Origin: a virus
Lineage: Duplodnaviria; Caudoviricetes
Length of the DNA: 58,953 nt
Virus record (IMG/VR): IMGVR_UViG_3300009788_000015
Location: 1-58,953 of that record
Strand: one strand, 5' to 3'
Shown here in pieces: positions 1 to 58,953 of the stretch (position 1 is the first letter of the stretch; each line of letters opens with the position of its first letter). The translations under genes were made by a program, and so were the position numbers. The notes below the pieces were generated by a model. That model saw only the letters and a program-made list of their open reading frames with translations, was not told the origin of the DNA and did no database searches.

Positions 1-123
1 AACGTGCAGCCCGTTGTTGATCGCGCTGGTGTAGCCCTTCGACCACAGCAGCGTCTGCAGCGTCAGGGCGCCGAACTGAACCTTGCCGGCGAGCAGCGCC
101 GACGCGGAGTCGATCGTGAACAC
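1..123. repeat. Terminal direct repeat, left copy (circular assembly overlap)
   Basis: 1-123 is identical to 58831-58953 and lies inside one continuous reading frame. Confidence 0.97.
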
Positions 124-468
124 CCCACCGGCGGCAACCGCGGGCGGCGGCAGCGCGCCGGTGCCCGAACGCAGGCTGAACTCGACGTTCGCGTACTCCG
201 CGAACATGAAGCCCTCGGCGAACAGCTGGAAGGCGTCGACGGTGAGGTCCGTCTCGTACTCGACGGTGCTGTCGAGGTCGGTGACCGTCCCCTCCTTGCG
301 CCCGCGGTCCTGGCTGATCGGCCGCCGGACCACCGTCGTGATGATCGCGCCGTAGGCGCCGATCGTGTCGAACTCGACAATCGTCCAAGCTGGAGTGCCC
401 GGGAGCACACCTATGCTCGCCTCGATTGCAACTCTGAGCCCGGTGAAGTTGGTTAGTACTCGCGCCAT
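1..468 (-). CDS. Major tail (tube) protein, N-terminal part; continues across the contig end into 58830-57721 (525 aa in total)
   Basis: ATG at 468 with GAGGA RBS. Translates MARVLTNFTGLRVAIE...TTVVRRPISQDRGRKEGTVTDLDS and is in frame with the ORF 57721-58953. Lies between neck genes and tail chaperone. Confidence 0.85.
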   Translation of the reverse strand, partial: MARVLTNFTGLRVAIEASIGVLPGTPAWTIVEFDTIGAYGAIITTVVRRPISQDRGRKEGTVTDLDSTVEYETDLTVDAFQLFAEGFMFAEYANVEFSLRSGTGALPPPAVAAGGVFTIDSASALLAGKVQFGALTLQTLLWSKGYTSAINNGLHV

Positions 469-544
469 CGGGTAGTCCTCCGGTTTCGTGCCAGCACGGC
501 GGGCAAGATCCTATCAGCGCCGGTCCCCCGGGAACAGGGCTTAC

Positions 545-997
545 TCAGCCGCGCGCGAGCTCGCGCGATGTGGCGCGTACCGCAGTGGTTACGCCCGTCT
601 CGACGAACATCGCGGGCGCCTGCGCCGACGTCCCCTCGTTGAGGAACACCAGGTAGCGCACCGCGTTGACGATGAAGGTGGGGCCCTGCTTCAGCTTGTA
701 GCCCGCCGCCAGGGCGTCCAGGAGCTGCTTGTTCTTGCGGAAGAGGGCGTCGGCCTGCACCCTGGCGAGCCGCTCGCGCTGCTCTTCGGTGACGTCCCTC
801 GCCCTGGAGGCGGTGGACGTCGAGGGCCCCGGCTGCGGCTTGCCGATGCTCGGGACCCACCCGGCCCGCGCGAAGCCGAACCGGACGGGCGTTTCGATCG
901 TCAGGACCTGCCAGGTGCGCAGGGTCAGGCGGACCATCACCCGCTCGATGAACTTCGTGAACTCGCCGCTGACGCGCTTCCTACGCCTGCTGGCCAC
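545..997 (-). CDS. Neck/tail-completion protein (HK97 gp10-like)
   Basis: TPVRFGFARAGW and NAVRYLVFLNEGTSAQAPAMFVE motifs; synteny. Confidence 0.75.
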   Translation of the reverse strand: MASRRRKRVSGEFTKFIERVMVRLTLRTWQVLTIETPVRFGFARAGWVPSIGKPQPGPSTSTASRARDVTEEQRERLARVQADALFRKNKQLLDALAAGYKLKQGPTFIVNAVRYLVFLNEGTSAQAPAMFVETGVTTAVRATSRELARG

Positions 998-1006
998 TGG
1001 AACGCC

Positions 1007-1447
1007 CTAACTCCGCTCCTCGTAGCGGAATCCGGCGACGAAGTTGGTCTGAAAGTGGGCGCCCTCCTGCCCCACCTCCCGCGGCACCGCGTCAAAGAAC
1101 CAGAGGTTCCCCACCCGCTTGTTGCGCACGGCCGCCTTGAGGACCTCCACGATGGCGTCTGAGAGCGTGTGGCCGTCCCCAGAGGGCGTGAAGACCTGCA
1201 CGACGACCTGGCCCTCGGTCTGGTGCTTGCGGACCCCAGGACCCCCCAGCGTCTCCTGCTCGGACGTGAAGGTCCTAACCGTGGTCCGGGCGTAGGTCTC
1301 GGCGTTCCCGTCCACGTCCTCGCCTGGCGGGTCCGCCTTCACGTCGTCCCACTGCATCTCGAACCCTGACGTCACGCCAGAGGCCAGCCAGGCGTCGTTG
1401 ACGACCCCGTTGACCGCGTCGCGGGCCTCGGTAGAGGTGAAGGTCAC
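1007..1447 (-). CDS. Tail terminator-like protein
   Basis: 146 aa, GQVVVQVFTPSGDG motif, position in neck cluster. Confidence 0.7.
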   Translation of the reverse strand: MTFTSTEARDAVNGVVNDAWLASGVTSGFEMQWDDVKADPPGEDVDGNAETYARTTVRTFTSEQETLGGPGVRKHQTEGQVVVQVFTPSGDGHTLSDAIVEVLKAAVRNKRVGNLWFFDAVPREVGQEGAHFQTNFVAGFRYEERS

Positions 1448-1869
1448 AGCGCCAGCCCCAGGACGAAGATGAGGGAGGTGTCGCCCGGCTTCAGGTGCCC
1501 AACGGAGCGGATCTTGTAGACCTTGCTGCCGTCCCTGAGGGTGTCGGCCTGCTCGACGTCCTCGACGGTCCCCGGGGGCACCAGGTCCGTGACCGAGTTC
1601 ACCGCCAAGAGCCCGACCTCGTCGATCTTGACCCGAAGCGTCTCGTCGGCGTCGAACAGCACCTTGCCGAAGCCGGAGCCGCTCGCCGGGATGAAGGCCA
1701 CCTTGACGGGGCCGACGCCCCCCGCCGGCACCGGCGCGCTGAGGTCCGGGCCCCGGAACGGCTTGCCGGCGTCCTTCGGGACGCGGCTCTTCTTGAACAG
1801 CACGGCGTCCCGGCCGTTCTCCTCGATCAGCTCCTGGGCCACCTCCGCGAGCTCGACGAAGTCGACCAT
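1444..1869 (-). CDS. Head-closure / head-tail joining protein
   Basis: AQELIEENGR...LKPGDTSLIFVL; 4-nt overlap with downstream gene; synteny. Confidence 0.65.
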   Translation of the reverse strand: MVDFVELAEVAQELIEENGRDAVLFKKSRVPKDAGKPFRGPDLSAPVPAGGVGPVKVAFIPASGSGFGKVLFDADETLRVKIDEVGLLAVNSVTDLVPPGTVEDVEQADTLRDGSKVYKIRSVGHLKPGDTSLIFVLGLAL

Positions 1870-2768
1870 CAGCGCACCGCCTGCCCCGCCGGGAAGACGT
1901 AGTCCAGCAACAGGCGGTCCGCGGCCGGGTAGGGCCTGAGCACGACGCCCAGGTGACTGCCCTCGCTGTACTCCGTGTCGGTCTCGATGGGGCCCACCTT
2001 CTGCTTGAGCCGGACGATGGAACCGCCCCGGGCGTCCACTTTTGGGTCGGGGGCCAGGAGCGCGGCCCTAGCCCGGTCGGAGTACTCCGCCATGGCCTGT
2101 TTGAGCTTGAGCGGGACGCCGCTGACCCGGATGCCTGCCCGGTCGAACAGCCCGGACTGCGGGAAGCTCAGGGGCTGCGAGCCGCCGTCGTCACCGCCCG
2201 CGAAGGCCGTCAGGGTCGCGTTGCTGACCGTGCCCGCCAGGACGGTGGAGTCGCCGGAGGCCCCCGGGGCCGTCGCCACGAGCTCCACGGTGACCCCGGT
2301 GAGGGTGGCCGTGACGTCGCCGTTGGTCTGGGTCCCCTCGCCGTAGGTGACCCCGGCCTGGTCCACGTTCGCCGTCAGGGCGTCGAACAGGTTGGAGGCG
2401 TTCGCCGCGGCGTCCCCACCGATCAGGACCTCGTCGAAGACGGCCGGGGCGCTCAAGGCGGCGACAAAGGTGTAGACCTGGTCCCCCACCTGGAGGGTCT
2501 CGGCGGCCACAGGGACCCCCGTGAACAGGACCGACCCCTCGGCCTTCACGTCCTCGAGGGTGAACTCGCGCGTGCCCTTGAACCGCTGGCCCCACCGGGT
2601 CTCGATGTAGTCGGTGCCCGCGATTGCGGCCGCGTCCTGCACCGTGGCGCCGGCGGCGGTCCAGTCCGCGTCCCGGTTCCGGTCCGTCAGGTAGGCCAGC
2701 ACAAAGGACGTGGGGGCGTAGGCGTTGGCGTTTCGGATGCCCCTGCCCGTCTCGACGATGACTGCCAT
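1869..2768 (-). CDS. Head-tail adaptor (DnaT-like family) with an inserted ~120-aa beta domain
   Basis: IVETGRGIRNANAY...ATDYI...QPLSFP...KVGPIETDTEY...YPAADRLL pattern typical of siphovirus adaptors. Confidence 0.7.
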   Translation of the reverse strand: MAVIVETGRGIRNANAYAPTSFVLAYLTDRNRDADWTAAGATVQDAAAIAGTDYIETRWGQRFKGTREFTLEDVKAEGSVLFTGVPVAAETLQVGDQVYTFVAALSAPAVFDEVLIGGDAAANASNLFDALTANVDQAGVTYGEGTQTNGDVTATLTGVTVELVATAPGASGDSTVLAGTVSNATLTAFAGGDDGGSQPLSFPQSGLFDRAGIRVSGVPLKLKQAMAEYSDRARAALLAPDPKVDARGGSIVRLKQKVGPIETDTEYSEGSHLGVVLRPYPAADRLLLDYVFPAGQAVR

Positions 2769-2871
2769 GGCTCACTCGTTGGGTATGAGGAGGACTTCGA
2801 GGTTGACCGCGGCACAGCTCGACGCTGCGACGTCGAAGTCCTGCGCAAGTTGGTTGATCGTGCCTACCACG

Positions 2872-4596
2872 TCACGCTTCGATTCCAGTGAAGTGCCTGG
2901 GCACCTGGCCGACGTAGATCGACAGGGGCCTGATCACCTCGAAGCCGTCCGGCGCGCCGGTCCTGAGGACGTCCGCCGGCAGGGCGCCGACTGCCGCCGA
3001 GGCGAAGGCGCCGTTGCTCGAGGCCGCCCAACCGTTCGGCATGGTCCCGCTCGAGGACTGCTTCGACGCGAGGGTCACTGACCCGCCCCACACCTGAAGT
3101 CGCCCGTCGCCGGGCCTGACGCTGAAGACGAGGTCGAAGACCTGCCCCACTGGCAGCTCGCCCGAACCCGTGCTGAACGCCGTGAGCGCGCCGTCCGCGC
3201 CCCCGTCCCCGGCTCGCAGCGAGATCGAGTCGTCGTCCACCCACGCCGCGATCGCCGTCGTCGCGTCGCCCAGCTCGAATATCAGCCCGCGGTGGACGCC
3301 CGAGTTGGCCGTGATCCGGATCGCCGTCTCGAGCGTGACCGGGCTCGTCCTCAGCGGAAAGCTCGTCGCCGGGAGCGGCGTGGTGGGGATGGCGAGGGCG
3401 TGCGTGCGGAACAACTCGGGCACGCCGCCGAGCGACCTGCGGCGTCGCCGCGAGTGAAAGTTGACGGCTCGCCTCCTGGCGTCTGCGGGCTGCGTGAACG
3501 GTTGCCGCGGAAAGTCCGAGCGCCCACCTGAGGTGGTGGGGTCAGGTGCGGGAGGTGCCGGAACGAAGACTGACAACTGGTGCGCGCCGGCGTCCCAGGG
3601 TCCATCGGCACCGCGAGCGACGCCGTCTATGTCGACCTCGATGAAGATGTTCTCCGGGAAGACCTCTCCAGTCAGGTTGTCCCCGAAGGCGACGGCCGCG
3701 TTGTCCGCCTGGGTCGGAGGGTCGAACAGGTGGAGGTCTTCCAAGCCCGCAGTCAGGTTCTCGAACATGACGCGATCGCCAACACCGCCAGCGCCGGCCT
3801 GGAATGCCGCACTTTCGATCTTGGTTCCAGGCAATCCCTCAGCCGTGCCCGAGGCGTCGCTGAGGACGTTCTTGTTGCAACCTGGGTCCCAGGGGTCGCC
3901 GGCGCCGTTGAGGCTGAGGACGTCAGCCGAAACGTTTCCAACGTGCAACAGGGAGTCGCGCAGGTCCACCGTGGTCGTCGTCGGACTGCCGATGTGAAGG
4001 GCCGAGAATGTGGCTCCGGCCCGTCCTACGTTCCAGACGACGTCGTTGTAGATCCGAACCGTGTGGCCCGTGCCTTCCAAGCGGATCCCGATTCGATTGC
4101 CGTTGTAGATCATGGTGTCGACGAGGTCGACGGTGCAGTCGTTCGTCCCAGCTTGGATGAAGAAGCCCATGCCTTGCTCGTGCAGGATGAGCTTGTCCAT
4201 GTGCAACCTGCAGCCAGAAGCAGCTGACGTGTTTATCCTGACGCACGGCCTCGAATTGCTGGGGACCGTGTCTGCCATCTCTAACCACGTTACGTGGACG
4301 TGTGCTAAACCCTGGATGATCAGCGGTACGTTGTTTGCCGTGATCAGTCGAGCACCGGTACCCGCGACGCCGTCGTGGCGTGCCGCCGCGTCCTCGACGT
4401 CCATCCAGATGTAGTGGTCGGCGTCGGTGTTCCAGCCCGCGAAGATGACTGCCGGGGCGGTGTGCAACTCGTCTTTGAATGCTGGCCGAATGACCTTGTC
4501 CGCGGCGACGAGGTCCGTCCGTTCCGCGCTCTCAAAGAGAGCGAACGTGGCGTAGTCTGCGACGGCCCCGATTGTCTTGGTCTCTACGGGTACCAC
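2872..4596 (-). CDS. Putative virion attachment/decoration protein (beta-helix-like N-terminus, Pro linker, LamG-like C-terminus)
   Basis: 574 aa; repetitive beta-strand/Asn-Gly pattern, DIDGVAR...WDAGA motif, PAPPAPDP linker; lower GC3. Confidence 0.5.
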   Translation of the reverse strand: MVPVETKTIGAVADYATFALFESAERTDLVAADKVIRPAFKDELHTAPAVIFAGWNTDADHYIWMDVEDAAARHDGVAGTGARLITANNVPLIIQGLAHVHVTWLEMADTVPSNSRPCVRINTSAASGCRLHMDKLILHEQGMGFFIQAGTNDCTVDLVDTMIYNGNRIGIRLEGTGHTVRIYNDVVWNVGRAGATFSALHIGSPTTTTVDLRDSLLHVGNVSADVLSLNGAGDPWDPGCNKNVLSDASGTAEGLPGTKIESAAFQAGAGGVGDRVMFENLTAGLEDLHLFDPPTQADNAAVAFGDNLTGEVFPENIFIEVDIDGVARGADGPWDAGAHQLSVFVPAPPAPDPTTSGGRSDFPRQPFTQPADARRRAVNFHSRRRRRSLGGVPELFRTHALAIPTTPLPATSFPLRTSPVTLETAIRITANSGVHRGLIFELGDATTAIAAWVDDDSISLRAGDGGADGALTAFSTGSGELPVGQVFDLVFSVRPGDGRLQVWGGSVTLASKQSSSGTMPNGWAASSNGAFASAAVGALPADVLRTGAPDGFEVIRPLSIYVGQVPRHFTGIEA

Positions 4597-4597
4597 G

Positions 4598-4945
4598 TCA
4601 TCCTCCCAAGGCGGGGTTGGGCTTGCGACGGAGTGCCGCAGAGTTGGCGACGACGATGGTGCGTTCCTGAGCGATCTCTGAGGCCTGCGCCGGCAGGAAG
4701 TTCACGCTCAATTTCGGTAGAGTTGGTCCCGGCTCGTCGACCGTCGACTCCATCAGGTCGTCGAAGTCCGACACGGCCCCTGCGAGAACGTGGATGCTGC
4801 GAAACTTAGGTTTCGGTCGGCTGTTCCACCCGACGACTGGGTCCTGGTTCTCGACGACGTCGAAGCCGGGGTAGGCGCCGTCGGCCAAGACCTCGAGGAC
4901 TGAATCCCCACGTCCTGGTATGTTGCTGAGGATGAGCTGTGGCAT
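4598..4945 (-). CDS. Hypothetical protein, probably partner of the 2872-4596 gene
   Basis: ATG at 4945 preceded by GGAGG; directly abuts the next gene. Confidence 0.55.
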   Translation of the reverse strand: MPQLILSNIPGRGDSVLEVLADGAYPGFDVVENQDPVVGWNSRPKPKFRSIHVLAGAVSDFDDLMESTVDEPGPTLPKLSVNFLPAQASEIAQERTIVVANSAALRRKPNPALGG

Positions 4946-5071
4946 CAGGCGCCTCCTCGACGAAGGACGTGGGCCGCGGCCACGACGTTCGTCCACGCGC
5001 GACCTGCGGTCGACGACGCGAAGGCTTCCGCGGGTTGCGCCTGGACCATCACCTCTTCACCTAGGTGGTCC

Positions 5072-5926
5072 TCAGGCCCCCGCGGCCACGGGGTAGGCCG
5101 GCCTCGCCGTGTCGCGCCCCGGCTTGCGCTGCCTCATGGCCGCGTCGATCTTCGACGGCCCCACGAGCTGCTCCTTGACGTCCTCGGCAGTCGTGCCCGC
5201 CTCGATGAACCGCTTCGCCCGCTCGGCCCGCACCATCCGGGCCCGCTGCTGCGCCTTGAGGTAGTCCTGGATGGTGCTCGCCTGCCTGGACTGGGCCCCG
5301 CCGCGGGTGAGCCTGTTCCTGGCCGTGGTCAGGAGCGCGCTGCGGCGGCCGATGTCCTTGAGCTGCTCGACGACGGCCTCGCGCCTCGCCGTGAGGATCG
5401 TCGCCTGGCGCCCGAACTCGTCGATGGCCCGATCGACCAAGGCGACGTCCTTGAAGACCTCGCCCGGGGCCATGGCCACCACCGGGTCGAGCGACTCCAC
5501 ATGGGCCGCCCGCCGCGCGTCCTCCACGGGGCTCTCGCCCTCCGCGGGATCCCCGTCTCCCGGCGGGGCCTCCGCGGGCGCTTCTTTGGTGGCGGGCTCC
5601 ACAGCTGGGGCCTCGGGGGCCGCAGGCGCCTCCGTTGGGGCCTCCGGCGCCTCGGGCGCATCCTCAGAGGGCGCCGGCGCGGGGGCCGCTGGGGCCTCCT
5701 CGGGGACCGCCCCAGGGGCCGCCCCGGGCGTGCCAACCGGGGCGAAGCCCCCGTCGCCGCTCTCGGCCCTCGTCCTGGTGAACCGCAGGGCCCCGTCGGT
5801 GATGTCCCGCCGGGTCACGGCGCCGCCCACCAGGGCGGACACTACGTCCACCCGGGGGAGGCCGTCGGACGTCCAGTGCTCGTCCTTGGTCGGGTCGAGC
5901 CGCGTTAGTGCCTTCTGCAAGTTCAT
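5072..5926 (-). CDS. Conserved-type phage protein with long Pro/Ala/Glu linker
   Basis: LDPTKDEHWTSDGLPRVD N-terminal motif; GGAGG RBS before ATG 5926. Confidence 0.65.
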   Translation of the reverse strand: MNLQKALTRLDPTKDEHWTSDGLPRVDVVSALVGGAVTRRDITDGALRFTRTRAESGDGGFAPVGTPGAAPGAVPEEAPAAPAPAPSEDAPEAPEAPTEAPAAPEAPAVEPATKEAPAEAPPGDGDPAEGESPVEDARRAAHVESLDPVVAMAPGEVFKDVALVDRAIDEFGRQATILTARREAVVEQLKDIGRRSALLTTARNRLTRGGAQSRQASTIQDYLKAQQRARMVRAERAKRFIEAGTTAEDVKEQLVGPSKIDAAMRQRKPGRDTARPAYPVAAGA

Positions 5927-6022
5927 GCTGTACCTCTCACCTCCCGAGGTTGAACGGGGCCCGCTGGACACCCCGGGAGGGAGGTGCCCAGCGGTCGCGG
6001 TCGACCGCTGCTAGGTGAAGAA

Positions 6023-6544
6023 TCAGTCGTCGCCGAGCATCGCGAAGGAGATGAACAGGTCGCCGTTGACCGTCATGACGATGCCGTCGGCGCTGATGTC
6101 CGCGTCGTCGATCAACAGGTTGAGGTTGAGCTCCAGCGACCCGTCGGTGTTGTCGAAGATCTGGCCAGCCAGCGCCCCGTCGGCCTGGGCGCCGCGCGTT
6201 CGCGGCGAGGCCTCGGCCGTGGCCGCGGCCAGCGCGGTCGAGGGCACGACGTCCACGTCGCCCGCGGTCAACGTGCCATCCGACGCCGGCGTGGTGCCGA
6301 TGCCGAAGTCGCCCACCCAGTCGTCGTCGAGGCTCCCAGAGGTCGGCCCCGTGAACTGCATGTAGCCGACCGCGCCCAGGAGCAAGACGTTGCCCTCGGG
6401 GAAGTCGCCGACCTGCAGCGAACCGAAGCCCACGCCGGCCGCGCCGGCCACGGTCAGGGTCTTGGCGCGGACAAGGATCTTCTGCTTGATGATGACGTGG
6501 TCCTGCGTGGCCCCGGAGAGGGACCTCGGTAGTCCTTTACCCAT
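6023..6544 (-). CDS. Virion structural protein (capsid decoration-like)
   Basis: MGKGLPRSL start; located downstream of major capsid; strong phage codon usage. Confidence 0.65.
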   Translation of the reverse strand: MGKGLPRSLSGATQDHVIIKQKILVRAKTLTVAGAAGVGFGSLQVGDFPEGNVLLLGAVGYMQFTGPTSGSLDDDWVGDFGIGTTPASDGTLTAGDVDVVPSTALAAATAEASPRTRGAQADGALAGQIFDNTDGSLELNLNLLIDDADISADGIVMTVNGDLFISFAMLGDD

Positions 6545-6550
6545 GGCTAA

Positions 6551-7369
6551 TTAGCTCCTGTGAACGGCGACCCCGTCGATCGCGGCCTGCCAAAAGTTGG
6601 CGATGTTGTCCGCCGCGGGCAGCACGCGGGCGCCGGTGGCGGTGAGGAAGTTGAGCAGGACGTCCTCCAGGGACTCCGCCAGCGTGTCGACGGTCTGAAC
6701 CAGCGTATGGACGCCGGTGCCCGCGTCAGCGAGCGCGACGGCCGTGCCGGCTACCGCGTTGGCCTTCGACGTCGCGACCGAGAACGTGTTGTCGTCCAGC
6801 CTGATGATGAAGAGGTCGGCACCGTCGGCGCCGTTCTCGAGCAGTGTCGCGGCGCCAGCCCAGGCCCCGGCCGCCGCCTCGGCGACCGCAATCGCGTCGC
6901 CGATCGTCGCGTCGAGGGTCTTGGCCGAGACCGTGCAGACGGCACCAGCGGCGACTGCCCGCACGTTCGGGTTTCCCGTCATCGCGACGCCGTAGGCGGT
7001 GGCGGCTCCCGCGCCGAGGTTGATCGCCGCGGCCAGGTTCTCGGCGGCCGTCGCGGCGGCGGCGTTCACGTCGACCTCGCCGTCCGCAGTCGGGACGTCT
7101 CGCCACGTGTAGACCTTGCTGTCGATCGTGACGGTCTCGTCCTGGATGTCCGTGGACGGCGTGTAGGCCAGGCTCGAGTGGACCGCCGCCGTGATGCCCG
7201 ACGGCGGATCGGCGTTGGTGGTCTTGACCTTGTACGGCCCCGCCCCCGTGAGGAGGCCGTGCGCCGTCGCGGTCAGGATGTTGCCCGACGTCCGGGCGAA
7301 CTCCGTGACGGGCCCAAACGGCGCCTTCGCGCCGCCGAACGCCGTCTGGAAGAGTGCTTTGGTAGTCAT
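6551..7369 (-). CDS. Virion structural/decoration protein with inserted beta domain
   Basis: Ala/Gly/Thr-rich 272 aa directly after MCP. Confidence 0.6.
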   Translation of the reverse strand: MTTKALFQTAFGGAKAPFGPVTEFARTSGNILTATAHGLLTGAGPYKVKTTNADPPSGITAAVHSSLAYTPSTDIQDETVTIDSKVYTWRDVPTADGEVDVNAAAATAAENLAAAINLGAGAATAYGVAMTGNPNVRAVAAGAVCTVSAKTLDATIGDAIAVAEAAAGAWAGAATLLENGADGADLFIIRLDDNTFSVATSKANAVAGTAVALADAGTGVHTLVQTVDTLAESLEDVLLNFLTATGARVLPAADNIANFWQAAIDGVAVHRS

Positions 7370-7375
7370 GGTGGA

Positions 7376-8434
7376 CTAGCTCTCCCTGGTGACCAGGCGG
7401 GCGAACTTGACCTGCTTCCGCTCGGGGAACACGCGGTTCCACGAGCCGGCGTTCTGCAGGTCGTTGGCGCCGGTGCCGTTGCCCGGGCCACCGTTCGGGG
7501 CCGTGCCCGTGTAGGCGTGGCCCACCGGGTGCTGCGACCACTGGATGCGGGAAAACAGGATCTCCTGCCCACCGCCGTTGCCGGCCTGCGGCTCGCGGTC
7601 GACCTCGGTCGGGACCTTCGCCCCCGCCACGCCCAGGCGGGTCGCGCCCGCGCCGAACAACCAGGTGTCGAAGACGCCGCCTGCGTTGGGCAGCCCGTCG
7701 TCGACGAGCACTTCGCGGCCAAGGAACGTCGGGATCTGGATCTCGCCCCGCGCGTCCGGGATGAAGTCGATCAGGTTGTTCTTCTGCATCCGGTTGAAGA
7801 CGATGCTGTGGACCATCACCAACGTCAGGCCCTCCATGCTGTCGCCCATCGTCACCGCCGCGTCGAGGAACGCCTCGGCGCTGAAGTTGGTGACGCCGTC
7901 GACGAAGGCGCCGCCACTGATGTCGTTCTGGTAGTCGCCGGCGTCGTTGGCGACGTTGTCGGCGATCACGCCGTTCCAGGTCGCGATGAAGATCGCCTGC
8001 AGACGCCGGGTCCAGTAGAAGGCGACCCGCGAGGCGATGGCGGCCATGGGGTCCTCGCCGGCCAGCGCGGCCGCGAGGTCGGCACTCGACCAACTGTTGT
8101 TGCGGTTGAGCCTGACGGCGATCTCCTGGTCGGTCTCGATCTTCAGCGGCGTCGAGTCCAGTCGGGTCGCCGGCGTGCCGGCGCCGAAGTTCGCGGCGAT
8201 AATGTCGGCGACGTCGTCGGTGGACACGTTGTCCGCGTCGTTGTCGAGGTCACGGAAGGACGGAACGTTGAAGGTCAGCCCACCACCGCCGAGCAACTGG
8301 TCGAGGAGGGCGTCTCGCGACAGGGCACCGGACTGCACGATCCGGGCCTTCTCCTCGGTGAGCTGCTGAACGTAGGGGGTGAAGACTTCGGGGACGACGA
8401 TGTCCGCTACTTGGGTCAGTGGACCTGCGGCCAT
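7376..8434 (-). CDS. Major capsid protein
   Basis: TQVADIVVPEVFTPY...GGGLTFNVPSF...AGEDPMAAIASRVAFYW...MVHSIVF...HPVG; AGGAG RBS; follows scaffold. Confidence 0.92.
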   Translation of the reverse strand: MAAGPLTQVADIVVPEVFTPYVQQLTEEKARIVQSGALSRDALLDQLLGGGGLTFNVPSFRDLDNDADNVSTDDVADIIAANFGAGTPATRLDSTPLKIETDQEIAVRLNRNNSWSSADLAAALAGEDPMAAIASRVAFYWTRRLQAIFIATWNGVIADNVANDAGDYQNDISGGAFVDGVTNFSAEAFLDAAVTMGDSMEGLTLVMVHSIVFNRMQKNNLIDFIPDARGEIQIPTFLGREVLVDDGLPNAGGVFDTWLFGAGATRLGVAGAKVPTEVDREPQAGNGGGQEILFSRIQWSQHPVGHAYTGTAPNGGPGNGTGANDLQNAGSWNRVFPERKQVKFARLVTRES

Positions 8435-8637
8435 GGTGTGGCTCCTGTTGGTTCGAGTTTGGGATGCGTAATTCCCGTCGAACCAAGCCCTACGGCCGGC
8501 CCGCCGTTGGAGACTCTTCCCGACTGTCGCCTACGCGAGCCGGGATCCCTCATCGCAGCGGGAGCGGGCCCGCGTGCCTACGCGGCGGACCCGTGGGGGA
8601 GACCATGCACCCCCGACGTCCAGAACACAAGCCCTTG

Positions 8638-9534
8638 TCAGGCCGTGGCTGCAGTCTTCGGCTTCGGCCGGGGTCCCCCGACCGTGGTCCCGGCGGCCTT
8701 TGCCATGGCGTCGGCGCGCTCCTTGCCGTGCTGGCGGACGAACGCGCCCTGCTTGGTCATGTTCCAGCGCCCCTCCTCCCCGTTCCACGGGTTGGCGCCC
8801 CCCGGGCCACCCCTGCCGGCGATCGAGTCCTTGGACCCACCCCCGACCGACTCGGGCCACCAATGCCTGCGCTTCTCCTGGATCTCCGTGAGCCAGGCCG
8901 TGGGGTCCAGGCCCGGGGTGATGCCGATGTTGTCGCGCGTCACGACCGCGCCGTCGTCCTCGCGGATCTCGAACACCCGGTCCCCGAGGAGCAGGGCGTC
9001 CTCCTGGGCGTCTGGCAGCACCTTGGAGGCCATCAGGGCCTTCCGGAGCGAGTCGTGGATGGTCCGGGTCTTGTCCGCCGCCTGGAACTTCGTGTTCTCC
9101 TCCAGGGCGACGTCGCGCTCCTTGGTCACGTCTTTCAACTTGCGTTCCACCGGGGCCAACTTGCTCTTGATGGTGCCCTCCACCCGGCGGTTGACGATCT
9201 CCTCGATCTGGGCCTCGTCGAGCTTGCCCTTGGAAGCCGCCTCGAGTTCAGGGATCCGGTCCAACTTCGTCGCCGTCTCGTCGTGCAGCTTCTTCCAGTC
9301 CTCGATCGGGGAGTCGGCGCCGACCGTGCCGTCCCCGAAAATGACCAGCTTCTCACGCAGGGTCGTCTTGTCGTTGGTGGCCTTACGCAGGCTCTCCTGG
9401 GATCGGTCGACGTCGGCCTGGGTCTTGACCCCCTGGATGCCGGTCAACTCAAACTTTCCGTTCTTCTCGGTGTAGAGGTCCTGGTATTGCTCGGGAATCT
9501 CGTCGAGCTTGTCGTGGACGTCCCTCAGAGCCAT
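8638..9534 (-). CDS. Capsid scaffold protein
   Basis: LDEIPEQYQDLYTEKNGKFEL N-terminus, coiled coil, HWWPESVGGGS...NPW C-terminus; directly upstream of MCP. Confidence 0.8.
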   Translation of the reverse strand: MALRDVHDKLDEIPEQYQDLYTEKNGKFELTGIQGVKTQADVDRSQESLRKATNDKTTLREKLVIFGDGTVGADSPIEDWKKLHDETATKLDRIPELEAASKGKLDEAQIEEIVNRRVEGTIKSKLAPVERKLKDVTKERDVALEENTKFQAADKTRTIHDSLRKALMASKVLPDAQEDALLLGDRVFEIREDDGAVVTRDNIGITPGLDPTAWLTEIQEKRRHWWPESVGGGSKDSIAGRGGPGGANPWNGEEGRWNMTKQGAFVRQHGKERADAMAKAAGTTVGGPRPKPKTAATA

Positions 9535-9594
9535 GCGTCACCTCCTGGGTTGTCTTCCTGCCGACTATCCCGTCGACCAGGAGCCAACTTGCTA

Positions 9595-10848
9595 TCACAG
9601 GAAGTCCTTCGGGTCCAGCCCGATAGCGCGGAATGCCGCGGCCTCGGTCTGGGCAAGCTGGTCCAGCGTGACCTCCTTGAAGGTCACCGGGTCAACGAAC
9701 TTGTCCAGCGTGAGGTTGCCGCGGCGGAACAGCGCACCCTTCGTCTTGCCCATCACGTCGTCCTGGAAGGCCGCGCTCTGCCTGCGCAGGAAGGTGGTGT
9801 AGTCAGTCTTCGCCGGGACGCGCCCGATGAGCTCACGCGTCCGCCGCCTCGCGAACTCGTCGAAAGCCCCCTTCGTGCCGCGCGGCAGGTTCGCACGGCG
9901 AGAACCGGTAATGCGCCCAAGGTCTTCCTGCGCGGCGAACTCGCGCACCAGGCCGCGCTCGGTGACGGGCTTCATCGGTCGGCGCCCAAGCGCCTCGGCG
10001 TCGAGGATGGCCACGCGCAGACTTCGCTCGTTGAAGTGCAGCGGCAAGACCGGGCCCTCGCCGATCGGGAACCGCCGGCCGTCCAGGCTCCGACAGATCG
10101 GCGTGGTGACGCCGTCCAGGGTGGCGACGAACAGCTCATCGTCAAAGTGTTCCCGGTTTGCCTTGTAGAACTCCGCGCGCGCACGGCTGGCGATCGCGTT
10201 GGTGGCCGTCCTGGCGATCGCCTCGGCCTGGCGCCTGGTGACCTCCGTGACGCCGTTGCGACCCCGCAGGTTGACCGAGCCCACGATCCTCCGGCTGATC
10301 TCCGGGATCGAGTCCCCCTGGACCAAGCCAATCTGAATCTGCGCCTCGATTCGGGCCAGGTCCGCCTGCGCTAGGTTCTTTGACCACTGGCGCATTACCT
10401 TGCCCTCGAAGGGCCTGGTCGTGACGATCGACCGCAGCAGTTCCGGCGCGGGCAGGGTGGTGGAGATCACCACCGGCACAACGGTCTCGGTGATGGCCGC
10501 CACGAAGGCCGGCTCGGCCAGGGCCAGCTTCACCATCTCATTCTGGAACAGCACCGCGACCTCAGCGTGAGACTTGCCGCGGATCTTCCGCACGTCCTTG
10601 AGGAGCTGCTGCAACCGGTGAACCTGGGCCGGCGTCTCCAGGCCGGTCTGTCCCCGCAGCCGGTCGCGGACCACCCGCCGGAGGTCGGACTCGGAGGCAT
10701 CGAGCAGCTCCTTGACCTTTCGCGCGACCGAGCGGTCGAACCGCAGGAGCCCGACCTGGTGTCGGATCATGGCGTCGAGGAACTCCTCGTTCGACGTCCT
10801 GATCGGCCCCGGCTGCTGCAGCTCGGGCTGTCGCTTCCGGCTGGCCAC
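9595..10848 (-). CDS. Head morphogenesis protein (SPP1 gp7 / Mu F-like)
   Basis: AIARTATN...FVATLDGVTTPICRSLDG...PLHFNERS motifs. Confidence 0.88.
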   Translation of the reverse strand: MASRKRQPELQQPGPIRTSNEEFLDAMIRHQVGLLRFDRSVARKVKELLDASESDLRRVVRDRLRGQTGLETPAQVHRLQQLLKDVRKIRGKSHAEVAVLFQNEMVKLALAEPAFVAAITETVVPVVISTTLPAPELLRSIVTTRPFEGKVMRQWSKNLAQADLARIEAQIQIGLVQGDSIPEISRRIVGSVNLRGRNGVTEVTRRQAEAIARTATNAIASRARAEFYKANREHFDDELFVATLDGVTTPICRSLDGRRFPIGEGPVLPLHFNERSLRVAILDAEALGRRPMKPVTERGLVREFAAQEDLGRITGSRRANLPRGTKGAFDEFARRRTRELIGRVPAKTDYTTFLRRQSAAFQDDVMGKTKGALFRRGNLTLDKFVDPVTFKEVTLDQLAQTEAAAFRAIGLDPKDFL

Positions 10849-10902
10849 CTATTTGGGCTTCGGCTTCGGTCGCGGCCGTCTGATCTTGATGTGACTAGAC
10901 AC
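10849..10902 (-). CDS. Possible 17-aa basic micropeptide MSSHIKIRRPRPKPKPK
   Basis: GTG with upstream GAGGA; exactly fills the portal-gp7 gap. Confidence 0.3.
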   Translation of the reverse strand: MSSHIKIRRPRPKPKPK

Positions 10903-12517
10903 CTTCGTCCTCCTCGCTCTCGTCGGGCTCGTCCTCTCCGTCCTCGTCCCCGTCTTCGTCCTCGCCATCACCTGGTGGGGGCTGGTCCCCGTCGTCCTCA
11001 GGCCCGTCCTCGGCCGTCGACCCGCCGCCGCCCAACTCGAGGCCGGCCTCCGCGACGATCTTGTCGACCTCCTCCTGGAACGACAGCTCCGTGAAGCCCC
11101 GGTCCTGCAACTGCTTGTGGATGCTCTCTAGGGAGATCGGCGCGCCGAGGCTCTTGGCGGTCATGAACTCCACGACCTGCTGACCGCTGATCTGGTCGTC
11201 GACGAAGTCCAAGTTGGGGGCCACGACGACCTGCTCGGGGTCCAATTTCAACCACTCGGCGACGATCTTCAAGAGCGACTCCAGGGCGAACGCGCCGGCG
11301 AGCGCGATCTGGTTGAGCGTCGCCGTCTTCGCTGCCACGCGCACGCGCAAGGCCTCGCCCGACTGCTGGTCGCCGCCGACGGTGTCGAGCAGTTGCCCGC
11401 CCTTCGCGCCCGCCCGGGTGTAGTCGTTCTCCAGCGACAGGCGCATCTCAGACAGCCCCGAGGAGTCAACGCCAATGAACTTCGCGTCGGCGCTCTGCGG
11501 GAGGTTGATGGACGCGCCCGCGCCCACGCGGTGTTCCTCGTCGTCCGTCGCGCCAATCACGACGAGGGTGTCCTGGCCCTGCAGGAACAGCGCCTGGCGG
11601 TAGTCCGCCTCGCCGCAGTAGATCGCGAGCGTGAGGTTCGACAGTCCGAGCAGCGGGGGGTCGTCCGGCTCCGGCGTGATGTCCTTGGTGTTGACGAACA
11701 CGAAGGGGATCTTGTTCAGCGTTTCCCCCCTGATCGAGGGGGTGATGAGCCGCGACGGCGTAAACGTGGTGTTGTTCTCGCGGAAGACGCCCATGCGGTA
11801 GACGCCCTCCCCCTCGGGCAGGTTCATCACCGGTTCTTCGCCCCCCTCCCCCGTGCCCGTGCCGCGCGCGTTGGGCCCCTGCACCGCGGCGACGGCCGCC
11901 TCGTCGGTCTCGTCCTTCAGCAGCAGCAGCACGCGGAACTTCTGCTGCTCCTCCCACTCGAAGTCGCCTATGCGCTCGTTCTCGGTCTCGTCGATCGAGA
12001 CGAAGTTGAGGTTCTGGACCTCGATGCCGTCACTGCGTCCCTCGTCCCAGTTGATGACGGTCTCGCCCTGGTTGATGACGAGGTAGGGCTTGTCCTTGCG
12101 CTCGCCCTTGTCGGCCACGTCGGCGAGCAGCCCGGCGCGCCCGGTGACCAGCTGTTCCTCGTTGATGCGCCGCAGGAACATCTGCAGCGACTCGTTGCGC
12201 GCCGTGGCGTCCTCGCGCATGAACTCCATCTTCTCGGGCAGCTCGATCGTCGCGGGCTTGTGATGCATCACGCCGAGCAACGCCTCGACCGCCTCACGCA
12301 CCAAGTCGGGGAATCGAGAGCGCTTGCGATAGGCGTCATACGCCTTGAACCCCTTCTGCTCGGGCCGTTCGAGGCCGTCCGCGATCATCCCCGCCGTCGC
12401 CGGCAGGTAGCGGAACGCCGCCTGCTTGACGATGCGCTCGCCCCGATACGTCTCGCGCATCTGCTGCAGGTCGGGCCGGTGCTCGTCGTAGAACGGGTGC
12501 TTGCTGTCGACTCCCAT
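10895..12517 (-). CDS. Portal protein (DUF4055-like)
   Basis: MGVDSKHPFY...YLPAT...IPFVFVN...PPLLGL...SGEALRVR; acidic tail; follows TerL. Confidence 0.9.
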   Translation of the reverse strand: MGVDSKHPFYDEHRPDLQQMRETYRGERIVKQAAFRYLPATAGMIADGLERPEQKGFKAYDAYRKRSRFPDLVREAVEALLGVMHHKPATIELPEKMEFMREDATARNESLQMFLRRINEEQLVTGRAGLLADVADKGERKDKPYLVINQGETVINWDEGRSDGIEVQNLNFVSIDETENERIGDFEWEEQQKFRVLLLLKDETDEAAVAAVQGPNARGTGTGEGGEEPVMNLPEGEGVYRMGVFRENNTTFTPSRLITPSIRGETLNKIPFVFVNTKDITPEPDDPPLLGLSNLTLAIYCGEADYRQALFLQGQDTLVVIGATDDEEHRVGAGASINLPQSADAKFIGVDSSGLSEMRLSLENDYTRAGAKGGQLLDTVGGDQQSGEALRVRVAAKTATLNQIALAGAFALESLLKIVAEWLKLDPEQVVVAPNLDFVDDQISGQQVVEFMTAKSLGAPISLESIHKQLQDRGFTELSFQEEVDKIVAEAGLELGGGGSTAEDGPEDDGDQPPPGDGEDEDGDEDGEDEPDESEEDEGV

Positions 12518-12520
12518 GGT

Positions 12521-12628
12521 TCAGTCCTCTCTCTTCCGCCTGTAGTAACGAAGCGCAGCGAGCACACCAGCGACGGCCACCACCACCCCGCATATGTGCT
12601 CGACATCGACGTGTATCCCTAAGACCAT
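12521..12628 (-). CDS. 35-aa single-TM membrane peptide (MVLGIHVDVEHICGVVVAVAGVLAALRYYRRKRED)
   Basis: ATG overlaps the TerL stop (TGATG); hydrophobic stretch followed by basic tail; fills the gap exactly. Confidence 0.5.
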   Translation of the reverse strand: MVLGIHVDVEHICGVVVAVAGVLAALRYYRRKRED

Positions 12629-14208
12629 CAGTACATCCCCACGGTCGAGCCGCTGCGCGCCTGCGTCCCGACGGCCCGCACGCGGTAGCGGACCTCGTCG
12701 CCGACGTGATCCTCCGCGTCGGTGTCCACGTCGTCCAGGTCGCGCTCGTCACGCGGCAGCGCTAGCACGGTGCGTAGGAACTGCCCGCACTCGCGCTCGA
12801 TGACGAACAGCCCGGGGAGTTCACGCGGCCCCTCCTTGTTGGGCTGCGCGTTGCGGATGAGCTTGCGCATCATCTCCCAGCCGAGCTTGCGCGAGCCCGG
12901 CCTCTTGTCCGCGGAGAGCCAGGAGACCCCCTTGTAGACCCGGCCCTCGATGCGGACAGGCTGCGCCATGTCGTGCGCGATGCACACGCCGTTCTCGACC
13001 ACGAAGATCGAGGAGTCGGCCGGCCCGGCCTTCACGCGGCAGTTCTCGCCCCTGCGCCAGCCCCACATCAGCTCCCTCTCGACGATCCCTTTGGCTATGT
13101 CGATTGCCAGCATCCGCAGGCCTTCGTTGGGCCTGCCCGTGAACCCGTACCACTCACGCACGCGGAACAGGTCGCCGCGCACCGTCGAGACCACGCGACC
13201 GTCGTCGAGGCGCAGGTCGGAGCCGTCGCTCTGCGCCCACCACCCGACCGAGAAGGGCCTGGAGCTACCCCAGTCGAACGCGCGGTCGAGCCGCCAGCTC
13301 GACGGCACCTGGAAGCTGGGCACGACGTTGCGCCGCTGGTCCCACACGTCGTCGAACATCCCGCCGGCGACGAAGTCCCACGACCCGTCGAGCCACGCGC
13401 GGGCCATGGCCTCGTTGGTCGCCGCGGCCGTGATGGTCTGCTTGTACTTCGGGTCGGCCTCGGTGAGGATCTTGTTCTCGTCGATGTGGCCGTGGATGGC
13501 GCAGCGAGGCGGCTCCTCGCGGCCGTCGATGTCGACGGGGCGCGCCCGCACCACCGTCTTCCACCACTGGCCGTGCAGGCCGAAGCGCTCCTTGACCCAG
13601 TTGTGCCCGACGCCGTAGGGGTTGGTCGTCGCGCGCACCATGCGGGGCACGCCCATCGTGCTCGACCGGCAGCAGGCGAACATGGACCGGTAGCACTCGT
13701 CGGTGTTCCAGCTGGTCAGCTCCTCCCAGCCCACGAAGGGGTACTCGTGGCCGTGATAGTTCCAGTAGTTCTCCGGGCGCGCCATGTGCCGCAGCAGCAG
13801 CATTTCGCCGTCCGGCCACTCCCACCGCATCCCCGAGCGGTTGAACTTGGCGCGGGGGAATATCTGGCGGAACCACTTCTCCGACTTAACCTGCACGTCG
13901 GCGAGCTGGGGGTAGGTCTGCCGGAAGATGACGCCGCGCCAGGCCGCGCCGTGCCCGGCGTCGACGTGCTGCGCGAACGCCATGAGCAGCCCGTCCGTCT
14001 TGCCCGGCCCGCGCGTGCCGTGGTAGAGCACCTCGAACAAGGGGCACTCCATGAACTCGGTCTGGCTGCCGGGCTGCGGCGCCCAGACGACCGGACGGCC
14101 GTCGACGACGCGGGGCCGCGACGGGAGCTCCTCCCCACGCGCCACCTCGAGCCGCGCGTCGAAGGCCTCCTGCTCCACCTCGGTGACCGTCGCGACGAGC
14201 TCGGTCAC
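12628..14208 (-). CDS. terL: Terminase large subunit
   Basis: PQPGSQ, Walker A GTRGPGKT, Walker B VGWEEL, ATTNPYG, nuclease AFDWG...EDHVGDE; likely GTG start at 14208. Confidence 0.93.
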   Translation of the reverse strand: MTELVATVTEVEQEAFDARLEVARGEELPSRPRVVDGRPVVWAPQPGSQTEFMECPLFEVLYHGTRGPGKTDGLLMAFAQHVDAGHGAAWRGVIFRQTYPQLADVQVKSEKWFRQIFPRAKFNRSGMRWEWPDGEMLLLRHMARPENYWNYHGHEYPFVGWEELTSWNTDECYRSMFACCRSSTMGVPRMVRATTNPYGVGHNWVKERFGLHGQWWKTVVRARPVDIDGREEPPRCAIHGHIDENKILTEADPKYKQTITAAATNEAMARAWLDGSWDFVAGGMFDDVWDQRRNVVPSFQVPSSWRLDRAFDWGSSRPFSVGWWAQSDGSDLRLDDGRVVSTVRGDLFRVREWYGFTGRPNEGLRMLAIDIAKGIVERELMWGWRRGENCRVKAGPADSSIFVVENGVCIAHDMAQPVRIEGRVYKGVSWLSADKRPGSRKLGWEMMRKLIRNAQPNKEGPRELPGLFVIERECGQFLRTVLALPRDERDLDDVDTDAEDHVGDEVRYRVRAVGTQARSGSTVGMY

Positions 14209-14411
14209 GGCACCCTCCACCCCAGCAGCTTGACGTAGACGTGCCACCCGCACTTGTGAACGACGCTGGCGTTCACCAAGCCCTCGTCGGTCACCTCGTG
14301 GTCGAGCACCGACGTCTGGCTGCACGTGGGGCAGCAGAGGATCACGGCCTCTTCCCCCCAGAGCGCCCACTGCCCGGGGCCAGGCGTCGTGCCGTCCTCC
14401 GCCCTGGCCAT
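14205..14411 (-). CDS. Small Zn-binding protein
   Basis: CCPTC...HKCGWH; fills the gap between TerS and TerL with coupled ends. Confidence 0.55.
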   Translation of the reverse strand: MARAEDGTTPGPGQWALWGEEAVILCCPTCSQTSVLDHEVTDEGLVNASVVHKCGWHVYVKLLGWRVP

Positions 14412-14422
14412 CTCTACTCGGT

Positions 14423-14941
14423 TCACCCGAGCAGCTCCTCGGCCTCCCTCTTCCCGCTGCCGTTGGCACCGGGGGCCGCGCGAGTGAGGTTCTTGACGCG
14501 CTGCTCCTCGATCCACTCCTCGGGCGTCCTCTGCGCCGGCGCCACCAGGACGCCCACCATGCTCGGCTCGACCTGGTGAATGAGCTTGTCTTCCTGTCGC
14601 CAACCGAACTGGCACTTCATGATGAACATCCCGCAGATGGCGGACTGGGGGTGCTTGTCGTCGGTGGCCTTCTTGAAGAGCGAGGCGGCGACCTTGGCCT
14701 TGACCTTCGAGCGGCCCGTCGCAAGCTCCTGCCGGAAGTGCTCCCGAAGGGTCTTGTCGGAGATCCCCTTGCCCGTTCGCGGGTTGAGGATGACGACCGC
14801 GACCTCCTCCTGAGTCATGCCCAACCCCGCCATCAGCTCGACCTGCTGGCGCTGCTCCGCCGTGGGCCGAAAGGGCGGCATGCCCTTCCACCGCCTGGCG
14901 CCCTGCTTCTTCGCCACCGCCTTCTTTCGACGCGCAACCAT
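14423..14941 (-). CDS. terS: Terminase small subunit (HTH)
   Basis: FRPTAEQRQQVELMAGLGMTQEEVA...ISDKTLREHFRQEL...KCQFGW; upstream of TerL. Confidence 0.78.
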   Translation of the reverse strand: MVARRKKAVAKKQGARRWKGMPPFRPTAEQRQQVELMAGLGMTQEEVAVVILNPRTGKGISDKTLREHFRQELATGRSKVKAKVAASLFKKATDDKHPQSAICGMFIMKCQFGWRQEDKLIHQVEPSMVGVLVAPAQRTPEEWIEEQRVKNLTRAAPGANGSGKREAEELLG

Positions 14942-14956
14942 GCTCCACCTCCTCTG

Positions 14957-16597
14957 CTAGCCCAAGACGTCCTCGATGACGCCGCGTTCGTGGACAACTT
15001 CGTCGAAGGTTGTATCACCCTTTCCGTCCAGCGTCGCGGTCCTCCCCGTCTTCTCCTGCCACCGGCGCACCACGACGTCCACGTAGGTCGGCTCCAGCTC
15101 CAGGCCGTAGCACCTGCGCCCGAACAGCTGGGCGGCCATCAAGGTCGTCCCCGTGCCCAGGAACGGCTCCAGCACCAGCCCGCCCTCGGGGCACGAGCTC
15201 ACCACCGCGCGCGCGATCATCCTGGTCGGCTTCGGCGTGGCGTGGCCGTAGCGGTCCTCCTCGACGACCCGCCCGAACTGCCAGACGTCGGTCATGGAGT
15301 CGTGGGCGTTGTCGAAGTAGGACCGAGCCTCGCACACCTGGGCGTACAGTTCCTGGTGGTAGACGACACTTCCTTCCTTGACGTCCGAGAACTGGTCGAC
15401 GAGCTCGTCGTAGCCGATGGAGAAGGCACCACCCTTCGCCGCGGCGCGCAGCTTGTTGTAGTTGGTCCTCGTGATGAAGTGGAACTGAGACTTGCCGAAC
15501 CAGTGCCCGGCCATGCGGGTGCCGGTGATCCGGTTGACGTCCCCGGCCTTCCAGCCCGCAGCGTCGCGCTGCCCGACCATCCACCGGCGCAGGGGCTCGT
15601 AGCCCTCCCAGTATTCGTCCTTGTTCTGGTTGCCGAGGAACTGCTGGCCCCGCATGAGGAACAGGCACCGCTCCGTCTCGGGGCTGTAGCTGTGCTGCCC
15701 CTCACCAGACATGCCGAAGCCAGAGCCTTTGGCCCACACGACCTCGTTGCGCACGTGCAGCTCGTCGACCTCGCTGAGCCCCGCGGCGTACCACAGACGC
15801 CACAGGTCCGGCGCGTTGCCCCAGATATACAGCCCGCAGTTCTGGCGCGCGTAGCGCAGCGCGAGCTGCAGCCACTTGAGCTGGAAGGCGTCGAGCTTGT
15901 CGGCGTAGAGGTTGTCGTTGGCGATGCCGTCGGCCTCCTTACCCATGCCGTAGGGCGGGTCGGCGTGGACCAGGTCGGCGAGCTCCTCACCCATGAGCTT
16001 GCTCACGTGGGCGGCGGTGGTCGCGTCGCCGCACAACACGCGGTGGTTGTCGAGCAGCCAGAGGTCGCCCGAGCGCGTGACCGCCACCTCCTCGACCGAG
16101 GTGAACTCGTCGGCGCCCTCCAGGCCCTTGGGGTCGACCACGTCGGGCTCCAGCAGGCTGGCCAGCGTCGAGGCGTCGAAGCCGAGCAGGTCGACGTCGA
16201 AGTCGTCCAGCGTGTTGAGCTCCCCGACCTCGACCTTCAGCAGGTCGGTGTCCCACCCCGCGCTGATGGTGAGCTGGTTGTCGGCGATCACGTAGGCGTG
16301 CTTCTGCGCCTTCGTCCAGCCCCGCGCCACGACGCACGGCACCTCGTCGACGCCGAGCTTCAGCGCGGCGAGCACGCGGCCGTGGCCGGCAATGATCCCA
16401 TCCTCCTCGTCGACCAGCACCGGGGTCGTCCACCCCCACTCCTCGATCGACGCGGCGATCTGGGCGACCTGCCGGGGCGAGTGGACCCGCGCGTTGTGGG
16501 CGTAGGGCACCAGGTCAGCGACTCGGCGACGGTGGACCTCCTCGGCGGGCCACCCGTTGGACTTCGACACCGGGCGCCGCTTCACCTTGGCCTTCAT
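14957..16597 (-). CDS. ParB-like N-domain fused to N6/N4 DNA methyltransferase (beta class)
   Basis: LVPYAHNARVHS...IIAGHGR (ParB); DPPY, HATPKP, EPFLGTGT motifs. Confidence 0.9.
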   Translation of the reverse strand: MKAKVKRRPVSKSNGWPAEEVHRRRVADLVPYAHNARVHSPRQVAQIAASIEEWGWTTPVLVDEEDGIIAGHGRVLAALKLGVDEVPCVVARGWTKAQKHAYVIADNQLTISAGWDTDLLKVEVGELNTLDDFDVDLLGFDASTLASLLEPDVVDPKGLEGADEFTSVEEVAVTRSGDLWLLDNHRVLCGDATTAAHVSKLMGEELADLVHADPPYGMGKEADGIANDNLYADKLDAFQLKWLQLALRYARQNCGLYIWGNAPDLWRLWYAAGLSEVDELHVRNEVVWAKGSGFGMSGEGQHSYSPETERCLFLMRGQQFLGNQNKDEYWEGYEPLRRWMVGQRDAAGWKAGDVNRITGTRMAGHWFGKSQFHFITRTNYNKLRAAAKGGAFSIGYDELVDQFSDVKEGSVVYHQELYAQVCEARSYFDNAHDSMTDVWQFGRVVEEDRYGHATPKPTRMIARAVVSSCPEGGLVLEPFLGTGTTLMAAQLFGRRCYGLELEPTYVDVVVRRWQEKTGRTATLDGKGDTTFDEVVHERGVIEDVLG

Positions 16598-16635
16598 GCG
16601 GGCGGAGGCTATCCCACGTTAGCTCGGATTGCACG

Positions 16636-16914
16636 TTAGCGGTGATAGGGACAGCGGAAGGCGCAGAAGTCCAGCAGGGACCAGAGCAGGGACTCCGGCA
16701 CGTTGACGTCGTGTGGCCCTTTTCCAAAGTCGGCGTGGCACCTAATCGTGCGTAGCTGCCGACCCTTCCACATCACCGTCGGAAGAGCGGCTACCTCAAC
16801 CCCCCGCTCCTCCATGGTCCTACCGAGGATCGGCTCGACCTCCGCGAACGCCGCGCGCGCCCTAGCTAGGCAGCGTTCTTCGTGCAGGCCAACACTGCGT
16901 CCACGATGCCTCAT
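16636..16914 (-). CDS. Hypothetical Cys/His protein
   Basis: ATGA coupling with upstream gene; C-terminal FCAFRCPYH. Confidence 0.55.
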   Translation of the reverse strand: MRHRGRSVGLHEERCLARARAAFAEVEPILGRTMEERGVEVAALPTVMWKGRQLRTIRCHADFGKGPHDVNVPESLLWSLLDFCAFRCPYHR

Positions 16915-17273
16915 ACGTACGCCGGCTCGCCCCGCCGACCCTCCATGATGTGTCTAGCCAGGATCAACCCGTTGGCCACGCCGTGGTCGTATACGTTGCC
17001 CCCTTCGCCCTTCGTGACCTGTGAAGCCGCCACCTCGGTGACCGCGCGGAGCCGGTCGAGTCTCTTCTTCAGGCGCAGTCGCATCGACTGTTCCCTGGCC
17101 CTCTCGGTCATCGCGGTCACGCGGAACTTCCTGTAGAGCGTGGAACGTGCGACGCCCAATAGCTTGGCAGCCTCCTTGAGGTCGCCCCTGGTGAGTTGAA
17201 TCGCGCGCGCCACGTGGTCGTCTGCGACTTCGTGTAGGGTCGGAAACTCGGCCTTCTCGCGCCGGTCATACAT
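16911..17273 (-). CDS. Fis-type HTH DNA-binding protein
   Basis: RAIQLTRGDLKEAAKLLGVARSTLYRK matches the Fis/NtrC HTH_8 signature. Confidence 0.75.
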   Translation of the reverse strand: MYDRREKAEFPTLHEVADDHVARAIQLTRGDLKEAAKLLGVARSTLYRKFRVTAMTERAREQSMRLRLKKRLDRLRAVTEVAASQVTKGEGGNVYDHGVANGLILARHIMEGRRGEPAYV

Positions 17274-17425
17274 CTCTTCCTTGCTGCAGCTGCGAGCGCA
17301 CGCGCTTCCTCGCGACCCAGCAAAACGGCGTCCAGCGGTACCCCTGGATGTAGATACGCTCCCAGGAGAACCACCTCCCGCCCGCGCGAGACCACCTCCC
17401 CAGCCTCGGTAAGATCACCCTCACG

Positions 17426-18139
17426 TCACTCGCCTCCCGGGATCAGCCCGTAGGCGTGCGTGGCCACGTAGCCCAGCTCGTTCTCCTCTGGCGCCTCGAC
17501 GACCAGCTGCACGTACATCGGGGCGGTGAGTCGGACCTGGCCGTGGACCTCCACGATGCCCGAGGTCGGCTGCCGGTGGAACCTGGGGCCGTAGTCCGTG
17601 ACCTGGAGCCCGGGGAAGGGCAGCACCACGTCGAAGGGGACCAGCTGCAGGACCGGTTCGTCGACGGTGTTCCAGTTCACCGGCTCCTCGAGGAGCGTGG
17701 GCGAGAACACCAGCCAGGCATCCCGCTCGGACACCCCCTCCTCGCCGCCGGTCGTGAACCAGATCGTCAACGTGGAGCTGCGCAGCACGTCGTCGCGCCG
17801 GGGCAGCAAGTGGACGATGACCTGCGGCGGCGGCTCGACGGTGGAGGTGCTCACCACTTGGTCCTCGGGAGGGAAGGCTCGGAGCTCATAAATCGGCTCG
17901 GCCATCGCGGGCGCGAGCTCGGCCCGCAGCACGCCCCGGGTGACCACGTCGGCGTCGACGGGCGGCGGCCTCCCCGCTGCCTGGTCGAGCAGCTCGCCGA
18001 GCGTCAGCGGCCGCTCCGGTTCAACCACCTGCTGAATGGGCGTGCAGGTGAAGGCCAGCGTCAACCAGATCACCGCCACCGTGGCCCAGAGCGTGCCGAA
18101 CAGCACCTTCGCCACGGCCCTCTCAGTTTGGTAGTTCAC
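17426..18139 (-). CDS. Membrane-anchored hypothetical protein
   Basis: GTG start with GGAGG; N-terminal TM VLFGTLWATVAVIWLTLAF. Confidence 0.6.
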   Translation of the reverse strand: MNYQTERAVAKVLFGTLWATVAVIWLTLAFTCTPIQQVVEPERPLTLGELLDQAAGRPPPVDADVVTRGVLRAELAPAMAEPIYELRAFPPEDQVVSTSTVEPPPQVIVHLLPRRDDVLRSSTLTIWFTTGGEEGVSERDAWLVFSPTLLEEPVNWNTVDEPVLQLVPFDVVLPFPGLQVTDYGPRFHRQPTSGIVEVHGQVRLTAPMYVQLVVEAPEENELGYVATHAYGLIPGGE

Positions 18140-18261
18140 GACTCCTCCAACACCCGCACGTGCAGGGCCTCGTCCACCCGACGCCCGCGCTGCCGCCAAA
18201 GGCAGAACCACAGTTGACCGTCCTCGGTGCGGTACCTAGTCCACAGGGTCTTCCAGAACAT
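18136..18261 (-). CDS. Small hypothetical protein (41 aa, Trp/Arg-rich)
   Basis: AGGAG RBS, coupled stop/start. Confidence 0.4.
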   Translation of the reverse strand: MFWKTLWTRYRTEDGQLWFCLWRQRGRRVDEALHVRVLEES

Positions 18262-18265
18262 CTGC

Positions 18266-18793
18266 CTACTCCTTTGGTTTGTGGTCGTGGTGGTCCGGGT
18301 GGACCATGTCGGATTCCTCGGCGCCTTCGTTCCCCTTGGCCTCCCCGTCTCTGGGCACAGCGAAGGCGGCCATGATCTCCACGCCGCGTTCGACGAGTTT
18401 CCGCGGCGTAACGTCCTGGTCGTCGAGCAGCCACTCCATACTCGCCACGGTGTGCTCGGCGGCCAGCCTGAAGCTGACGTCGAAGGCGTTGAACGCCTCG
18501 CTGGACAAGTGCTCGCCGACGACGCGCCTAGGAATCTCGAAGTAGGCGTGGCACACGTGCAGCAGCTCGTGCCGCAGCGTCTCCAGGACGTGGCCCGCGT
18601 CGTCGTGCTTCGCCGAGTCAAACCCCAGCGTCGCGCGAAAGTGCGGCACGTCCACCAGGCACGTGCCGATGTCGTCGTCAGCCAAGGCGCGGTAATGGAC
18701 ATTGACGTGCCACCGGCTCAGGCCCAGGGCCATCCGCATCTCGCGGACCGCCCCGTCGACGACCTTGCGAACCTGCGCGTCGCTCATGCTCAT
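18266..18793 (-). CDS. Putative zincin metallopeptidase-like protein
   Basis: HELLH (HExxH) motif with downstream E. Confidence 0.6.
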   Translation of the reverse strand: MSMSDAQVRKVVDGAVREMRMALGLSRWHVNVHYRALADDDIGTCLVDVPHFRATLGFDSAKHDDAGHVLETLRHELLHVCHAYFEIPRRVVGEHLSSEAFNAFDVSFRLAAEHTVASMEWLLDDQDVTPRKLVERGVEIMAAFAVPRDGEAKGNEGAEESDMVHPDHHDHKPKE

Positions 18794-19215
18794 CAGTCCA
18801 CCCTCTTGACCCGCAGGCCCATGAAGCACATGTCCAGTGCGAGGTCCTCTGTCACCGTGAAGTTCAGCAGGTTGCGCTCGCAAGCCCTGGTGACCTCGTC
18901 CTCGGTGAGCACAATCTCCGACACCCCCGCCCTGATCAAGCTTGCCGCGCGCTCGGAGAGCCGTTCGAGCTCTCCTCGAGCTTCAGGAAAGAGGGTCGCC
19001 TCCGGAAAACCACCGTACACAGACGTGTTGCTGAACCGATCGACGGACACGACGACTTCTGCAGAGCGCCTATCCGCGCACGTCGAGCACGGACACCGGC
19101 TCCACAACCACTCCCACCGCAGCTGCCACGCCTTCGGCATCGGCTCGTTCCACGGCCGGATCAGCTCAGAGGCCAAGGAGATGGCAGCGCAGAAGATCAA
19201 CATGGCCCAGATCAT
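18793..19215 (-). CDS. Hypothetical protein with N-terminal hydrophobic segment and CxxC
   Basis: Coupled to neighbouring genes. Confidence 0.5.
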   Translation of the reverse strand: MIWAMLIFCAAISLASELIRPWNEPMPKAWQLRWEWLWSRCPCSTCADRRSAEVVVSVDRFSNTSVYGGFPEATLFPEARGELERLSERAASLIRAGVSEIVLTEDEVTRACERNLLNFTVTEDLALDMCFMGLRVKRVD

Positions 19216-19420
19216 GGTGACAGCGCCGGCCGGGGGCGGGGCGGGGTCGACTGGCCGTGGTCCCGCGTCCCTGCCGGTTGGCTGCCCGACATCGTGCCCA
19301 ACGGCGGCGCGGAGTCAATAGGAGGCGGAACCTGCAAGGTTATAGGCCCAGGAACCCGCCGGCCGTCAGGGCTCTCGCCCTTGCCCCCTGACCAGCGGGC
19401 CCCAGGCACCCGCAATCGTC

Positions 19421-19621
19421 TCACTCGCCGGGGTCGTCCACCAGCCCTTCGTTTTCGCTGCTAGGACCAGGCAGCGGAATCAGCTGCAGGCGGAGCCCCA
19501 GGGCCTCGGCGACGCCCCGCATGTGCGGCGCGTGCTCCACGCAGATGCCGGCCTCGTCCTCCCCCGGCCAGGTGAACCGATACGCGGCGACAGCGCCACA
19601 ACCCTGTTGGCTGCAGATCAC
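19421..19621 (-). CDS. Small Zn-finger-like hypothetical protein
   Basis: CSQQGC...CVEH. Confidence 0.55.
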   Translation of the reverse strand: MICSQQGCGAVAAYRFTWPGEDEAGICVEHAPHMRGVAEALGLRLQLIPLPGPSSENEGLVDDPGE

Positions 19622-20004
19622 GCGACCTCGACCCAGAGCGCGACCACGCCCTCGGCGACGCCCTGCAGGTCGCTCTTGCCGAGGTCCGTGATCGGGCCGA
19701 TATACACGGCGAGCTTTTCCTGCTCGCGGGCGTACGCCAGGTCGACCTCCTTGCGCGCCAAGAACTTCGACCGCTCGCGCACGTTGTGCATCGAGTCCAA
19801 CACGTCGAAGCCCGCTCGCTTCGCCGACTCCTGCCCAACCTCGAAGGCCTTGAAGCCCACGGGCGTGCGACAGTTGCCAGCGATGAACACAACCCAGAGC
19901 GCGGCGTTGTCCTTCGCCGGCCCGAGCGGCAACTTCGGCACGCTGAAGCCCGCGAGCATCGCGCTGGCGCCGGCGATGAGTCCACGCCTGGTGATCCTCT
20001 CCAC
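19618..20004 (-). CDS. Hypothetical protein with twin-arginine-like leader
   Basis: GGAGG RBS, GTG start, ITRRGLIAGASAMLAGF. Confidence 0.55.
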   Translation of the reverse strand: MERITRRGLIAGASAMLAGFSVPKLPLGPAKDNAALWVVFIAGNCRTPVGFKAFEVGQESAKRAGFDVLDSMHNVRERSKFLARKEVDLAYAREQEKLAVYIGPITDLGKSDLQGVAEGVVALWVEVA

Positions 20005-20005
20005 G

Positions 20006-20233
20006 TCAGTCCTCCTTGCCCGGCGCGTCGTCTCCCTCGCCAAGTTCGCGCACGAACCCAACCAGCAGCATCAGGCCCTTGCACGGGTCGGTGCCCACGT
20101 CGTGCGGCCTCGTGCAGGTGATGAGCACGCAGCCGTCGTGGGCTAGCTGCGCGGCGGGTTGCCTCGCCTGGCGTCTGGTGCGCCAGCCGCAGAGCTGGCA
20201 GTACCACTGGTTGAGGTATCGTTCGCTGGCCAT
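20006..20233 (-). CDS. Zn-ribbon-like hypothetical protein
   Basis: CQLC...C...C; directly downstream of a predicted promoter. Confidence 0.55.
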   Translation of the reverse strand: MASERYLNQWYCQLCGWRTRRQARQPAAQLAHDGCVLITCTRPHDVGTDPCKGLMLLVGFVRELGEGDDAPGKED

Positions 20234-20241
20234 AGGTCGCA

Positions 20242-20270
20242 AGGATGCCAACTGGGCGCCCCGAGGTCAA
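20242..20270 (-). promoter_or_regulatory. Sigma70-type promoter TTGACC-17-CATCCT, near-leaderless
   Basis: 17-bp spacing; -10 ends 8 nt before ATG 20233. Confidence 0.55.
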
Positions 20271-20323
20271 ACCCGTTCGCCGGGGGCCGGTCTCCTCAGG
20301 CGCAGCGAACCGCCGCCGCTTCG

Positions 20324-21352
20324 TCACCCGAGCAGCTCCTCGACCTCGCGCAGGGACCTGGCCATGCGGCGCCACCACTCCAGGAGCACGTCGACGTTGC
20401 GGACCTCGCCCCGCTCGGCCTTGCCGATCCACCAGGCGGACAGCCCGGTCCACCCGGCCACCTCCCTGGGCGACAGCCCGGACCGCCGTCGAAGGACGAA
20501 CGCCTCCTCGTGCGCCTCCAGGCGCCGCAGGTTGGCCCGTGGTGGCCCCGATTCGCCCAGCTCCCACCGGTGGTACCGACCGGCCGCGACGCCGTACAGG
20601 GCGGCACACGCCCCCTGGGAGAGTCCTGCGCGGCGTCGGCTGACCTCCAGGGTCTCGCCCAGCGTCAGGTCATCAACAGTCAGGATCGGCTCCACGATCG
20701 TCGGATCCTTTTCTAATCGGTAGATCGCCACGTGGGCGCCAGGCTCCTGGCCCGGGTCGGCCCACAGCTTGAGCGGCGGCGCCCAGGCCACCTGCTGGTC
20801 GTCGCACCATACCAGGTGCGGGCAGCCGTCAAAGCCCCCGAGGGCGTCCACCAGCGCCTTGCCGAGGTTGTCCGCGTCGGGCTTGGAGGTGTGGAAGGTC
20901 GGGGCCCCGGCCTTGAGCTCCCGGTCCCGCCGCCCGGCGACGTGGTGCGACTTGGGCCGCCGGAACCTGAAGGTCATCTCGACGGCCACCGCGACACCGA
21001 GGGGGACCAGCCCGGTCACCCCGCCGCGGAGCAGGGCCAGCCGACACGCGGCCCGGGCGCCGTGCTTCCACGCGTCGGCCGAGTGGTCCCGGTGGATTCG
21101 ACCGTCCTGCCCCTTCCTCGCCCGGGGCTCGCCGGCGGGTTCGCCCTCGACTTCGAAGGCGGTGAAGTCGAGGTCGCGGGATTTGCTGGCCCTTTGGGGG
21201 GCCCCCCTACGGGGGGCACCCCCCCAGGGGCCACCAAACCTCATCCCGTGCGGCCCATCCGGCCTTTGCTGGCCCTTTTTGGTAACGCACTGTGCTACAT
21301 GGGTTTGTGACTTTGCTGGCCCATCCGGCCCTTTTGCTGGCCCACCCTTCAC
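20324..21352 (-). CDS. rusA: RusA-like Holliday junction resolvase fused in frame to a tandem XRE-HTH module
   Basis: VEGEPAGEPRAR...FRFRRPKS...KPDADNLGKALVDAL...DDQQV; C-terminal two HTH units. Confidence 0.8.
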   Translation of the reverse strand: MKGGPAKGPDGPAKSQTHVAQCVTKKGQQRPDGPHGMRFGGPWGGAPRRGAPQRASKSRDLDFTAFEVEGEPAGEPRARKGQDGRIHRDHSADAWKHGARAACRLALLRGGVTGLVPLGVAVAVEMTFRFRRPKSHHVAGRRDRELKAGAPTFHTSKPDADNLGKALVDALGGFDGCPHLVWCDDQQVAWAPPLKLWADPGQEPGAHVAIYRLEKDPTIVEPILTVDDLTLGETLEVSRRRAGLSQGACAALYGVAAGRYHRWELGESGPPRANLRRLEAHEEAFVLRRRSGLSPREVAGWTGLSAWWIGKAERGEVRNVDVLLEWWRRMARSLREVEELLG

Positions 21353-21380
21353 GACAGTAGGTCCCCGATTTGCTGGCCCT
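21180..21380. repeat. Iteron-like array, putative replication origin
   Basis: TTTGCTGGCCC at 21182, 21265, 21312, 21333, 21369, plus a G/C homopolymer hairpin at 21196-21225. Confidence 0.7.
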
Positions 21381-23412
21381 CACCCGTGGGCCGGGCCGTA
21401 AGTCCTGGCTCCGTAAGGACGTAGCTCCGATTCTTGTCCTCGCCCGCCTTTGCGAGCCACCCGGCCACCACCGCCGCGTCCACCCGCCGCCGCGCCTGCT
21501 TCGGCGAGCAGCTGAGTAGCGACGCCAGCTCGGCGCGCGGGGTCACCAGTCCGACCCGCTCGCGGACCACGGCGAGCAGCCCGTCGTCCACCTCGGGGAA
21601 CATGTCGGCCACGCTGGCCTGCCGGTCGACGAACGTCACGGCCGTCACCGGGCGGCCCCGGTCGTCCTCGCCTAGCTGCACCGGCAGCAACACGCCCTCG
21701 ATCCTGTCCGGGCGGGCCCAGTCCTTGTGCTTGTGGGGGGTGGCGTAGGCGGCCGAGCCGCCGCCGGGCCTGGTGACCTCGAAGGAGGCGTCCAGGGCCG
21801 CGCCCATGGCCGAGCTGCCCCGGCCCCTACCCTTGTCGGCGTGCCCGGTGTGGTGGACCAGGAGCACCAGGGCGCCCGTCTCGCGGACCAGGGCGTCGAC
21901 CTGGTCGACGAAGGCGCCCATGTCCTCGCTCGAGTTCTCGTTGCCCGGCCCGAAGTTCCGCGCCTGGGTGTCCAACACGATCAGCGCCGGCGGCTCGCCC
22001 GGCTCGGCGTTCAGGACCGCCCGGACCTCCCGGGCCCACCTGGCCCGGTTCTCGGGCAGCAGCAGGGCCCCGGGCCGGGTGGACAGGTAGACCGGCAGGT
22101 CGTGGGGGCGCAGCGTGGGGTCCACCTGGTCGAGCTGGGCCTCGAACCGCCGGCCGAGGCCGTCGAGGCCCTCGCCAGCGACGTAGAACACCCGGCCGGG
22201 CCGGTCGAGCTCGTAGCCGTGCCAGTCCATTCCGGCGGCGACGTGGATCGCCAGGGACACGACCATGGCCGTCTTGCCCGAGCTCGGGTCGCCGAAGAAC
22301 TGGGCCATGCCCCTGGCCGGCAGCAGCCCGTGCAGCAGGAACTGGGCGCGGCGGCCGCGCTCGATGGCGTCGGCGAGCTGCAGGAACCAACCACCGGTGG
22401 GGGCGTCCTGCCTTTGTGGCGGCCGCCAACTTGGCAGGTCGAACCCGTCGTCGAAGGTGGCCCGCAGCCTGCCCGGGCCCTTGGCGTGGGTGCGGCAGAG
22501 GTCGGCCGTGACCCAGTCCTCGCGGCCGTAGCGGGCCGGGTCCCGGCTCTCCACCTCGCCCCGGCCGTAGGCGGTCTCGTGGATCAGGAACGATGCGGCC
22601 TCGGCGACGTGGTCCCTGGCCGCCCGCAGGACGGCCACCTCCAGCTCCTGGAAGCCCTCCGAGGCGGACGGGTGCCCCATGGCTTCCCAGTAACCGGCCG
22701 CCAGGTGGGCGATCCTACCGTTCTTGGGCAGCCGCTGGGCGACCTCGCCGCGCCGGGGTGGTGGGCCCTGGCCATCGGGCCGCGCCGCCCCGGACACCGC
22801 CCCGGCGTCCATCTGGGCCCCGTAGCGCTGCCGCAGCCAGCCCAGGCCGCCGGGCGCCGGCAGCGGCTCGGCCGAGGTGCCCTTGAGCTGGTCGCCGGTC
22901 ACGGTCACGTACTGGGCGGGCCCGCAGCCGAAGACCTGGATCTCGGGCGCCTTGTCGATGGGGCTATCCGCCGGCACCCGGATAATCGGCACCGGCGGCG
23001 GGAGCGCGGGGACGACCACGAACGTGCGCAGCCCGGTGCCGGACGGGCTGACCTCGGTGTAGCTGTTCAGGAAGGCGTCGAGGACGAACTGGGCCCAGGG
23101 CACCACCTGGCCGTCGAAGTAGCAGGCGTCCAGATCCAGCGCCAGCAGGAAGCCGTCCGGGACCTCGACGCCACCGGTGAAGACGAAGCCGCGGCCCCCG
23201 TCGGGGCCGCACTCCACGTTCTGCACGTTCTTGAACGTGCGGCGGTTTGCCTCGTCCTTCGTGCTGCCCGCCGGCTTCTTGGTGAGCCTGCCGCCCGCGT
23301 TCTGCTCCAGGCGCCACGTGGTCCAGCGCGGGATTCGCCGCAACATCTCGGGTATTTGGGCGCGCCGTGGGTCGTTGGACTCCCTACCGCGCGTCCCTTT
23401 GGTGTTTGGCAT
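21349..23412 (-). CDS. Primase-polymerase / RecA-type (AAA_25) helicase
   Basis: LDLDAC...YTEVSPSGTGLR (prim-pol); GDPSSGKT Walker A, LIVLDT, LVHHTG...RGSSA; likely ATG at 23412. Confidence 0.88.
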   Translation of the reverse strand: MPNTKGTRGRESNDPRRAQIPEMLRRIPRWTTWRLEQNAGGRLTKKPAGSTKDEANRRTFKNVQNVECGPDGGRGFVFTGGVEVPDGFLLALDLDACYFDGQVVPWAQFVLDAFLNSYTEVSPSGTGLRTFVVVPALPPPVPIIRVPADSPIDKAPEIQVFGCGPAQYVTVTGDQLKGTSAEPLPAPGGLGWLRQRYGAQMDAGAVSGAARPDGQGPPPRRGEVAQRLPKNGRIAHLAAGYWEAMGHPSASEGFQELEVAVLRAARDHVAEAASFLIHETAYGRGEVESRDPARYGREDWVTADLCRTHAKGPGRLRATFDDGFDLPSWRPPQRQDAPTGGWFLQLADAIERGRRAQFLLHGLLPARGMAQFFGDPSSGKTAMVVSLAIHVAAGMDWHGYELDRPGRVFYVAGEGLDGLGRRFEAQLDQVDPTLRPHDLPVYLSTRPGALLLPENRARWAREVRAVLNAEPGEPPALIVLDTQARNFGPGNENSSEDMGAFVDQVDALVRETGALVLLVHHTGHADKGRGRGSSAMGAALDASFEVTRPGGGSAAYATPHKHKDWARPDRIEGVLLPVQLGEDDRGRPVTAVTFVDRQASVADMFPEVDDGLLAVVRERVGLVTPRAELASLLSCSPKQARRRVDAAVVAGWLAKAGEDKNRSYVLTEPGLTARPTGEGQQIGDLLS

Positions 23413-23558
23413 CGCCGCCCTGAATGCACCGGCGCGGTCGACCCGCCGGGGCGCCAATGCTGCCGTCGAGTGGGCGCCCGGGCAAGAGAGAAAAGCCAAC
23501 TGTTCCGTGGACCCGGCGCGGCCGCGCAGCTACCGTTTTTGGCCCACCTGCAGCCGCC

Positions 23559-24980
23559 ATGCTCGCCCTCTACCCATACCAAAAGACCGGCGCCGACTGG
23601 CTCGCCGAGCGCGCGCGGGGCTGCCTGTTCGACGAGATGGGGATGGGCAAGACCATCACCGCAATCCGTGGTGCTGGACAGGCCGGCGCCCACCACATCT
23701 TGGTATTGGTGCCGACGGTCGTGCTCTGGAACTGGGAGCGCGAGTTCAAGAGGTGGGCACCAGCGGCCGACGTCCAGGTGCTCGAATCGGGGCGCGACCA
23801 GGTCGTGGACCGCCCGCGGGCGGCGAAGAAGCTCGGCGTCCTCGGCCCGCAGCACGACGTCGTCGTCACCACCCACGGCCTGATCCTGCGGCCCGCGATC
23901 TTCTCGCAGCTCGTGGCGCGACGGTGGGATCTGCTGGTCGTCGACGAGTGCCACTTCTTCAGGGGCCCCGAGGCGAAGCGAACGAACCGGCTCTACAACC
24001 TCGAACGGCCGGCGGTCCCCGACGCCGGGCTAGACATGGAGGTGAAGGCGCTGGCGGACGCCGCATTCCGCGTCTGGCTGCTGTCCGGGACGCCGATGCC
24101 CAACCACGTCGGCGAGCTCTGGACCCATCTGCGCGGCCTGTTCCCCGAGCGAATCAGGAACGTCAAGCTCAAGCCCGCGAGCCACGCCGCGTTCCTCGAC
24201 GCCTACTGCGTCACGAGGGAGACGAAGTACGGGCCCAAGGTCGTCCACAACAAGAACCTGGGTCACTTGAGGAAGAGGCTGCGCGGCATCGTGCTGCGCC
24301 GGATGAAGAAGGACCACCTCAAGGACCTGCCGCCGATCCGCTACGAGCTCGTCACCCTCAAGCCGCGCAAGATGCCGTGGGAGCTGAAGGTCCTCGACGG
24401 CCGGCTGCGCCCCAAGCTCGTGGAGGCGGCGAAGGAGGGCCTCGGTGACGATGCCGGCCCCGACGCCGCCTGGCGCGCGCTCAGGGGCGAGGAGGACTTC
24501 ACGCGGCTGCGCCGCATGATCGGGCTGGCGAAGCTGGAGCCGGTGGTCGAGCTGCTGTCCATGGAGCTGGAGTCGCGCGCCTTGGACAAGGTCGTGCTCT
24601 TCGCGCATCACGTGGAGACGATCAGCATGGCGGCGGACGCGCTGGCGAAGTTCGGCGCGATCGTCATCACCGGGGCGACACCGGCGCGCCGGCGCCAGGA
24701 TCTGATCGACGCCTTCCAGCAGCGCCCGAGCGTGCGGGTCGCGGTGTGCAACATCGTGGCCGCCGGCACCGGCACGACGATGACGGCCGCCGCCGACGTG
24801 CTCTTCCTGGAGGCGTCGTTCGTGCCCGGCGAGAACGCGCAGGCCGCGCAGCGCGTCCATCGCATTGGCCAGGACGCCAAGGTGCGGGTGCGGTTCGTGG
24901 CGCTGGCCGGCACCAGCGACGAGGACCTGGTGCGCGCGCTGCGCAGGAAGACCGAGATGATCCGCGAGGTACTGAACTGA
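23559..24980 (+). CDS. SNF2-family helicase
   Basis: LYPYQ, DEMGMGKT, DECH, LSGTPMPN, QAAQRVHRIGQ. Confidence 0.92.
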   Translation: MLALYPYQKTGADWLAERARGCLFDEMGMGKTITAIRGAGQAGAHHILVLVPTVVLWNWEREFKRWAPAADVQVLESGRDQVVDRPRAAKKLGVLGPQHDVVVTTHGLILRPAIFSQLVARRWDLLVVDECHFFRGPEAKRTNRLYNLERPAVPDAGLDMEVKALADAAFRVWLLSGTPMPNHVGELWTHLRGLFPERIRNVKLKPASHAAFLDAYCVTRETKYGPKVVHNKNLGHLRKRLRGIVLRRMKKDHLKDLPPIRYELVTLKPRKMPWELKVLDGRLRPKLVEAAKEGLGDDAGPDAAWRALRGEEDFTRLRRMIGLAKLEPVVELLSMELESRALDKVVLFAHHVETISMAADALAKFGAIVITGATPARRRQDLIDAFQQRPSVRVAVCNIVAAGTGTTMTAAADVLFLEASFVPGENAQAAQRVHRIGQDAKVRVRFVALAGTSDEDLVRALRRKTEMIREVLN

Positions 24981-25276
24981 TGGCCGCCGAAGAGTGCGCC
25001 AGGTGCTCCGTGTGCGACGAGGAGCTGCGCGGGAAGACCTGGATCGGGCTCAACCGCTTCGTGCTGGGCACGAAGCTCGGCACGTGCATGTCAGAACTGC
25101 ACGACGAGCACGGTGTGTGCCAGTGGCACCTGGGAGAGGTCCCCGCCGACGACCGCATGTCCGGCGCGTTGCTGTGCTGGCCAATCTGCGCCGCCACCTT
25201 CATCGGCATGCGGCTGGTAGAGGTGGAGCGTGAGTTCGAGCAACAGGGAAAGTCCCCCGAACCCAGAGGTGAATGA
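24980..25276 (+). CDS. Cys-rich hypothetical protein
   Basis: TGATG coupling; CSVC...CWPIC. Confidence 0.55.
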   Translation: MAAEECARCSVCDEELRGKTWIGLNRFVLGTKLGTCMSELHDEHGVCQWHLGEVPADDRMSGALLCWPICAATFIGMRLVEVEREFEQQGKSPEPRGE

Positions 25277-25677
25277 TGCAGACGCATCGAGACGACGACG
25301 CCCCCGACTCCGAGGCGTTGAAGAGGTTCCGCGAGGCCTTCGGCGACCAGCCGCATGTCCACGCGGACGAGCCCCGAAAGCTCCACGACGTGCTGCGGGA
25401 CCGCAGGCTCGCCGAGCTGAGGGACAAGGCGGCGAAGATGGTGGCGGCCGGCGAGAGCCAGATCACCGCCGGCGCGCCCGGGGAGGCGGAGGTGTTCTGC
25501 AGGTGCATCGGGCGGGTCACTGTGCGCAAGTTGCCGCGCGACCCGCTCTGCACGAGGATCTCCGTGGGCGGGATGCCCGGTGACGACTCGACCAACTACC
25601 TGGTCTACCGGGGCGATGGCGCCGAGGTCCGGCGCCTGCTCACCGAGGCGCTCGACTCCATGGGGGACCTGCCTTGA
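25273..25677 (+). CDS. Hypothetical protein
   Basis: Coupled ORF, GAGG RBS. Confidence 0.6.
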   Translation: MMQTHRDDDAPDSEALKRFREAFGDQPHVHADEPRKLHDVLRDRRLAELRDKAAKMVAAGESQITAGAPGEAEVFCRCIGRVTVRKLPRDPLCTRISVGGMPGDDSTNYLVYRGDGAEVRRLLTEALDSMGDLP

Positions 25678-25904
25678 GCAAAGACGGCCCCATCTTCGAG
25701 AAGTTCAAGGTCGAGCGCACCGACGGCGGGCACCTCCCCGGCAGGAAGCACCACGGCTGCTTCTACTGGGTGCTCGACGTCACCCACGACCCGCACGCGC
25801 GCGCGGCGTTGGTCACCTACGAGATGGCGTGCCGCCTGACCCACCCGCAGCTGGCCGACGAACTGCGGCACTTGATCTGCGAGCTCGAAGGGGGATCGGA
25901 CTGA
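25674..25904 (+). CDS. Hypothetical protein (FEKFKVERTDG...YWVLD...DPHARAAL)
   Basis: Coupled ORF with a common small-phage-protein pattern. Confidence 0.6.
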   Translation: MSKDGPIFEKFKVERTDGGHLPGRKHHGCFYWVLDVTHDPHARAALVTYEMACRLTHPQLADELRHLICELEGGSD

Positions 25905-26131
25905 TGCCACACCAGATACTGCTGAGCGACGCGGAAATTGAGTCCGGGCTGAACCGGGTCCAGCGCGCCGAAGCCCTGATCCTCCAGCTCCCCGCGGACC
26001 ACGACGGCCGCAACACGTGGCTGCTCAACTTCGGCGTGGACATAGAGGCCCGGAGGCGCCGGGGCATGCGCGGCATCTGCTGGGACCACATGCGACGGTG
26101 CGCCAAATCCTACGAGGAGCCAGAGCAGTGA
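25904..26131 (+). CDS. Hypothetical protein
   Basis: AEALILQLPADHDGRNTWLLNFG; coupled. Confidence 0.55.
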   Translation: MPHQILLSDAEIESGLNRVQRAEALILQLPADHDGRNTWLLNFGVDIEARRRRGMRGICWDHMRRCAKSYEEPEQ

Positions 26132-26412
26132 GGCACCCCAAGGTGACGGAGCTGGCCGACGCGCTCATCGTGGTCGGCGACCTGATCGAGGAGCTGGTCA
26201 AGGAGAAGATCCAGGTCGACCTGCAGGTCTGGCACGACGGTGGCGGCACGTCGATGCTGCTGCGCGAGCTGAGCGGCGAGTTCGAACTGCGGGCGTCGAC
26301 CGTCTATACCGTCGAGCCCGAGGAAGTCGAGGAGCCTAAAGAGCCCGAGCCGTCAGTGGGCGAGGTGGTCCTGCAGGCCGACTTCGAGGTCCCACCGCAG
26401 GAGAAAGACTGA
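26128..26412 (+). CDS. Acidic hypothetical protein
   Basis: GTGA coupling, GGAG RBS. Confidence 0.55.
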   Translation: MRHPKVTELADALIVVGDLIEELVKEKIQVDLQVWHDGGGTSMLLRELSGEFELRASTVYTVEPEEVEEPKEPEPSVGEVVLQADFEVPPQEKD

Positions 26413-26414
26413 CG

Positions 26415-26783
26415 ATGCGCGACCCCTACAAGCACGACGTCGCCGGCACCAGCTACATCAGGGGCGTCACCGACTTCAACTTCGAGGCGCTGTTCGTGGT
26501 GGTGGCGATGGTGGTGCCCAGCGGGGACTTCCGCGGCGCCATCAAGAGCATCGTGATGCACCCGACCGTCCTTGCGAGGTACCTCCTGCTGCGCCTGGAA
26601 GTGGAGGTCCCGGCGGTGGTCGCAGAGAAGGTCATGAGGGCGATCCAGGCCGACGCGGGGACGCTGCTCGGCATGCCGATCGTGGTGGACTCGAGCGCGC
26701 CCCGCCACGGGGACACCTACCACACCAAGGTCACGGCGCGCGACGGGCGCACCGGCGTCCTGGTGACGAGGGAGGGACGGTGA
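26415..26783 (+). CDS. Hypothetical protein
   Basis: GGAG RBS, ATG start. Confidence 0.55.
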   Translation: MRDPYKHDVAGTSYIRGVTDFNFEALFVVVAMVVPSGDFRGAIKSIVMHPTVLARYLLLRLEVEVPAVVAEKVMRAIQADAGTLLGMPIVVDSSAPRHGDTYHTKVTARDGRTGVLVTREGR

Positions 26784-27094
26784 TGGCCGACCTGACCGAA
26801 GACCAACGCGTGGAGCTCGTCGCCGCCCTGCGGCTGCTCGCGGACCACCATGAGGAGTCGGGCGCGATCACAGGCGGCAAGAAACTCGACGACGCCCGCA
26901 TGGTGGTCACCTGCAGCGTGACCCGATACGCCATGGCGATGTTCGTCCAAGGCCTCGCGCACGGCGGCTACGTCAAGGAGGGCGCCTACCAGGACGAGCT
27001 GCTGCAGCGCGCCAGGAACCTGTTCGCTGGCCGCGGTTTCGCCACCGACGCTGAAGTCCGGGAAGGCTCGGAGACACACGACCTACTCAGTTGA
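26780..27094 (+). CDS. Hypothetical protein; C-domain paralogous to the next gene
   Basis: GYVKE...ELLQRARNLFAGRGFATD. Confidence 0.6.
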   Translation: MMADLTEDQRVELVAALRLLADHHEESGAITGGKKLDDARMVVTCSVTRYAMAMFVQGLAHGGYVKEGAYQDELLQRARNLFAGRGFATDAEVREGSETHDLLS

Positions 27095-27113
27095 AACCCA
27101 CGCATCCTGACGC

Positions 27114-27623
27114 ATGACGCACCGCGAGAGCCAGACCCTCGCTTACCACCGCATCCGCGACAACGGACTGCTGTCCCGCCTGCGGTTCCTGGTCTACGAA
27201 GCGATCTACAAGCACCAGGGCGAGGACGGCGTGACGAGCGGCGAACTTGACCGCATCATCTCGCGAGACGTGAACGCGTGGACGCGCAGCGCATCGCCCC
27301 GCCTTGGGGAGCTCGTCGACCTGGGCACGATCGAAGAGCTGCCGTTGAGGCCCTGCCGGGAGACCGGGCAGACAGTCATCGCGTACCGCACGACCGGCGA
27401 GCTACCAAACCCCGATGGACTGCACAGGGTCCGGCCCTTCGACTCGAAGCGATGCGCAATCGCCATGGCCAAGCTGTTCAAGCGCATCGTCGCCGAGGGC
27501 TACGTGCGCGAGGACCACGAAAAAGAGCTACTGGACCGGGCCCGCAACATGGAACATGGGCGCGGCTTCATCACTGACGAAGAACTATGGCAACAACAAC
27601 AGGTAGAGGACCTCCTAGCATGA
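27114..27623 (+). CDS. Winged-helix-like protein with paralogous C-domain
   Basis: VYEAI...GVTSGEL...ASPRLGELVDLG...RPCRETG; C-term GYVRE...ELLDRARNMEHGRGFITD. Confidence 0.6.
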   Translation: MTHRESQTLAYHRIRDNGLLSRLRFLVYEAIYKHQGEDGVTSGELDRIISRDVNAWTRSASPRLGELVDLGTIEELPLRPCRETGQTVIAYRTTGELPNPDGLHRVRPFDSKRCAIAMAKLFKRIVAEGYVREDHEKELLDRARNMEHGRGFITDEELWQQQQVEDLLA

Positions 27624-28030
27624 ACGTCACGATCAACATTGGCATCACGGCAGCGACCAACCTGGACCACCTAGCGCAGGCCATCGGCTACATGCGCAGC
27701 ATCGAGGAAGGCTGCGAGGTGGCGGCGACCGAGGCGCCCGAGCCCAAGAAGGACGACGTCGCCGCGAAGGCCGCGGCGAAGAAGGCGGCCGCCTCGAAGA
27801 GGCGGGCGGCCGCGAAGAAGACCGCCGAGATCGTGGACGACGACCCGCTCGGCGTCGGCGAAGACGCCGACGGCCCGACCCTCGACGAGGTCAAGGAGGC
27901 GGTGCGCGGCTTCATCGCCGACAACTCGGTCGAGGCCATGAAGGAGCTGCTCGGCGAGTTCGGGGCCAAGAAGCTGAGCGAGCTTGACGAGGCCAAATAC
28001 GGCGAGCTGGTGCAGCGCCTGGCGACGTGA
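27620..28030 (+). CDS. Conserved small protein preceding DUF2800
   Basis: PTLDEVKEAV...KELLGEFGAKKLSEL...YGEL C-terminus typical of this module. Confidence 0.7.
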   Translation: MNVTINIGITAATNLDHLAQAIGYMRSIEEGCEVAATEAPEPKKDDVAAKAAAKKAAASKRRAAAKKTAEIVDDDPLGVGEDADGPTLDEVKEAVRGFIADNSVEAMKELLGEFGAKKLSELDEAKYGELVQRLAT

Positions 28031-29217
28031 GCGGCCACGCCGAGCTCGCACCGTCCGCATCCGAGCGGTGGACCCGGTGCCCGGGCAGCGTCGGGCTCTG
28101 CCGCGGCATCCCCGACGAGGGCTCGCCGGCGGCGCGCGAGGGCACCTTCGCCCACGCCGTCGCCGAGCGGTGCCTCAAGAGCGGCCTGCAGGCCGAGGCC
28201 ATGCTCGACAGCACCGATGGCGAGTTCACCTGCGACGGGGACATGGTCGGGCACGTCCAGACCTACATCGACGCCGTGCTCGACGTGGAGCCCGCGCGGG
28301 GCTGCGAGCCGGCGTTCGAGGTGAAGGTCACCCTAACTGGCGTGCGCAACGACATCCACGGCACCCTCGACGCAATGGTGCTGGCGCCGGGCAACGTCCT
28401 GCACGTGTTCGACCTCAAGTACGGCAGCGGCGTGTTCGTCGACGTCGAGGACAACCCCCAGCTCAAGATATACGCGCTCGGGGTTCTGCTGACCTTCGGG
28501 TCTCTGATGTCCAAGGTGGAGGAGGTCGTGCTGCACGTCGTGCAGCCGCGCCACCACCGCGGCGGGCACAGCCTGTGGACCGTGGGCGCGGTCGAGCTGC
28601 GCGCGTGGGGCTCGGTGGTGCTCAAGGAGGCGGCCAGGCTCACCGACGACCCGGCGGCGGCACTGCACGCCGGCGAGTGGTGCGGCTTCTGCCGCGCGAA
28701 GCCGATCTGCCCTGAGCTCAGGCGGGCGTCGCTGGAGCACGCGGGCCAGCTGTTCACCGACGAGACCATGGAGGCCCCCGCGAAGGTGCCCCCAAAGCCC
28801 GAGTCCCTCGGCCCCGAGGAGCTGGCCACGGCGCTGGCCGCCTTCCCGGTCATCGAGCAGTGGATCAGGGCCGAGCGCGAGCACGCCTACGGCCTCGCCG
28901 CGGGCGGCTCCGCGCCGCCCGGCTTCAAGCTCGTCGCCAAGGTCGGCAACCGCAGGTGGAAGGACGAGGCCGACGCCGCGGCGGCGCTGGAGATGTTCCT
29001 CCCGGACGGCAAGGAGCCGTGGCAGGAGCGCCGGCTCCTGTCACCGGCGCAGGCCGAGAAGCTGCTCGGAAAAGGCGACAAGAAGGTCGTCGCTGGGCTC
29101 ACCACCAAGCCCCATACTGGAAGCGTCCTGGTACCCGTGGCCGACAAACGCCCCGCGCTCGTGCGCGCGGACGTGTTCGACGACGGGGCCGCACTAACCA
29201 ACACTGACCAACCCTAA
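28027..29217 (+). CDS. DUF2800 / Cas4-like PD-(D/E)xK exonuclease
   Basis: HAELAPSASERWTRCPGS, EGTFAH, GTLD, DLKYG, QLKIYALG, WCGFCRAKPIC. Confidence 0.9.
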   Translation: MSGHAELAPSASERWTRCPGSVGLCRGIPDEGSPAAREGTFAHAVAERCLKSGLQAEAMLDSTDGEFTCDGDMVGHVQTYIDAVLDVEPARGCEPAFEVKVTLTGVRNDIHGTLDAMVLAPGNVLHVFDLKYGSGVFVDVEDNPQLKIYALGVLLTFGSLMSKVEEVVLHVVQPRHHRGGHSLWTVGAVELRAWGSVVLKEAARLTDDPAAALHAGEWCGFCRAKPICPELRRASLEHAGQLFTDETMEAPAKVPPKPESLGPEELATALAAFPVIEQWIRAEREHAYGLAAGGSAPPGFKLVAKVGNRRWKDEADAAAALEMFLPDGKEPWQERRLLSPAQAEKLLGKGDKKVVAGLTTKPHTGSVLVPVADKRPALVRADVFDDGAALTNTDQP

Positions 29218-29234
29218 AAGCTGAGGAAACTACC

Positions 29235-29825
29235 ATGGCAGAACTAGGACCCACTGAGATCGTCACGCCCCCGCTGCGTCTCGCGTTCCCCGCCCTCTTC
29301 GAGCCTAAGCCGGTCGCGAAGGGCAAGAGCGACGAGATGTACCAGGCGGTGCTGCTGCTCCCGCCCGACACCGACCTCAAGCCCTTCGCCGCGTGCATCA
29401 AGGCGGCGGCGCTGGAGAAGTTCGGCAAGCTGCCGCCGATGGCGGCGGACAAGAACCCCATCAAGAGCTGCGCGGGCAAGTCGCAGTTCGCGGGCTACGA
29501 CGAGGGGTGGCATTACATCAACACGAAGTCCAAGTTCGAGCCGACGGTCGTGGACCAGCGGCGGCAGTCGATCATCGACCCCAAGATGATCTTCGCCGGC
29601 TGCTGGTGTCGGTTCCACATCAACGCCTTCGCCTACGACCACCCCCAGGGCGGCAAGGGCGTCAGCTTCGGGCTCAACGCCGTGCAGCTGGTCCGCGAGG
29701 ACGAGCGGCTCGACGGGCGCAAGACCGCCGAGGAGGTGTTCGACCCCATCGAGGTCGAGGGCGACGAGGACGTGGCCTTCCAGGAGGCCGCCACCGAGAC
29801 CGACGCCGAGGCGCTGTTCGGCTAG
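29235..29825 (+). CDS. ssb: Single-stranded DNA-binding protein (DUF2815, gp2.5-like)
   Basis: RLAFPALFEPK...FAGCWCR...KGVSFGLNAVQLVREDERL; acidic tail. Confidence 0.88.
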   Translation: MAELGPTEIVTPPLRLAFPALFEPKPVAKGKSDEMYQAVLLLPPDTDLKPFAACIKAAALEKFGKLPPMAADKNPIKSCAGKSQFAGYDEGWHYINTKSKFEPTVVDQRRQSIIDPKMIFAGCWCRFHINAFAYDHPQGGKGVSFGLNAVQLVREDERLDGRKTAEEVFDPIEVEGDEDVAFQEAATETDAEALFG

Positions 29826-29838
29826 GAGCGTGCCGCAG

Positions 29839-30495
29839 ATGGGTCACGCCAAGATACGGCTCCTGCTCGACCAGGAGGCGGACCCTCCTGACCCGGCGCG
29901 ATACGTCGTCTGTTCTGGGTTGGTGCGGTCACGCCACCGCTGCCTCTGGGCGGTGGTGGACTCGCACGCTCAGTTGAGAGCCGCCGATGACTCGTATGAG
30001 GGGTTGGACCCGAAGGTCGGGCGCGCGCTGTTCGTGCCCCAGGTTGACCAACTCCAATTTGTCCGCCCCGACGGCACGGTCGTCGGGGCAGGCGTGGACG
30101 GGCTGGCCGAGTTCAGGCGCGAGGTCGCGGCGCAGATGCGGGGGCGAAACTCAGTGCCGGTGGACGTCGTCCGCGGCGATGGATTGCGTGAGACGATCAT
30201 GGCGCAGCCGGTGGGCGAGCACTTCGTCGTCTACCGCGGAGGTGATCCTCCCCGCGCGTGGCATGTAACTCACGTCGCGTCGGGCTTGGCCGCCCGCAGG
30301 GACTTGGGCACGAGGCTGCTGGCCGCGGCGATCGCGGTGGCGCTGCAGCGCATACCCATCCCGTGGGGGAAGGAGGAGCCACTGGCGCTCGAAAACACGA
30401 GCGTGGAGCTGGCGCTCCGGACGGGTCGCGCCGCAGGAATGACCGACTTGAAACTGCTGCGGGACGAGGCGGCGGTGGACGAGATGCTTCACTAG
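29839..30495 (+). CDS. Hypothetical protein
   Basis: AGGAG RBS; WHVTHVASGL motif. Confidence 0.55.
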   Translation: MGHAKIRLLLDQEADPPDPARYVVCSGLVRSRHRCLWAVVDSHAQLRAADDSYEGLDPKVGRALFVPQVDQLQFVRPDGTVVGAGVDGLAEFRREVAAQMRGRNSVPVDVVRGDGLRETIMAQPVGEHFVVYRGGDPPRAWHVTHVASGLAARRDLGTRLLAAAIAVALQRIPIPWGKEEPLALENTSVELALRTGRAAGMTDLKLLRDEAAVDEMLH

Positions 30496-30510
30496 CGAGG
30501 AGGTGGTAGC

Positions 30511-30732
30511 GTGCCCAAGGTGAAGTCAGACGACCCGGTGTATCGAATGCTGCACGACGACGAGCGCACCACGACGCCGACGGTGTTCGAGGAGGGCTGT
30601 TCCATCTGCGAGGATCCCGAGTTCGCGCGGATGGGGCTGCCTCTGTGCTACGCCTGCAGGTTCTGCAGCGGGCACGTGGCCGCCGACGACTGCGAGTGCG
30701 ACGAATGTGGCCGCGACCAGAGGGATGAATGA
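30511..30732 (+). CDS. Cys-rich Zn-binding protein
   Basis: CSIC...CYACRFC...CECDEC; GGAGG RBS. Confidence 0.6.
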   Translation: MPKVKSDDPVYRMLHDDERTTTPTVFEEGCSICEDPEFARMGLPLCYACRFCSGHVAADDCECDECGRDQRDE

Positions 30733-31686
30733 GCTGGCTCTATGTGCCGGGAACGGTGGCCTCTCGCTCGGACTACGCCTTGCTGTCGCAACGGCTCGCA
30801 CGGTCTGCGTGGTGGAGAGGGAAGCCTTCTGCTGCGCGGACCTGGCGCGCAAGATGTCGGCGGGCATCTTGGATTCGGCACCGCAACCTTCGATGGCCGC
30901 CCATGGCGTGGAGCAGTGGACCTCATCACTGCTGGCTTCCCGTGCCAGCCTTCCAGCGCGGCGGGCAAGGGCCTCGGCGTCGACGACCCGCGGTGGCTCT
31001 GGCCACAGGTCCAGCGCATCTGCGGGGAGGCGTCGCCCGGACTCGTCTTCCTCGAAAACGTCCCCGGGATCCGCACCAAGGGACTGGTCGAAGTCCTCGA
31101 AGGGCTTGCCGATCTCGGCTTCGATGCGTGGTGGGATTGTTTCAGCGCGGCCGAAGTCGGCGCGCCGCACCTCCGAAGGCGCTGGTTCTGCCTGGCTGCC
31201 CACCCCGAGCGCGCGGACCTACGGGACCTCTGGCAATGGGTGCCCGGGGGACGGCAGGGAGGCCTACGCGCACCGGGGGACGCCGAGCCTCAACACGATG
31301 GCGCGGACGGGGATGTGGCCATCTCCGAGTGCATCGGACGCCCTCGGGTCGAGGACCCTGCCACCGGGAACGACAGCGACGGGAGTAACGCCCGAAGGAA
31401 AGAAAAAGCAGGTCGGGTTGAACAACGCAGTGAGACTGTGGCCGACGCCGAAGGCGCGCGACTACAGGAGTGGCCGCTGTCGCCAGACGACGAGGCAACG
31501 GAACAGAGACCACTCGCCGGACCTGGAGAGGGTGGTTGGTGGTCTGCTGAACCCGACGTGGGTCGAGTGGCTGATGGGGTTGCCGACCGGGTGGACCGGC
31601 TCCGGTCCATCGGCAACGGGGTGGTCCCGCTGGTGGTCGCTCATGCGTTCAGAACTCTCGCGGCTCGGGCAGCTGGCGTGGATTGA
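30725..31686 (+). pseudogene. dcm: C5-cytosine DNA methyltransferase, frameshifted near 30884
   Basis: Motif I (LCAGNGG) is in the frame of ATG 30725. AGFPCQ, ENV, APHLRRRWF and RLRSIGNGV are in another frame. Confidence 0.8.
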
Positions 31687-31720
31687 CCGCGAGCGCGAGA
31701 TAGAGGACATCCTGTCCTGA
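30729..31720 (+). other. Overprinted alternative-frame ORF within the MTase (MSWLYVPG...WPTP...LNPTWVEWLMG), also split at ~30884
   Basis: Long open frames 30729-31388 and 30707-31720 overlap the MTase; TGATG coupling to the DNA polymerase. Confidence 0.5.
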
Positions 31721-33750
31721 TGGACCCGTTCAAGGGCGTGCTGTGCTTCGACTTCGAGACGAGCTCGGCGTGCGACATCAAGGCCGGCGCCTGGGCCTAC
31801 TCGGAGCACCCCACCACCATCGTGTACGTCGCGTGCATGGCCTACGCCGAGCGCGCGGGGCGCTACGACCACCGCGAGTGGTGGCCGGGCGGCCAGCTGG
31901 ACGCCGAGGTCGTCGACTTCATCCGCGCCGGTGGGATCCTGGTCGCGCACAACGTCGGGTTCGAGCGGTCAATCTGGGCGAACCTCCTGCTGGAGCAGGG
32001 TTGGCCTGGGACCGACGCGGGGCAGTGGTGCGACACCCAGAAGTTGGGCCTCGCGGTGAACCAACCGCTCGCGCTCGAAGGGCTCGCGCGGGCACTCGGG
32101 TGCCCGGTGCAGAAGGACAAGGAGGGGGCCAAGCTCATGAAGCGGATGGCTTCGCCCGTGGCCGACGGCGAGGGCGGCTGGGTCTACGACCGCGACCCCG
32201 ACCACCTCATGCGGCTGCACCAGTACTGCCGCGACGACGTCGCCGCGACGCTCGACTGCTACTTCCGGCTGCCGGCGCTGAGCGTGCGCGAGGCGCTGGT
32301 GGCGCGGGTGGACCAGCGGATCAACGAGCGCGGCGTCTACCTGGACCAGGACTTCGCGGCCAAGTGCCTGGGGGTCACGGCCGCGCGGTCGGCCGAGCTC
32401 GCCGACGAGGCGTTCGCCGCCACCGGGGGCTGGCTCTCCAACTCCACGGCCGCCCCGGCGCTGAAGGCGTGGCTCAAGTCGCAGGGCGTGGTGCTGCCCA
32501 AGGTGGTCCGCAAGAACGTCAGGGGGGAGCACAAGGCCAGCGAGTCCGTGGCCAAGGCCGTGGTCGTCGAGCTGCTGGGGGACCCCGACCTGCCCGCCGA
32601 GGTTCGCCAGGTCCTAGAAAACCGGGTCGAGGCCAACAAGGTGACCAGCCTGGCCAAGCTCAAGCGGGTGCCCACCATGGTTGGGACCGACGGGCGGCTG
32701 CGCCACGCGCTGCACTTCCACGGGGCCCACACGGGCCGCTGGACGTCCTCTGGGCTCCAAGTCCACAACCTGCCCAAGGACAACATGGAGCCCGGGGAGC
32801 GCGCCCTGGTGCGCCTGGTGCTGTCCTGCGGGGACCTGGACGGCCTGAAGCTCGCCACCGAGCGGCCGCTGGACGCCGTGAGCCAGTCACTGCGCTCGGT
32901 GATCGCCGCCCCGCCGGGGCGCGAGCTCGTCGCCGGCGACTTCTCGGGGATCGAGGCGCGGGTGATCGCGTGGCTCGCCGGCCAGGACGACATCCTGGCA
33001 GAGTTCGCGGCGGGCACCGACGTGTACGCGTACACGGCCGCGCGGATCGGCAGCACCAGCCGGCAGCTGGGCAAGGTGTGCGTGCTGGCGCTCGGCTATG
33101 GCATGGGCCCGCTGAAGTTTGCGTCCACGGCCGCGGCCGCGGGCATCCACCTGGAGAACAAGCAGGCGCGGGCGATCCAGCAGTTCTGGCGCCAGACCAA
33201 CCACTCGATCGTGGAGTTCTGGGCCCGCCTGGAGGAGGCCGCGCGCGACGCGATCGACAATCCTGGCACCGCGTTCCAGGTGGGGCTGGTCTACGTCATG
33301 GTCAAGGGCGACTGCCTGCTGCTGCGGCTGCCGTCCGGCCGGGCGCTGCGCTACTGGCGGCCGAGGATCGTCCCCGCCGTGAAGGAAGTCAAGACCATCA
33401 ATGAGGACGGCGAGGTCGTCACCGTCACGATGCACGTCGAGGAGGTCCGCTTCTTCACCATGGGCAAGGACAAGAAGTCCATGGCGCCCGAGTCGACCTA
33501 CGGCGGCAAGTTGGCGGAAAACGTGACCCAGGGCGCGGCGCGCGACCTGCTCGCCGACGCGCTGGTCCGGGTCGACGGCGTGGAGCCCTACGAGGTCGTC
33601 ATGCACGTCCACGATTCGATCGCGGCGGAGGTCCCCGAGGGTGGTGGCTCGGTGGACGAGTTCTGCGCGCTCATGGTGGACTCACCGCGGTGGGCCGACG
33701 GCTTGCCGGTCGCCGTGGACGGATATCGGGACGTGAGGTTCCGCGGCTAG
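31720..33750 (+). CDS. DNA polymerase family A with 3'-5' exonuclease
   Basis: FDFET, AHNVGFE, YCRDDV exonuclease motifs; TGRW, DFSGIEAR, RQLGKVCVLALGYG, HVHDSI polymerase motifs. Confidence 0.93.
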   Translation: MDPFKGVLCFDFETSSACDIKAGAWAYSEHPTTIVYVACMAYAERAGRYDHREWWPGGQLDAEVVDFIRAGGILVAHNVGFERSIWANLLLEQGWPGTDAGQWCDTQKLGLAVNQPLALEGLARALGCPVQKDKEGAKLMKRMASPVADGEGGWVYDRDPDHLMRLHQYCRDDVAATLDCYFRLPALSVREALVARVDQRINERGVYLDQDFAAKCLGVTAARSAELADEAFAATGGWLSNSTAAPALKAWLKSQGVVLPKVVRKNVRGEHKASESVAKAVVVELLGDPDLPAEVRQVLENRVEANKVTSLAKLKRVPTMVGTDGRLRHALHFHGAHTGRWTSSGLQVHNLPKDNMEPGERALVRLVLSCGDLDGLKLATERPLDAVSQSLRSVIAAPPGRELVAGDFSGIEARVIAWLAGQDDILAEFAAGTDVYAYTAARIGSTSRQLGKVCVLALGYGMGPLKFASTAAAAGIHLENKQARAIQQFWRQTNHSIVEFWARLEEAARDAIDNPGTAFQVGLVYVMVKGDCLLLRLPSGRALRYWRPRIVPAVKEVKTINEDGEVVTVTMHVEEVRFFTMGKDKKSMAPESTYGGKLAENVTQGAARDLLADALVRVDGVEPYEVVMHVHDSIAAEVPEGGGSVDEFCALMVDSPRWADGLPVAVDGYRDVRFRG

Positions 33751-33932
33751 TGTGCGACAAGCGGCACCGTTTTGAGCTGCAGTTCGAGGCCGAGGCCAAG
33801 GCCGACGAGCTCGCCAGGGTGGTGCCGCCGCGCATGGTGGTCTACTGGTGCGAGGAGTGCGAGCGCTGGTGCCTCACGTCGAGGCGACGGCACCCACGCG
33901 ACCTGTTCGCGGACCTAGGGGAGGTGCGCTAG
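33750..33932 (+). CDS. Small Zn-finger protein
   Basis: YWCEECERWCLTS; converges with the minus-strand operon. Confidence 0.55.
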   Translation: MCDKRHRFELQFEAEAKADELARVVPPRMVVYWCEECERWCLTSRRRHPRDLFADLGEVR

Positions 33933-34163
33933 GCGCTCCTCGTCGAAGCTCCAGGCGACCTCGCCGCAGAAGGCGTGGTCGAGCTGCACCAGGTAGGTCC
34001 ACCGCGCGAACTCCGGCGAGTTGAGGAACCTGCCCTTGACCTGCGTGACCGTGCCGCGCACGCGGCACTTGGCGCGGGGGAGGCCGTAGACCTCGCCGAA
34101 GTCGTAGGACACGCGGTCGCCGCCCTGGAACTTGCTGGGCCTGGCCCGCAGCGGCGACATCAT
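33915..34163 (-). CDS. SH3/KOW-like small protein
   Basis: KFQGGDRV...GTVTQV...YLVQLD...FDEERL. Confidence 0.5.
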   Translation of the reverse strand: MMSPLRARPSKFQGGDRVSYDFGEVYGLPRAKCRVRGTVTQVKGRFLNSPEFARWTYLVQLDHAFCGEVAWSFDEERLAHLP

Positions 34164-34594
34164 CGAGGGGCGTCTCCGTCGTCGGGCCCCTCGTCGCCGG
34201 CCTTCTCGAGGAACCGCTGGAGCTCCGCGCCGAACTGGTCCGCGTCGTTGACGTCGCTGTTGGCGACCGAGGCGTCGAAGATCTCCCGCGCGCTCGCGTG
34301 CGCCGAGTACACCCCGCGCACGATCCAGCCGCCCGTGCCCAGGAGCCGGTTCTTGACGTTCTTGCAGAGCGCGCCCGGGTCGATCGACTGCCACTCCTCC
34401 TCCGTGATCGCGTAGAGGTCCCGGAAGACGGCGATGCGGCGGGCGTCGTCACCTGAGATGCAGTCGACGACGGCCATGCGGAACGCCTCCTGGATCAGCT
34501 TGCCAAGCAGGGGCTTCATCGACACCGACTCGGACGGCCTGTCGCCGTTGAAGAACTCGTCGCCGATCCAGTTCTTGCAGCTGTCCTCCGTCAC
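34160..34594 (-). CDS. Hypothetical protein
   Basis: Coupled GTGA/ATGA overlaps, GGAG RBS. Confidence 0.55.
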   Translation of the reverse strand: MTEDSCKNWIGDEFFNGDRPSESVSMKPLLGKLIQEAFRMAVVDCISGDDARRIAVFRDLYAITEEEWQSIDPGALCKNVKNRLLGTGGWIVRGVYSAHASAREIFDASVANSDVNDADQFGAELQRFLEKAGDEGPDDGDAPR

Positions 34595-34938
34595 TGGTCG
34601 TCCAACTCCTGCGCCGCCAGCTCCAGCCCCTGCAGCCGCATCCGCATCTGGACCCACGCCACGAACGCCCAGCCGGCGACGTCCACGAGCTCGTCGAGGA
34701 TCTCCTCCGCCGTGCCCGGCCTGTGGAAGCTCTTGTCGCCGTAGTCAATCGCGCCCTGCTCCAGCCGCGCCTTGAGCAGCCCGACGAACTCGACCTGCAG
34801 GGCGGCGCCCTGCGCCTTGGCCTGGCACGCCGTGCAGGCGCCATGCTCGTCGACGCACTCGTCACAGACGGCCACGTGGCAGTCTCTGCACGCCCTTGTC
34901 CAGGGTCGAACTCCACAGACCACGCAGGGCTTGTTCAC
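34591..34938 (-). CDS. Zn finger plus all-alpha nucleotide pyrophosphatase (MazG-like) domain
   Basis: Four CxxC; RLEQGAIDYG...EEILDELVDVAGW. Confidence 0.5.
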   Translation of the reverse strand: MNKPCVVCGVRPWTRACRDCHVAVCDECVDEHGACTACQAKAQGAALQVEFVGLLKARLEQGAIDYGDKSFHRPGTAEEILDELVDVAGWAFVAWVQMRMRLQGLELAAQELDDQ

Positions 34939-35498
34939 TCCTCCTTCCTCGCGACGTTCGACTCTCGCGACTTGATCGGCCCGACGCGGGTTTCGGCCTC
35001 GTCCGGCGGCTCGACGCACCTCTCGTGGTAGGAGCCCTCCGCGCCCTTGACGGCCTTGCTGTAGCCGAGGATGACGGGTCGCTTGCAGTGCGGGCAGCGG
35101 GGGTCGGTCGCGAGCACCTCGCTGGCGGTGGCGCGGGTGGCGTCGAACTCGGACTCGTACCTCTGAGTCCACGCCTCCACTCGGCGCGTCCACGCCTCAC
35201 CCCTTGATGAACCGAGCGAATTGCACAGTAAAAACATGGCGTCGTCGAGGAGTTTGTGAACCTCCATCCGCGCTGCGATCTCGAAGTCGTTCCGCGCCAG
35301 CAGGGCGGCGAAGGAGGTCGTCCTCGGTGGGTCGAACTTACCGAGTTGACCCTTCATGGTGATGTCCTCATCGCTATCTCCTTTGCGTGGTTTGAATCCC
35401 ATCTCGATCTCCTCCCTCGTCGGGTAGTCCTCCGGCCGCGGGCCGGGCAGCCCGTCGACGAACTTCTGCACGCGGTCGCGTTCTTCGTCGTCCTTCAA
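34935..35498 (-). CDS. Hypothetical protein with C-terminal CPHC...HERC finger
   Basis: TTG start with GGAGG; coupled. Confidence 0.5.
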   Translation of the reverse strand: MKDDEERDRVQKFVDGLPGPRPEDYPTREEIEMGFKPRKGDSDEDITMKGQLGKFDPPRTTSFAALLARNDFEIAARMEVHKLLDDAMFLLCNSLGSSRGEAWTRRVEAWTQRYESEFDATRATASEVLATDPRCPHCKRPVILGYSKAVKGAEGSYHERCVEPPDEAETRVGPIKSRESNVARKEE

Positions 35499-35740
35499 CG
35501 CCTCCCCCTCACCAGCGGCGGCGCGCCACGGCTGAAGGTCGCCCAAATCGCGAAGAACGCCGCTGCGGCTAGACCGCCAATCTGTGAACAGTCGAGCCCC
35601 GCGTTCCCCTCACCTGTCAGGCTGACCATGAAGATCGCGAGCAAAAGGACGACGATCATCCAGAGATCCGAGTTGTTGCTCCGGCGGGCACGCCTGACCC
35701 TTTGCCTGCTCCTGCGGATCCGCTCACGCTTGGTCAGCAT
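35495..35740 (-). CDS. Small two-TM membrane protein with basic N-terminus
   Basis: LWMIVVLLLAIFMVSL and GLAAAAFFAIWATF. Confidence 0.55.
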   Translation of the reverse strand: MLTKRERIRRSRQRVRRARRSNNSDLWMIVVLLLAIFMVSLTGEGNAGLDCSQIGGLAAAAFFAIWATFSRGAPPLVRGRR

Positions 35741-35985
35741 TACCACGCCTCCGCCCCATCGAGCGCGTCCATTTCCGCCTTCGAGTAGAGCCGGTAGGGC
35801 ACGTAGGGCTTCACGTCGTCAGGGCCGGTGCAGCCCACCAGCTCCATTGCCTGGACCCCGCCACCGGGGTTGACGCCGCGGCGGTGCGTGTTCTGGTGCG
35901 CCTCGGGAAAAGACGCGCCGTCGACGATGGTGCCGCCCAGGAAGCCCTCCTCCGACGAGAACGAGAACCACCACCACCGGCGCAT
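35740..35985 (-). CDS. Hypothetical protein (WWFSF...FLG...GVNPGG)
   Basis: Coupled ORF. Confidence 0.55.
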   Translation of the reverse strand: MRRWWWFSFSSEEGFLGGTIVDGASFPEAHQNTHRRGVNPGGGVQAMELVGCTGPDDVKPYVPYRLYSKAEMDALDGAEAW

Positions 35986-36473
35986 CACGGCGCGACCTCC
36001 CTCCACGGGTCGGACTGCTCCGTCGACCAGCACGTCATCTCGACCATGTGTGGGTTGATCCTGTTGACCGGCATCCGGTCGTCGACCAGGTCGCTCGCGC
36101 GCTGCTGGACCTCGTAGGTCCTGCCGCATCCGGGGGCGAAGCACGGCACCCCGGACCACGCGAGCTCGTCGTCGGCCGTCCGCCAGCAGAGCCAGGGCAC
36201 GACGGGGTGGTCCGGGTGGCAGGCGGGCACCCAGCGCGCCGCCCAGGTCTGCAGCTCCATGAGGCGATCCCGGTTCGCCTCGACGCGCGTCGCGCAGTAG
36301 TCGTCGCCGACGTGGCACTGGTCTCCGCGGTGGGCCCCGCACGCCTTGCAGGCGATCCAGCGAGGCGAGCTCGGCCCGTCCCTGCGCCCGGTCGGGTTGT
36401 CGAGCTGGTGGCGTAGGTTCTCGGCCTGGACGCCCAGGACCTGCGAATCGAAGTACACGAGGCGGACCGTCAC
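35985..36473 (-). CDS. Cys-rich hypothetical protein
   Basis: CKACGAHRGDQC; coupled. Confidence 0.5.
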   Translation of the reverse strand: MTVRLVYFDSQVLGVQAENLRHQLDNPTGRRDGPSSPRWIACKACGAHRGDQCHVGDDYCATRVEANRDRLMELQTWAARWVPACHPDHPVVPWLCWRTADDELAWSGVPCFAPGCGRTYEVQQRASDLVDDRMPVNRINPHMVEMTCWSTEQSDPWREVAP

Positions 36474-36718
36474 CGCGCGAACTCCCGGCGCTGCGCCTCG
36501 TTGGGCGGCTCGACCTCGACGTCGCCGGGCGGCGAGGCGTCGACCAGGCAGGGGACGCACAGGAAGATGCACTCGTGCTCCGCTGCGAGGTCGAGCGACG
36601 CCGGCGTGATCCAGATGGGCTCGCGGCACTCCAGGCACCGGCGGGGCACGGAGCTCTCGACCGGGTGCTGAACCTGGCCGCAGAGGTGACCGCACATCGT
36701 GTTCGGCCCGTCGTTCAC
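36470..36718 (-). CDS. Zn-binding small protein
   Basis: CLEC...CVPC; GGAGG RBS. Confidence 0.5.
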   Translation of the reverse strand: MNDGPNTMCGHLCGQVQHPVESSVPRRCLECREPIWITPASLDLAAEHECIFLCVPCLVDASPPGDVEVEPPNEAQRREFAR

Positions 36719-36792
36719 CGCGCGCGGTCCTCCGTGAAGCTCCAGCGTCGCAGGTCTTCTTCGGTGGCCAGCGGCAGCGCGAAGGCTTCCTC

Positions 36793-37371
36793 CTAGGTCA
36801 GCCCGGGGAACAGGTTCACTGCCCGCATCAGGAGGACCTCGTCGGTCTTCCCCTTGAGCACCGCGCCGGCGATCATCCGGCCCACGAGGTTGGTGGTCCA
36901 CTCCCACGCCTCGTCCTTGGTGCAGCCGTCGCGCCGGGAGACGTCGGCGATCGCGTCGTTGTAGAAGTCGGCCTGGTCGCGGTCGAGCCGCAGCAGGACC
37001 GTACGCGTCGTGGGCGCCGCCGCGTCCTCCTGCGGCAGCGCCATCTGGAGCACCACCGCCGTCACGCGCCCGCGCGGGCAGCCGGCGCGCGGCAGCCGCT
37101 TGACGTCCTTCGGCTTGAGGATCGGGAAGGTGAGCCGCATCCGGTGGAACGCCGAGGGTAGGGACTCAGCGGGCATCTTGCCGGCGAGCAGCGACACGAC
37201 GGCCTTCTCCACCACCACCGCCGCCTGCGGGACCGGCACCCCGGTGCGGACCAGCACCTCGACCAGGTCCTCGAACAGCTTGGACTGGCGGTCGTTCATC
37301 GAGAACAGCCGGACCTCCAGCCGGGCGCCCGGTCGCCTAGGCGTGGCCTTGAGCGCGATGGTCCGCCTCAC
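36793..37371 (-). CDS. Hypothetical protein
   Basis: Long ORF; start uncertain (37371 or 37299). Confidence 0.5.
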   Translation of the reverse strand: MRRTIALKATPRRPGARLEVRLFSMNDRQSKLFEDLVEVLVRTGVPVPQAAVVVEKAVVSLLAGKMPAESLPSAFHRMRLTFPILKPKDVKRLPRAGCPRGRVTAVVLQMALPQEDAAAPTTRTVLLRLDRDQADFYNDAIADVSRRDGCTKDEAWEWTTNLVGRMIAGAVLKGKTDEVLLMRAVNLFPGLT

Positions 37372-37499
37372 TCGAACCACCCCAACACGTAGCCCATGAT
37401 GGCGAAGGCGACCCCGAGGACCAGCGCGAGTTCGACGAAGCCCATCGCCGGGTGGAACCCGCGGCGGCGCCGTGCCCAGTCGCCGTCGTCCAGCGTCAC
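37368..37499 (-). CDS. 43-aa TM peptide
   Basis: FVELALVLGVAFAIMGYVLGWF; coupled on both sides. Confidence 0.45.
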   Translation of the reverse strand: MTLDDGDWARRRRGFHPAMGFVELALVLGVAFAIMGYVLGWFE

Positions 37500-37840
37500 G
37501 ACGCACCCCGCAGTGGCTCGAACACGTGGTCAGGTCCATGCTTCAGCTCGGTCGCGCCGCACAGCCGACACAGTGGCCACACGCCGTCGCGGTGGCGCCG
37601 CAGCATCACCAGGAGCCGGTTCACCTCGGGGCGGGACTTGAGGCGGAGCGCGATCTGGGCGCCATCGAACTCTCCTCCGAGTTCCAGCGCGAGGATCACC
37701 ATCTCGGGCTTGCCGCGGCCGTCTTCCTCGGGCGTCCACTCGTAGACGCCGTAGCCGTTGGACTCGAGGATCGCAGGCACGTCGCGCAGGTTCTTCCCCG
37801 AGAACTCCTCGTCGGGGACCGGGTTGGTGGGGTCCTTCAC
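37496..37840 (-). CDS. Hypothetical protein
   Basis: WTPEEDGRGKP...LRLKS...RHRDGVWP. Confidence 0.55.
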   Translation of the reverse strand: MKDPTNPVPDEEFSGKNLRDVPAILESNGYGVYEWTPEEDGRGKPEMVILALELGGEFDGAQIALRLKSRPEVNRLLVMLRRHRDGVWPLCRLCGATELKHGPDHVFEPLRGAS

Positions 37841-38193
37841 GCTTCCCCCATCCACCTGTTGGTGATGCTGACTATCTTCTCCCGGCACCAGGGGCAGCTG
37901 ACAACGCCGAGGTCGTCGGTGCTGCGGCCGTTCCGGCAGACGTCGTCCAGGTTCTTGACGCCGGCGTTCCACGCGAAGTGAACGTACCTGAGGTCGGAGG
38001 GCTTGGTGAGCGTGTGCGCGATCGTCTTGCAGGTCTCGTTGTCGCTGCAGTAGCGCGTGTTTATCATCATCGTGCCGGGGTCGAGCGCGTACTGTTCCGA
38101 CACGTCACACCTGGCGACGGCTATCTTGTCGTCCGGTTGGAGTGTGTTGCAGATGTTGCACGTCCAGTTCGAGGGGCAGTAGCTGCCGGTCAC
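37837..38193 (-). CDS. Cys-rich hypothetical protein
   Basis: CNIC...YCSDNETC...CPWC; AGGAG RBS. Confidence 0.55.
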   Translation of the reverse strand: MTGSYCPSNWTCNICNTLQPDDKIAVARCDVSEQYALDPGTMMINTRYCSDNETCKTIAHTLTKPSDLRYVHFAWNAGVKNLDDVCRNGRSTDDLGVVSCPWCREKIVSITNRWMGEA

Positions 38194-38435
38194 TGCTGCT
38201 CCTTCAGGATGATCGTTATGGTCCGCACTCGCGGCCCGAGGTAGTCGCGGCGGATCTGGCCAGGTTCGAGGTCGGGCCATTTCAGCTCGTCGTTCACGTG
38301 CTCCACCTCCCAACGAAGGTCTTCGCATCTCGCCGGGTGTTTGTCGACGTCGAGCACCTTCAAGAACTGCGCCGCGCTCTTGGTGATTCGCCCCCACCGG
38401 GTCCTGAAACTCTCGACGGTCTCCGGCTTGGCCAT
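38190..38435 (-). CDS. Hypothetical protein, leaderless
   Basis: ATG 6 nt after predicted -10. Confidence 0.55.
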   Translation of the reverse strand: MAKPETVESFRTRWGRITKSAAQFLKVLDVDKHPARCEDLRWEVEHVNDELKWPDLEPGQIRRDYLGPRVRTITIILKEQQ

Positions 38436-38441
38436 GCCCAG

Positions 38442-38470
38442 ACCGTAGCCTTGGGTCGCACGAAAGCCAA
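38442..38470 (-). promoter_or_regulatory. Promoter TTGGCT-17-TACGGT
   Basis: Member of the repeated GTTGGCTTT family. Confidence 0.6.
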
Positions 38471-38485
38471 CCCCGGGCGGGGGTC

Positions 38486-38522
38486 AAAAAAGGAGCCCCC
38501 CGGCGGGCCGCCGGGGGGCCCC
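38486..38522 (-). terminator. Rho-independent terminator
   Basis: GCCCCCCGGCGG/CCGCCGGGGGGC stem followed by CCTTTTTT. Confidence 0.8.
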
Positions 38523-38637
38523 AGGATCACCACGCGCGGGCTGGCCTTGCCTGTGCCAGCCCCCACCTGCACGTTCCTCCTGCAGTCGCTCGGGGCTCGA
38601 CTTCCACCGCGCCCCGGCCCCGACTATACACTGGGGG

Positions 38638-38934
38638 CTAGGCGACCGCGATCAGCCTCGCGGCCAGGGCGAGCCCCCCGTGGATCACGCCCAGTATTCG
38701 GGCATCGGTGGCGTCCGCCTGCTGGACCACCGCAATCCCCGCCTTCAGGGCGACGGCGTCGCGCTCGGCGCGGACCGCCTCCTGGAAGCCCGGGTCGTCC
38801 ACGAGCGTCGCCAGGTGGGCCGCCCGCTCCGCGGCGTACGCGGCGAGCTCGGCGGCCCCCTGCTGGAGGCTGGCGCCGGTCTCGGTGATCGCGTCTTGGA
38901 ACAGGGCCTTGAGGTCGTTGGTTACGTCTGTCAT
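38638..38934 (-). CDS. Helical protein with hydrophobic C-terminus
   Basis: ATGA-coupled to the lipoprotein gene; ends ILGVIHGGLALAARLIAVA. Confidence 0.65.
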   Translation of the reverse strand: MTDVTNDLKALFQDAITETGASLQQGAAELAAYAAERAAHLATLVDDPGFQEAVRAERDAVALKAGIAVVQQADATDARILGVIHGGLALAARLIAVA

Positions 38935-39308
38935 CGTCCGGTCAATTCCTGCATGGCCTCCGAGAACCTGTCTATCCGTTCGAGCAGCGAGGCGGAGACG
39001 CCCTCGCTGACCTCGCCCCTGTCGACGCGCACCTGCACGCCGAGCCGGGCGAGCGGCTCCACCATAGACCAATCAACGCCCTGGAGGAGCTGGTAGTCGT
39101 CGGCCTGGACGGCGCCTTCGATCTGGTCGATCGCGGCCGCGGCCGCCGGCGGGGGCGGTGCGCCGTCGAGGCCCGTGACGACGGACTCGTGGACGGCCGG
39201 CCAGGTCGACGCGACCTGCGGCCAGAGCGCGTGCTCGCGGGCCCGCGAACCGGCGCAGGCAGCGAGAACCAAGAGAACGACGGCAAACGAGGCGGCGCGA
39301 CTTCTCAT
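38931..39308 (-). CDS. Lipoprotein
   Basis: MRSRAASFAVVLLVLAA-C signal II with lipobox LAAC. Confidence 0.72.
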   Translation of the reverse strand: MRSRAASFAVVLLVLAACAGSRAREHALWPQVASTWPAVHESVVTGLDGAPPPPAAAAAIDQIEGAVQADDYQLLQGVDWSMVEPLARLGVQVRVDRGEVSEGVSASLLERIDRFSEAMQELTGR

Positions 39309-39315
39309 GGGCATA

Positions 39316-39345
39316 ATCATCCTTCGCGGAACGATCGAAAGCCAA
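39316..39345 (-). promoter_or_regulatory. Promoter TTGGCT-18-GATGAT, leaderless for the lipoprotein
   Basis: GTTGGCTTTC family; ATG 7 nt downstream. Confidence 0.5.
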
Positions 39346-39347
39346 CG

Positions 39348-39683
39348 CTATTCTCTCAACCTCTTCAGTGGATCCCAGTAGTCGATCTCGGCCTGGGTCG
39401 CGCGCGTCAGTTTGTCTGCCTCCTCAGGCGGGAACAGGCCGATCAGGTCGTGGTAGGTTTGGCCCCAGTCGTCGTTGAGCTTGACGCCGTTCAGGCCGTG
39501 TACGACGTATTCGTTGGCCTTTATCATCGCCTCCCAGACGGTGACGCTGACTCGTTGCATCAGGTCGTTGCAGAACCGCTCGTACTGCGACCGCTGATCC
39601 GCGTTCAGGCGGAGGGTCATGTGCTTCCCGTCGTACAAGACCACGTGCGCCGGCGTGTGCAGCCCGAGGATCGTCACGAGCAC
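39348..39683 (-). CDS. Hypothetical protein
   Basis: GAGG RBS, GTG start. Confidence 0.5.
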   Translation of the reverse strand: MLVTILGLHTPAHVVLYDGKHMTLRLNADQRSQYERFCNDLMQRVSVTVWEAMIKANEYVVHGLNGVKLNDDWGQTYHDLIGLFPPEEADKLTRATQAEIDYWDPLKRLRE

Positions 39684-39865
39684 AGCCTCTCGACGCGCTT
39701 CAGCAGCCTCCTGCGACGCCTGTGCCAGTCTGCGTATTCCACCATCGAGATCCCGAGGTGGTGCTCGGCCTCCTTGAGCAGCTTCGCCAGCTTCAGCAGG
39801 AGGTCTTGGACCTCCTCGATCGTGGCGACGAGATCGTCTCTCGTGGGCTGACGCCGCCTGCTCAC
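39674..39865 (-). CDS. Small coiled-coil hypothetical protein
   Basis: Coupled ORF. Confidence 0.5.
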   Translation of the reverse strand: MSRRRQPTRDDLVATIEEVQDLLLKLAKLLKEAEHHLGISMVEYADWHRRRRRLLKRVERLCS

Positions 39866-40599
39866 GATTCCAGGGCCCCCCGGCTCTGCGCCTCGTCCGC
39901 CGTGACGGGGTCGCCGCTCTCGGTGTTGCGCCAGTCGCCGTCGTCGCCCACCTCGGGGTCGCGCCAGTCGAAGCGGGCGAAGTCGGAGACCCGCACCAGG
40001 GCGGGCTTACCGTAGTAGGCGAAGTGCTCGGGCACGCCGATCCACTCGCGGAGCTCGTCGTGGTCGGGGCCCAGCAGCCACAGCAGGCCCTTGAAGTGCG
40101 ACATGGACTTCTGCGCGGAGATCCCGCGGCAGCCATTCGCCTTGCCCCACGCGAACTTCAGGTAGTCCCGGACCTGGCCCACCACCCCCTCGCGGGTCTT
40201 GAGACGCTCGGCCTCCCACCCCTCGGGCTCGTGCGGGGAGCCGTCGCGGAGGAACTGCTTGGCGTCCTCGAACGGCAGGGCCTCGAGGAGGCGGCTGCGT
40301 TCCACGCCGAACATGTCGAGCTCGGGAGAGCCCCCCAGTTCGCGGATCCTGGCGACGATCTGGGGGATGGTGCGGGGGAGGTTTTCCATTTTTCTGTCCT
40401 CGTTTGCGCGCTTGATGTTCAGGAGGTCGCGGCCGTTGGCCCTGCGCAGCGTCACCCACTGGCCGTCGCGGTGCTGGTAGCAGATCCAACCGTCGAGTTC
40501 GTGCCCGGGCTCGCGGACCCACAGCATCTCGCGCTGGGACCGCGAGTCGAAGTAGCGGACCCCGCTGGGCTGGAAGAGCCGCGCGCCGGGACCGCTCAC
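39862..40599 (-). CDS. Hypothetical protein, possibly two in-frame fused genes (internal RBS and ATG at 40389)
   Basis: YLKFAWGKANGCRGISA...YYGKP domain; GAGGA before MENLPRT. Confidence 0.55.
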   Translation of the reverse strand: MSGPGARLFQPSGVRYFDSRSQREMLWVREPGHELDGWICYQHRDGQWVTLRRANGRDLLNIKRANEDRKMENLPRTIPQIVARIRELGGSPELDMFGVERSRLLEALPFEDAKQFLRDGSPHEPEGWEAERLKTREGVVGQVRDYLKFAWGKANGCRGISAQKSMSHFKGLLWLLGPDHDELREWIGVPEHFAYYGKPALVRVSDFARFDWRDPEVGDDGDWRNTESGDPVTADEAQSRGALES

Positions 40600-40715
40600 G
40601 GCCGCCTCCTGCGCCTGGCCGACCAGGTGACCAGCAGGACCACGGCGACGAGCGCGAGGGCCCACAGGAACTCCGTGAAGGTCAGGGCGCCCGGGAACTC
40701 TGACTGGGCGAACAT
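40596..40715 (-). CDS. Small TM peptide with poly-Arg tail
   Basis: FLWALALVAVVLLVTWSARRRRRP. Confidence 0.45.
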   Translation of the reverse strand: MFAQSEFPGALTFTEFLWALALVAVVLLVTWSARRRRRP

Positions 40716-40783
40716 TGGGCCCGTGATCTTGGCCGAACGACGGCGGAAAGCCAAGTCCCACTCGCCCAACTTCGCGCTGTCGG

Positions 40784-41056
40784 TCACCTGCGCAGGTTCT
40801 GGATCTCCTCGACGCTGAGCCGCTCGAGGAAGTAGTTCATGTGCCTGCGGGCGCTGGCCTTCTGGTCCCGCGTCACGGCGTGGTCGCGGATGCTGACGAG
40901 GTCGTCGTATTGGCCCTGGTTCACCCCGGCGACCGTCTGCGAGGCGCTGCGGGAGTCCATCTCGGCCGCGACGAAGGCCCAGCAGCCGAAGAGCACCCCG
41001 ACGAAGGCCAGGGTGGTGAAGGCACGCTGGAGGCCGGTCGACTTGGGCTGGGTCAT
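40784..41056 (-). CDS. Membrane-anchored hypothetical protein
   Basis: GAGG RBS; TLAFVGVLFGCWAFV. Confidence 0.55.
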   Translation of the reverse strand: MTQPKSTGLQRAFTTLAFVGVLFGCWAFVAAEMDSRSASQTVAGVNQGQYDDLVSIRDHAVTRDQKASARRHMNYFLERLSVEEIQNLRR

Positions 41057-41160
41057 CGGGTCACCTCGCGCTTGCTGCACGGCCGGCACAGGACGTCCTC
41101 GGACAGGAACAGGCGACGGCCGCAGAAGTCGCACTGCCTCTCTGTTGTTGAGTTCTTCAT
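41053..41160 (-). CDS. 35-aa CxxC...CxxC peptide, leaderless
   Basis: TAGGCT -10 lies 5 nt before ATG; MKNSTTERQCDFCGRRLFLSEDVLCRPCSKREVTR. Confidence 0.45.
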   Translation of the reverse strand: MKNSTTERQCDFCGRRLFLSEDVLCRPCSKREVTR

Positions 41161-41235
41161 GCTGCAGCCTATCGTCCAGGATCGGCGACCGGCTTGAGGC
41201 CCCGCGCTTTGGGTCCCGACGCGGGACTCGGGGGT

Positions 41236-41574
41236 TCACGGAGGTCGCGGTGGGACGGGCCGGTCCGCCCCGGCCACTAACTGCTTGGTGAGCATCGACC
41301 ACTGGACGTGCTTCCAGTCTTCGACATCAATGATGACGAACGCCATCGCGGTCACCTCAGCCGTCCAGCCGGTGACCTTCTCATTCTCGTTGAAGTGCTC
41401 CCACCCTTCCATGAGCGACCACGCGCGCTCGGCGGTCAGGCCGACCGCGAGCAGCATCTGGTAAGCCCGCCGCGACGACCGGTGGCCCTGGATGGCACGG
41501 CCCAGCAGCGTGAAGAACGCGACCATCCCAGGCGCATACCGCGCCAGCGCGAGGACGTTCGTCGCGTTGCTCAC
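41236..41574 (-). CDS. Hypothetical protein
   Basis: GTG start 1 nt after the upstream stop. Confidence 0.5.
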   Translation of the reverse strand: MSNATNVLALARYAPGMVAFFTLLGRAIQGHRSSRRAYQMLLAVGLTAERAWSLMEGWEHFNENEKVTGWTAEVTAMAFVIIDVEDWKHVQWSMLTKQLVAGADRPVPPRPP

Positions 41575-41575
41575 G

Positions 41576-43663
41576 TTAGGGGGCGACGGTCGCGACACAG
41601 GCCCACCACTCCGCCACCCGGCGGTCGCTCGCCTCCCGCCCGCCGGTGAAGTACCGCACGGCCGCCTTCGCCTTGTCCCGTAGCTCGTCCTGTCGTAGTA
41701 CCTCCGTCGCAATCAGCACCGCGCAGAACGCCCACCCCGTCGTGCCGCCGATCCCCGGGCTCACCACCATCTGCCGCGAGTCGCTCCTCACCAGCGAGAC
41801 GGCGAGCGGCCAGCCCCCGTCGAGCCAGACGACGTCGTCCGCCAGGAACCAGGCGCCCCTCTCCTGAAACAGCGCGAAGTCCACGACCGTGGTGCAGACC
41901 TGCCGGAGGCCGGCGAACGCCAGCGGACGCGCGGTAGCCTTCCACAGGTTGTAGGTCCCCACGGCGTAGAGCCCGTGCTCCCACACCGACCACCACTCGG
42001 CGAGCTCGCCCACCCTCGCGTGGCTTGGTGGGTAGTAGACCTGCTTGCGTGGGTCGGGCCCACCCTTCGCGATGACCTTCACCGGGCCCGGGGCATTGAG
42101 CAGCGACTTGTCGTGGACGACCTGGAGCTTCTCGTCGATCCGGTCCAGGAAGCGGCGGCGCGCCGTCCCGTCGTCCAGCAGCAGCACATACTGGGACCAC
42201 GCGCCGGACAGGCGGCCGACGGCCCGCGTGGCGCCCACCCGGCCGCGCAGCATCTTCTGGTCGGGGATCGACCGCATCTGGATGATCGACTCGGCGAGCG
42301 GGTCGTCCCACAGCGCCAGGACCGCGCACAGGGTGTTCTGCGACCGGTGCTGGTCGTCGTAGCCTGCGTAGCCGGTGGCGTCGAGGTTGGGGAAGCCGAA
42401 GCCCGAGGCGGTCTTGCCCAGCCGGTCGGGCGAGACGCCGGGGTGGTAGTGCGTGTAGTCGGACCAGGTCTGCCAGTCCGGGTGCGCGTCGGGGTCCAGC
42501 GGCACGAGCGTCCCCGCGGCGTCCGGCTCGAAGAACCCGGCGCCCGGCCGGTACACGTCGGCGTAGGCGGAGTAGGCCAGCATGTGCAGGGCCTTGGGCT
42601 CCCGGCCGACGACGACGTAGGTGCCCTTCGTGGCGCCGAAGTCCTCCTTGTCGCCGGCGGCGCTCGGCTGCCTGCCGATCCCGAACCTGCGCTCGTCGTA
42701 GAAGTCGCCCGCGCGTTCGAGCGTCTGTTCGAACCTGCCCCAATCCCACTTGAACTCCGGAATGACGAGCGGCGGCGTCTCTATCACACGCGGCAGGTTC
42801 TTCGCCGCGAGGAAGTTGCCGTCCCAGAGGTCGACACCGGAGCCGACGACGGGCCGCCCCGACAGCGCCGCGACCAGGCTGCGAATTGACCACGAGATCC
42901 AGCCCGTGTCGACCTCCAGGTCCAAGTCGATCGGCAGCGTGCTCGGGTTGGTCACGAAGGCGAGCATCTGCCCGGCGAAGTCGATGCCGGTGGCGTCCGC
43001 GAAGCTGCGCGGCCCGCTGACCACCGTGATCCAGTCTCGCCCCGCCGCGAACGGCTGCGCCATGCCCTTCGCCTTGGCGAAGGAGTCGACGTAGAGCTCG
43101 CCGGCCTTCAGCGCGACGCCGTCCACGCGGATGGCGTCGTTGGGGTCGGCGCGGTTGGACCACGTCAGCTTGCCCCAGCACTCGACGACCGGGTCGAGGT
43201 GGCAGAACTCGGCCCACCACTCGAACACCATCCCGAGTTCGTCGACCTGGCTGCGCAGGTAGAACCGCTGGTGGGCCGGGCTGCTGTCGACCATCTCGAG
43301 GACCTTGGGGGGCCCGCTGGCGTAGTCGACGCCATCCTTGCGGACGATCACCGAGGGGATCAGCTCCGCCGGGTCGTCCGCGACCCAGGGGTGCAGGGCA
43401 AAGGTCGGGTGGATCTCCGAGGGCGGCGGCGCCGAGAGCACCCCCTCCAGCCTCTCGCTGGCCCGGAGCTGGGTCAGCACCCGGTACATGGTGGATTGGT
43501 CCCGGATCGTGCGCCCGCGAACGGCCCGGAAGGTGCGACCGTCGATGGCCGTGAACGTCGCCTCCTCGCCGAGTTGGGCGGCGTCGACGGCCCGCTTGGG
43601 GAACCCGCAGCGGGCCCAGCGGTCGCGGGGGTGCGGGGCTAGGTTCTCGACGACCGCCTGCAT
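41576..43663 (-). CDS. Large hypothetical protein (695 aa), enzyme-like
   Basis: Long ORF with phage codon usage, AAGG RBS, Trp/Tyr/Asp-rich. Confidence 0.75.
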   Translation of the reverse strand: MQAVVENLAPHPRDRWARCGFPKRAVDAAQLGEEATFTAIDGRTFRAVRGRTIRDQSTMYRVLTQLRASERLEGVLSAPPPSEIHPTFALHPWVADDPAELIPSVIVRKDGVDYASGPPKVLEMVDSSPAHQRFYLRSQVDELGMVFEWWAEFCHLDPVVECWGKLTWSNRADPNDAIRVDGVALKAGELYVDSFAKAKGMAQPFAAGRDWITVVSGPRSFADATGIDFAGQMLAFVTNPSTLPIDLDLEVDTGWISWSIRSLVAALSGRPVVGSGVDLWDGNFLAAKNLPRVIETPPLVIPEFKWDWGRFEQTLERAGDFYDERRFGIGRQPSAAGDKEDFGATKGTYVVVGREPKALHMLAYSAYADVYRPGAGFFEPDAAGTLVPLDPDAHPDWQTWSDYTHYHPGVSPDRLGKTASGFGFPNLDATGYAGYDDQHRSQNTLCAVLALWDDPLAESIIQMRSIPDQKMLRGRVGATRAVGRLSGAWSQYVLLLDDGTARRRFLDRIDEKLQVVHDKSLLNAPGPVKVIAKGGPDPRKQVYYPPSHARVGELAEWWSVWEHGLYAVGTYNLWKATARPLAFAGLRQVCTTVVDFALFQERGAWFLADDVVWLDGGWPLAVSLVRSDSRQMVVSPGIGGTTGWAFCAVLIATEVLRQDELRDKAKAAVRYFTGGREASDRRVAEWWACVATVAP

Positions 43664-43690
43664 CTTGGCCTTTTAGCGCGGCCGGGGCGC

Positions 43691-43918
43691 TCAGTCGAGG
43701 ATGCCGTCGCCCGGGGCGAAGTCCGTGGTTCCAGAACCCTGCGCTCCCGAGCCCGGGAGCGCCTGGGCCAACCTCGCCAGGACGAATTCCGCGGTGTCCT
43801 GGTCGACCTTTGTGAGCTGGTCGCAGAAGCGAATGAGCTCGCCGAGGGGCATCTTGGTGACGGCCCGAATTGCGACGTCCGCCGCGCGCCGCCGCGCCTT
43901 CTTCTTCGTTGCTGCCAT
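43691..43918 (-). CDS. Small basic hypothetical protein
   Basis: GAGG RBS; MAATKKKARRR... Confidence 0.6.
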   Translation of the reverse strand: MAATKKKARRRAADVAIRAVTKMPLGELIRFCDQLTKVDQDTAEFVLARLAQALPGSGAQGSGTTDFAPGDGILD

Positions 43919-44041
43919 GGTCGTGGACCTCGCCGGATAAAATTGGCCCCGGGAGAGCTCAATCGGGAAAAGGGGAAGAAGGAGAGTCGAGCTTTTACGC
44001 CCCTGCGAGGAGGCAACCGGGGCCAAGGTGTGCTGCTTCGA

Positions 44042-44070
44042 AGCGTAGCTGGTCGTCACGTGAAAGCCAA
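44042..44070 (-). promoter_or_regulatory. Promoter TTGGCT-17-TACGCT
   Basis: GTTGGCTTTC family; directly follows a terminator. Confidence 0.6.
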
Positions 44071-44071
44071 C

Positions 44072-44112
44072 AAAAAGAGCCCCTGGCCGCGGGGCTTGCG
44101 ACCGGGGGCTCC
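44072..44112 (-). terminator. Rho-independent terminator
   Basis: GAGCCCC...GGGGCTC stem followed by TTTTT. Confidence 0.75.
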
Positions 44113-44230
44113 TGGAACAGGTTCGCGGCCGGGACCGGGAGGCCCCGGCCGCTCGGGCGCGACCGCGCTGGCTGGGGAGCCGTGCTGGTGATCCGTCGGC
44201 TACCGCGGCGCGCTTCCTCTTGGCCGAGGG

Positions 44231-44260
44231 AACCTACAGCAGCAGGCAACGAAAAGCCAA
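44231..44260 (-). promoter_or_regulatory. Promoter TTGGCT-18-TAGGTT
   Basis: GTTGGCTTT family in an intergenic region. Confidence 0.55.
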
Positions 44261-44406
44261 CACCCCGCCGGACCGGATCACAGGTGGCCACCAAGTCGCC
44301 ACCGGGGCGGTCCTGGTGGCCTCCTGCTGGCTCCCCCTGGGTTCCGGCCCCAGCTAGACGCCCCGGGCCAGGGGCCCGCACGGGGGCACCTGCGGCCCGT
44401 GGTGGG

Positions 44407-44766
44407 TCAGACCGTACTGGCCGCCGCCGAGGGCCGCCAGGGCCGGTTGACGGCGTTCCAGTGGTTGACGAGCCGCTCGCTGCTGCAGCGACCACGCTCC
44501 ATCTGGCAGAGCCACCAGCGCGAGACGCCCAGGACGTCGGCCAGGTCCACGAGGCTGATCCCCGCCCGTCGCCTGCGGATGAAGCACACCTCGTGCCGCC
44601 CAAGGGGTTCCAGGTGCCTCCCGGGTGCCTCGTCCTCGCCCGCCTCCCACCGGCGGAACCGATAGATTGTCACCTTGAGCCGGGCCGCGGCCTCGGGCTG
44701 TGACTGGTTGAACCGCCTCCGCTCTACCAGGAGGCGCTCGGCGGGCGTGAGGTCTTCGGCTTTCAC
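44407..44766 (-). CDS. Tandem XRE-type HTH transcription regulator
   Basis: ERRRFNQSQPEAAARLKV...RRWEAG and RRRRAGISLVDLADVLGVSRWWLCQMERG. Confidence 0.8.
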   Translation of the reverse strand: MKAEDLTPAERLLVERRRFNQSQPEAAARLKVTIYRFRRWEAGEDEAPGRHLEPLGRHEVCFIRRRRAGISLVDLADVLGVSRWWLCQMERGRCSSERLVNHWNAVNRPWRPSAAASTV

Positions 44767-44810
44767 GTCGGGTCAGATCCTACCGGGACCAACCGGGCAG
44801 CACACCTCCC

Positions 44811-45116
44811 TTATGCGCCCTGCCCCCGGCGCGCCACCGGGGGCAGCCGCTCGCGCATCGCCCGCAGCTCGGCCAGGACCTGCTCCTGGATCTGCTGGGT
44901 GACCTCCATCCGATAGACGAGCTTGCCGAACACCGTCACGCCTTCGAGCTCGAAGGCGGCGAAGGCGTCCACGGCCTTCTCCAGCGTCTTGATGAGCTTG
45001 GCGACCTCCTTGTCGCGCTGCTCGATCAGCCGGTCCGACCTGGACTGCATAGCCTTGACCAGCCAGACGAGGGCGGCCACCAGGGCCGACAGTACCGCGA
45101 GCAGCGCCTCGTTCAT
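44811..45116 (-). CDS. Holin-like protein (single N-terminal TM plus coiled coil)
   Basis: MNEALLAVLSALVAALVWLVK; last gene after the tail module. Confidence 0.5.
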   Translation of the reverse strand: MNEALLAVLSALVAALVWLVKAMQSRSDRLIEQRDKEVAKLIKTLEKAVDAFAAFELEGVTVFGKLVYRMEVTQQIQEQVLAELRAMRERLPPVARRGQGA

Positions 45117-45124
45117 GTGGTCAC

Positions 45125-48070
45125 CTACGCTGACAGAGCCCCGTAGGCCACGTCGCTCGTCCCGTCGTCGACCTCGACGAAGTTCGGGTCGGGTGACTCG
45201 TTGACTGTGTGCCGAAGGCGGATCGTGTCGTTGATCGCCAGCACCCCCGTCGCGCCGGTCGTGCCACCAGCAGAGATGATGGTGGTGAAGCCGGCACCGT
45301 TGATGCTCACCTCGACGTCGCTGGTCGAATAGCCCGCACCGATCGTCACGTTGTGGACCGTGGCCGAGGCGACGACGTAGGTGTTGCTGAGGTCCGCCGC
45401 CCGCAGGTTGCCGCCCAGGTAGAACTGCGCCGTCCTCGCGCTGGTGGGGACCACGTCGTGGATCAGCTCGCTGCGGCCGACCAGGTCCGTCAGGAGCAGG
45501 ACGTCGTGGCGCACCTCGATCTGCACCCGGATCAGGGTCCCCGCGGCCGCGAAGGTGACGACTTGGGCCTGGGTCGGGGTCAGCGGACCGGTGCCCGTGA
45601 CCCACGCGCTCTGGAACGCGAGGTCGTTGGCGCCGAGCGGGTCCACGAACACGGAGACCCGGAACTCGGTGCTCGCGTCGGGCGCGTTGTCCTGGAGGAG
45701 CTCCTGCACCTCGTCGGTGGCGGTGAACCTCCTGCGGTGCCAGTCGACGTCGAAGCCGACGCCGTTCAGGCCGGCCCCGTCGCCCTCCAGGGCCGGGGTG
45801 TTGAACCTGGTCCCGCTGCCGTTGTAGAAGGCCGCCTGGGGCGGGTAGGGCCGCAGCGCCCTCTGGGCCATGGTCAGGGCGATCGTCGTCACGGACCCGG
45901 CGAAGGTCGCCGCCGACGACCGCATCCGCAGCTCGATGTCCACGTTGTTGGTGTCGGGGAAGATCGTGTCCGTGAGGCTGCCCCCGAGGAAGATCAGAAA
46001 CACGTCCGCGCCGCTCGCGTGGTTCTCCTGGGCCGTCTCGAAGATCCCGCGGTAGACGTTCTGCAGGTCCACGTTCGCGGCGTTGTCCGCCGCCGAGGTG
46101 GGCAGCATGAACTCCGTGCCGACCAGGATCAGGTGGACGAGGTTGACGCCGAGGTCCTGCAGCGTGGCCGCGTCGTCGAAGGCCGACTCGATCTCCGCCT
46201 GCGAGTCCGGCGTCGGCACCACCGTGATCGTCGCAGTCGGGATCGCCGTGCCGGCCCCCAGGGCCGCGTCGAGCTCGCCCACCTTGACGAAGGCCACCAC
46301 CGCGTCGTCGATCGCGGGCGCGAAGGCCCCGGCCGGCGCCCCCGAGGCGTTGCGCTGGCCGACGTCGAAGCCGATCTCGTTGAGCTGCCTGCGGACTGCC
46401 GCGAACACCTTGGACACGTTCGGGTCCCCGGCGAAGTCCGGGTCCCGGGTGATCAGTCCCCTGGGCGCCTCGAACGCGAGCTGCTCCGCGGCCGGGTACG
46501 CAGTCAGGGAGATGGCCGGCTCCACCCACTGCGTGGCGGCGGGGTCGCCGAAGGAGGGCGACAGGAACCGCCACACGTCCTCGATGCACTTCAGCGTCAT
46601 GTGGTTGTTGGTCAGGGTCCCATAGTCGATCTCGAGCACCCTCATCGGGTGCTTGACCAGGCCGTGCTCCTCGCTCGTCCAGGCGGCGACGCCGCCGATG
46701 ATCTGCGTGAAGAACTGCCTGCTCACGACGAACGTCGCGCGCTTCAACGGGCGGCCCTGCGCTCGGCCGTCCCTCCACGCGATGTTCGCCGCCAGGGCGG
46801 AGTCCTTGACGCCCGGGTAATCGACGATCGACGGGCTCCCGCGCGGGGCCGCGATGGACCCGCCGGCGAGCAGGACGGCGTTCGCCGAGTTCTGGTACGG
46901 GGCGTAGCTCTCCTTGTAGTCGTCCACGCGGTTGAAGTACTTGACCTGGAGCTGGTTGGTGGTGTCCTCCCAGGTGCCGGGCACGTATTCGCGCACCTCC
47001 TCGATCGTGTCGTCGTCCAGCTGCAGGATCGTGTTCACGTCGTAGCCCCAGACCGGGTCCGAGCGCGCCCGGACCAGCTGGACGGTCCACTTGCCCGTCG
47101 TGGGGTGCATGAACACGTGGCCGTCGATCTGGCGGCTGACCTCGTTGAGGATCTCCACGGCCTCCTTGGTCGTGTCGATCGGCATCGAGAACCCGTTGCC
47201 CTCCGCGATCATGGTGTCCGACGCCTGGACGAAGGTCGACCCAGGCCCGACGTCGATCTCTGCGTCGACCGCGCCGAAGCCCCACTCCGTGTTGGTGAGG
47301 ACCTCGTAGGCCCAGTTGATCGGGTTCACGTCCCCGTCGGACCCGACCAGGTTCTCGCCGGCCGACTGCCCGGAGAATGTCGCGAGCGTCCTCTCCACCT
47401 CGACGTCCCACTGCTCGGTGTTGGCGGAGTTCCCGAGGTCCGCGCCGCGGTCGGCCGCCGTCGCCAGGGCGTTCGTCAGGTCGCGCACCAGCAGGTAGCT
47501 GGTCCCGGTGTACCTGGGGGCCGTGGGCGTAGCGGCGGAGGTGACTCGCTGGCGCGCCGCCGTGTCCAGGAAGGCCGAGACGGACTGCGTGTCGCTCCCC
47601 GGGAAGAAGTCCACCGACGCCCGCACGCCGCCCGAGCCGAACTTGTCGCCGCCGAACAGCTCCGGCTCGTCGACGTCGACGCGGCCCTCGCCGGTGATCG
47701 TCCCGGCGAAGACCTCCTTGTCGCCGACGAGGATCTTCTTCAGGACCACGTCGGGGCCGATGCCGATGGCCAGCTGCAGGGCCAACCTGTATCGGTAGCC
47801 GGTGATGTGGCGCGTGGTCTTCTTGAAGATGATCCCCGACTTGACCTTCTCGACGATCGGCTCCTGGTCGAAGTCCGAGTAGTCGATCACGTTCAGGTTC
47901 TTGAGCTTGACGCGCCCGACGACGAGGGTGACGGGGCGCCCCTCCGTGGCCGTCGTAACCTGGATGTCCCCGAGCCCGGAGGGCCTCGCGTTCTCCACCT
48001 TCGGCTTGGGCGTGAGCAGGTCCTTCAGCACGAACACCGCCGCCAGGAACAGGATGGTGAAGAAGACCAC
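45125..48070 (-). CDS. Central tail tip / host-specificity protein (J-like)
   Basis: LTPKPK...PSGLGD...ATEGRPV, PRYTG, DVNPIN, RALRPYPP; 981 aa after DUF2163. Confidence 0.82.
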   Translation of the reverse strand: MVFFTILFLAAVFVLKDLLTPKPKVENARPSGLGDIQVTTATEGRPVTLVVGRVKLKNLNVIDYSDFDQEPIVEKVKSGIIFKKTTRHITGYRYRLALQLAIGIGPDVVLKKILVGDKEVFAGTITGEGRVDVDEPELFGGDKFGSGGVRASVDFFPGSDTQSVSAFLDTAARQRVTSAATPTAPRYTGTSYLLVRDLTNALATAADRGADLGNSANTEQWDVEVERTLATFSGQSAGENLVGSDGDVNPINWAYEVLTNTEWGFGAVDAEIDVGPGSTFVQASDTMIAEGNGFSMPIDTTKEAVEILNEVSRQIDGHVFMHPTTGKWTVQLVRARSDPVWGYDVNTILQLDDDTIEEVREYVPGTWEDTTNQLQVKYFNRVDDYKESYAPYQNSANAVLLAGGSIAAPRGSPSIVDYPGVKDSALAANIAWRDGRAQGRPLKRATFVVSRQFFTQIIGGVAAWTSEEHGLVKHPMRVLEIDYGTLTNNHMTLKCIEDVWRFLSPSFGDPAATQWVEPAISLTAYPAAEQLAFEAPRGLITRDPDFAGDPNVSKVFAAVRRQLNEIGFDVGQRNASGAPAGAFAPAIDDAVVAFVKVGELDAALGAGTAIPTATITVVPTPDSQAEIESAFDDAATLQDLGVNLVHLILVGTEFMLPTSAADNAANVDLQNVYRGIFETAQENHASGADVFLIFLGGSLTDTIFPDTNNVDIELRMRSSAATFAGSVTTIALTMAQRALRPYPPQAAFYNGSGTRFNTPALEGDGAGLNGVGFDVDWHRRRFTATDEVQELLQDNAPDASTEFRVSVFVDPLGANDLAFQSAWVTGTGPLTPTQAQVVTFAAAGTLIRVQIEVRHDVLLLTDLVGRSELIHDVVPTSARTAQFYLGGNLRAADLSNTYVVASATVHNVTIGAGYSTSDVEVSINGAGFTTIISAGGTTGATGVLAINDTIRLRHTVNESPDPNFVEVDDGTSDVAYGALSA

Positions 48071-48071
48071 G

Positions 48072-48902
48072 TCAGCCTCGGATTCCAGTCTGAAAAGGGT
48101 TTCTGTTGGGCACGTGCGCGTATCCGCCGAACTCGATCACGTTGTCGTACACCAGCGCGCAGTCGCCCTCGAGCAGGTGGTCGCACCCCGCGAAGACCTG
48201 AACGTCTTGCCCGAGGAAGCTGCCCGGGAAGGGGACGTCGAGGCTCAGAAGGTCGCCCGACTCCGCCAGGACGTGGCGGAAGTCGACCTCGCTGACGGGG
48301 CGGACGAAGCCGGAGATGAACTTGAGCGACGAGGCACCGACGCCGTCCACGGTGATCGTCGCCAGGTCGGGGTCCTCCGCGGTCACCTCGCCGACGATGT
48401 TGTGGAGCGCCGGGTTGACCTTGCAGAACTGGTCGTAGAGGAAGTGGTTGCACGACGACATGTACGTGCGCCTGGGGATCCTCTGGTTCAGCGCCGCCTC
48501 GAGCGTCCGCACGGCGACCTGCGCCATCGTGCCGCCGAGGACGAACTTCACGTTCTGCACCAGGCCGGTGAAGATCAGCACCGTGGTCAGCGACGGCGTC
48601 TCGTCCCTCTGGACGCGGAAGGCCCGCACGCTCGCGCGCACGCCCGGCGGGATGTCCCGGTACCGCCTCGCGAACTCGTTGTCCGCGCGCATGGTCACGG
48701 TGAGCGTGCGGTTCTTGCGCTCGGACCCCTGCACGATACTGCTGCGCGACAGGCCCGGCTCCGGCTCGAACGTGTCGACGCCGATGGTGATGGGCACGGC
48801 CGCGCTCGTGAGTCGGAAGGTGATCGTGCCGAGCGTGATCTCGTAGAGCTCCACCGGGCGCGAGCTATCGAAGCTGGTCTCCAGTTGTTCGAGCGTCGCC
48901 AT
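48072..48902 (-). CDS. Tail-tip assembly protein (DUF2163 / BR0599, lambda L-like)
   Basis: SRPVELYE, CNHFLYDQFCKV, AGCDH...C...NVIEFGG...VPNRNPF. Confidence 0.85.
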   Translation of the reverse strand: MATLEQLETSFDSSRPVELYEITLGTITFRLTSAAVPITIGVDTFEPEPGLSRSSIVQGSERKNRTLTVTMRADNEFARRYRDIPPGVRASVRAFRVQRDETPSLTTVLIFTGLVQNVKFVLGGTMAQVAVRTLEAALNQRIPRRTYMSSCNHFLYDQFCKVNPALHNIVGEVTAEDPDLATITVDGVGASSLKFISGFVRPVSEVDFRHVLAESGDLLSLDVPFPGSFLGQDVQVFAGCDHLLEGDCALVYDNVIEFGGYAHVPNRNPFQTGIRG

Positions 48903-48903
48903 G

Positions 48904-50706
48904 TCAGTTGTCGTCGAAGACCCTCAGGAGTGGGGCCCGGACCCTGGCCAGGCCGTCTCGCTCGTGCAGCAGCTCGAGGTCGTCGGACTCGAACCTCACG
49001 AGCTCGTAGAACTCGATCCGCACGACCTCGGCCACGGTCCTGGCCGCCGGCCAGGTGTCGTCGAGCGTGAGCCGGTCGACCGTCGCGCTGACCTTCACGG
49101 AGCTGGTCACGTCCCGGACCAGCGACGAGTCGTCGGTGAAGGTAATCCGGAACTTGGTCATGGGCAGCCTGGACCTCACGAGGCGGGTGTAGTCCACGGA
49201 CTCCACGTCGATGGTGTTCGCGGCGGAGACCAGGTCGGCCACCGGGAGCAGGTCCTCGATGAAGGTGGGGATCCAGACGGCTTTCTGAGGCCCCTGGAGG
49301 CCGACCATCAGCCTGCGGAACTGGAGGATCTCCGCGCGGCTCCTCAGGACGAACCCCTTCTGGTGGAGTCGCTTGTTCCTGTCCCAGAGGCTGACCTGCA
49401 CCACCTTTCCCGTCTCGTTGTCGACCCTGAACAAGCGCCGGGTATACCGCTCGGGCATGTCTCCCTCGACCACGTTGCAGTCGTCGAGCAGCACGCGCCC
49501 GTTGAGCAGCGACCAGAAGCCGGGGGTGGTGTCGCCGGCGAGCGCGCCGGTGTCGTTGTCGTCGACCTCGAAGGAGACCTGGAACGACGCCAGCTCGTTC
49601 GGCGCGCGGCTGCCGACGACGGGCGCGACGATCCTGGCCGTCCGGAGCGGCATGATCTTGGTGCCCGCCGCGTACCCGTTGACCGACGCGTTCACGGCGG
49701 TGATCAGGGTGGGGCTCAGCGCCTGGATCTCCAGGACGTCGAAGGTGAAGGAGTCCTCGATCACCACCGCCAGGCCGCCGAGGCGCAGGTCCACGTCGTC
49801 GGCCCCGGCCACCGGGTAGGTCGTCGCCGCCGGCGAGACGGCCGCGGTCAGCGTCAGCTGCTCGTTCTTCAGGGGGAACCCGAACACGTTGTCCATCCAG
49901 TCGAAGAGCAGCGCCTGCATGCGCCTGCGGTCGGTCCCCTCGAGGAGGTAGGTCGGGAAGAACGACGCCCGCGGGTTGGGCCTGAGCGAGATGCGCTGCT
50001 CCTTGCCCGCGCGGAGCGGGATGATGTCGGACTTGAAGGACATCCTCTCGCGGAAGTCCACCTCGTAGTCGAACGGGATCAGCACGATCCGCGTGCCGGA
50101 CACCAGCAAGAAGACGTCGTTGGAGGTCACCGCGAAGGTGATGTCGGCGTCGAAGGTGGGCAGCCCGTCCTGCGTCGCCCTGACCTTGGTCTTCACGGGC
50201 ACGCCCAGCCCCGAGGTGAGTTGGTGGTTGAACGTCGAGGTGGGGTCCAGCAGCGAGTACAGGCTCGCGATCTCGACCGGCGGGGTGACGTTCGGCAGCT
50301 CCACGCCGGGGGTCGCGTTGTTGACGATGAGCGTGATCGTGCGGTCGTCGGCCCGGTAGGCGTTGAAGATCTCGTAGTCTTCGTCGACCTGCGTGATGAT
50401 GTTCCCGAACTCGATCTTGATCCGCGGGGTTATGTGGATGGCCTCGAACCAGTCGGCCCCGACGGTGGCCAACTTGAACGGGTGGACCTCTCCCAGGTCG
50501 TTCTCCGCGGCGGCCGGCGGTCCCGCGCCGCCGGCCTGCAGGTCGTCGCCGAAGGCCATGGGGACCTGGAGCGCGAGCAGGCTGTCGAACTCGGTGGCGA
50601 GGCCGGTCACCGGCGGCGCCGCGAACCCAGCCGTGCGCCCCGGGAGGAACACCTCCACGTCCGGCGCGAACCTCGGGTCGATGAGGGCTCCCGACAGCTC
50701 GACCAC
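48904..50706 (-). CDS. Distal tail protein-like
   Basis: ERMSFKSDII...EQRISLR..PR, LQGPQKAVWIPTF, VRFESD. Confidence 0.7.
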   Translation of the reverse strand: MVELSGALIDPRFAPDVEVFLPGRTAGFAAPPVTGLATEFDSLLALQVPMAFGDDLQAGGAGPPAAAENDLGEVHPFKLATVGADWFEAIHITPRIKIEFGNIITQVDEDYEIFNAYRADDRTITLIVNNATPGVELPNVTPPVEIASLYSLLDPTSTFNHQLTSGLGVPVKTKVRATQDGLPTFDADITFAVTSNDVFLLVSGTRIVLIPFDYEVDFRERMSFKSDIIPLRAGKEQRISLRPNPRASFFPTYLLEGTDRRRMQALLFDWMDNVFGFPLKNEQLTLTAAVSPAATTYPVAGADDVDLRLGGLAVVIEDSFTFDVLEIQALSPTLITAVNASVNGYAAGTKIMPLRTARIVAPVVGSRAPNELASFQVSFEVDDNDTGALAGDTTPGFWSLLNGRVLLDDCNVVEGDMPERYTRRLFRVDNETGKVVQVSLWDRNKRLHQKGFVLRSRAEILQFRRLMVGLQGPQKAVWIPTFIEDLLPVADLVSAANTIDVESVDYTRLVRSRLPMTKFRITFTDDSSLVRDVTSSVKVSATVDRLTLDDTWPAARTVAEVVRIEFYELVRFESDDLELLHERDGLARVRAPLLRVFDDN

Positions 50707-51683
50707 TAGGCGACCCTCTTGTAGGCGACGAACTGGTGCCCGCTGGTGTTCAGGAGGGCACCGGAACTACCCTTGGTGAGGCTCGGAAATACTTGCCACG
50801 TGTCGCCGCCGACCGTGATCAGCGCGCCGGCGGTCCAGAACTCGCCGTTGAAGAGCCTGGTGTCCTTCATCCAACCCAGCGGGTGCGTGTCGCCCGTGAC
50901 CGGGGTGTCGACGAACCAGTTCAGGATCGGGACCATGGGCTGGAGGCCCTTCGACGTGTCCTGGCCGAAGCGACCGAAGGGCACCATCACCGGGCCGCCC
51001 CGAAAACCGCCCACTATCTTGGACCGAGCGTTGGAGGCCCGATCGGTGCCGAACGCCGAGTGCTGGCCCACGCAGACGCCCCACTTCGTGGTCCCGGGCA
51101 TGCCCTGCAGCCCCTCGATGTGCATCGTGGCGACGAAGTCCTCGATGTTGGCGAAGGCCGACAGGCCGTCGAGCAGGACGGACGATTCAGGAGAGACGGC
51201 CACGTTCGTGGTGACCCCGGTCTTGTGCTTGTATCCGTAGGCGTACTCGCCGCCCGTCCAGTCGCCGATCTTGTCGATGATCCCGAACCCACCGTGGATG
51301 TGGATGCCGTCGAGCCTCTGCACCACGAAGTGGAGGTAGTTGTCGTCCTCGAATCCCCACCACTGCACCGGGGTGTCGCTGATGGCCAGCTTTCGGCCGG
51401 CGACGAGCGTGGCTTCGCTGCCGCTGACGTTGCCGTTGCCGCTGTCGTCGGTGTGGTTGCCCGGGTCGGTGGCTGCCGACCATGCCAGGGCGTTGTATAT
51501 GGCCAAGCTGTTGGGGCTGGCCGTGTCCCAGCGAAAGGAGACGAAGACCGTGGACTTGCTCAGGGCGAACCTCCCTGTGCCCGCGTTGAACTCGTCCTGC
51601 GTCCAGCCGTTGGCGACCGCGAAGGCGTCGAGCTTCGTCGCGAAGTCGGCCATGGACGACAAGGTCTCGTTGATGAATGCCAT
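50706..51683 (-). CDS. Virion tail structural protein
   Basis: ITVGGDTWQVFP C-terminal pattern; tail module. Confidence 0.7.
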   Translation of the reverse strand: MAFINETLSSMADFATKLDAFAVANGWTQDEFNAGTGRFALSKSTVFVSFRWDTASPNSLAIYNALAWSAATDPGNHTDDSGNGNVSGSEATLVAGRKLAISDTPVQWWGFEDDNYLHFVVQRLDGIHIHGGFGIIDKIGDWTGGEYAYGYKHKTGVTTNVAVSPESSVLLDGLSAFANIEDFVATMHIEGLQGMPGTTKWGVCVGQHSAFGTDRASNARSKIVGGFRGGPVMVPFGRFGQDTSKGLQPMVPILNWFVDTPVTGDTHPLGWMKDTRLFNGEFWTAGALITVGGDTWQVFPSLTKGSSGALLNTSGHQFVAYKRVA

Positions 51684-51689
51684 TCGTTC

Positions 51690-53273
51690 CTACCCTTCCT
51701 GCATCGCGAAGAAGCTGTACCGCTCGGTCCTGTGCGCGTTTCGGAACACCGAAAAGCGGTCGCCGGCGATGGTGAACGTGTCCTCGACCGCGATCTTCGA
51801 CCCGTCGCCCTTCGTGCCGCTGATCCAGAAGACGTTGTCGAGCTCCAGGTGTATGTCGTTGTTCGGCCCGTTGGTCACGTCCGGACTGCGCACGAGCGTG
51901 ACGGGGATGGGGAGGAACAGGTCTCCTCCGGAGTTGGGCGTCGGAAGCATGAGCCGCGTGGCGACGCCGCCGGTGTTGAGCGCGATGCCGTCGTAGAACG
52001 CCATGTTCCCGACTTCCACGATCCTGTTGGCGTCCGTGGTGGGAACCACGTTCTCCTGCTGGCCCACGGGGTAGAGCGTGTGGTTCCGCAGGAGCGAGCC
52101 GTTGTTCGAGTTGGCGACCTCGACCCATGTCAGGTCCGTCACGCGGAAGAAGAAGCACGGCCCCACGCCGCCGGATGGCCGAATCGCCTCCGTGATGCCC
52201 GTGACGTTCAGGCCGGCAGCCTCGACGCTCGTGTTGAATCTTGCGCTGGATCCACCCGTGAACATCGGGTAGCGGTTCTCGGTGGTCGTCCCGAATGGGT
52301 TCCCGAGCCCGCCGTAGAAGGAGTGGTACGCAGTGACGGCCCCGCCGACGGTCTTGAAGTCCCCGGCCACCTTTCGTCCGTTTACGCTGAACCTGAAGTC
52401 CATCGCTGCGTCGAGCAGCAGCACGTGCGACCCCGTCGTCCCCGGCAACGCCGCGGGTCCGACTCCTGGTTGCGCGGCATAGGCCAGCGCTGGATTGTTG
52501 GCCGTGAATCCCGAGATCAGGAACCCCCAGCGGTCCGTGCTCGCGCTGACGCTGTCGCTGTAGCTGCGGAACCCGATGAAGGGCGCGTCACCACCGGCCA
52601 CGGTGCCGAGCAGGATGATCTCCTTCTCGTCCGTGACGCCGTCTGCCGTGAAGTCGTTGCTGTCGTGCAGGGTATCCCAGCCGGTGTCGGTCAGCGTCAG
52701 GTTGAACGTCGCACTCGAACCGGCGCCCCCGGTGGCGGCAATGCCGGTGGTCCCGACCAGGCCAGTCATGGTGGTGTCGATGGTCGCAGCGTCGTTGCCG
52801 GCGAAGGCTGCTGGGCCGATCCCTACGGTTGCAGCACCTGTGGCGGAGGGAGCCACCGAGTAGGCCCCGCCACCCTCGAAGAGGACCACGGTGTCGATGG
52901 CCCCACCGGTCTCGGCGGACACGCGGGCCTTACCCTTCTGCGTCGACGTCCCGCCCTGGACCTGGAGGACGTCGTCGACCGCGTACCCGGCTCCGGCCGC
53001 GTTGATGGTTACAGAGAGAAGCCTGTTCGAGAACGCTCCCATGTTGCGCAGCTTCGCCGAGGTGATCTCACCGCTGCCGCCGACGGTGATGACCTCGATC
53101 GTGCAGTCGAGGACGGCGCCCGCGTGCGAGATCGTGAGGATGTTGCCCACGACGTAGCCGGTGCCCGCCGCGTTGATGACGATCGCGGAGACGTGCTTGC
53201 TGGTGGAGAACTCGTGGAGCTTCACCAGCGCGTCCCTGTAGTCCGCCGCCGTAGTTCCTGCCTGCCACGCCAT
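51690..53273 (-). CDS. Virion tail structural protein with duplicated INAAGxGY repeats
   Basis: MAWQAGT...; follows the TMP. Confidence 0.7.
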   Translation of the reverse strand: MAWQAGTTAADYRDALVKLHEFSTSKHVSAIVINAAGTGYVVGNILTISHAGAVLDCTIEVITVGGSGEITSAKLRNMGAFSNRLLSVTINAAGAGYAVDDVLQVQGGTSTQKGKARVSAETGGAIDTVVLFEGGGAYSVAPSATGAATVGIGPAAFAGNDAATIDTTMTGLVGTTGIAATGGAGSSATFNLTLTDTGWDTLHDSNDFTADGVTDEKEIILLGTVAGGDAPFIGFRSYSDSVSASTDRWGFLISGFTANNPALAYAAQPGVGPAALPGTTGSHVLLLDAAMDFRFSVNGRKVAGDFKTVGGAVTAYHSFYGGLGNPFGTTTENRYPMFTGGSSARFNTSVEAAGLNVTGITEAIRPSGGVGPCFFFRVTDLTWVEVANSNNGSLLRNHTLYPVGQQENVVPTTDANRIVEVGNMAFYDGIALNTGGVATRLMLPTPNSGGDLFLPIPVTLVRSPDVTNGPNNDIHLELDNVFWISGTKGDGSKIAVEDTFTIAGDRFSVFRNAHRTERYSFFAMQEG

Positions 53274-53277
53274 GCCT

Positions 53278-56079
53278 TTACCCCGCCAGGTCCAGGACCT
53301 GCTTTGCCTTGTCGCTGTTCGCCCCGAACTCCACGATGATGTCCTCCGTCACCTCGCCGCTCTTGACCACCTGGCGCACCATCTCGGTCGGGTCGGCCAC
53401 GATCGCAACGTTGACGTTCACGACGGGCGCCGGCTGCCGCACGTCGGCCGCGTTCGGCACGATGGTCCCCGTGCGGTTCGGCACGAAGAGCTCCTGCCCA
53501 CCCTCGTTCACCGGCAGCGGGGCCTGGCCCGGCTGCACCGTCTTGCCGAACTGCGCGCCGGCGTTGATGCCCCCGCCCAGGAGTCCGCCGACGCCGCCGG
53601 TCGCGGCCGACAGCGCCTGGACGATCAGCAGCCGGGCGATGATGCGGATCAGGTCGTCTAGGACCGCGGTCGCGAACTGATTGAACTCGAACTTGCCGGT
53701 CTTCGCGAACTCGACGATCGCGTCCGTCGCGCGGTCCGCGAACACGTTCACGACCTTCTCGCCGACCGCCGCGAAGTCCTCGGCCTCGATGGCGATCTTC
53801 GCGAACGCCCTGGTGAACCCGTCGCCGAGCTCGGTGGACGCCTGGAGCTGGCGGAGCCGCAGATCCTCCAGCGCAACGCCGATCTCGTCGGTGAGCGCCG
53901 GCTGCTGCCTCCGCAGTTCCAGGAGGTCCGCCTCCTGCTGGAGGAGCTGGGCGGTCACGTCGAGCTGCCTGCCCAGGCCCTCCACCCTGGCCTGCATCGC
54001 GGCCGCCTCGTTGAGCCGCCGCTGCCCGTCGAGTTTCTTCTCCAGGGCCACCAACTCGGCCTCGTCCAGCACGACACCCTGAGCCTTCAGTCGGTTCGCG
54101 ACGATGAGGGCGTCGCGCCTCGCGCCGTCGATCGTCGTGGCCCGGATCAGGAGTTCGTTCTCGCGCGCCTGAAGGCCCTCGTTGAGCTTCTTGACGGCCT
54201 GGCGCCTGCGGGCCGCCTGGGTCGCCTCCTCTTCTTGGGCGGTGAGGACCAGGAGTTGCGCCTTCTCAAAGAGGGTGAGCTCGCGCCCCTTCTCCTCGAT
54301 GGCAAGCTTCGCCCTCGCGAAGCTAAGGAGCCTGCCCTCCAGGCCGGCCGTCGCCTGCAGGGCCCTGTTGCGCTTCTCGATCGACACGACCTGCTGCGCG
54401 AACGGGTCCTCTGCCACCGCCTTCTTGGGCCTCGCGGCCTCAACCTCGGCGTTGAACTTCTCTTGGCTGATCTTCCCCCGGTCGAGCAACTCGTTCAGGT
54501 CTGCCTGCAGTTGGTTGAACTCCTTCTGGGGCGCTTTCAATCTCGCTAGGAGGTCTGCCTGGCGTTTGGTCGCTGCAGCGAGTTCGAGCTTTACGGCCGC
54601 GGCTGCTGCCGTAGCTCGTTCAACTTCCTTAGTTGCCACGACGTCTTTGCGCAACTTGCCGGTAATCGCGTCCAAAGTTGCCTCAAGCTTGGCGAGCTGA
54701 GCGAGCTGGGAGTCGCTCGCGCCAAAGCCTCTATCCTTCTGCAGGGCAAGGGCATCGTTGATCGCCTTGATCTCACGCTTCACGGCTTGGATCGCCGTGC
54801 CCGCCACGTTGAAGCTCCTGTCCAGCTCGTTCTCCTTGACGTTGCGGTTGAGGTCCTCCACGAGGCCATTGAGCTCCTTGTAAACTCGCACGACCTGCGT
54901 GATCGCCACCACACTGATTGCCAGTGCCGCGCTGAACTTGAGCTGCTGGATTGCGGCCGCCTTCGTCGCCACGGCGAGCTTTTCTGTCGCGAACCTCGCC
55001 GCCACCGCGCCGACGACGTACTTCGTCACCAAGATCGTTCCAAGGGACCCGACCACGATCGCCACCAACTCCAGGTTGTTGCCGAGCAGGGTGATTCCGC
55101 TGGCGAGTGTGGAGGACGCGCCCGTGGAGTCGTTGAACTTGCCGACCAGCACCGTCGCGTTGTTCCCCAGCACCGTGAACGACTGGCCGATCGTCGTTGA
55201 CGTCCTCTCGAACTGCGCGGCGGTCTCGACCGAGCCCTCCAAGAAGCCCTTGAAGAACTCCTTGGACGTGACCTCGCCCTTGATGATGAGCCCGCGCAGC
55301 TTGCTGACCGACCCTCCGGTCCGCTCGATCCCCCTGGCCGCGGCCTGCGCAATGGGGAAGGCGCCCTCCAGGATCGAGTTGAACTCCTCGGCGCGGACGA
55401 TGCCGGAGCCCAGGGCCTGCGAGAGCTGCAGGAGCGCGCCCGATGAGCTCGCCGCGGACGAGCCCTGCACCGCGAGCGCCTTGCCCACGCGCTCGGTGAA
55501 CAGCAGCAGTTCCGCCTGCGAGGCACCGAGCTCGTCCGCCGCGAGCGAGCCGCGCTGGTAGAGCTGCACGACGCTCCCGATCCCGGTCCTCGTCAGGTTG
55601 GCGATCCTGACCAGGTCGGTGAAGGTGTCGTTGAGCTCATCCTGGTCGGGGATAATCGTGCGCAGCCTGTTCTGCAGGATCTGGAACTCGTCGGAGAGCC
55701 TGACGACCTGCCGGATGACGAGCGCGATGCCGATGCCGGCGAACACGCGCCGAAGGGTGCTCCCCAGGACGCTCGCCTTCTTCTTCGACGCATCCAGTCC
55801 GTCGTTGAACTTCTTGATGCGCAGGTTGTCGATCCCGTCGTCGATCGTGCGCAGGCGCCCCGCCGCGATCTCGGCCTGGAGCTCGGTCCGCTCCAGGGTG
55901 TTGTTGATCCGCTGGAGCGCCGCGGTGGTGCCCCGGTCGCGGATCGACAGCGCGTCGGTCAGGGCCCTCTTGAGCTGGAGGGCCTCCTTCTCGGTCTTGT
56001 CCAGCGCGCGGTCGACCTTCTTCTGCTCGCCGACCGCCTTCCGCGGGTCTATGACCACGTCGATGCGAAAAGTTACTAT
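53278..56079 (-). CDS. Tape measure protein (start probably ATA 56079, alternatively GTG 56058)
   Basis: LLQLSQALGSGIVRAEEFNSILE tape-measure motif, long helical repeats, NEGGQELFVP C-terminus. Confidence 0.9.
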   Translation of the reverse strand: MVTFRIDVVIDPRKAVGEQKKVDRALDKTEKEALQLKRALTDALSIRDRGTTAALQRINNTLERTELQAEIAAGRLRTIDDGIDNLRIKKFNDGLDASKKKASVLGSTLRRVFAGIGIALVIRQVVRLSDEFQILQNRLRTIIPDQDELNDTFTDLVRIANLTRTGIGSVVQLYQRGSLAADELGASQAELLLFTERVGKALAVQGSSAASSSGALLQLSQALGSGIVRAEEFNSILEGAFPIAQAAARGIERTGGSVSKLRGLIIKGEVTSKEFFKGFLEGSVETAAQFERTSTTIGQSFTVLGNNATVLVGKFNDSTGASSTLASGITLLGNNLELVAIVVGSLGTILVTKYVVGAVAARFATEKLAVATKAAAIQQLKFSAALAISVVAITQVVRVYKELNGLVEDLNRNVKENELDRSFNVAGTAIQAVKREIKAINDALALQKDRGFGASDSQLAQLAKLEATLDAITGKLRKDVVATKEVERATAAAAAVKLELAAATKRQADLLARLKAPQKEFNQLQADLNELLDRGKISQEKFNAEVEAARPKKAVAEDPFAQQVVSIEKRNRALQATAGLEGRLLSFARAKLAIEEKGRELTLFEKAQLLVLTAQEEEATQAARRRQAVKKLNEGLQARENELLIRATTIDGARRDALIVANRLKAQGVVLDEAELVALEKKLDGQRRLNEAAAMQARVEGLGRQLDVTAQLLQQEADLLELRRQQPALTDEIGVALEDLRLRQLQASTELGDGFTRAFAKIAIEAEDFAAVGEKVVNVFADRATDAIVEFAKTGKFEFNQFATAVLDDLIRIIARLLIVQALSAATGGVGGLLGGGINAGAQFGKTVQPGQAPLPVNEGGQELFVPNRTGTIVPNAADVRQPAPVVNVNVAIVADPTEMVRQVVKSGEVTEDIIVEFGANSDKAKQVLDLAG

Positions 56080-56116
56080 TTTACCACCCCCCGAAACGAC
56101 GTGGTAGGATGCCGCC

Positions 56117-56737
56117 GTGGCAATCGTCTACTTGGTCAGCAATGAGGTCACGGGGCTGCACTACGTGGGCTGCACGACCAAGTCCCTGCGGACGCGCTGG
56201 ACGGAGCATGCTTGTGAAGCGAAGTCGAAGCGCACTAGCAGCCCACTGCATGCGGCCATCCGCGAACACGGCGTTGGCGCCTTTCGAATGCGTGTCCTGC
56301 ACCGGGGGGGTCTTAGAGCCATGGCGAAGCTCGAGGCCGCGTGCGTCGAACGCTTGGGGACCACGCACCCGAACGGTTACAACCTGACCACGGGCGGGGC
56401 CGAAGGAGTGCGCTACGTCGAGGAGTCCCGCCGCCGGATGTCGAAGTCGGCCGAGACGCGCGCGTCCAAAGAAGACAGAACGACGCAGCTCGCCGAGGCC
56501 TCTCGAAAACGCTGGCGGCGCCTCCAAACCAAGGAGGCGAGGCGCGTGTCGCTGCCCACCACCGCCGCGCGGAAGGACGCGGCCCGGAGGCGCAGAGACG
56601 TCGTCCTCACCGCTGATGACGTCTCCGTCATCCGCGCTGATTACACGCGCGGTGCGGTCTCCCAACGCACCCTCGCAGAACGATACGACGTATCCCAAGG
56701 AACCATCTCGAACGTCGTGCTGTTCAAGCACTGGTAA
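56117..56737 (+). mobile_element. Free-standing GIY-YIG homing endonuclease with C-terminal HTH, antisense to the tail operon
   Basis: IVYLVSN...HYVGCT...RWTEH...E...GYN motifs; TAGGAT -10 lies 6 nt before GTG. Confidence 0.85.
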
Positions 56738-56740
56738 CAC

Positions 56741-57193
56741 CTACCCTCGCCTCCTGGCTGCTGCCTGCCTTCGCTTTTGTAGTCCCGACACCGCGTCGGC
56801 TTTGCCCTTCTTCACGTCGCGCCTAGCCCGCCGCTCCTCCCTCTTGGTTTCCTTGTCCTGCTCCGAGCGGAGGTGGTCCCGGTAGTGCCCGTCGAGCACC
56901 AAGATCACCATCGCGAAGTAGTTGCACGTCCCCCTGGGGAGCCCGTGCTTGTGCCCGTAGTCCCACGCCTTGCTCCACGGGATCGGGCCGATCCCGTTTC
57001 CAGGGAAGGAGCGCTCCGTGCTCAAGCAGGAGAACGCCAACAGGTAGAAGTCGTCTCCCCTCCGGACCGGCGGCCGCTTGACGTACCACTCGGGGAGACG
57101 TCCACGAGTGCTGCGCTGGTACTGGCCGGACTCGATCGCCCACCCGTCTCGGGCCCAGCGCTCGCTCCAGAACAGCCGCCACTTCAGTTTCCC
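56741..57193 (-). CDS. Tail assembly chaperone T segment (GT fusion via -1 frameshift)
   Basis: -1 frame after GGGAAAC reads GKLKWRLFW...LSTER...GPIPWS. Confidence 0.75.
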   Translation of the reverse strand, partial: GKLKWRLFWSERWARDGWAIESGQYQRSTRGRLPEWYVKRPPVRRGDDFYLLAFSCLSTERSFPGNGIGPIPWSKAWDYGHKHGLPRGTCNYFAMVILVLDGHYRDHLRSEQDKETKREERRARRDVKKGKADAVSGLQKRRQAAARRRG

Positions 57194-57678
57194 GCTACGA
57201 CACCCGCGTTCGGCTGACGCTGCTCGTCCAGGTCCTCCGGGCTCAGGAACCTCTCCGGGCGCATGCAGAACAGCCGCAACTTGTCGAAGATCCAGCGCGG
57301 CAGCGCCTTGACGAGCGCGCGGCGGTTCTCCGCGGTGTCCGGGACCTCCTTGCCGGTCTTCTTGTTCAGGACGCCGCCCATGCCCACCACCACGTACTTC
57401 GGGTAGAGGACCCGGTCTTCCTTGCGGTCCTCGTCCGCGTCCTCGTTGGTGAGCCTTCCGGCCAGCGCAATCGCCTGCTGGCGATTGCCGCTCATGCGGA
57501 GCGACGCGGCCTGGTAGTCCTCGTTCTCCGGCATCGCGGTCCGCACCGTCAGGTACGCCCCGGGCGAGACCCAGGGCATGTCGAAGCGCGCGGTCGCTTC
57601 GCTGATCTCGAGGTGCGAGAAGTCCGGCGTCCACACGTTGTTGGTCGCCTCCTGCGGAGGCGGTGTTGCCGTAGTCAT
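57184..57678 (-). CDS. Tail assembly chaperone G
   Basis: Between major tail protein and TMP; ends G GGA AAC TGA. Confidence 0.8.
   Translation of the reverse strand: MTTATPPPQEATNNVWTPDFSHLEISEATARFDMPWVSPGAYLTVRTAMPENEDYQAASLRMSGNRQQAIALAGRLTNEDADEDRKEDRVLYPKYVVVGMGGVLNKKTGKEVPDTAENRRALVKALPRWIFDKLRLFCMRPERFLSPEDLDEQRQPNAGVVAGN
57187..57193 (-). other. Programmed -1 frameshift slippery site GGGAAAC
   Basis: X XXY YYZ heptamer directly before the G stop; open -1 frame downstream. Confidence 0.8.
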
Positions 57679-57720
57679 GTCGGTCGTCCTCTTGAAGTCT
57701 CTTCTTGCCCGCTACGGGCG

Positions 57721-58830
57721 CTAGGCTGCCAGCACGCCGGGCACGGCCGGGAACAGCGAGATCCCGATGTCGTAGCCGAACGTGGCGGACGTGAAGGACG
57801 AGCCGGTGACGTTGACGAGCACCGACTGGTCCACGGGGAACTCGCGGCCACCCCCGCCCAGCGTCAGCTCGGGCATGTCGAGGGCGATCGCCCCGTCCTC
57901 GTTGGAGAGGATGGCGGCGAAGGTCACGGTCGTGTTGTTCTTAATCGCGTTGATGATGCTCTTGTTGGTGAACAGCATCTGCCCCTCAAGGTTGACCTCG
58001 AAGAGGCCCGCGTTCACGAACACCGCGCCCCGGGTGCCGAGGCACTTCTCGGGCGAGACGTTGTTCAGGAAGTTTATCGTGAGCGACTTGAAGCACACGT
58101 CGGAGATCAGGGAGATCACGTCGGTCGTGATGCTGATGATGTCCGAGCTGGTGTTGAACGCGGTCTTCTTCAGCGGCGCGACGGCGGTCGCGGCGCCCGT
58201 CTTCCTGCTCGCCGTGATGTCGTCGCTGTTCGTCCCAATGAAGTTCATGCCCATCGTCGACTTGTCGGTCAGCGGCAGGTTGAACGCCATCTCGTTGACG
58301 AAGTTGCCGATCGCGTACTCGAACTCGTCGACGCCGGCGCCGCCCAGGTCGGGATAGCTCACCTCAAACTGGTAGGAGCGCTCGAGGAACCGGGCGTCGT
58401 CCGCGTCGGCCGTCACCACCACGTTGCGCAGGAACCGGCCGTACATCACGTCGATGGTCTCGGGCGTGTGCGGCCCAGCGGTGCCGAGGGTCACGTCCAG
58501 CTTGTCGAGCGTCAGGGTGGTCGCGTCGAGCGCGCTGACCCTAGCGAAGCCGAAGACGTCGTCGGTGCCGGCGTCGTCGTAGGCGTTCTGCACGTCGCCG
58601 CTGGCGTCCGGGCTGCCGATGTGGATGTACTGACCGACCAGGATGCCGACCGTCGTCCAGTCGACGTCGGCCGCGGAGACCAGGGTCGCCGTCGAGCCGG
58701 TGATCGTCAGGGTCAGGTCGTCGGTGCGGATGCCAGCGACCTCCAGCGTGGCGTTGGTGGGTGGGGTCTCGTCCACCAGGACGGTGGTGACGTCGACGCT
58801 GGTGTCCGTCGAGGCCACGTCTGCCGCGAG
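57721..58830 (-). CDS. Major tail (tube) protein, C-terminal part
   Basis: Open frame reaching the contig end. Tail-tube-like sequence (GRFLRN...SYQFE...NNVSPEKCLG) immediately upstream of the tail chaperone. Confidence 0.85.
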   Translation of the reverse strand, partial: LAADVASTDTSVDVTTVLVDETPPTNATLEVAGIRTDDLTLTITGSTATLVSAADVDWTTVGILVGQYIHIGSPDASGDVQNAYDDAGTDDVFGFARVSALDATTLTLDKLDVTLGTAGPHTPETIDVMYGRFLRNVVVTADADDARFLERSYQFEVSYPDLGGAGVDEFEYAIGNFVNEMAFNLPLTDKSTMGMNFIGTNSDDITASRKTGAATAVAPLKKTAFNTSSDIISITTDVISLISDVCFKSLTINFLNNVSPEKCLGTRGAVFVNAGLFEVNLEGQMLFTNKSIINAIKNNTTVTFAAILSNEDGAIALDMPELTLGGGGREFPVDQSVLVNVTGSSFTSATFGYDIGISLFPAVPGVLAA

Positions 58831-58953
58831 AACGTGCAGCCCGTTGTTGATCGCGCTGGTGTAGCCCTTCGACCACAGCAGCGTCTGCAGCGTCAGGGCG
58901 CCGAACTGAACCTTGCCGGCGAGCAGCGCCGACGCGGAGTCGATCGTGAACAC
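58831..58953. repeat. Terminal direct repeat, right copy
   Basis: Identical to 1-123 (aacgtgcagc...gatcgtgaacac). Confidence 0.97.

Follow-up and report, generated by a model that had tools for sequence, protein, structure and literature searches.

[quoted passage not shown] The window, that is, the whole stretch of DNA analyzed here, is a phage record of 58,953 bp that is complete, with direct terminal repeats. Gene calling by codon statistics, carried out for this analysis, gave 78 complete genes and one open-ended gene, and Pfam and PHROG searches confirmed the protein families that a preliminary description had assigned. The proteins concerned, and the untagged polymerase, are the following:

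14423-14941, minus strand: terminase small subunit, TerS (PHROG phrog_309, E 6.3e-10), ending EAEELLG; tag encoded at 14426-14446, then the stop
14957-16597, minus strand: ParB-like domain fused to an N6/N4 DNA methylase (ParB-methylase; Pfam PF01555, phrog_498 and phrog_620), ending VIEDVLG; tag encoded at 14960-14980
20324-21352, minus strand: RusA-HTH, a Holliday junction resolvase fused to helix-turn-helix domains (Pfam RusA and HTH_31), ending EVEELLG; tag encoded at 20327-20347
21349-23412, minus strand: primase-helicase of the AAA_25 type (Pfam PF13481), ending QIGDLLS; tag encoded at 21352-21372
23559-24980, plus strand: SNF2-family helicase (Pfam SNF2-rel_dom), ending MIREVLN, a looser match
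26780-27094, plus strand: gp26780, 104 aa, ending ETHDLLS; no family match in the Pfam and PHROG searches
27114-27623, plus strand: gp27114, 169 aa (phrog_1123, function unknown), ending QVEDLLA
29235-29825, plus strand: gp2.5/Enc34-type SSB (Pfam PF10991, E 8.7e-32; phrog_112), ending DAEALFG
29830/29953-30495, plus strand: gp29830/29953, 180-221 aa, ending AVDEMLH; no family match in the Pfam and PHROG searches
30707-31720, plus strand: frame-1 product across the C5-methylase region, ending EIEDILS
31720-33750, plus strand: family A DNA polymerase (Pfam PF00476), untagged
43691-43918, minus strand: gp43691, 75 aa, ending GDGILD, a loose match outside the tagged block

The tag exists. Written as [DE]-[LIVMF]-[LIVMF]-[GSANH]-stop, a pattern defined post hoc, after the data had been seen, it forms the C-terminus of 8 of the 78 proteins, where 0.23 would be expected from its 53 internal occurrences at 17,747 positions (binomial P 1e-10); the SSB (ALFG) and gp43691 (GILD) are looser matches and were left out of this count. 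The carriers come from different Pfam and PHROG families. When the last 30 residues were shuffled, none of 20,000 shuffles reached eight matches (mean 0.24, maximum 4), and the pattern occurs eight times exactly at the C-terminus, with at most two occurrences at any other distance up to 40 residues. A stricter form, [DE][DE][LIVM]L[GSA], is terminal in 4 of the 78 proteins and internal once. In external controls, the pattern ends 5 of 1326 proteins from 75 distant PolA-bearing phage loci and 4 of 990 proteins from bacterial loci, as against 16 of 373 proteins in relatives of the phage, which are phylogenetically related to one another, so that these are not counts of independent events. All eight tagged genes lie in the block devoted to replication, recombination and packaging, from 14.4 to 31.7 kb (8/26 genes inside 14423-31720 versus 0/52 outside; Fisher P 6.7e-5). 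A real peptide-level tag on unrelated proteins, concentrated on those of DNA metabolism and packaging, had been claimed in the preliminary description, and both parts of the claim are borne out: the motif is far more frequent than the internal, shuffled and external backgrounds, and chance fails to explain it.

Judged from sequence, this tag matches the tip of the gp2.5/Enc34-type SSB family of the phage; the ending of the window SSB is its archetype. Among 150 representatives of the family, each standing for one cluster at 50% identity, the tip is approximately D-D-[LI]-[FL]-[GSA]-COOH (n=150: D 73 at -4; L 48 and I 21 at -3; F 52 and L 34 at -2; G 37 and S 15 at -1). A terminal F is found in only 24 of the 150, and some phage members end DDDIPF or DDLPF rather than DDLFG. 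The SSB tail is similar to other tails in 8 of 829 comparisons within a genome versus 55 of 32,331 between genomes (Fisher P 1.7e-4). In the AF2 model of the SSB, the core has a pLDDT above 90 and the last 26 residues have a pLDDT of approximately 65, with a short helix at 191-193; in that of TerS, the core is confident, residues 158-163 score less than 50, and a short helix closes the chain at 164-171. In both proteins, the tag is thus predicted to sit on a flexible linker and to end in a short helix.

How old is the tag? Comparison with orthologues supports its conservation across the SSB family, in part of the primase-helicases and for gp27114, but not for TerS or ParB-methylase. Of 34 full-length primase-helicase orthologues, 14 end in [DE]-hydrophobic-hydrophobic-x(0,1) and 20 are untagged; one orthologue, P0013, ends GDILD, similar to the end of gp43691. 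The gp27114 homologue in L317 (38% identity) ends EEEDLLS. The tag codons of the frame-1 product of the C5-methylase region lie past position 31686, where the other frame stops; L164 has a conserved counterpart of the frame-1 translation (37% identity, E 5e-31), which ends ETEDLLE. On the other hand, the tag is absent from all 11 sequence orthologues of TerS, which stop approximately 10 residues earlier, and from all 119 orthologues of ParB-methylase, which end around ...TFDEVAxERG; among the 120 closest members of the latter family, only the window protein is tagged. Since none of these orthologues is tagged, the tags of TerS and ParB-methylase are lineage-specific additions and not inherited. 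RusA orthologues in L165, L168, L262 and L268 are untagged, as are the separate HTH proteins of L165 and L168, past which the window RusA-HTH extends by 13-15 residues. The tag was added in this lineage to all three proteins, and such young tags could be of little consequence. All close orthologues of the SNF2 helicase end K-x-x-M-I-x-E-[VL]-[LI]-x, and this ending may be part of the fold, a conserved terminal helix, rather than a tag. None of 73 PolA homologues in related loci carries the tag.

In the relatives, tags are found on different protein families with the same function. The tagged Holliday junction resolvases belong to four PHROG families: 140 (the window), 244 (L004 and L265), 1770 (L270) and, loosely, 34 (G002). 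Tagged TerS proteins likewise belong to different families, phrog_309/12540 in the window and phrog_1482 in L004 and L265, and unclassified proteins encoded just upstream of TerL in L168, L165 and L085 are tagged as well. By these family assignments, the tag is a repeated and convergent gain on non-homologous TerS proteins and Holliday junction resolvases, and the convergence appears to follow function rather than ancestry.

The earlier statement that no such system had been described is too strong in view of the clamp peptide of T4 gp43, gp33, gp55 and ligase (PMC2988020, PMC6212786) and the tails of T7 gp2.5 and gp4 (PMC12339929), as the sections of these papers drawn on here present them. 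In T4, a short hydrophobic-acidic peptide docks gp43, gp33 and gp55, by their C-termini, and the DNA ligase, by an internal loop, on the clamp gp45. This peptide sits on a flexible linker, is common to unrelated proteins, is interchangeable and forms an amphipathic helix in a pocket (PMC2988020, PMC6212786). Gp43 ends EKASLDFLFG (PMC6212786), and its ...LDFLFG resembles the ...EALFG of the window SSB and the DDLFG consensus of the SSB family. As in T4, the peptide of the window is common to functionally unrelated proteins of one phage, and it shares with the T4-type clamp peptide its position on a low-confidence linker at the extreme C-terminus. However, T4 encodes its own clamp, whereas no beta-clamp, gp45 or PCNA domain was detected in the window at E<=1 in six frames or in a Pfam scan of 81 proteins, searches that a very divergent clamp would escape. 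Moreover, the T4 peptide is found on the polymerase and late transcription factors, whereas the window tags are on the SSB, primase-helicase, TerS, Holliday junction resolvase and methylases, and the polymerase alone is never tagged.

In T7, the acidic tails of gp2.5 and gp4 bind a basic patch of the gp5 polymerase (PMC12339929). The tail of the Enc34 SSB occupies the groove of a neighboring molecule in the crystal (PMC5686142). The window has the same families in its module, namely a gp2.5/Enc34-type SSB, a primase-helicase and a family A polymerase, and the tail is again present on both the SSB and the primase-helicase (QIGDLLS; 14/34 orthologues). The SSB tail is disordered in both cases (window pLDDT ~65; PMC5686142, PMC12339929), with a family-wide acidic tip. 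T7 tails differ in ending with an aromatic residue (DTDF in the gp4 tail peptide, PMC12339929), whereas in the window the last residue is G, S, A, N or H and the tip is L-L or L-F plus a small residue. In the window, packaging, recombination and methylation proteins have the tail as well, an extension that is not described for T7 in the sections of PMC12339929 and PMC5686142 drawn on here. The window polymerase is too distant from T7 gp5, which is absent among its 18 PDB sequence matches, for the basic patches of the window protein to be mapped.

The bacterial beta-clamp-binding motif has the consensus Q-L-[SD]-L-F. It resembles the tag in its [DE]-L-[FL] core, often near the terminus, and in its occurrence on many DNA enzymes. 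However, the window tags lack the Q-hydrophobic start, position -6 being hydrophobic and -5 acidic; Q is present in two of them (QQIGDLLS and QQVEDLLA), with a spacing that is one residue longer. The DinB genes of two MAGs holding related prophage or phage DNA have QRGLF and QAVLF. The bacterial SSB tip, D-D-D-I-P-F, likewise combines an acidic run with a hydrophobic tip at the very C-terminus and serves as a docking site, but in bacteria it is the hub, SSB, that has the tail, for many clients to read, whereas in the window phage many clients carry it. Host-type SSBs of these two MAGs end GDIPF and DDLPF, not L-L-small, and no window tag ends in PF.

Why would one phage place the same tip on so many proteins? 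The explanation that we favor, at slightly better than even odds, is that hydrophobic-x-[DE]-[LIVM]-L-[GSA]-COOH is a portable short linear docking motif of the same kind as the SSB tip, carried by many proteins for one partner. Carried on its flexible linker, the motif would probably fold into a short amphipathic helix. The lineage would have placed this SSB-type tip on the primase-helicase, TerS, the RusA resolvase, two DNA methylases and several small proteins and, because the tip is the same, all of them could plug into the partner of the SSB tail. Such docking would gather replication, recombination, DNA modification and packaging proteins on the replicating DNA. Both the docking by the tag and the single common partner are what we infer. 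By analogy with T7, the partner may be the family A polymerase of the phage, for which T7 is the only precedent, or the DNA-binding cleft of the SSB; by analogy with the T4 tool-belt, it may be the host beta clamp, the phage having no detectable clamp of its own. A broader version, which we hold more tentatively and at somewhat less than even odds, is an "SSB-tail code," in which the SSB tip has been copied repeatedly and convergently onto non-homologous TerS proteins, Holliday junction resolvases, helicases and methylases, and one partner brings replication, branch resolution, methylation and packaging together in a single DNA factory.

It is considerably less likely that the proteins have no common partner and that their tails share only their chemistry, each being either a DNA-mimicking auto-inhibitory element acting in cis or a ligand for a partner of its own, such as TerL for TerS. 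TerS C-terminal regions commonly bind TerL, and all of the annotated tagged proteins bind DNA according to Pfam and PHROG. There are also precedents for action in cis: in T7, the gp2.5 tail and ssDNA compete for the groove of gp2.5 itself (PMC12339929), and the Enc34 SSB without its tail has altered DNA selectivity (PMC5686142). However, with only two or three acidic residues each, adjoining K/R in TerS, the window tags would be poor DNA mimics, and the constraint falls on the tip, whose distance from the carboxyl end is fixed. TerS orthologues work without the tag, and similarity among tails, that of the SSB included, is greater within a genome than between genomes.

A C-terminal degron, by which a host or phage protease or AAA+ unfoldase would time the removal or remodeling of DNA-bound phage proteins, appears improbable. 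ClpX recognizes C-terminal tags and remodels MuA, and the tag, on its flexible linker, has an exposed C-terminal position. However, an ssrA-like end of the L-A-A type is approached in only one of ten window tags, with its LLA. The last residue of the rest is G, S, N or H, in most cases G or S, and relatives also have D or E there, rather than the non-polar AA type. This tip is conserved throughout the SSB family, whose homologues use the tail for protein-protein contacts (PMC5686142), and the abundant SSB is an unlikely target of constitutive degradation.

Least probable by far, and largely refuted, is a by-product at the DNA level, either of Shine-Dalgarno sequences of downstream genes (GAGGAG encodes EE) or of a repeated DNA element at gene ends, since the 15 leucine positions across the tags use five different codons, serine is encoded by both TCN and AGY, and a ribosome-binding-site overlap is possible for only three of nine tags, which places the signal in the peptide, not in the DNA. 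Those three are TerS, primase-helicase and gp27114, in which a GTG or ATG overlaps the stop, with GAGGAG, GGGGAC or GAGGAC 8 nt upstream of it; the ends of TerS and RusA, in addition, have their last 24 nt in common at 96% identity. Yet behind the other six tagged genes there is either a gap containing a separate Shine-Dalgarno sequence or no start within reach, the L-L-small portion of the tag is not Shine-Dalgarno-like, and the arginine preceding the tag has different codons in TerS and RusA. Codon positions 1 and 2 are conserved while third positions vary, AT-ending codons are equally frequent in tags (11/70) and other gene ends (68/483), and the peptide is kept in relatives with other gene orders. 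Close relatives of the primase-helicase keep D-L-L-S with synonymous codons (CTA, CTG, CTC and CTT for Leu; TCG, TCA and AGT for Ser). The tag is selected at the peptide level, and the stop-start overlap raised as a caveat in the preliminary description fails to account for it.

In contrast to those of eukaryotic viruses, which are well studied, the short docking peptides of phages have been mapped poorly. The functions of the tagged proteins are known here; what is new is that the tag matches the SSB tip, was added in this lineage to TerS, ParB-methylase and RusA-HTH, and is convergent in relatives. It connects terminase, resolvase, methylases and replisome proteins with the SSB tail of the phage. 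That non-homologous proteins with a common function have gained it repeatedly and convergently speaks for selection on this coupling. The tag leads to the testable hypothesis of a physical coupling between replication, recombination and packaging in a phage with no detectable clamp of its own, and the peptide is a ready bait for its docking partner. The tag may also serve as a sequence mark that assigns the orphans gp26780, gp27114 and gp29953 to DNA metabolism. If the SSB-tail code is true, a peptide of six residues would provide both a handle for the hub and a predictor of orphan proteins that work at the fork.

The window phage is a complete virus record, 58,953 bp long, that carries direct terminal repeats and has a G+C content of 68%; it yielded 78 complete genes, called by codon statistics and annotated with Pfam and PHROGs, and every C-terminus quoted in the preliminary description as part of a shared acidic-hydrophobic tag was present in these calls. 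The pattern [DE][LIVMF][LIVMF][GSANH]-stop ends 8 of the 78 proteins against 0.23 expected from 53 internal occurrences in 17,747 positions (P 1e-10); it was defined post hoc from the same data, and the margin is nonetheless large. The enrichment held up in other ways as well: when the last 30 residues of each protein were shuffled, none of 20,000 trials reached 8 (maximum 4), and the stricter pattern originally named, [DE][DE][LIVM]L[GSA]-stop, is terminal in 4 of the 78 proteins and internal once. The pattern occurs eight times exactly at the C-terminus, whereas no other offset up to 40 has it more than twice; it is found on 8 of the 26 genes of the replication block (14423-31720) versus none of the 52 elsewhere in the window (Fisher P 6.7e-5). 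Among controls, the pattern ends 5 of 1326 proteins from 75 loci of phages that are more distant but have a polymerase of this family, and 4 of 990 from bacterial loci. A fuller motif, hydrophobic(-6)-x-[DE](-4)-[LIVM](-3)-L(-2)-small(-1), is spaced as residues along one face of a short helix would be. In AF2 models the tip of the SSB is a short helix ending a low-confidence linker (83-row alignment), and that of TerS is likewise a short helix after a low-confidence linker (12 rows; moderate overall confidence).

Near 23.5 kb lies the junction of two divergent operons. Leftward run the primase-helicase, RusA-HTH, about 10 small genes, the ParB-methylase, TerS, a small Cys-rich ORF, TerL and the head genes; rightward run the SNF2 helicase, small genes, a DUF2800 exonuclease, a gp2.5/Enc34-type SSB, two small genes, a C5-methylase and a family A polymerase. 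Features of the window discussed here are:

9595-10848 (-), Mu F-like minor head protein ending DPKDFL, tag-like without the trailing small residue; the sole tag-like end of that sort outside the replication block
14205-14426 (-), Cys-rich ORF of 68-73 amino acids (CPTC...HKC), between TerS and TerL
14423-14446, last 24 nt of TerS
20324-20347, last 24 nt of RusA-HTH
30707-31720 (+), C5-methylase gene with two overlapping frames, both conserved in distant phages

The Cys-rich ORF, to which neither PHROGs nor Pfam at E<=0.05 assigned a family, was considered as part of a TerL frameshift and rejected, being a separate small ORF; TerL homology begins near 14040, and TerL probably starts near 14220. 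In the C5-methylase region, frame 0 carries motifs IV, VI and X, and frame 1 carries motif I followed by repeats such as WPTPKARDYR and LNPTWVEWLMGLPTGWT. Related overlapping-frame loci lie in record L164 (4798-5905) and in Salmonella phage SEN5 (L255, 765-1754), where the annotated methylase CDS and a frame-1-like match are in different frames. Two readings fit: an overprinted gene, conserved within the variable region of the methylase family, or a frame change that is itself conserved.

Among 50,697 phage records, megablast of 14-34 kb gave no match, and tblastn with the primase-helicase found no close isolate (partial matches only, all below 60% identity). A single-protein scan of viral contigs also found no relatives; all were obtained through alignment-based scans. 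Since the best full-length matches of the primase-helicase in bacterial assemblies sit in a Verrucomicrobiia MAG contig and a Planctomycetota MAG chromosome, the host may belong to that group, which we take as a lead only.

The relatives compared share the replication module, and the families of their tagged proteins were assigned by PHROGs.

Tagged proteins in related phage and prophage records
L004: RusA (phrog_244) DYLLS; TerS (phrog_1482) GDLLS; SNF2 QELLS; primase-helicase EELLS
L265: same four classes as L004 (DALLS, QELLS, SDLLL, DDVLS)
L270: resolvase (phrog_1770) DDLLGF
G003: protein upstream of TerL DELLS; SSB DDLLG; head-module protein after the capsid gene DDLLS
L085 (prophage, Planctomycetota MAG): protein upstream of TerL EELLS
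L317: gp27114 homologue EDLLS; SSB DDLLG

The strict pattern ends 16 of 373 proteins over 18 related records versus 5 of 1326 in distant loci (P 1.5e-7). The tagged resolvases and small terminases belong to separate families, so that non-homologous proteins have acquired the same ending convergently; the records share kinship, and independent gains are fewer than the cases counted. Unannotated proteins of 197-236 amino acids in G003 (L251 6060-6653), G001 (L245 11608-12318) and G005 (L254 3564-4166), tagged DDLLS, DKLLS and PDILT, are encoded directly after the putative major capsid gene, and the tag thus extends to the head module in relatives. A Pfam search at E<=0.05 found no family for these, for the orphan tagged proteins or for the 695-aa gp41579; its single sub-threshold match was an AT-hook in a 213-aa protein of L235. 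One relative, L263, whose primase-helicase is tagged and whose polymerase shares 53% identity with that of the window, encodes a PurZ-like enzyme (1042-2124; phrog_1211, '2-aminooxy adenylosuccinate synthetase', E 3.6e-67), and may use 2-aminoadenine DNA. A Pfam scan of the window revealed no PurZ-like gene.

Conservation in orthologues, which the preliminary description had proposed to check, is mixed, informatively so. The tag ends 14 of 34 full-length primase-helicase orthologues (35-58% identity), and among those at greater distance 3 of 44. It is absent from all 11 TerS orthologues (45-60% identity), which end about 10 residues sooner, and from the 119 closest relatives of the ParB-methylase, which end near ...TFDEVAxERG where the window protein extends on with VIEDVLG. 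RusA orthologues in four relatives are tag-free, as are separate HTH proteins in L165 and L168, relative to which the RusA-HTH fusion is 13-15 residues longer at its end. In the window lineage, therefore, at least three proteins gained the tag.

Where does the ending come from? A search of the window SSB against 1.84 billion representatives returned 5,298 relatives, and the C-termini of the best 150 have D at -5 (56) and -4 (73), L (48) or I (21) at -3, F (52) or L (34) at -2, and G (37), F (24) or S (15) at -1. Their consensus is D-D-[LI]-[FL]-[GSA]-COOH, with variants DDLLG, DDVLG and DDILD; a minority of the 150 end DDDIPF or DDLPF, as bacterial SSBs do. By this consensus the tag is the tip of the phage's own SSB family. 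The host-type SSBs of the two MAGs end GDIPF and DDLPF, unlike the tag, which is thus no copy of a host SSB tip. SSB tails also resemble other tails (similarity score >=7) in 8 of 829 pairs within a genome versus 55 of 32,331 across genomes (P 1.7e-4).

Most likely, by analogy, the tag is a docking peptide of the T4/T7 sort, common to many DNA enzymes, that would give them access to the partner of the SSB tail. This reading draws on published tail precedents. In T7, gp2.5 uses its acidic tail to bind the basic patch at the front of the polymerase, and this tail rivals ssDNA for the groove of gp2.5 itself; the gp4 tail peptide occupies the same polymerase site (PMC12339929). The Enc34 SSB tail, which is disordered, occupies a neighbouring molecule's groove in the crystal (PMC5686142). 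In T4, the C-terminus of gp43 is EKASLDFLFG, and gp45 is bound by a similar loop of T4 ligase, which takes the form of an amphipathic helix (PMC6212786). The family A polymerase, itself tagged in 0 of 73 cases, is the T7-type candidate for the protein that binds the tag, and the SSB cleft is a second. T7 gp5 was absent among 18 PDB matches of the window polymerase, and the T7 basic patch was not mappable by sequence. Paired with the polymerase (alignment A4, 61 rows), the C-terminal 70 residues of the primase-helicase (A1) gave, in a complex prediction run without controls, a score of zero and a low mark, which counts neither for nor against binding. Any clamp acting as reader would be the host's, since no clamp gene is detectable in the window phage; the bacterial clamp-binding motif, which the DinB genes of the two MAGs carry as QRGLF and QAVLF, resembles the tag core [DE]-L-[FL] at its end but not at its start. 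As hub or divergent clamp, gp27620 and the 237-aa gp17429 were dropped, ESM Atlas giving no usable family.

That the tails instead work in cis or on separate partners seems unlikely, and a degron more doubtful still. Other candidate readings that were dropped are a TPR carboxylate clamp (EEVD type), a PDZ domain, a capsid-targeting or encapsulin-like cargo signal and a membrane-targeting helix, such helices being basic, not acidic.

Could the ending be a by-product of the DNA? Five different codons serve the 15 Leu positions of the tags, and primase-helicase relatives keep D-L-L-S with Leu as CTA, CTG, CTC or CTT and Ser as TCG, TCA or AGT, as selection on the peptide predicts. Overlap with ribosome-binding sites, raised earlier as an explanation, does not account for the tag: a start overlaps the stop, so that acidic codons could double as Shine-Dalgarno, only in TerS, the primase-helicase and gp27114, and the remaining six tagged genes either precede a gap that has a Shine-Dalgarno site of its own or have no start nearby. 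With synonymous codons conserving the peptide and such overlap possible in just three genes, a DNA-level origin is very improbable. Rare codons (CTA, GTA, ATA) were rejected too, AT-ending codons making up 11 of 70 in tags versus 68 of 483 at untagged gene ends. The last 24 nt of TerS and RusA-HTH differ by one base (96% identity), and the conserved Arg just upstream has different codons in the two; recent copying of this end between them is possible, and would leave the other tags unexplained.

A full-text literature search showed, among the matches listed, no earlier description of such a shared tag, which does not prove that none exists. T4 and T7 are already known for docking tails of this kind. 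Three features appear to be new: a tag identical to the SSB-family tip, a client set comprising TerS, resolvase and methylases, and the tag's repeated convergent gain.
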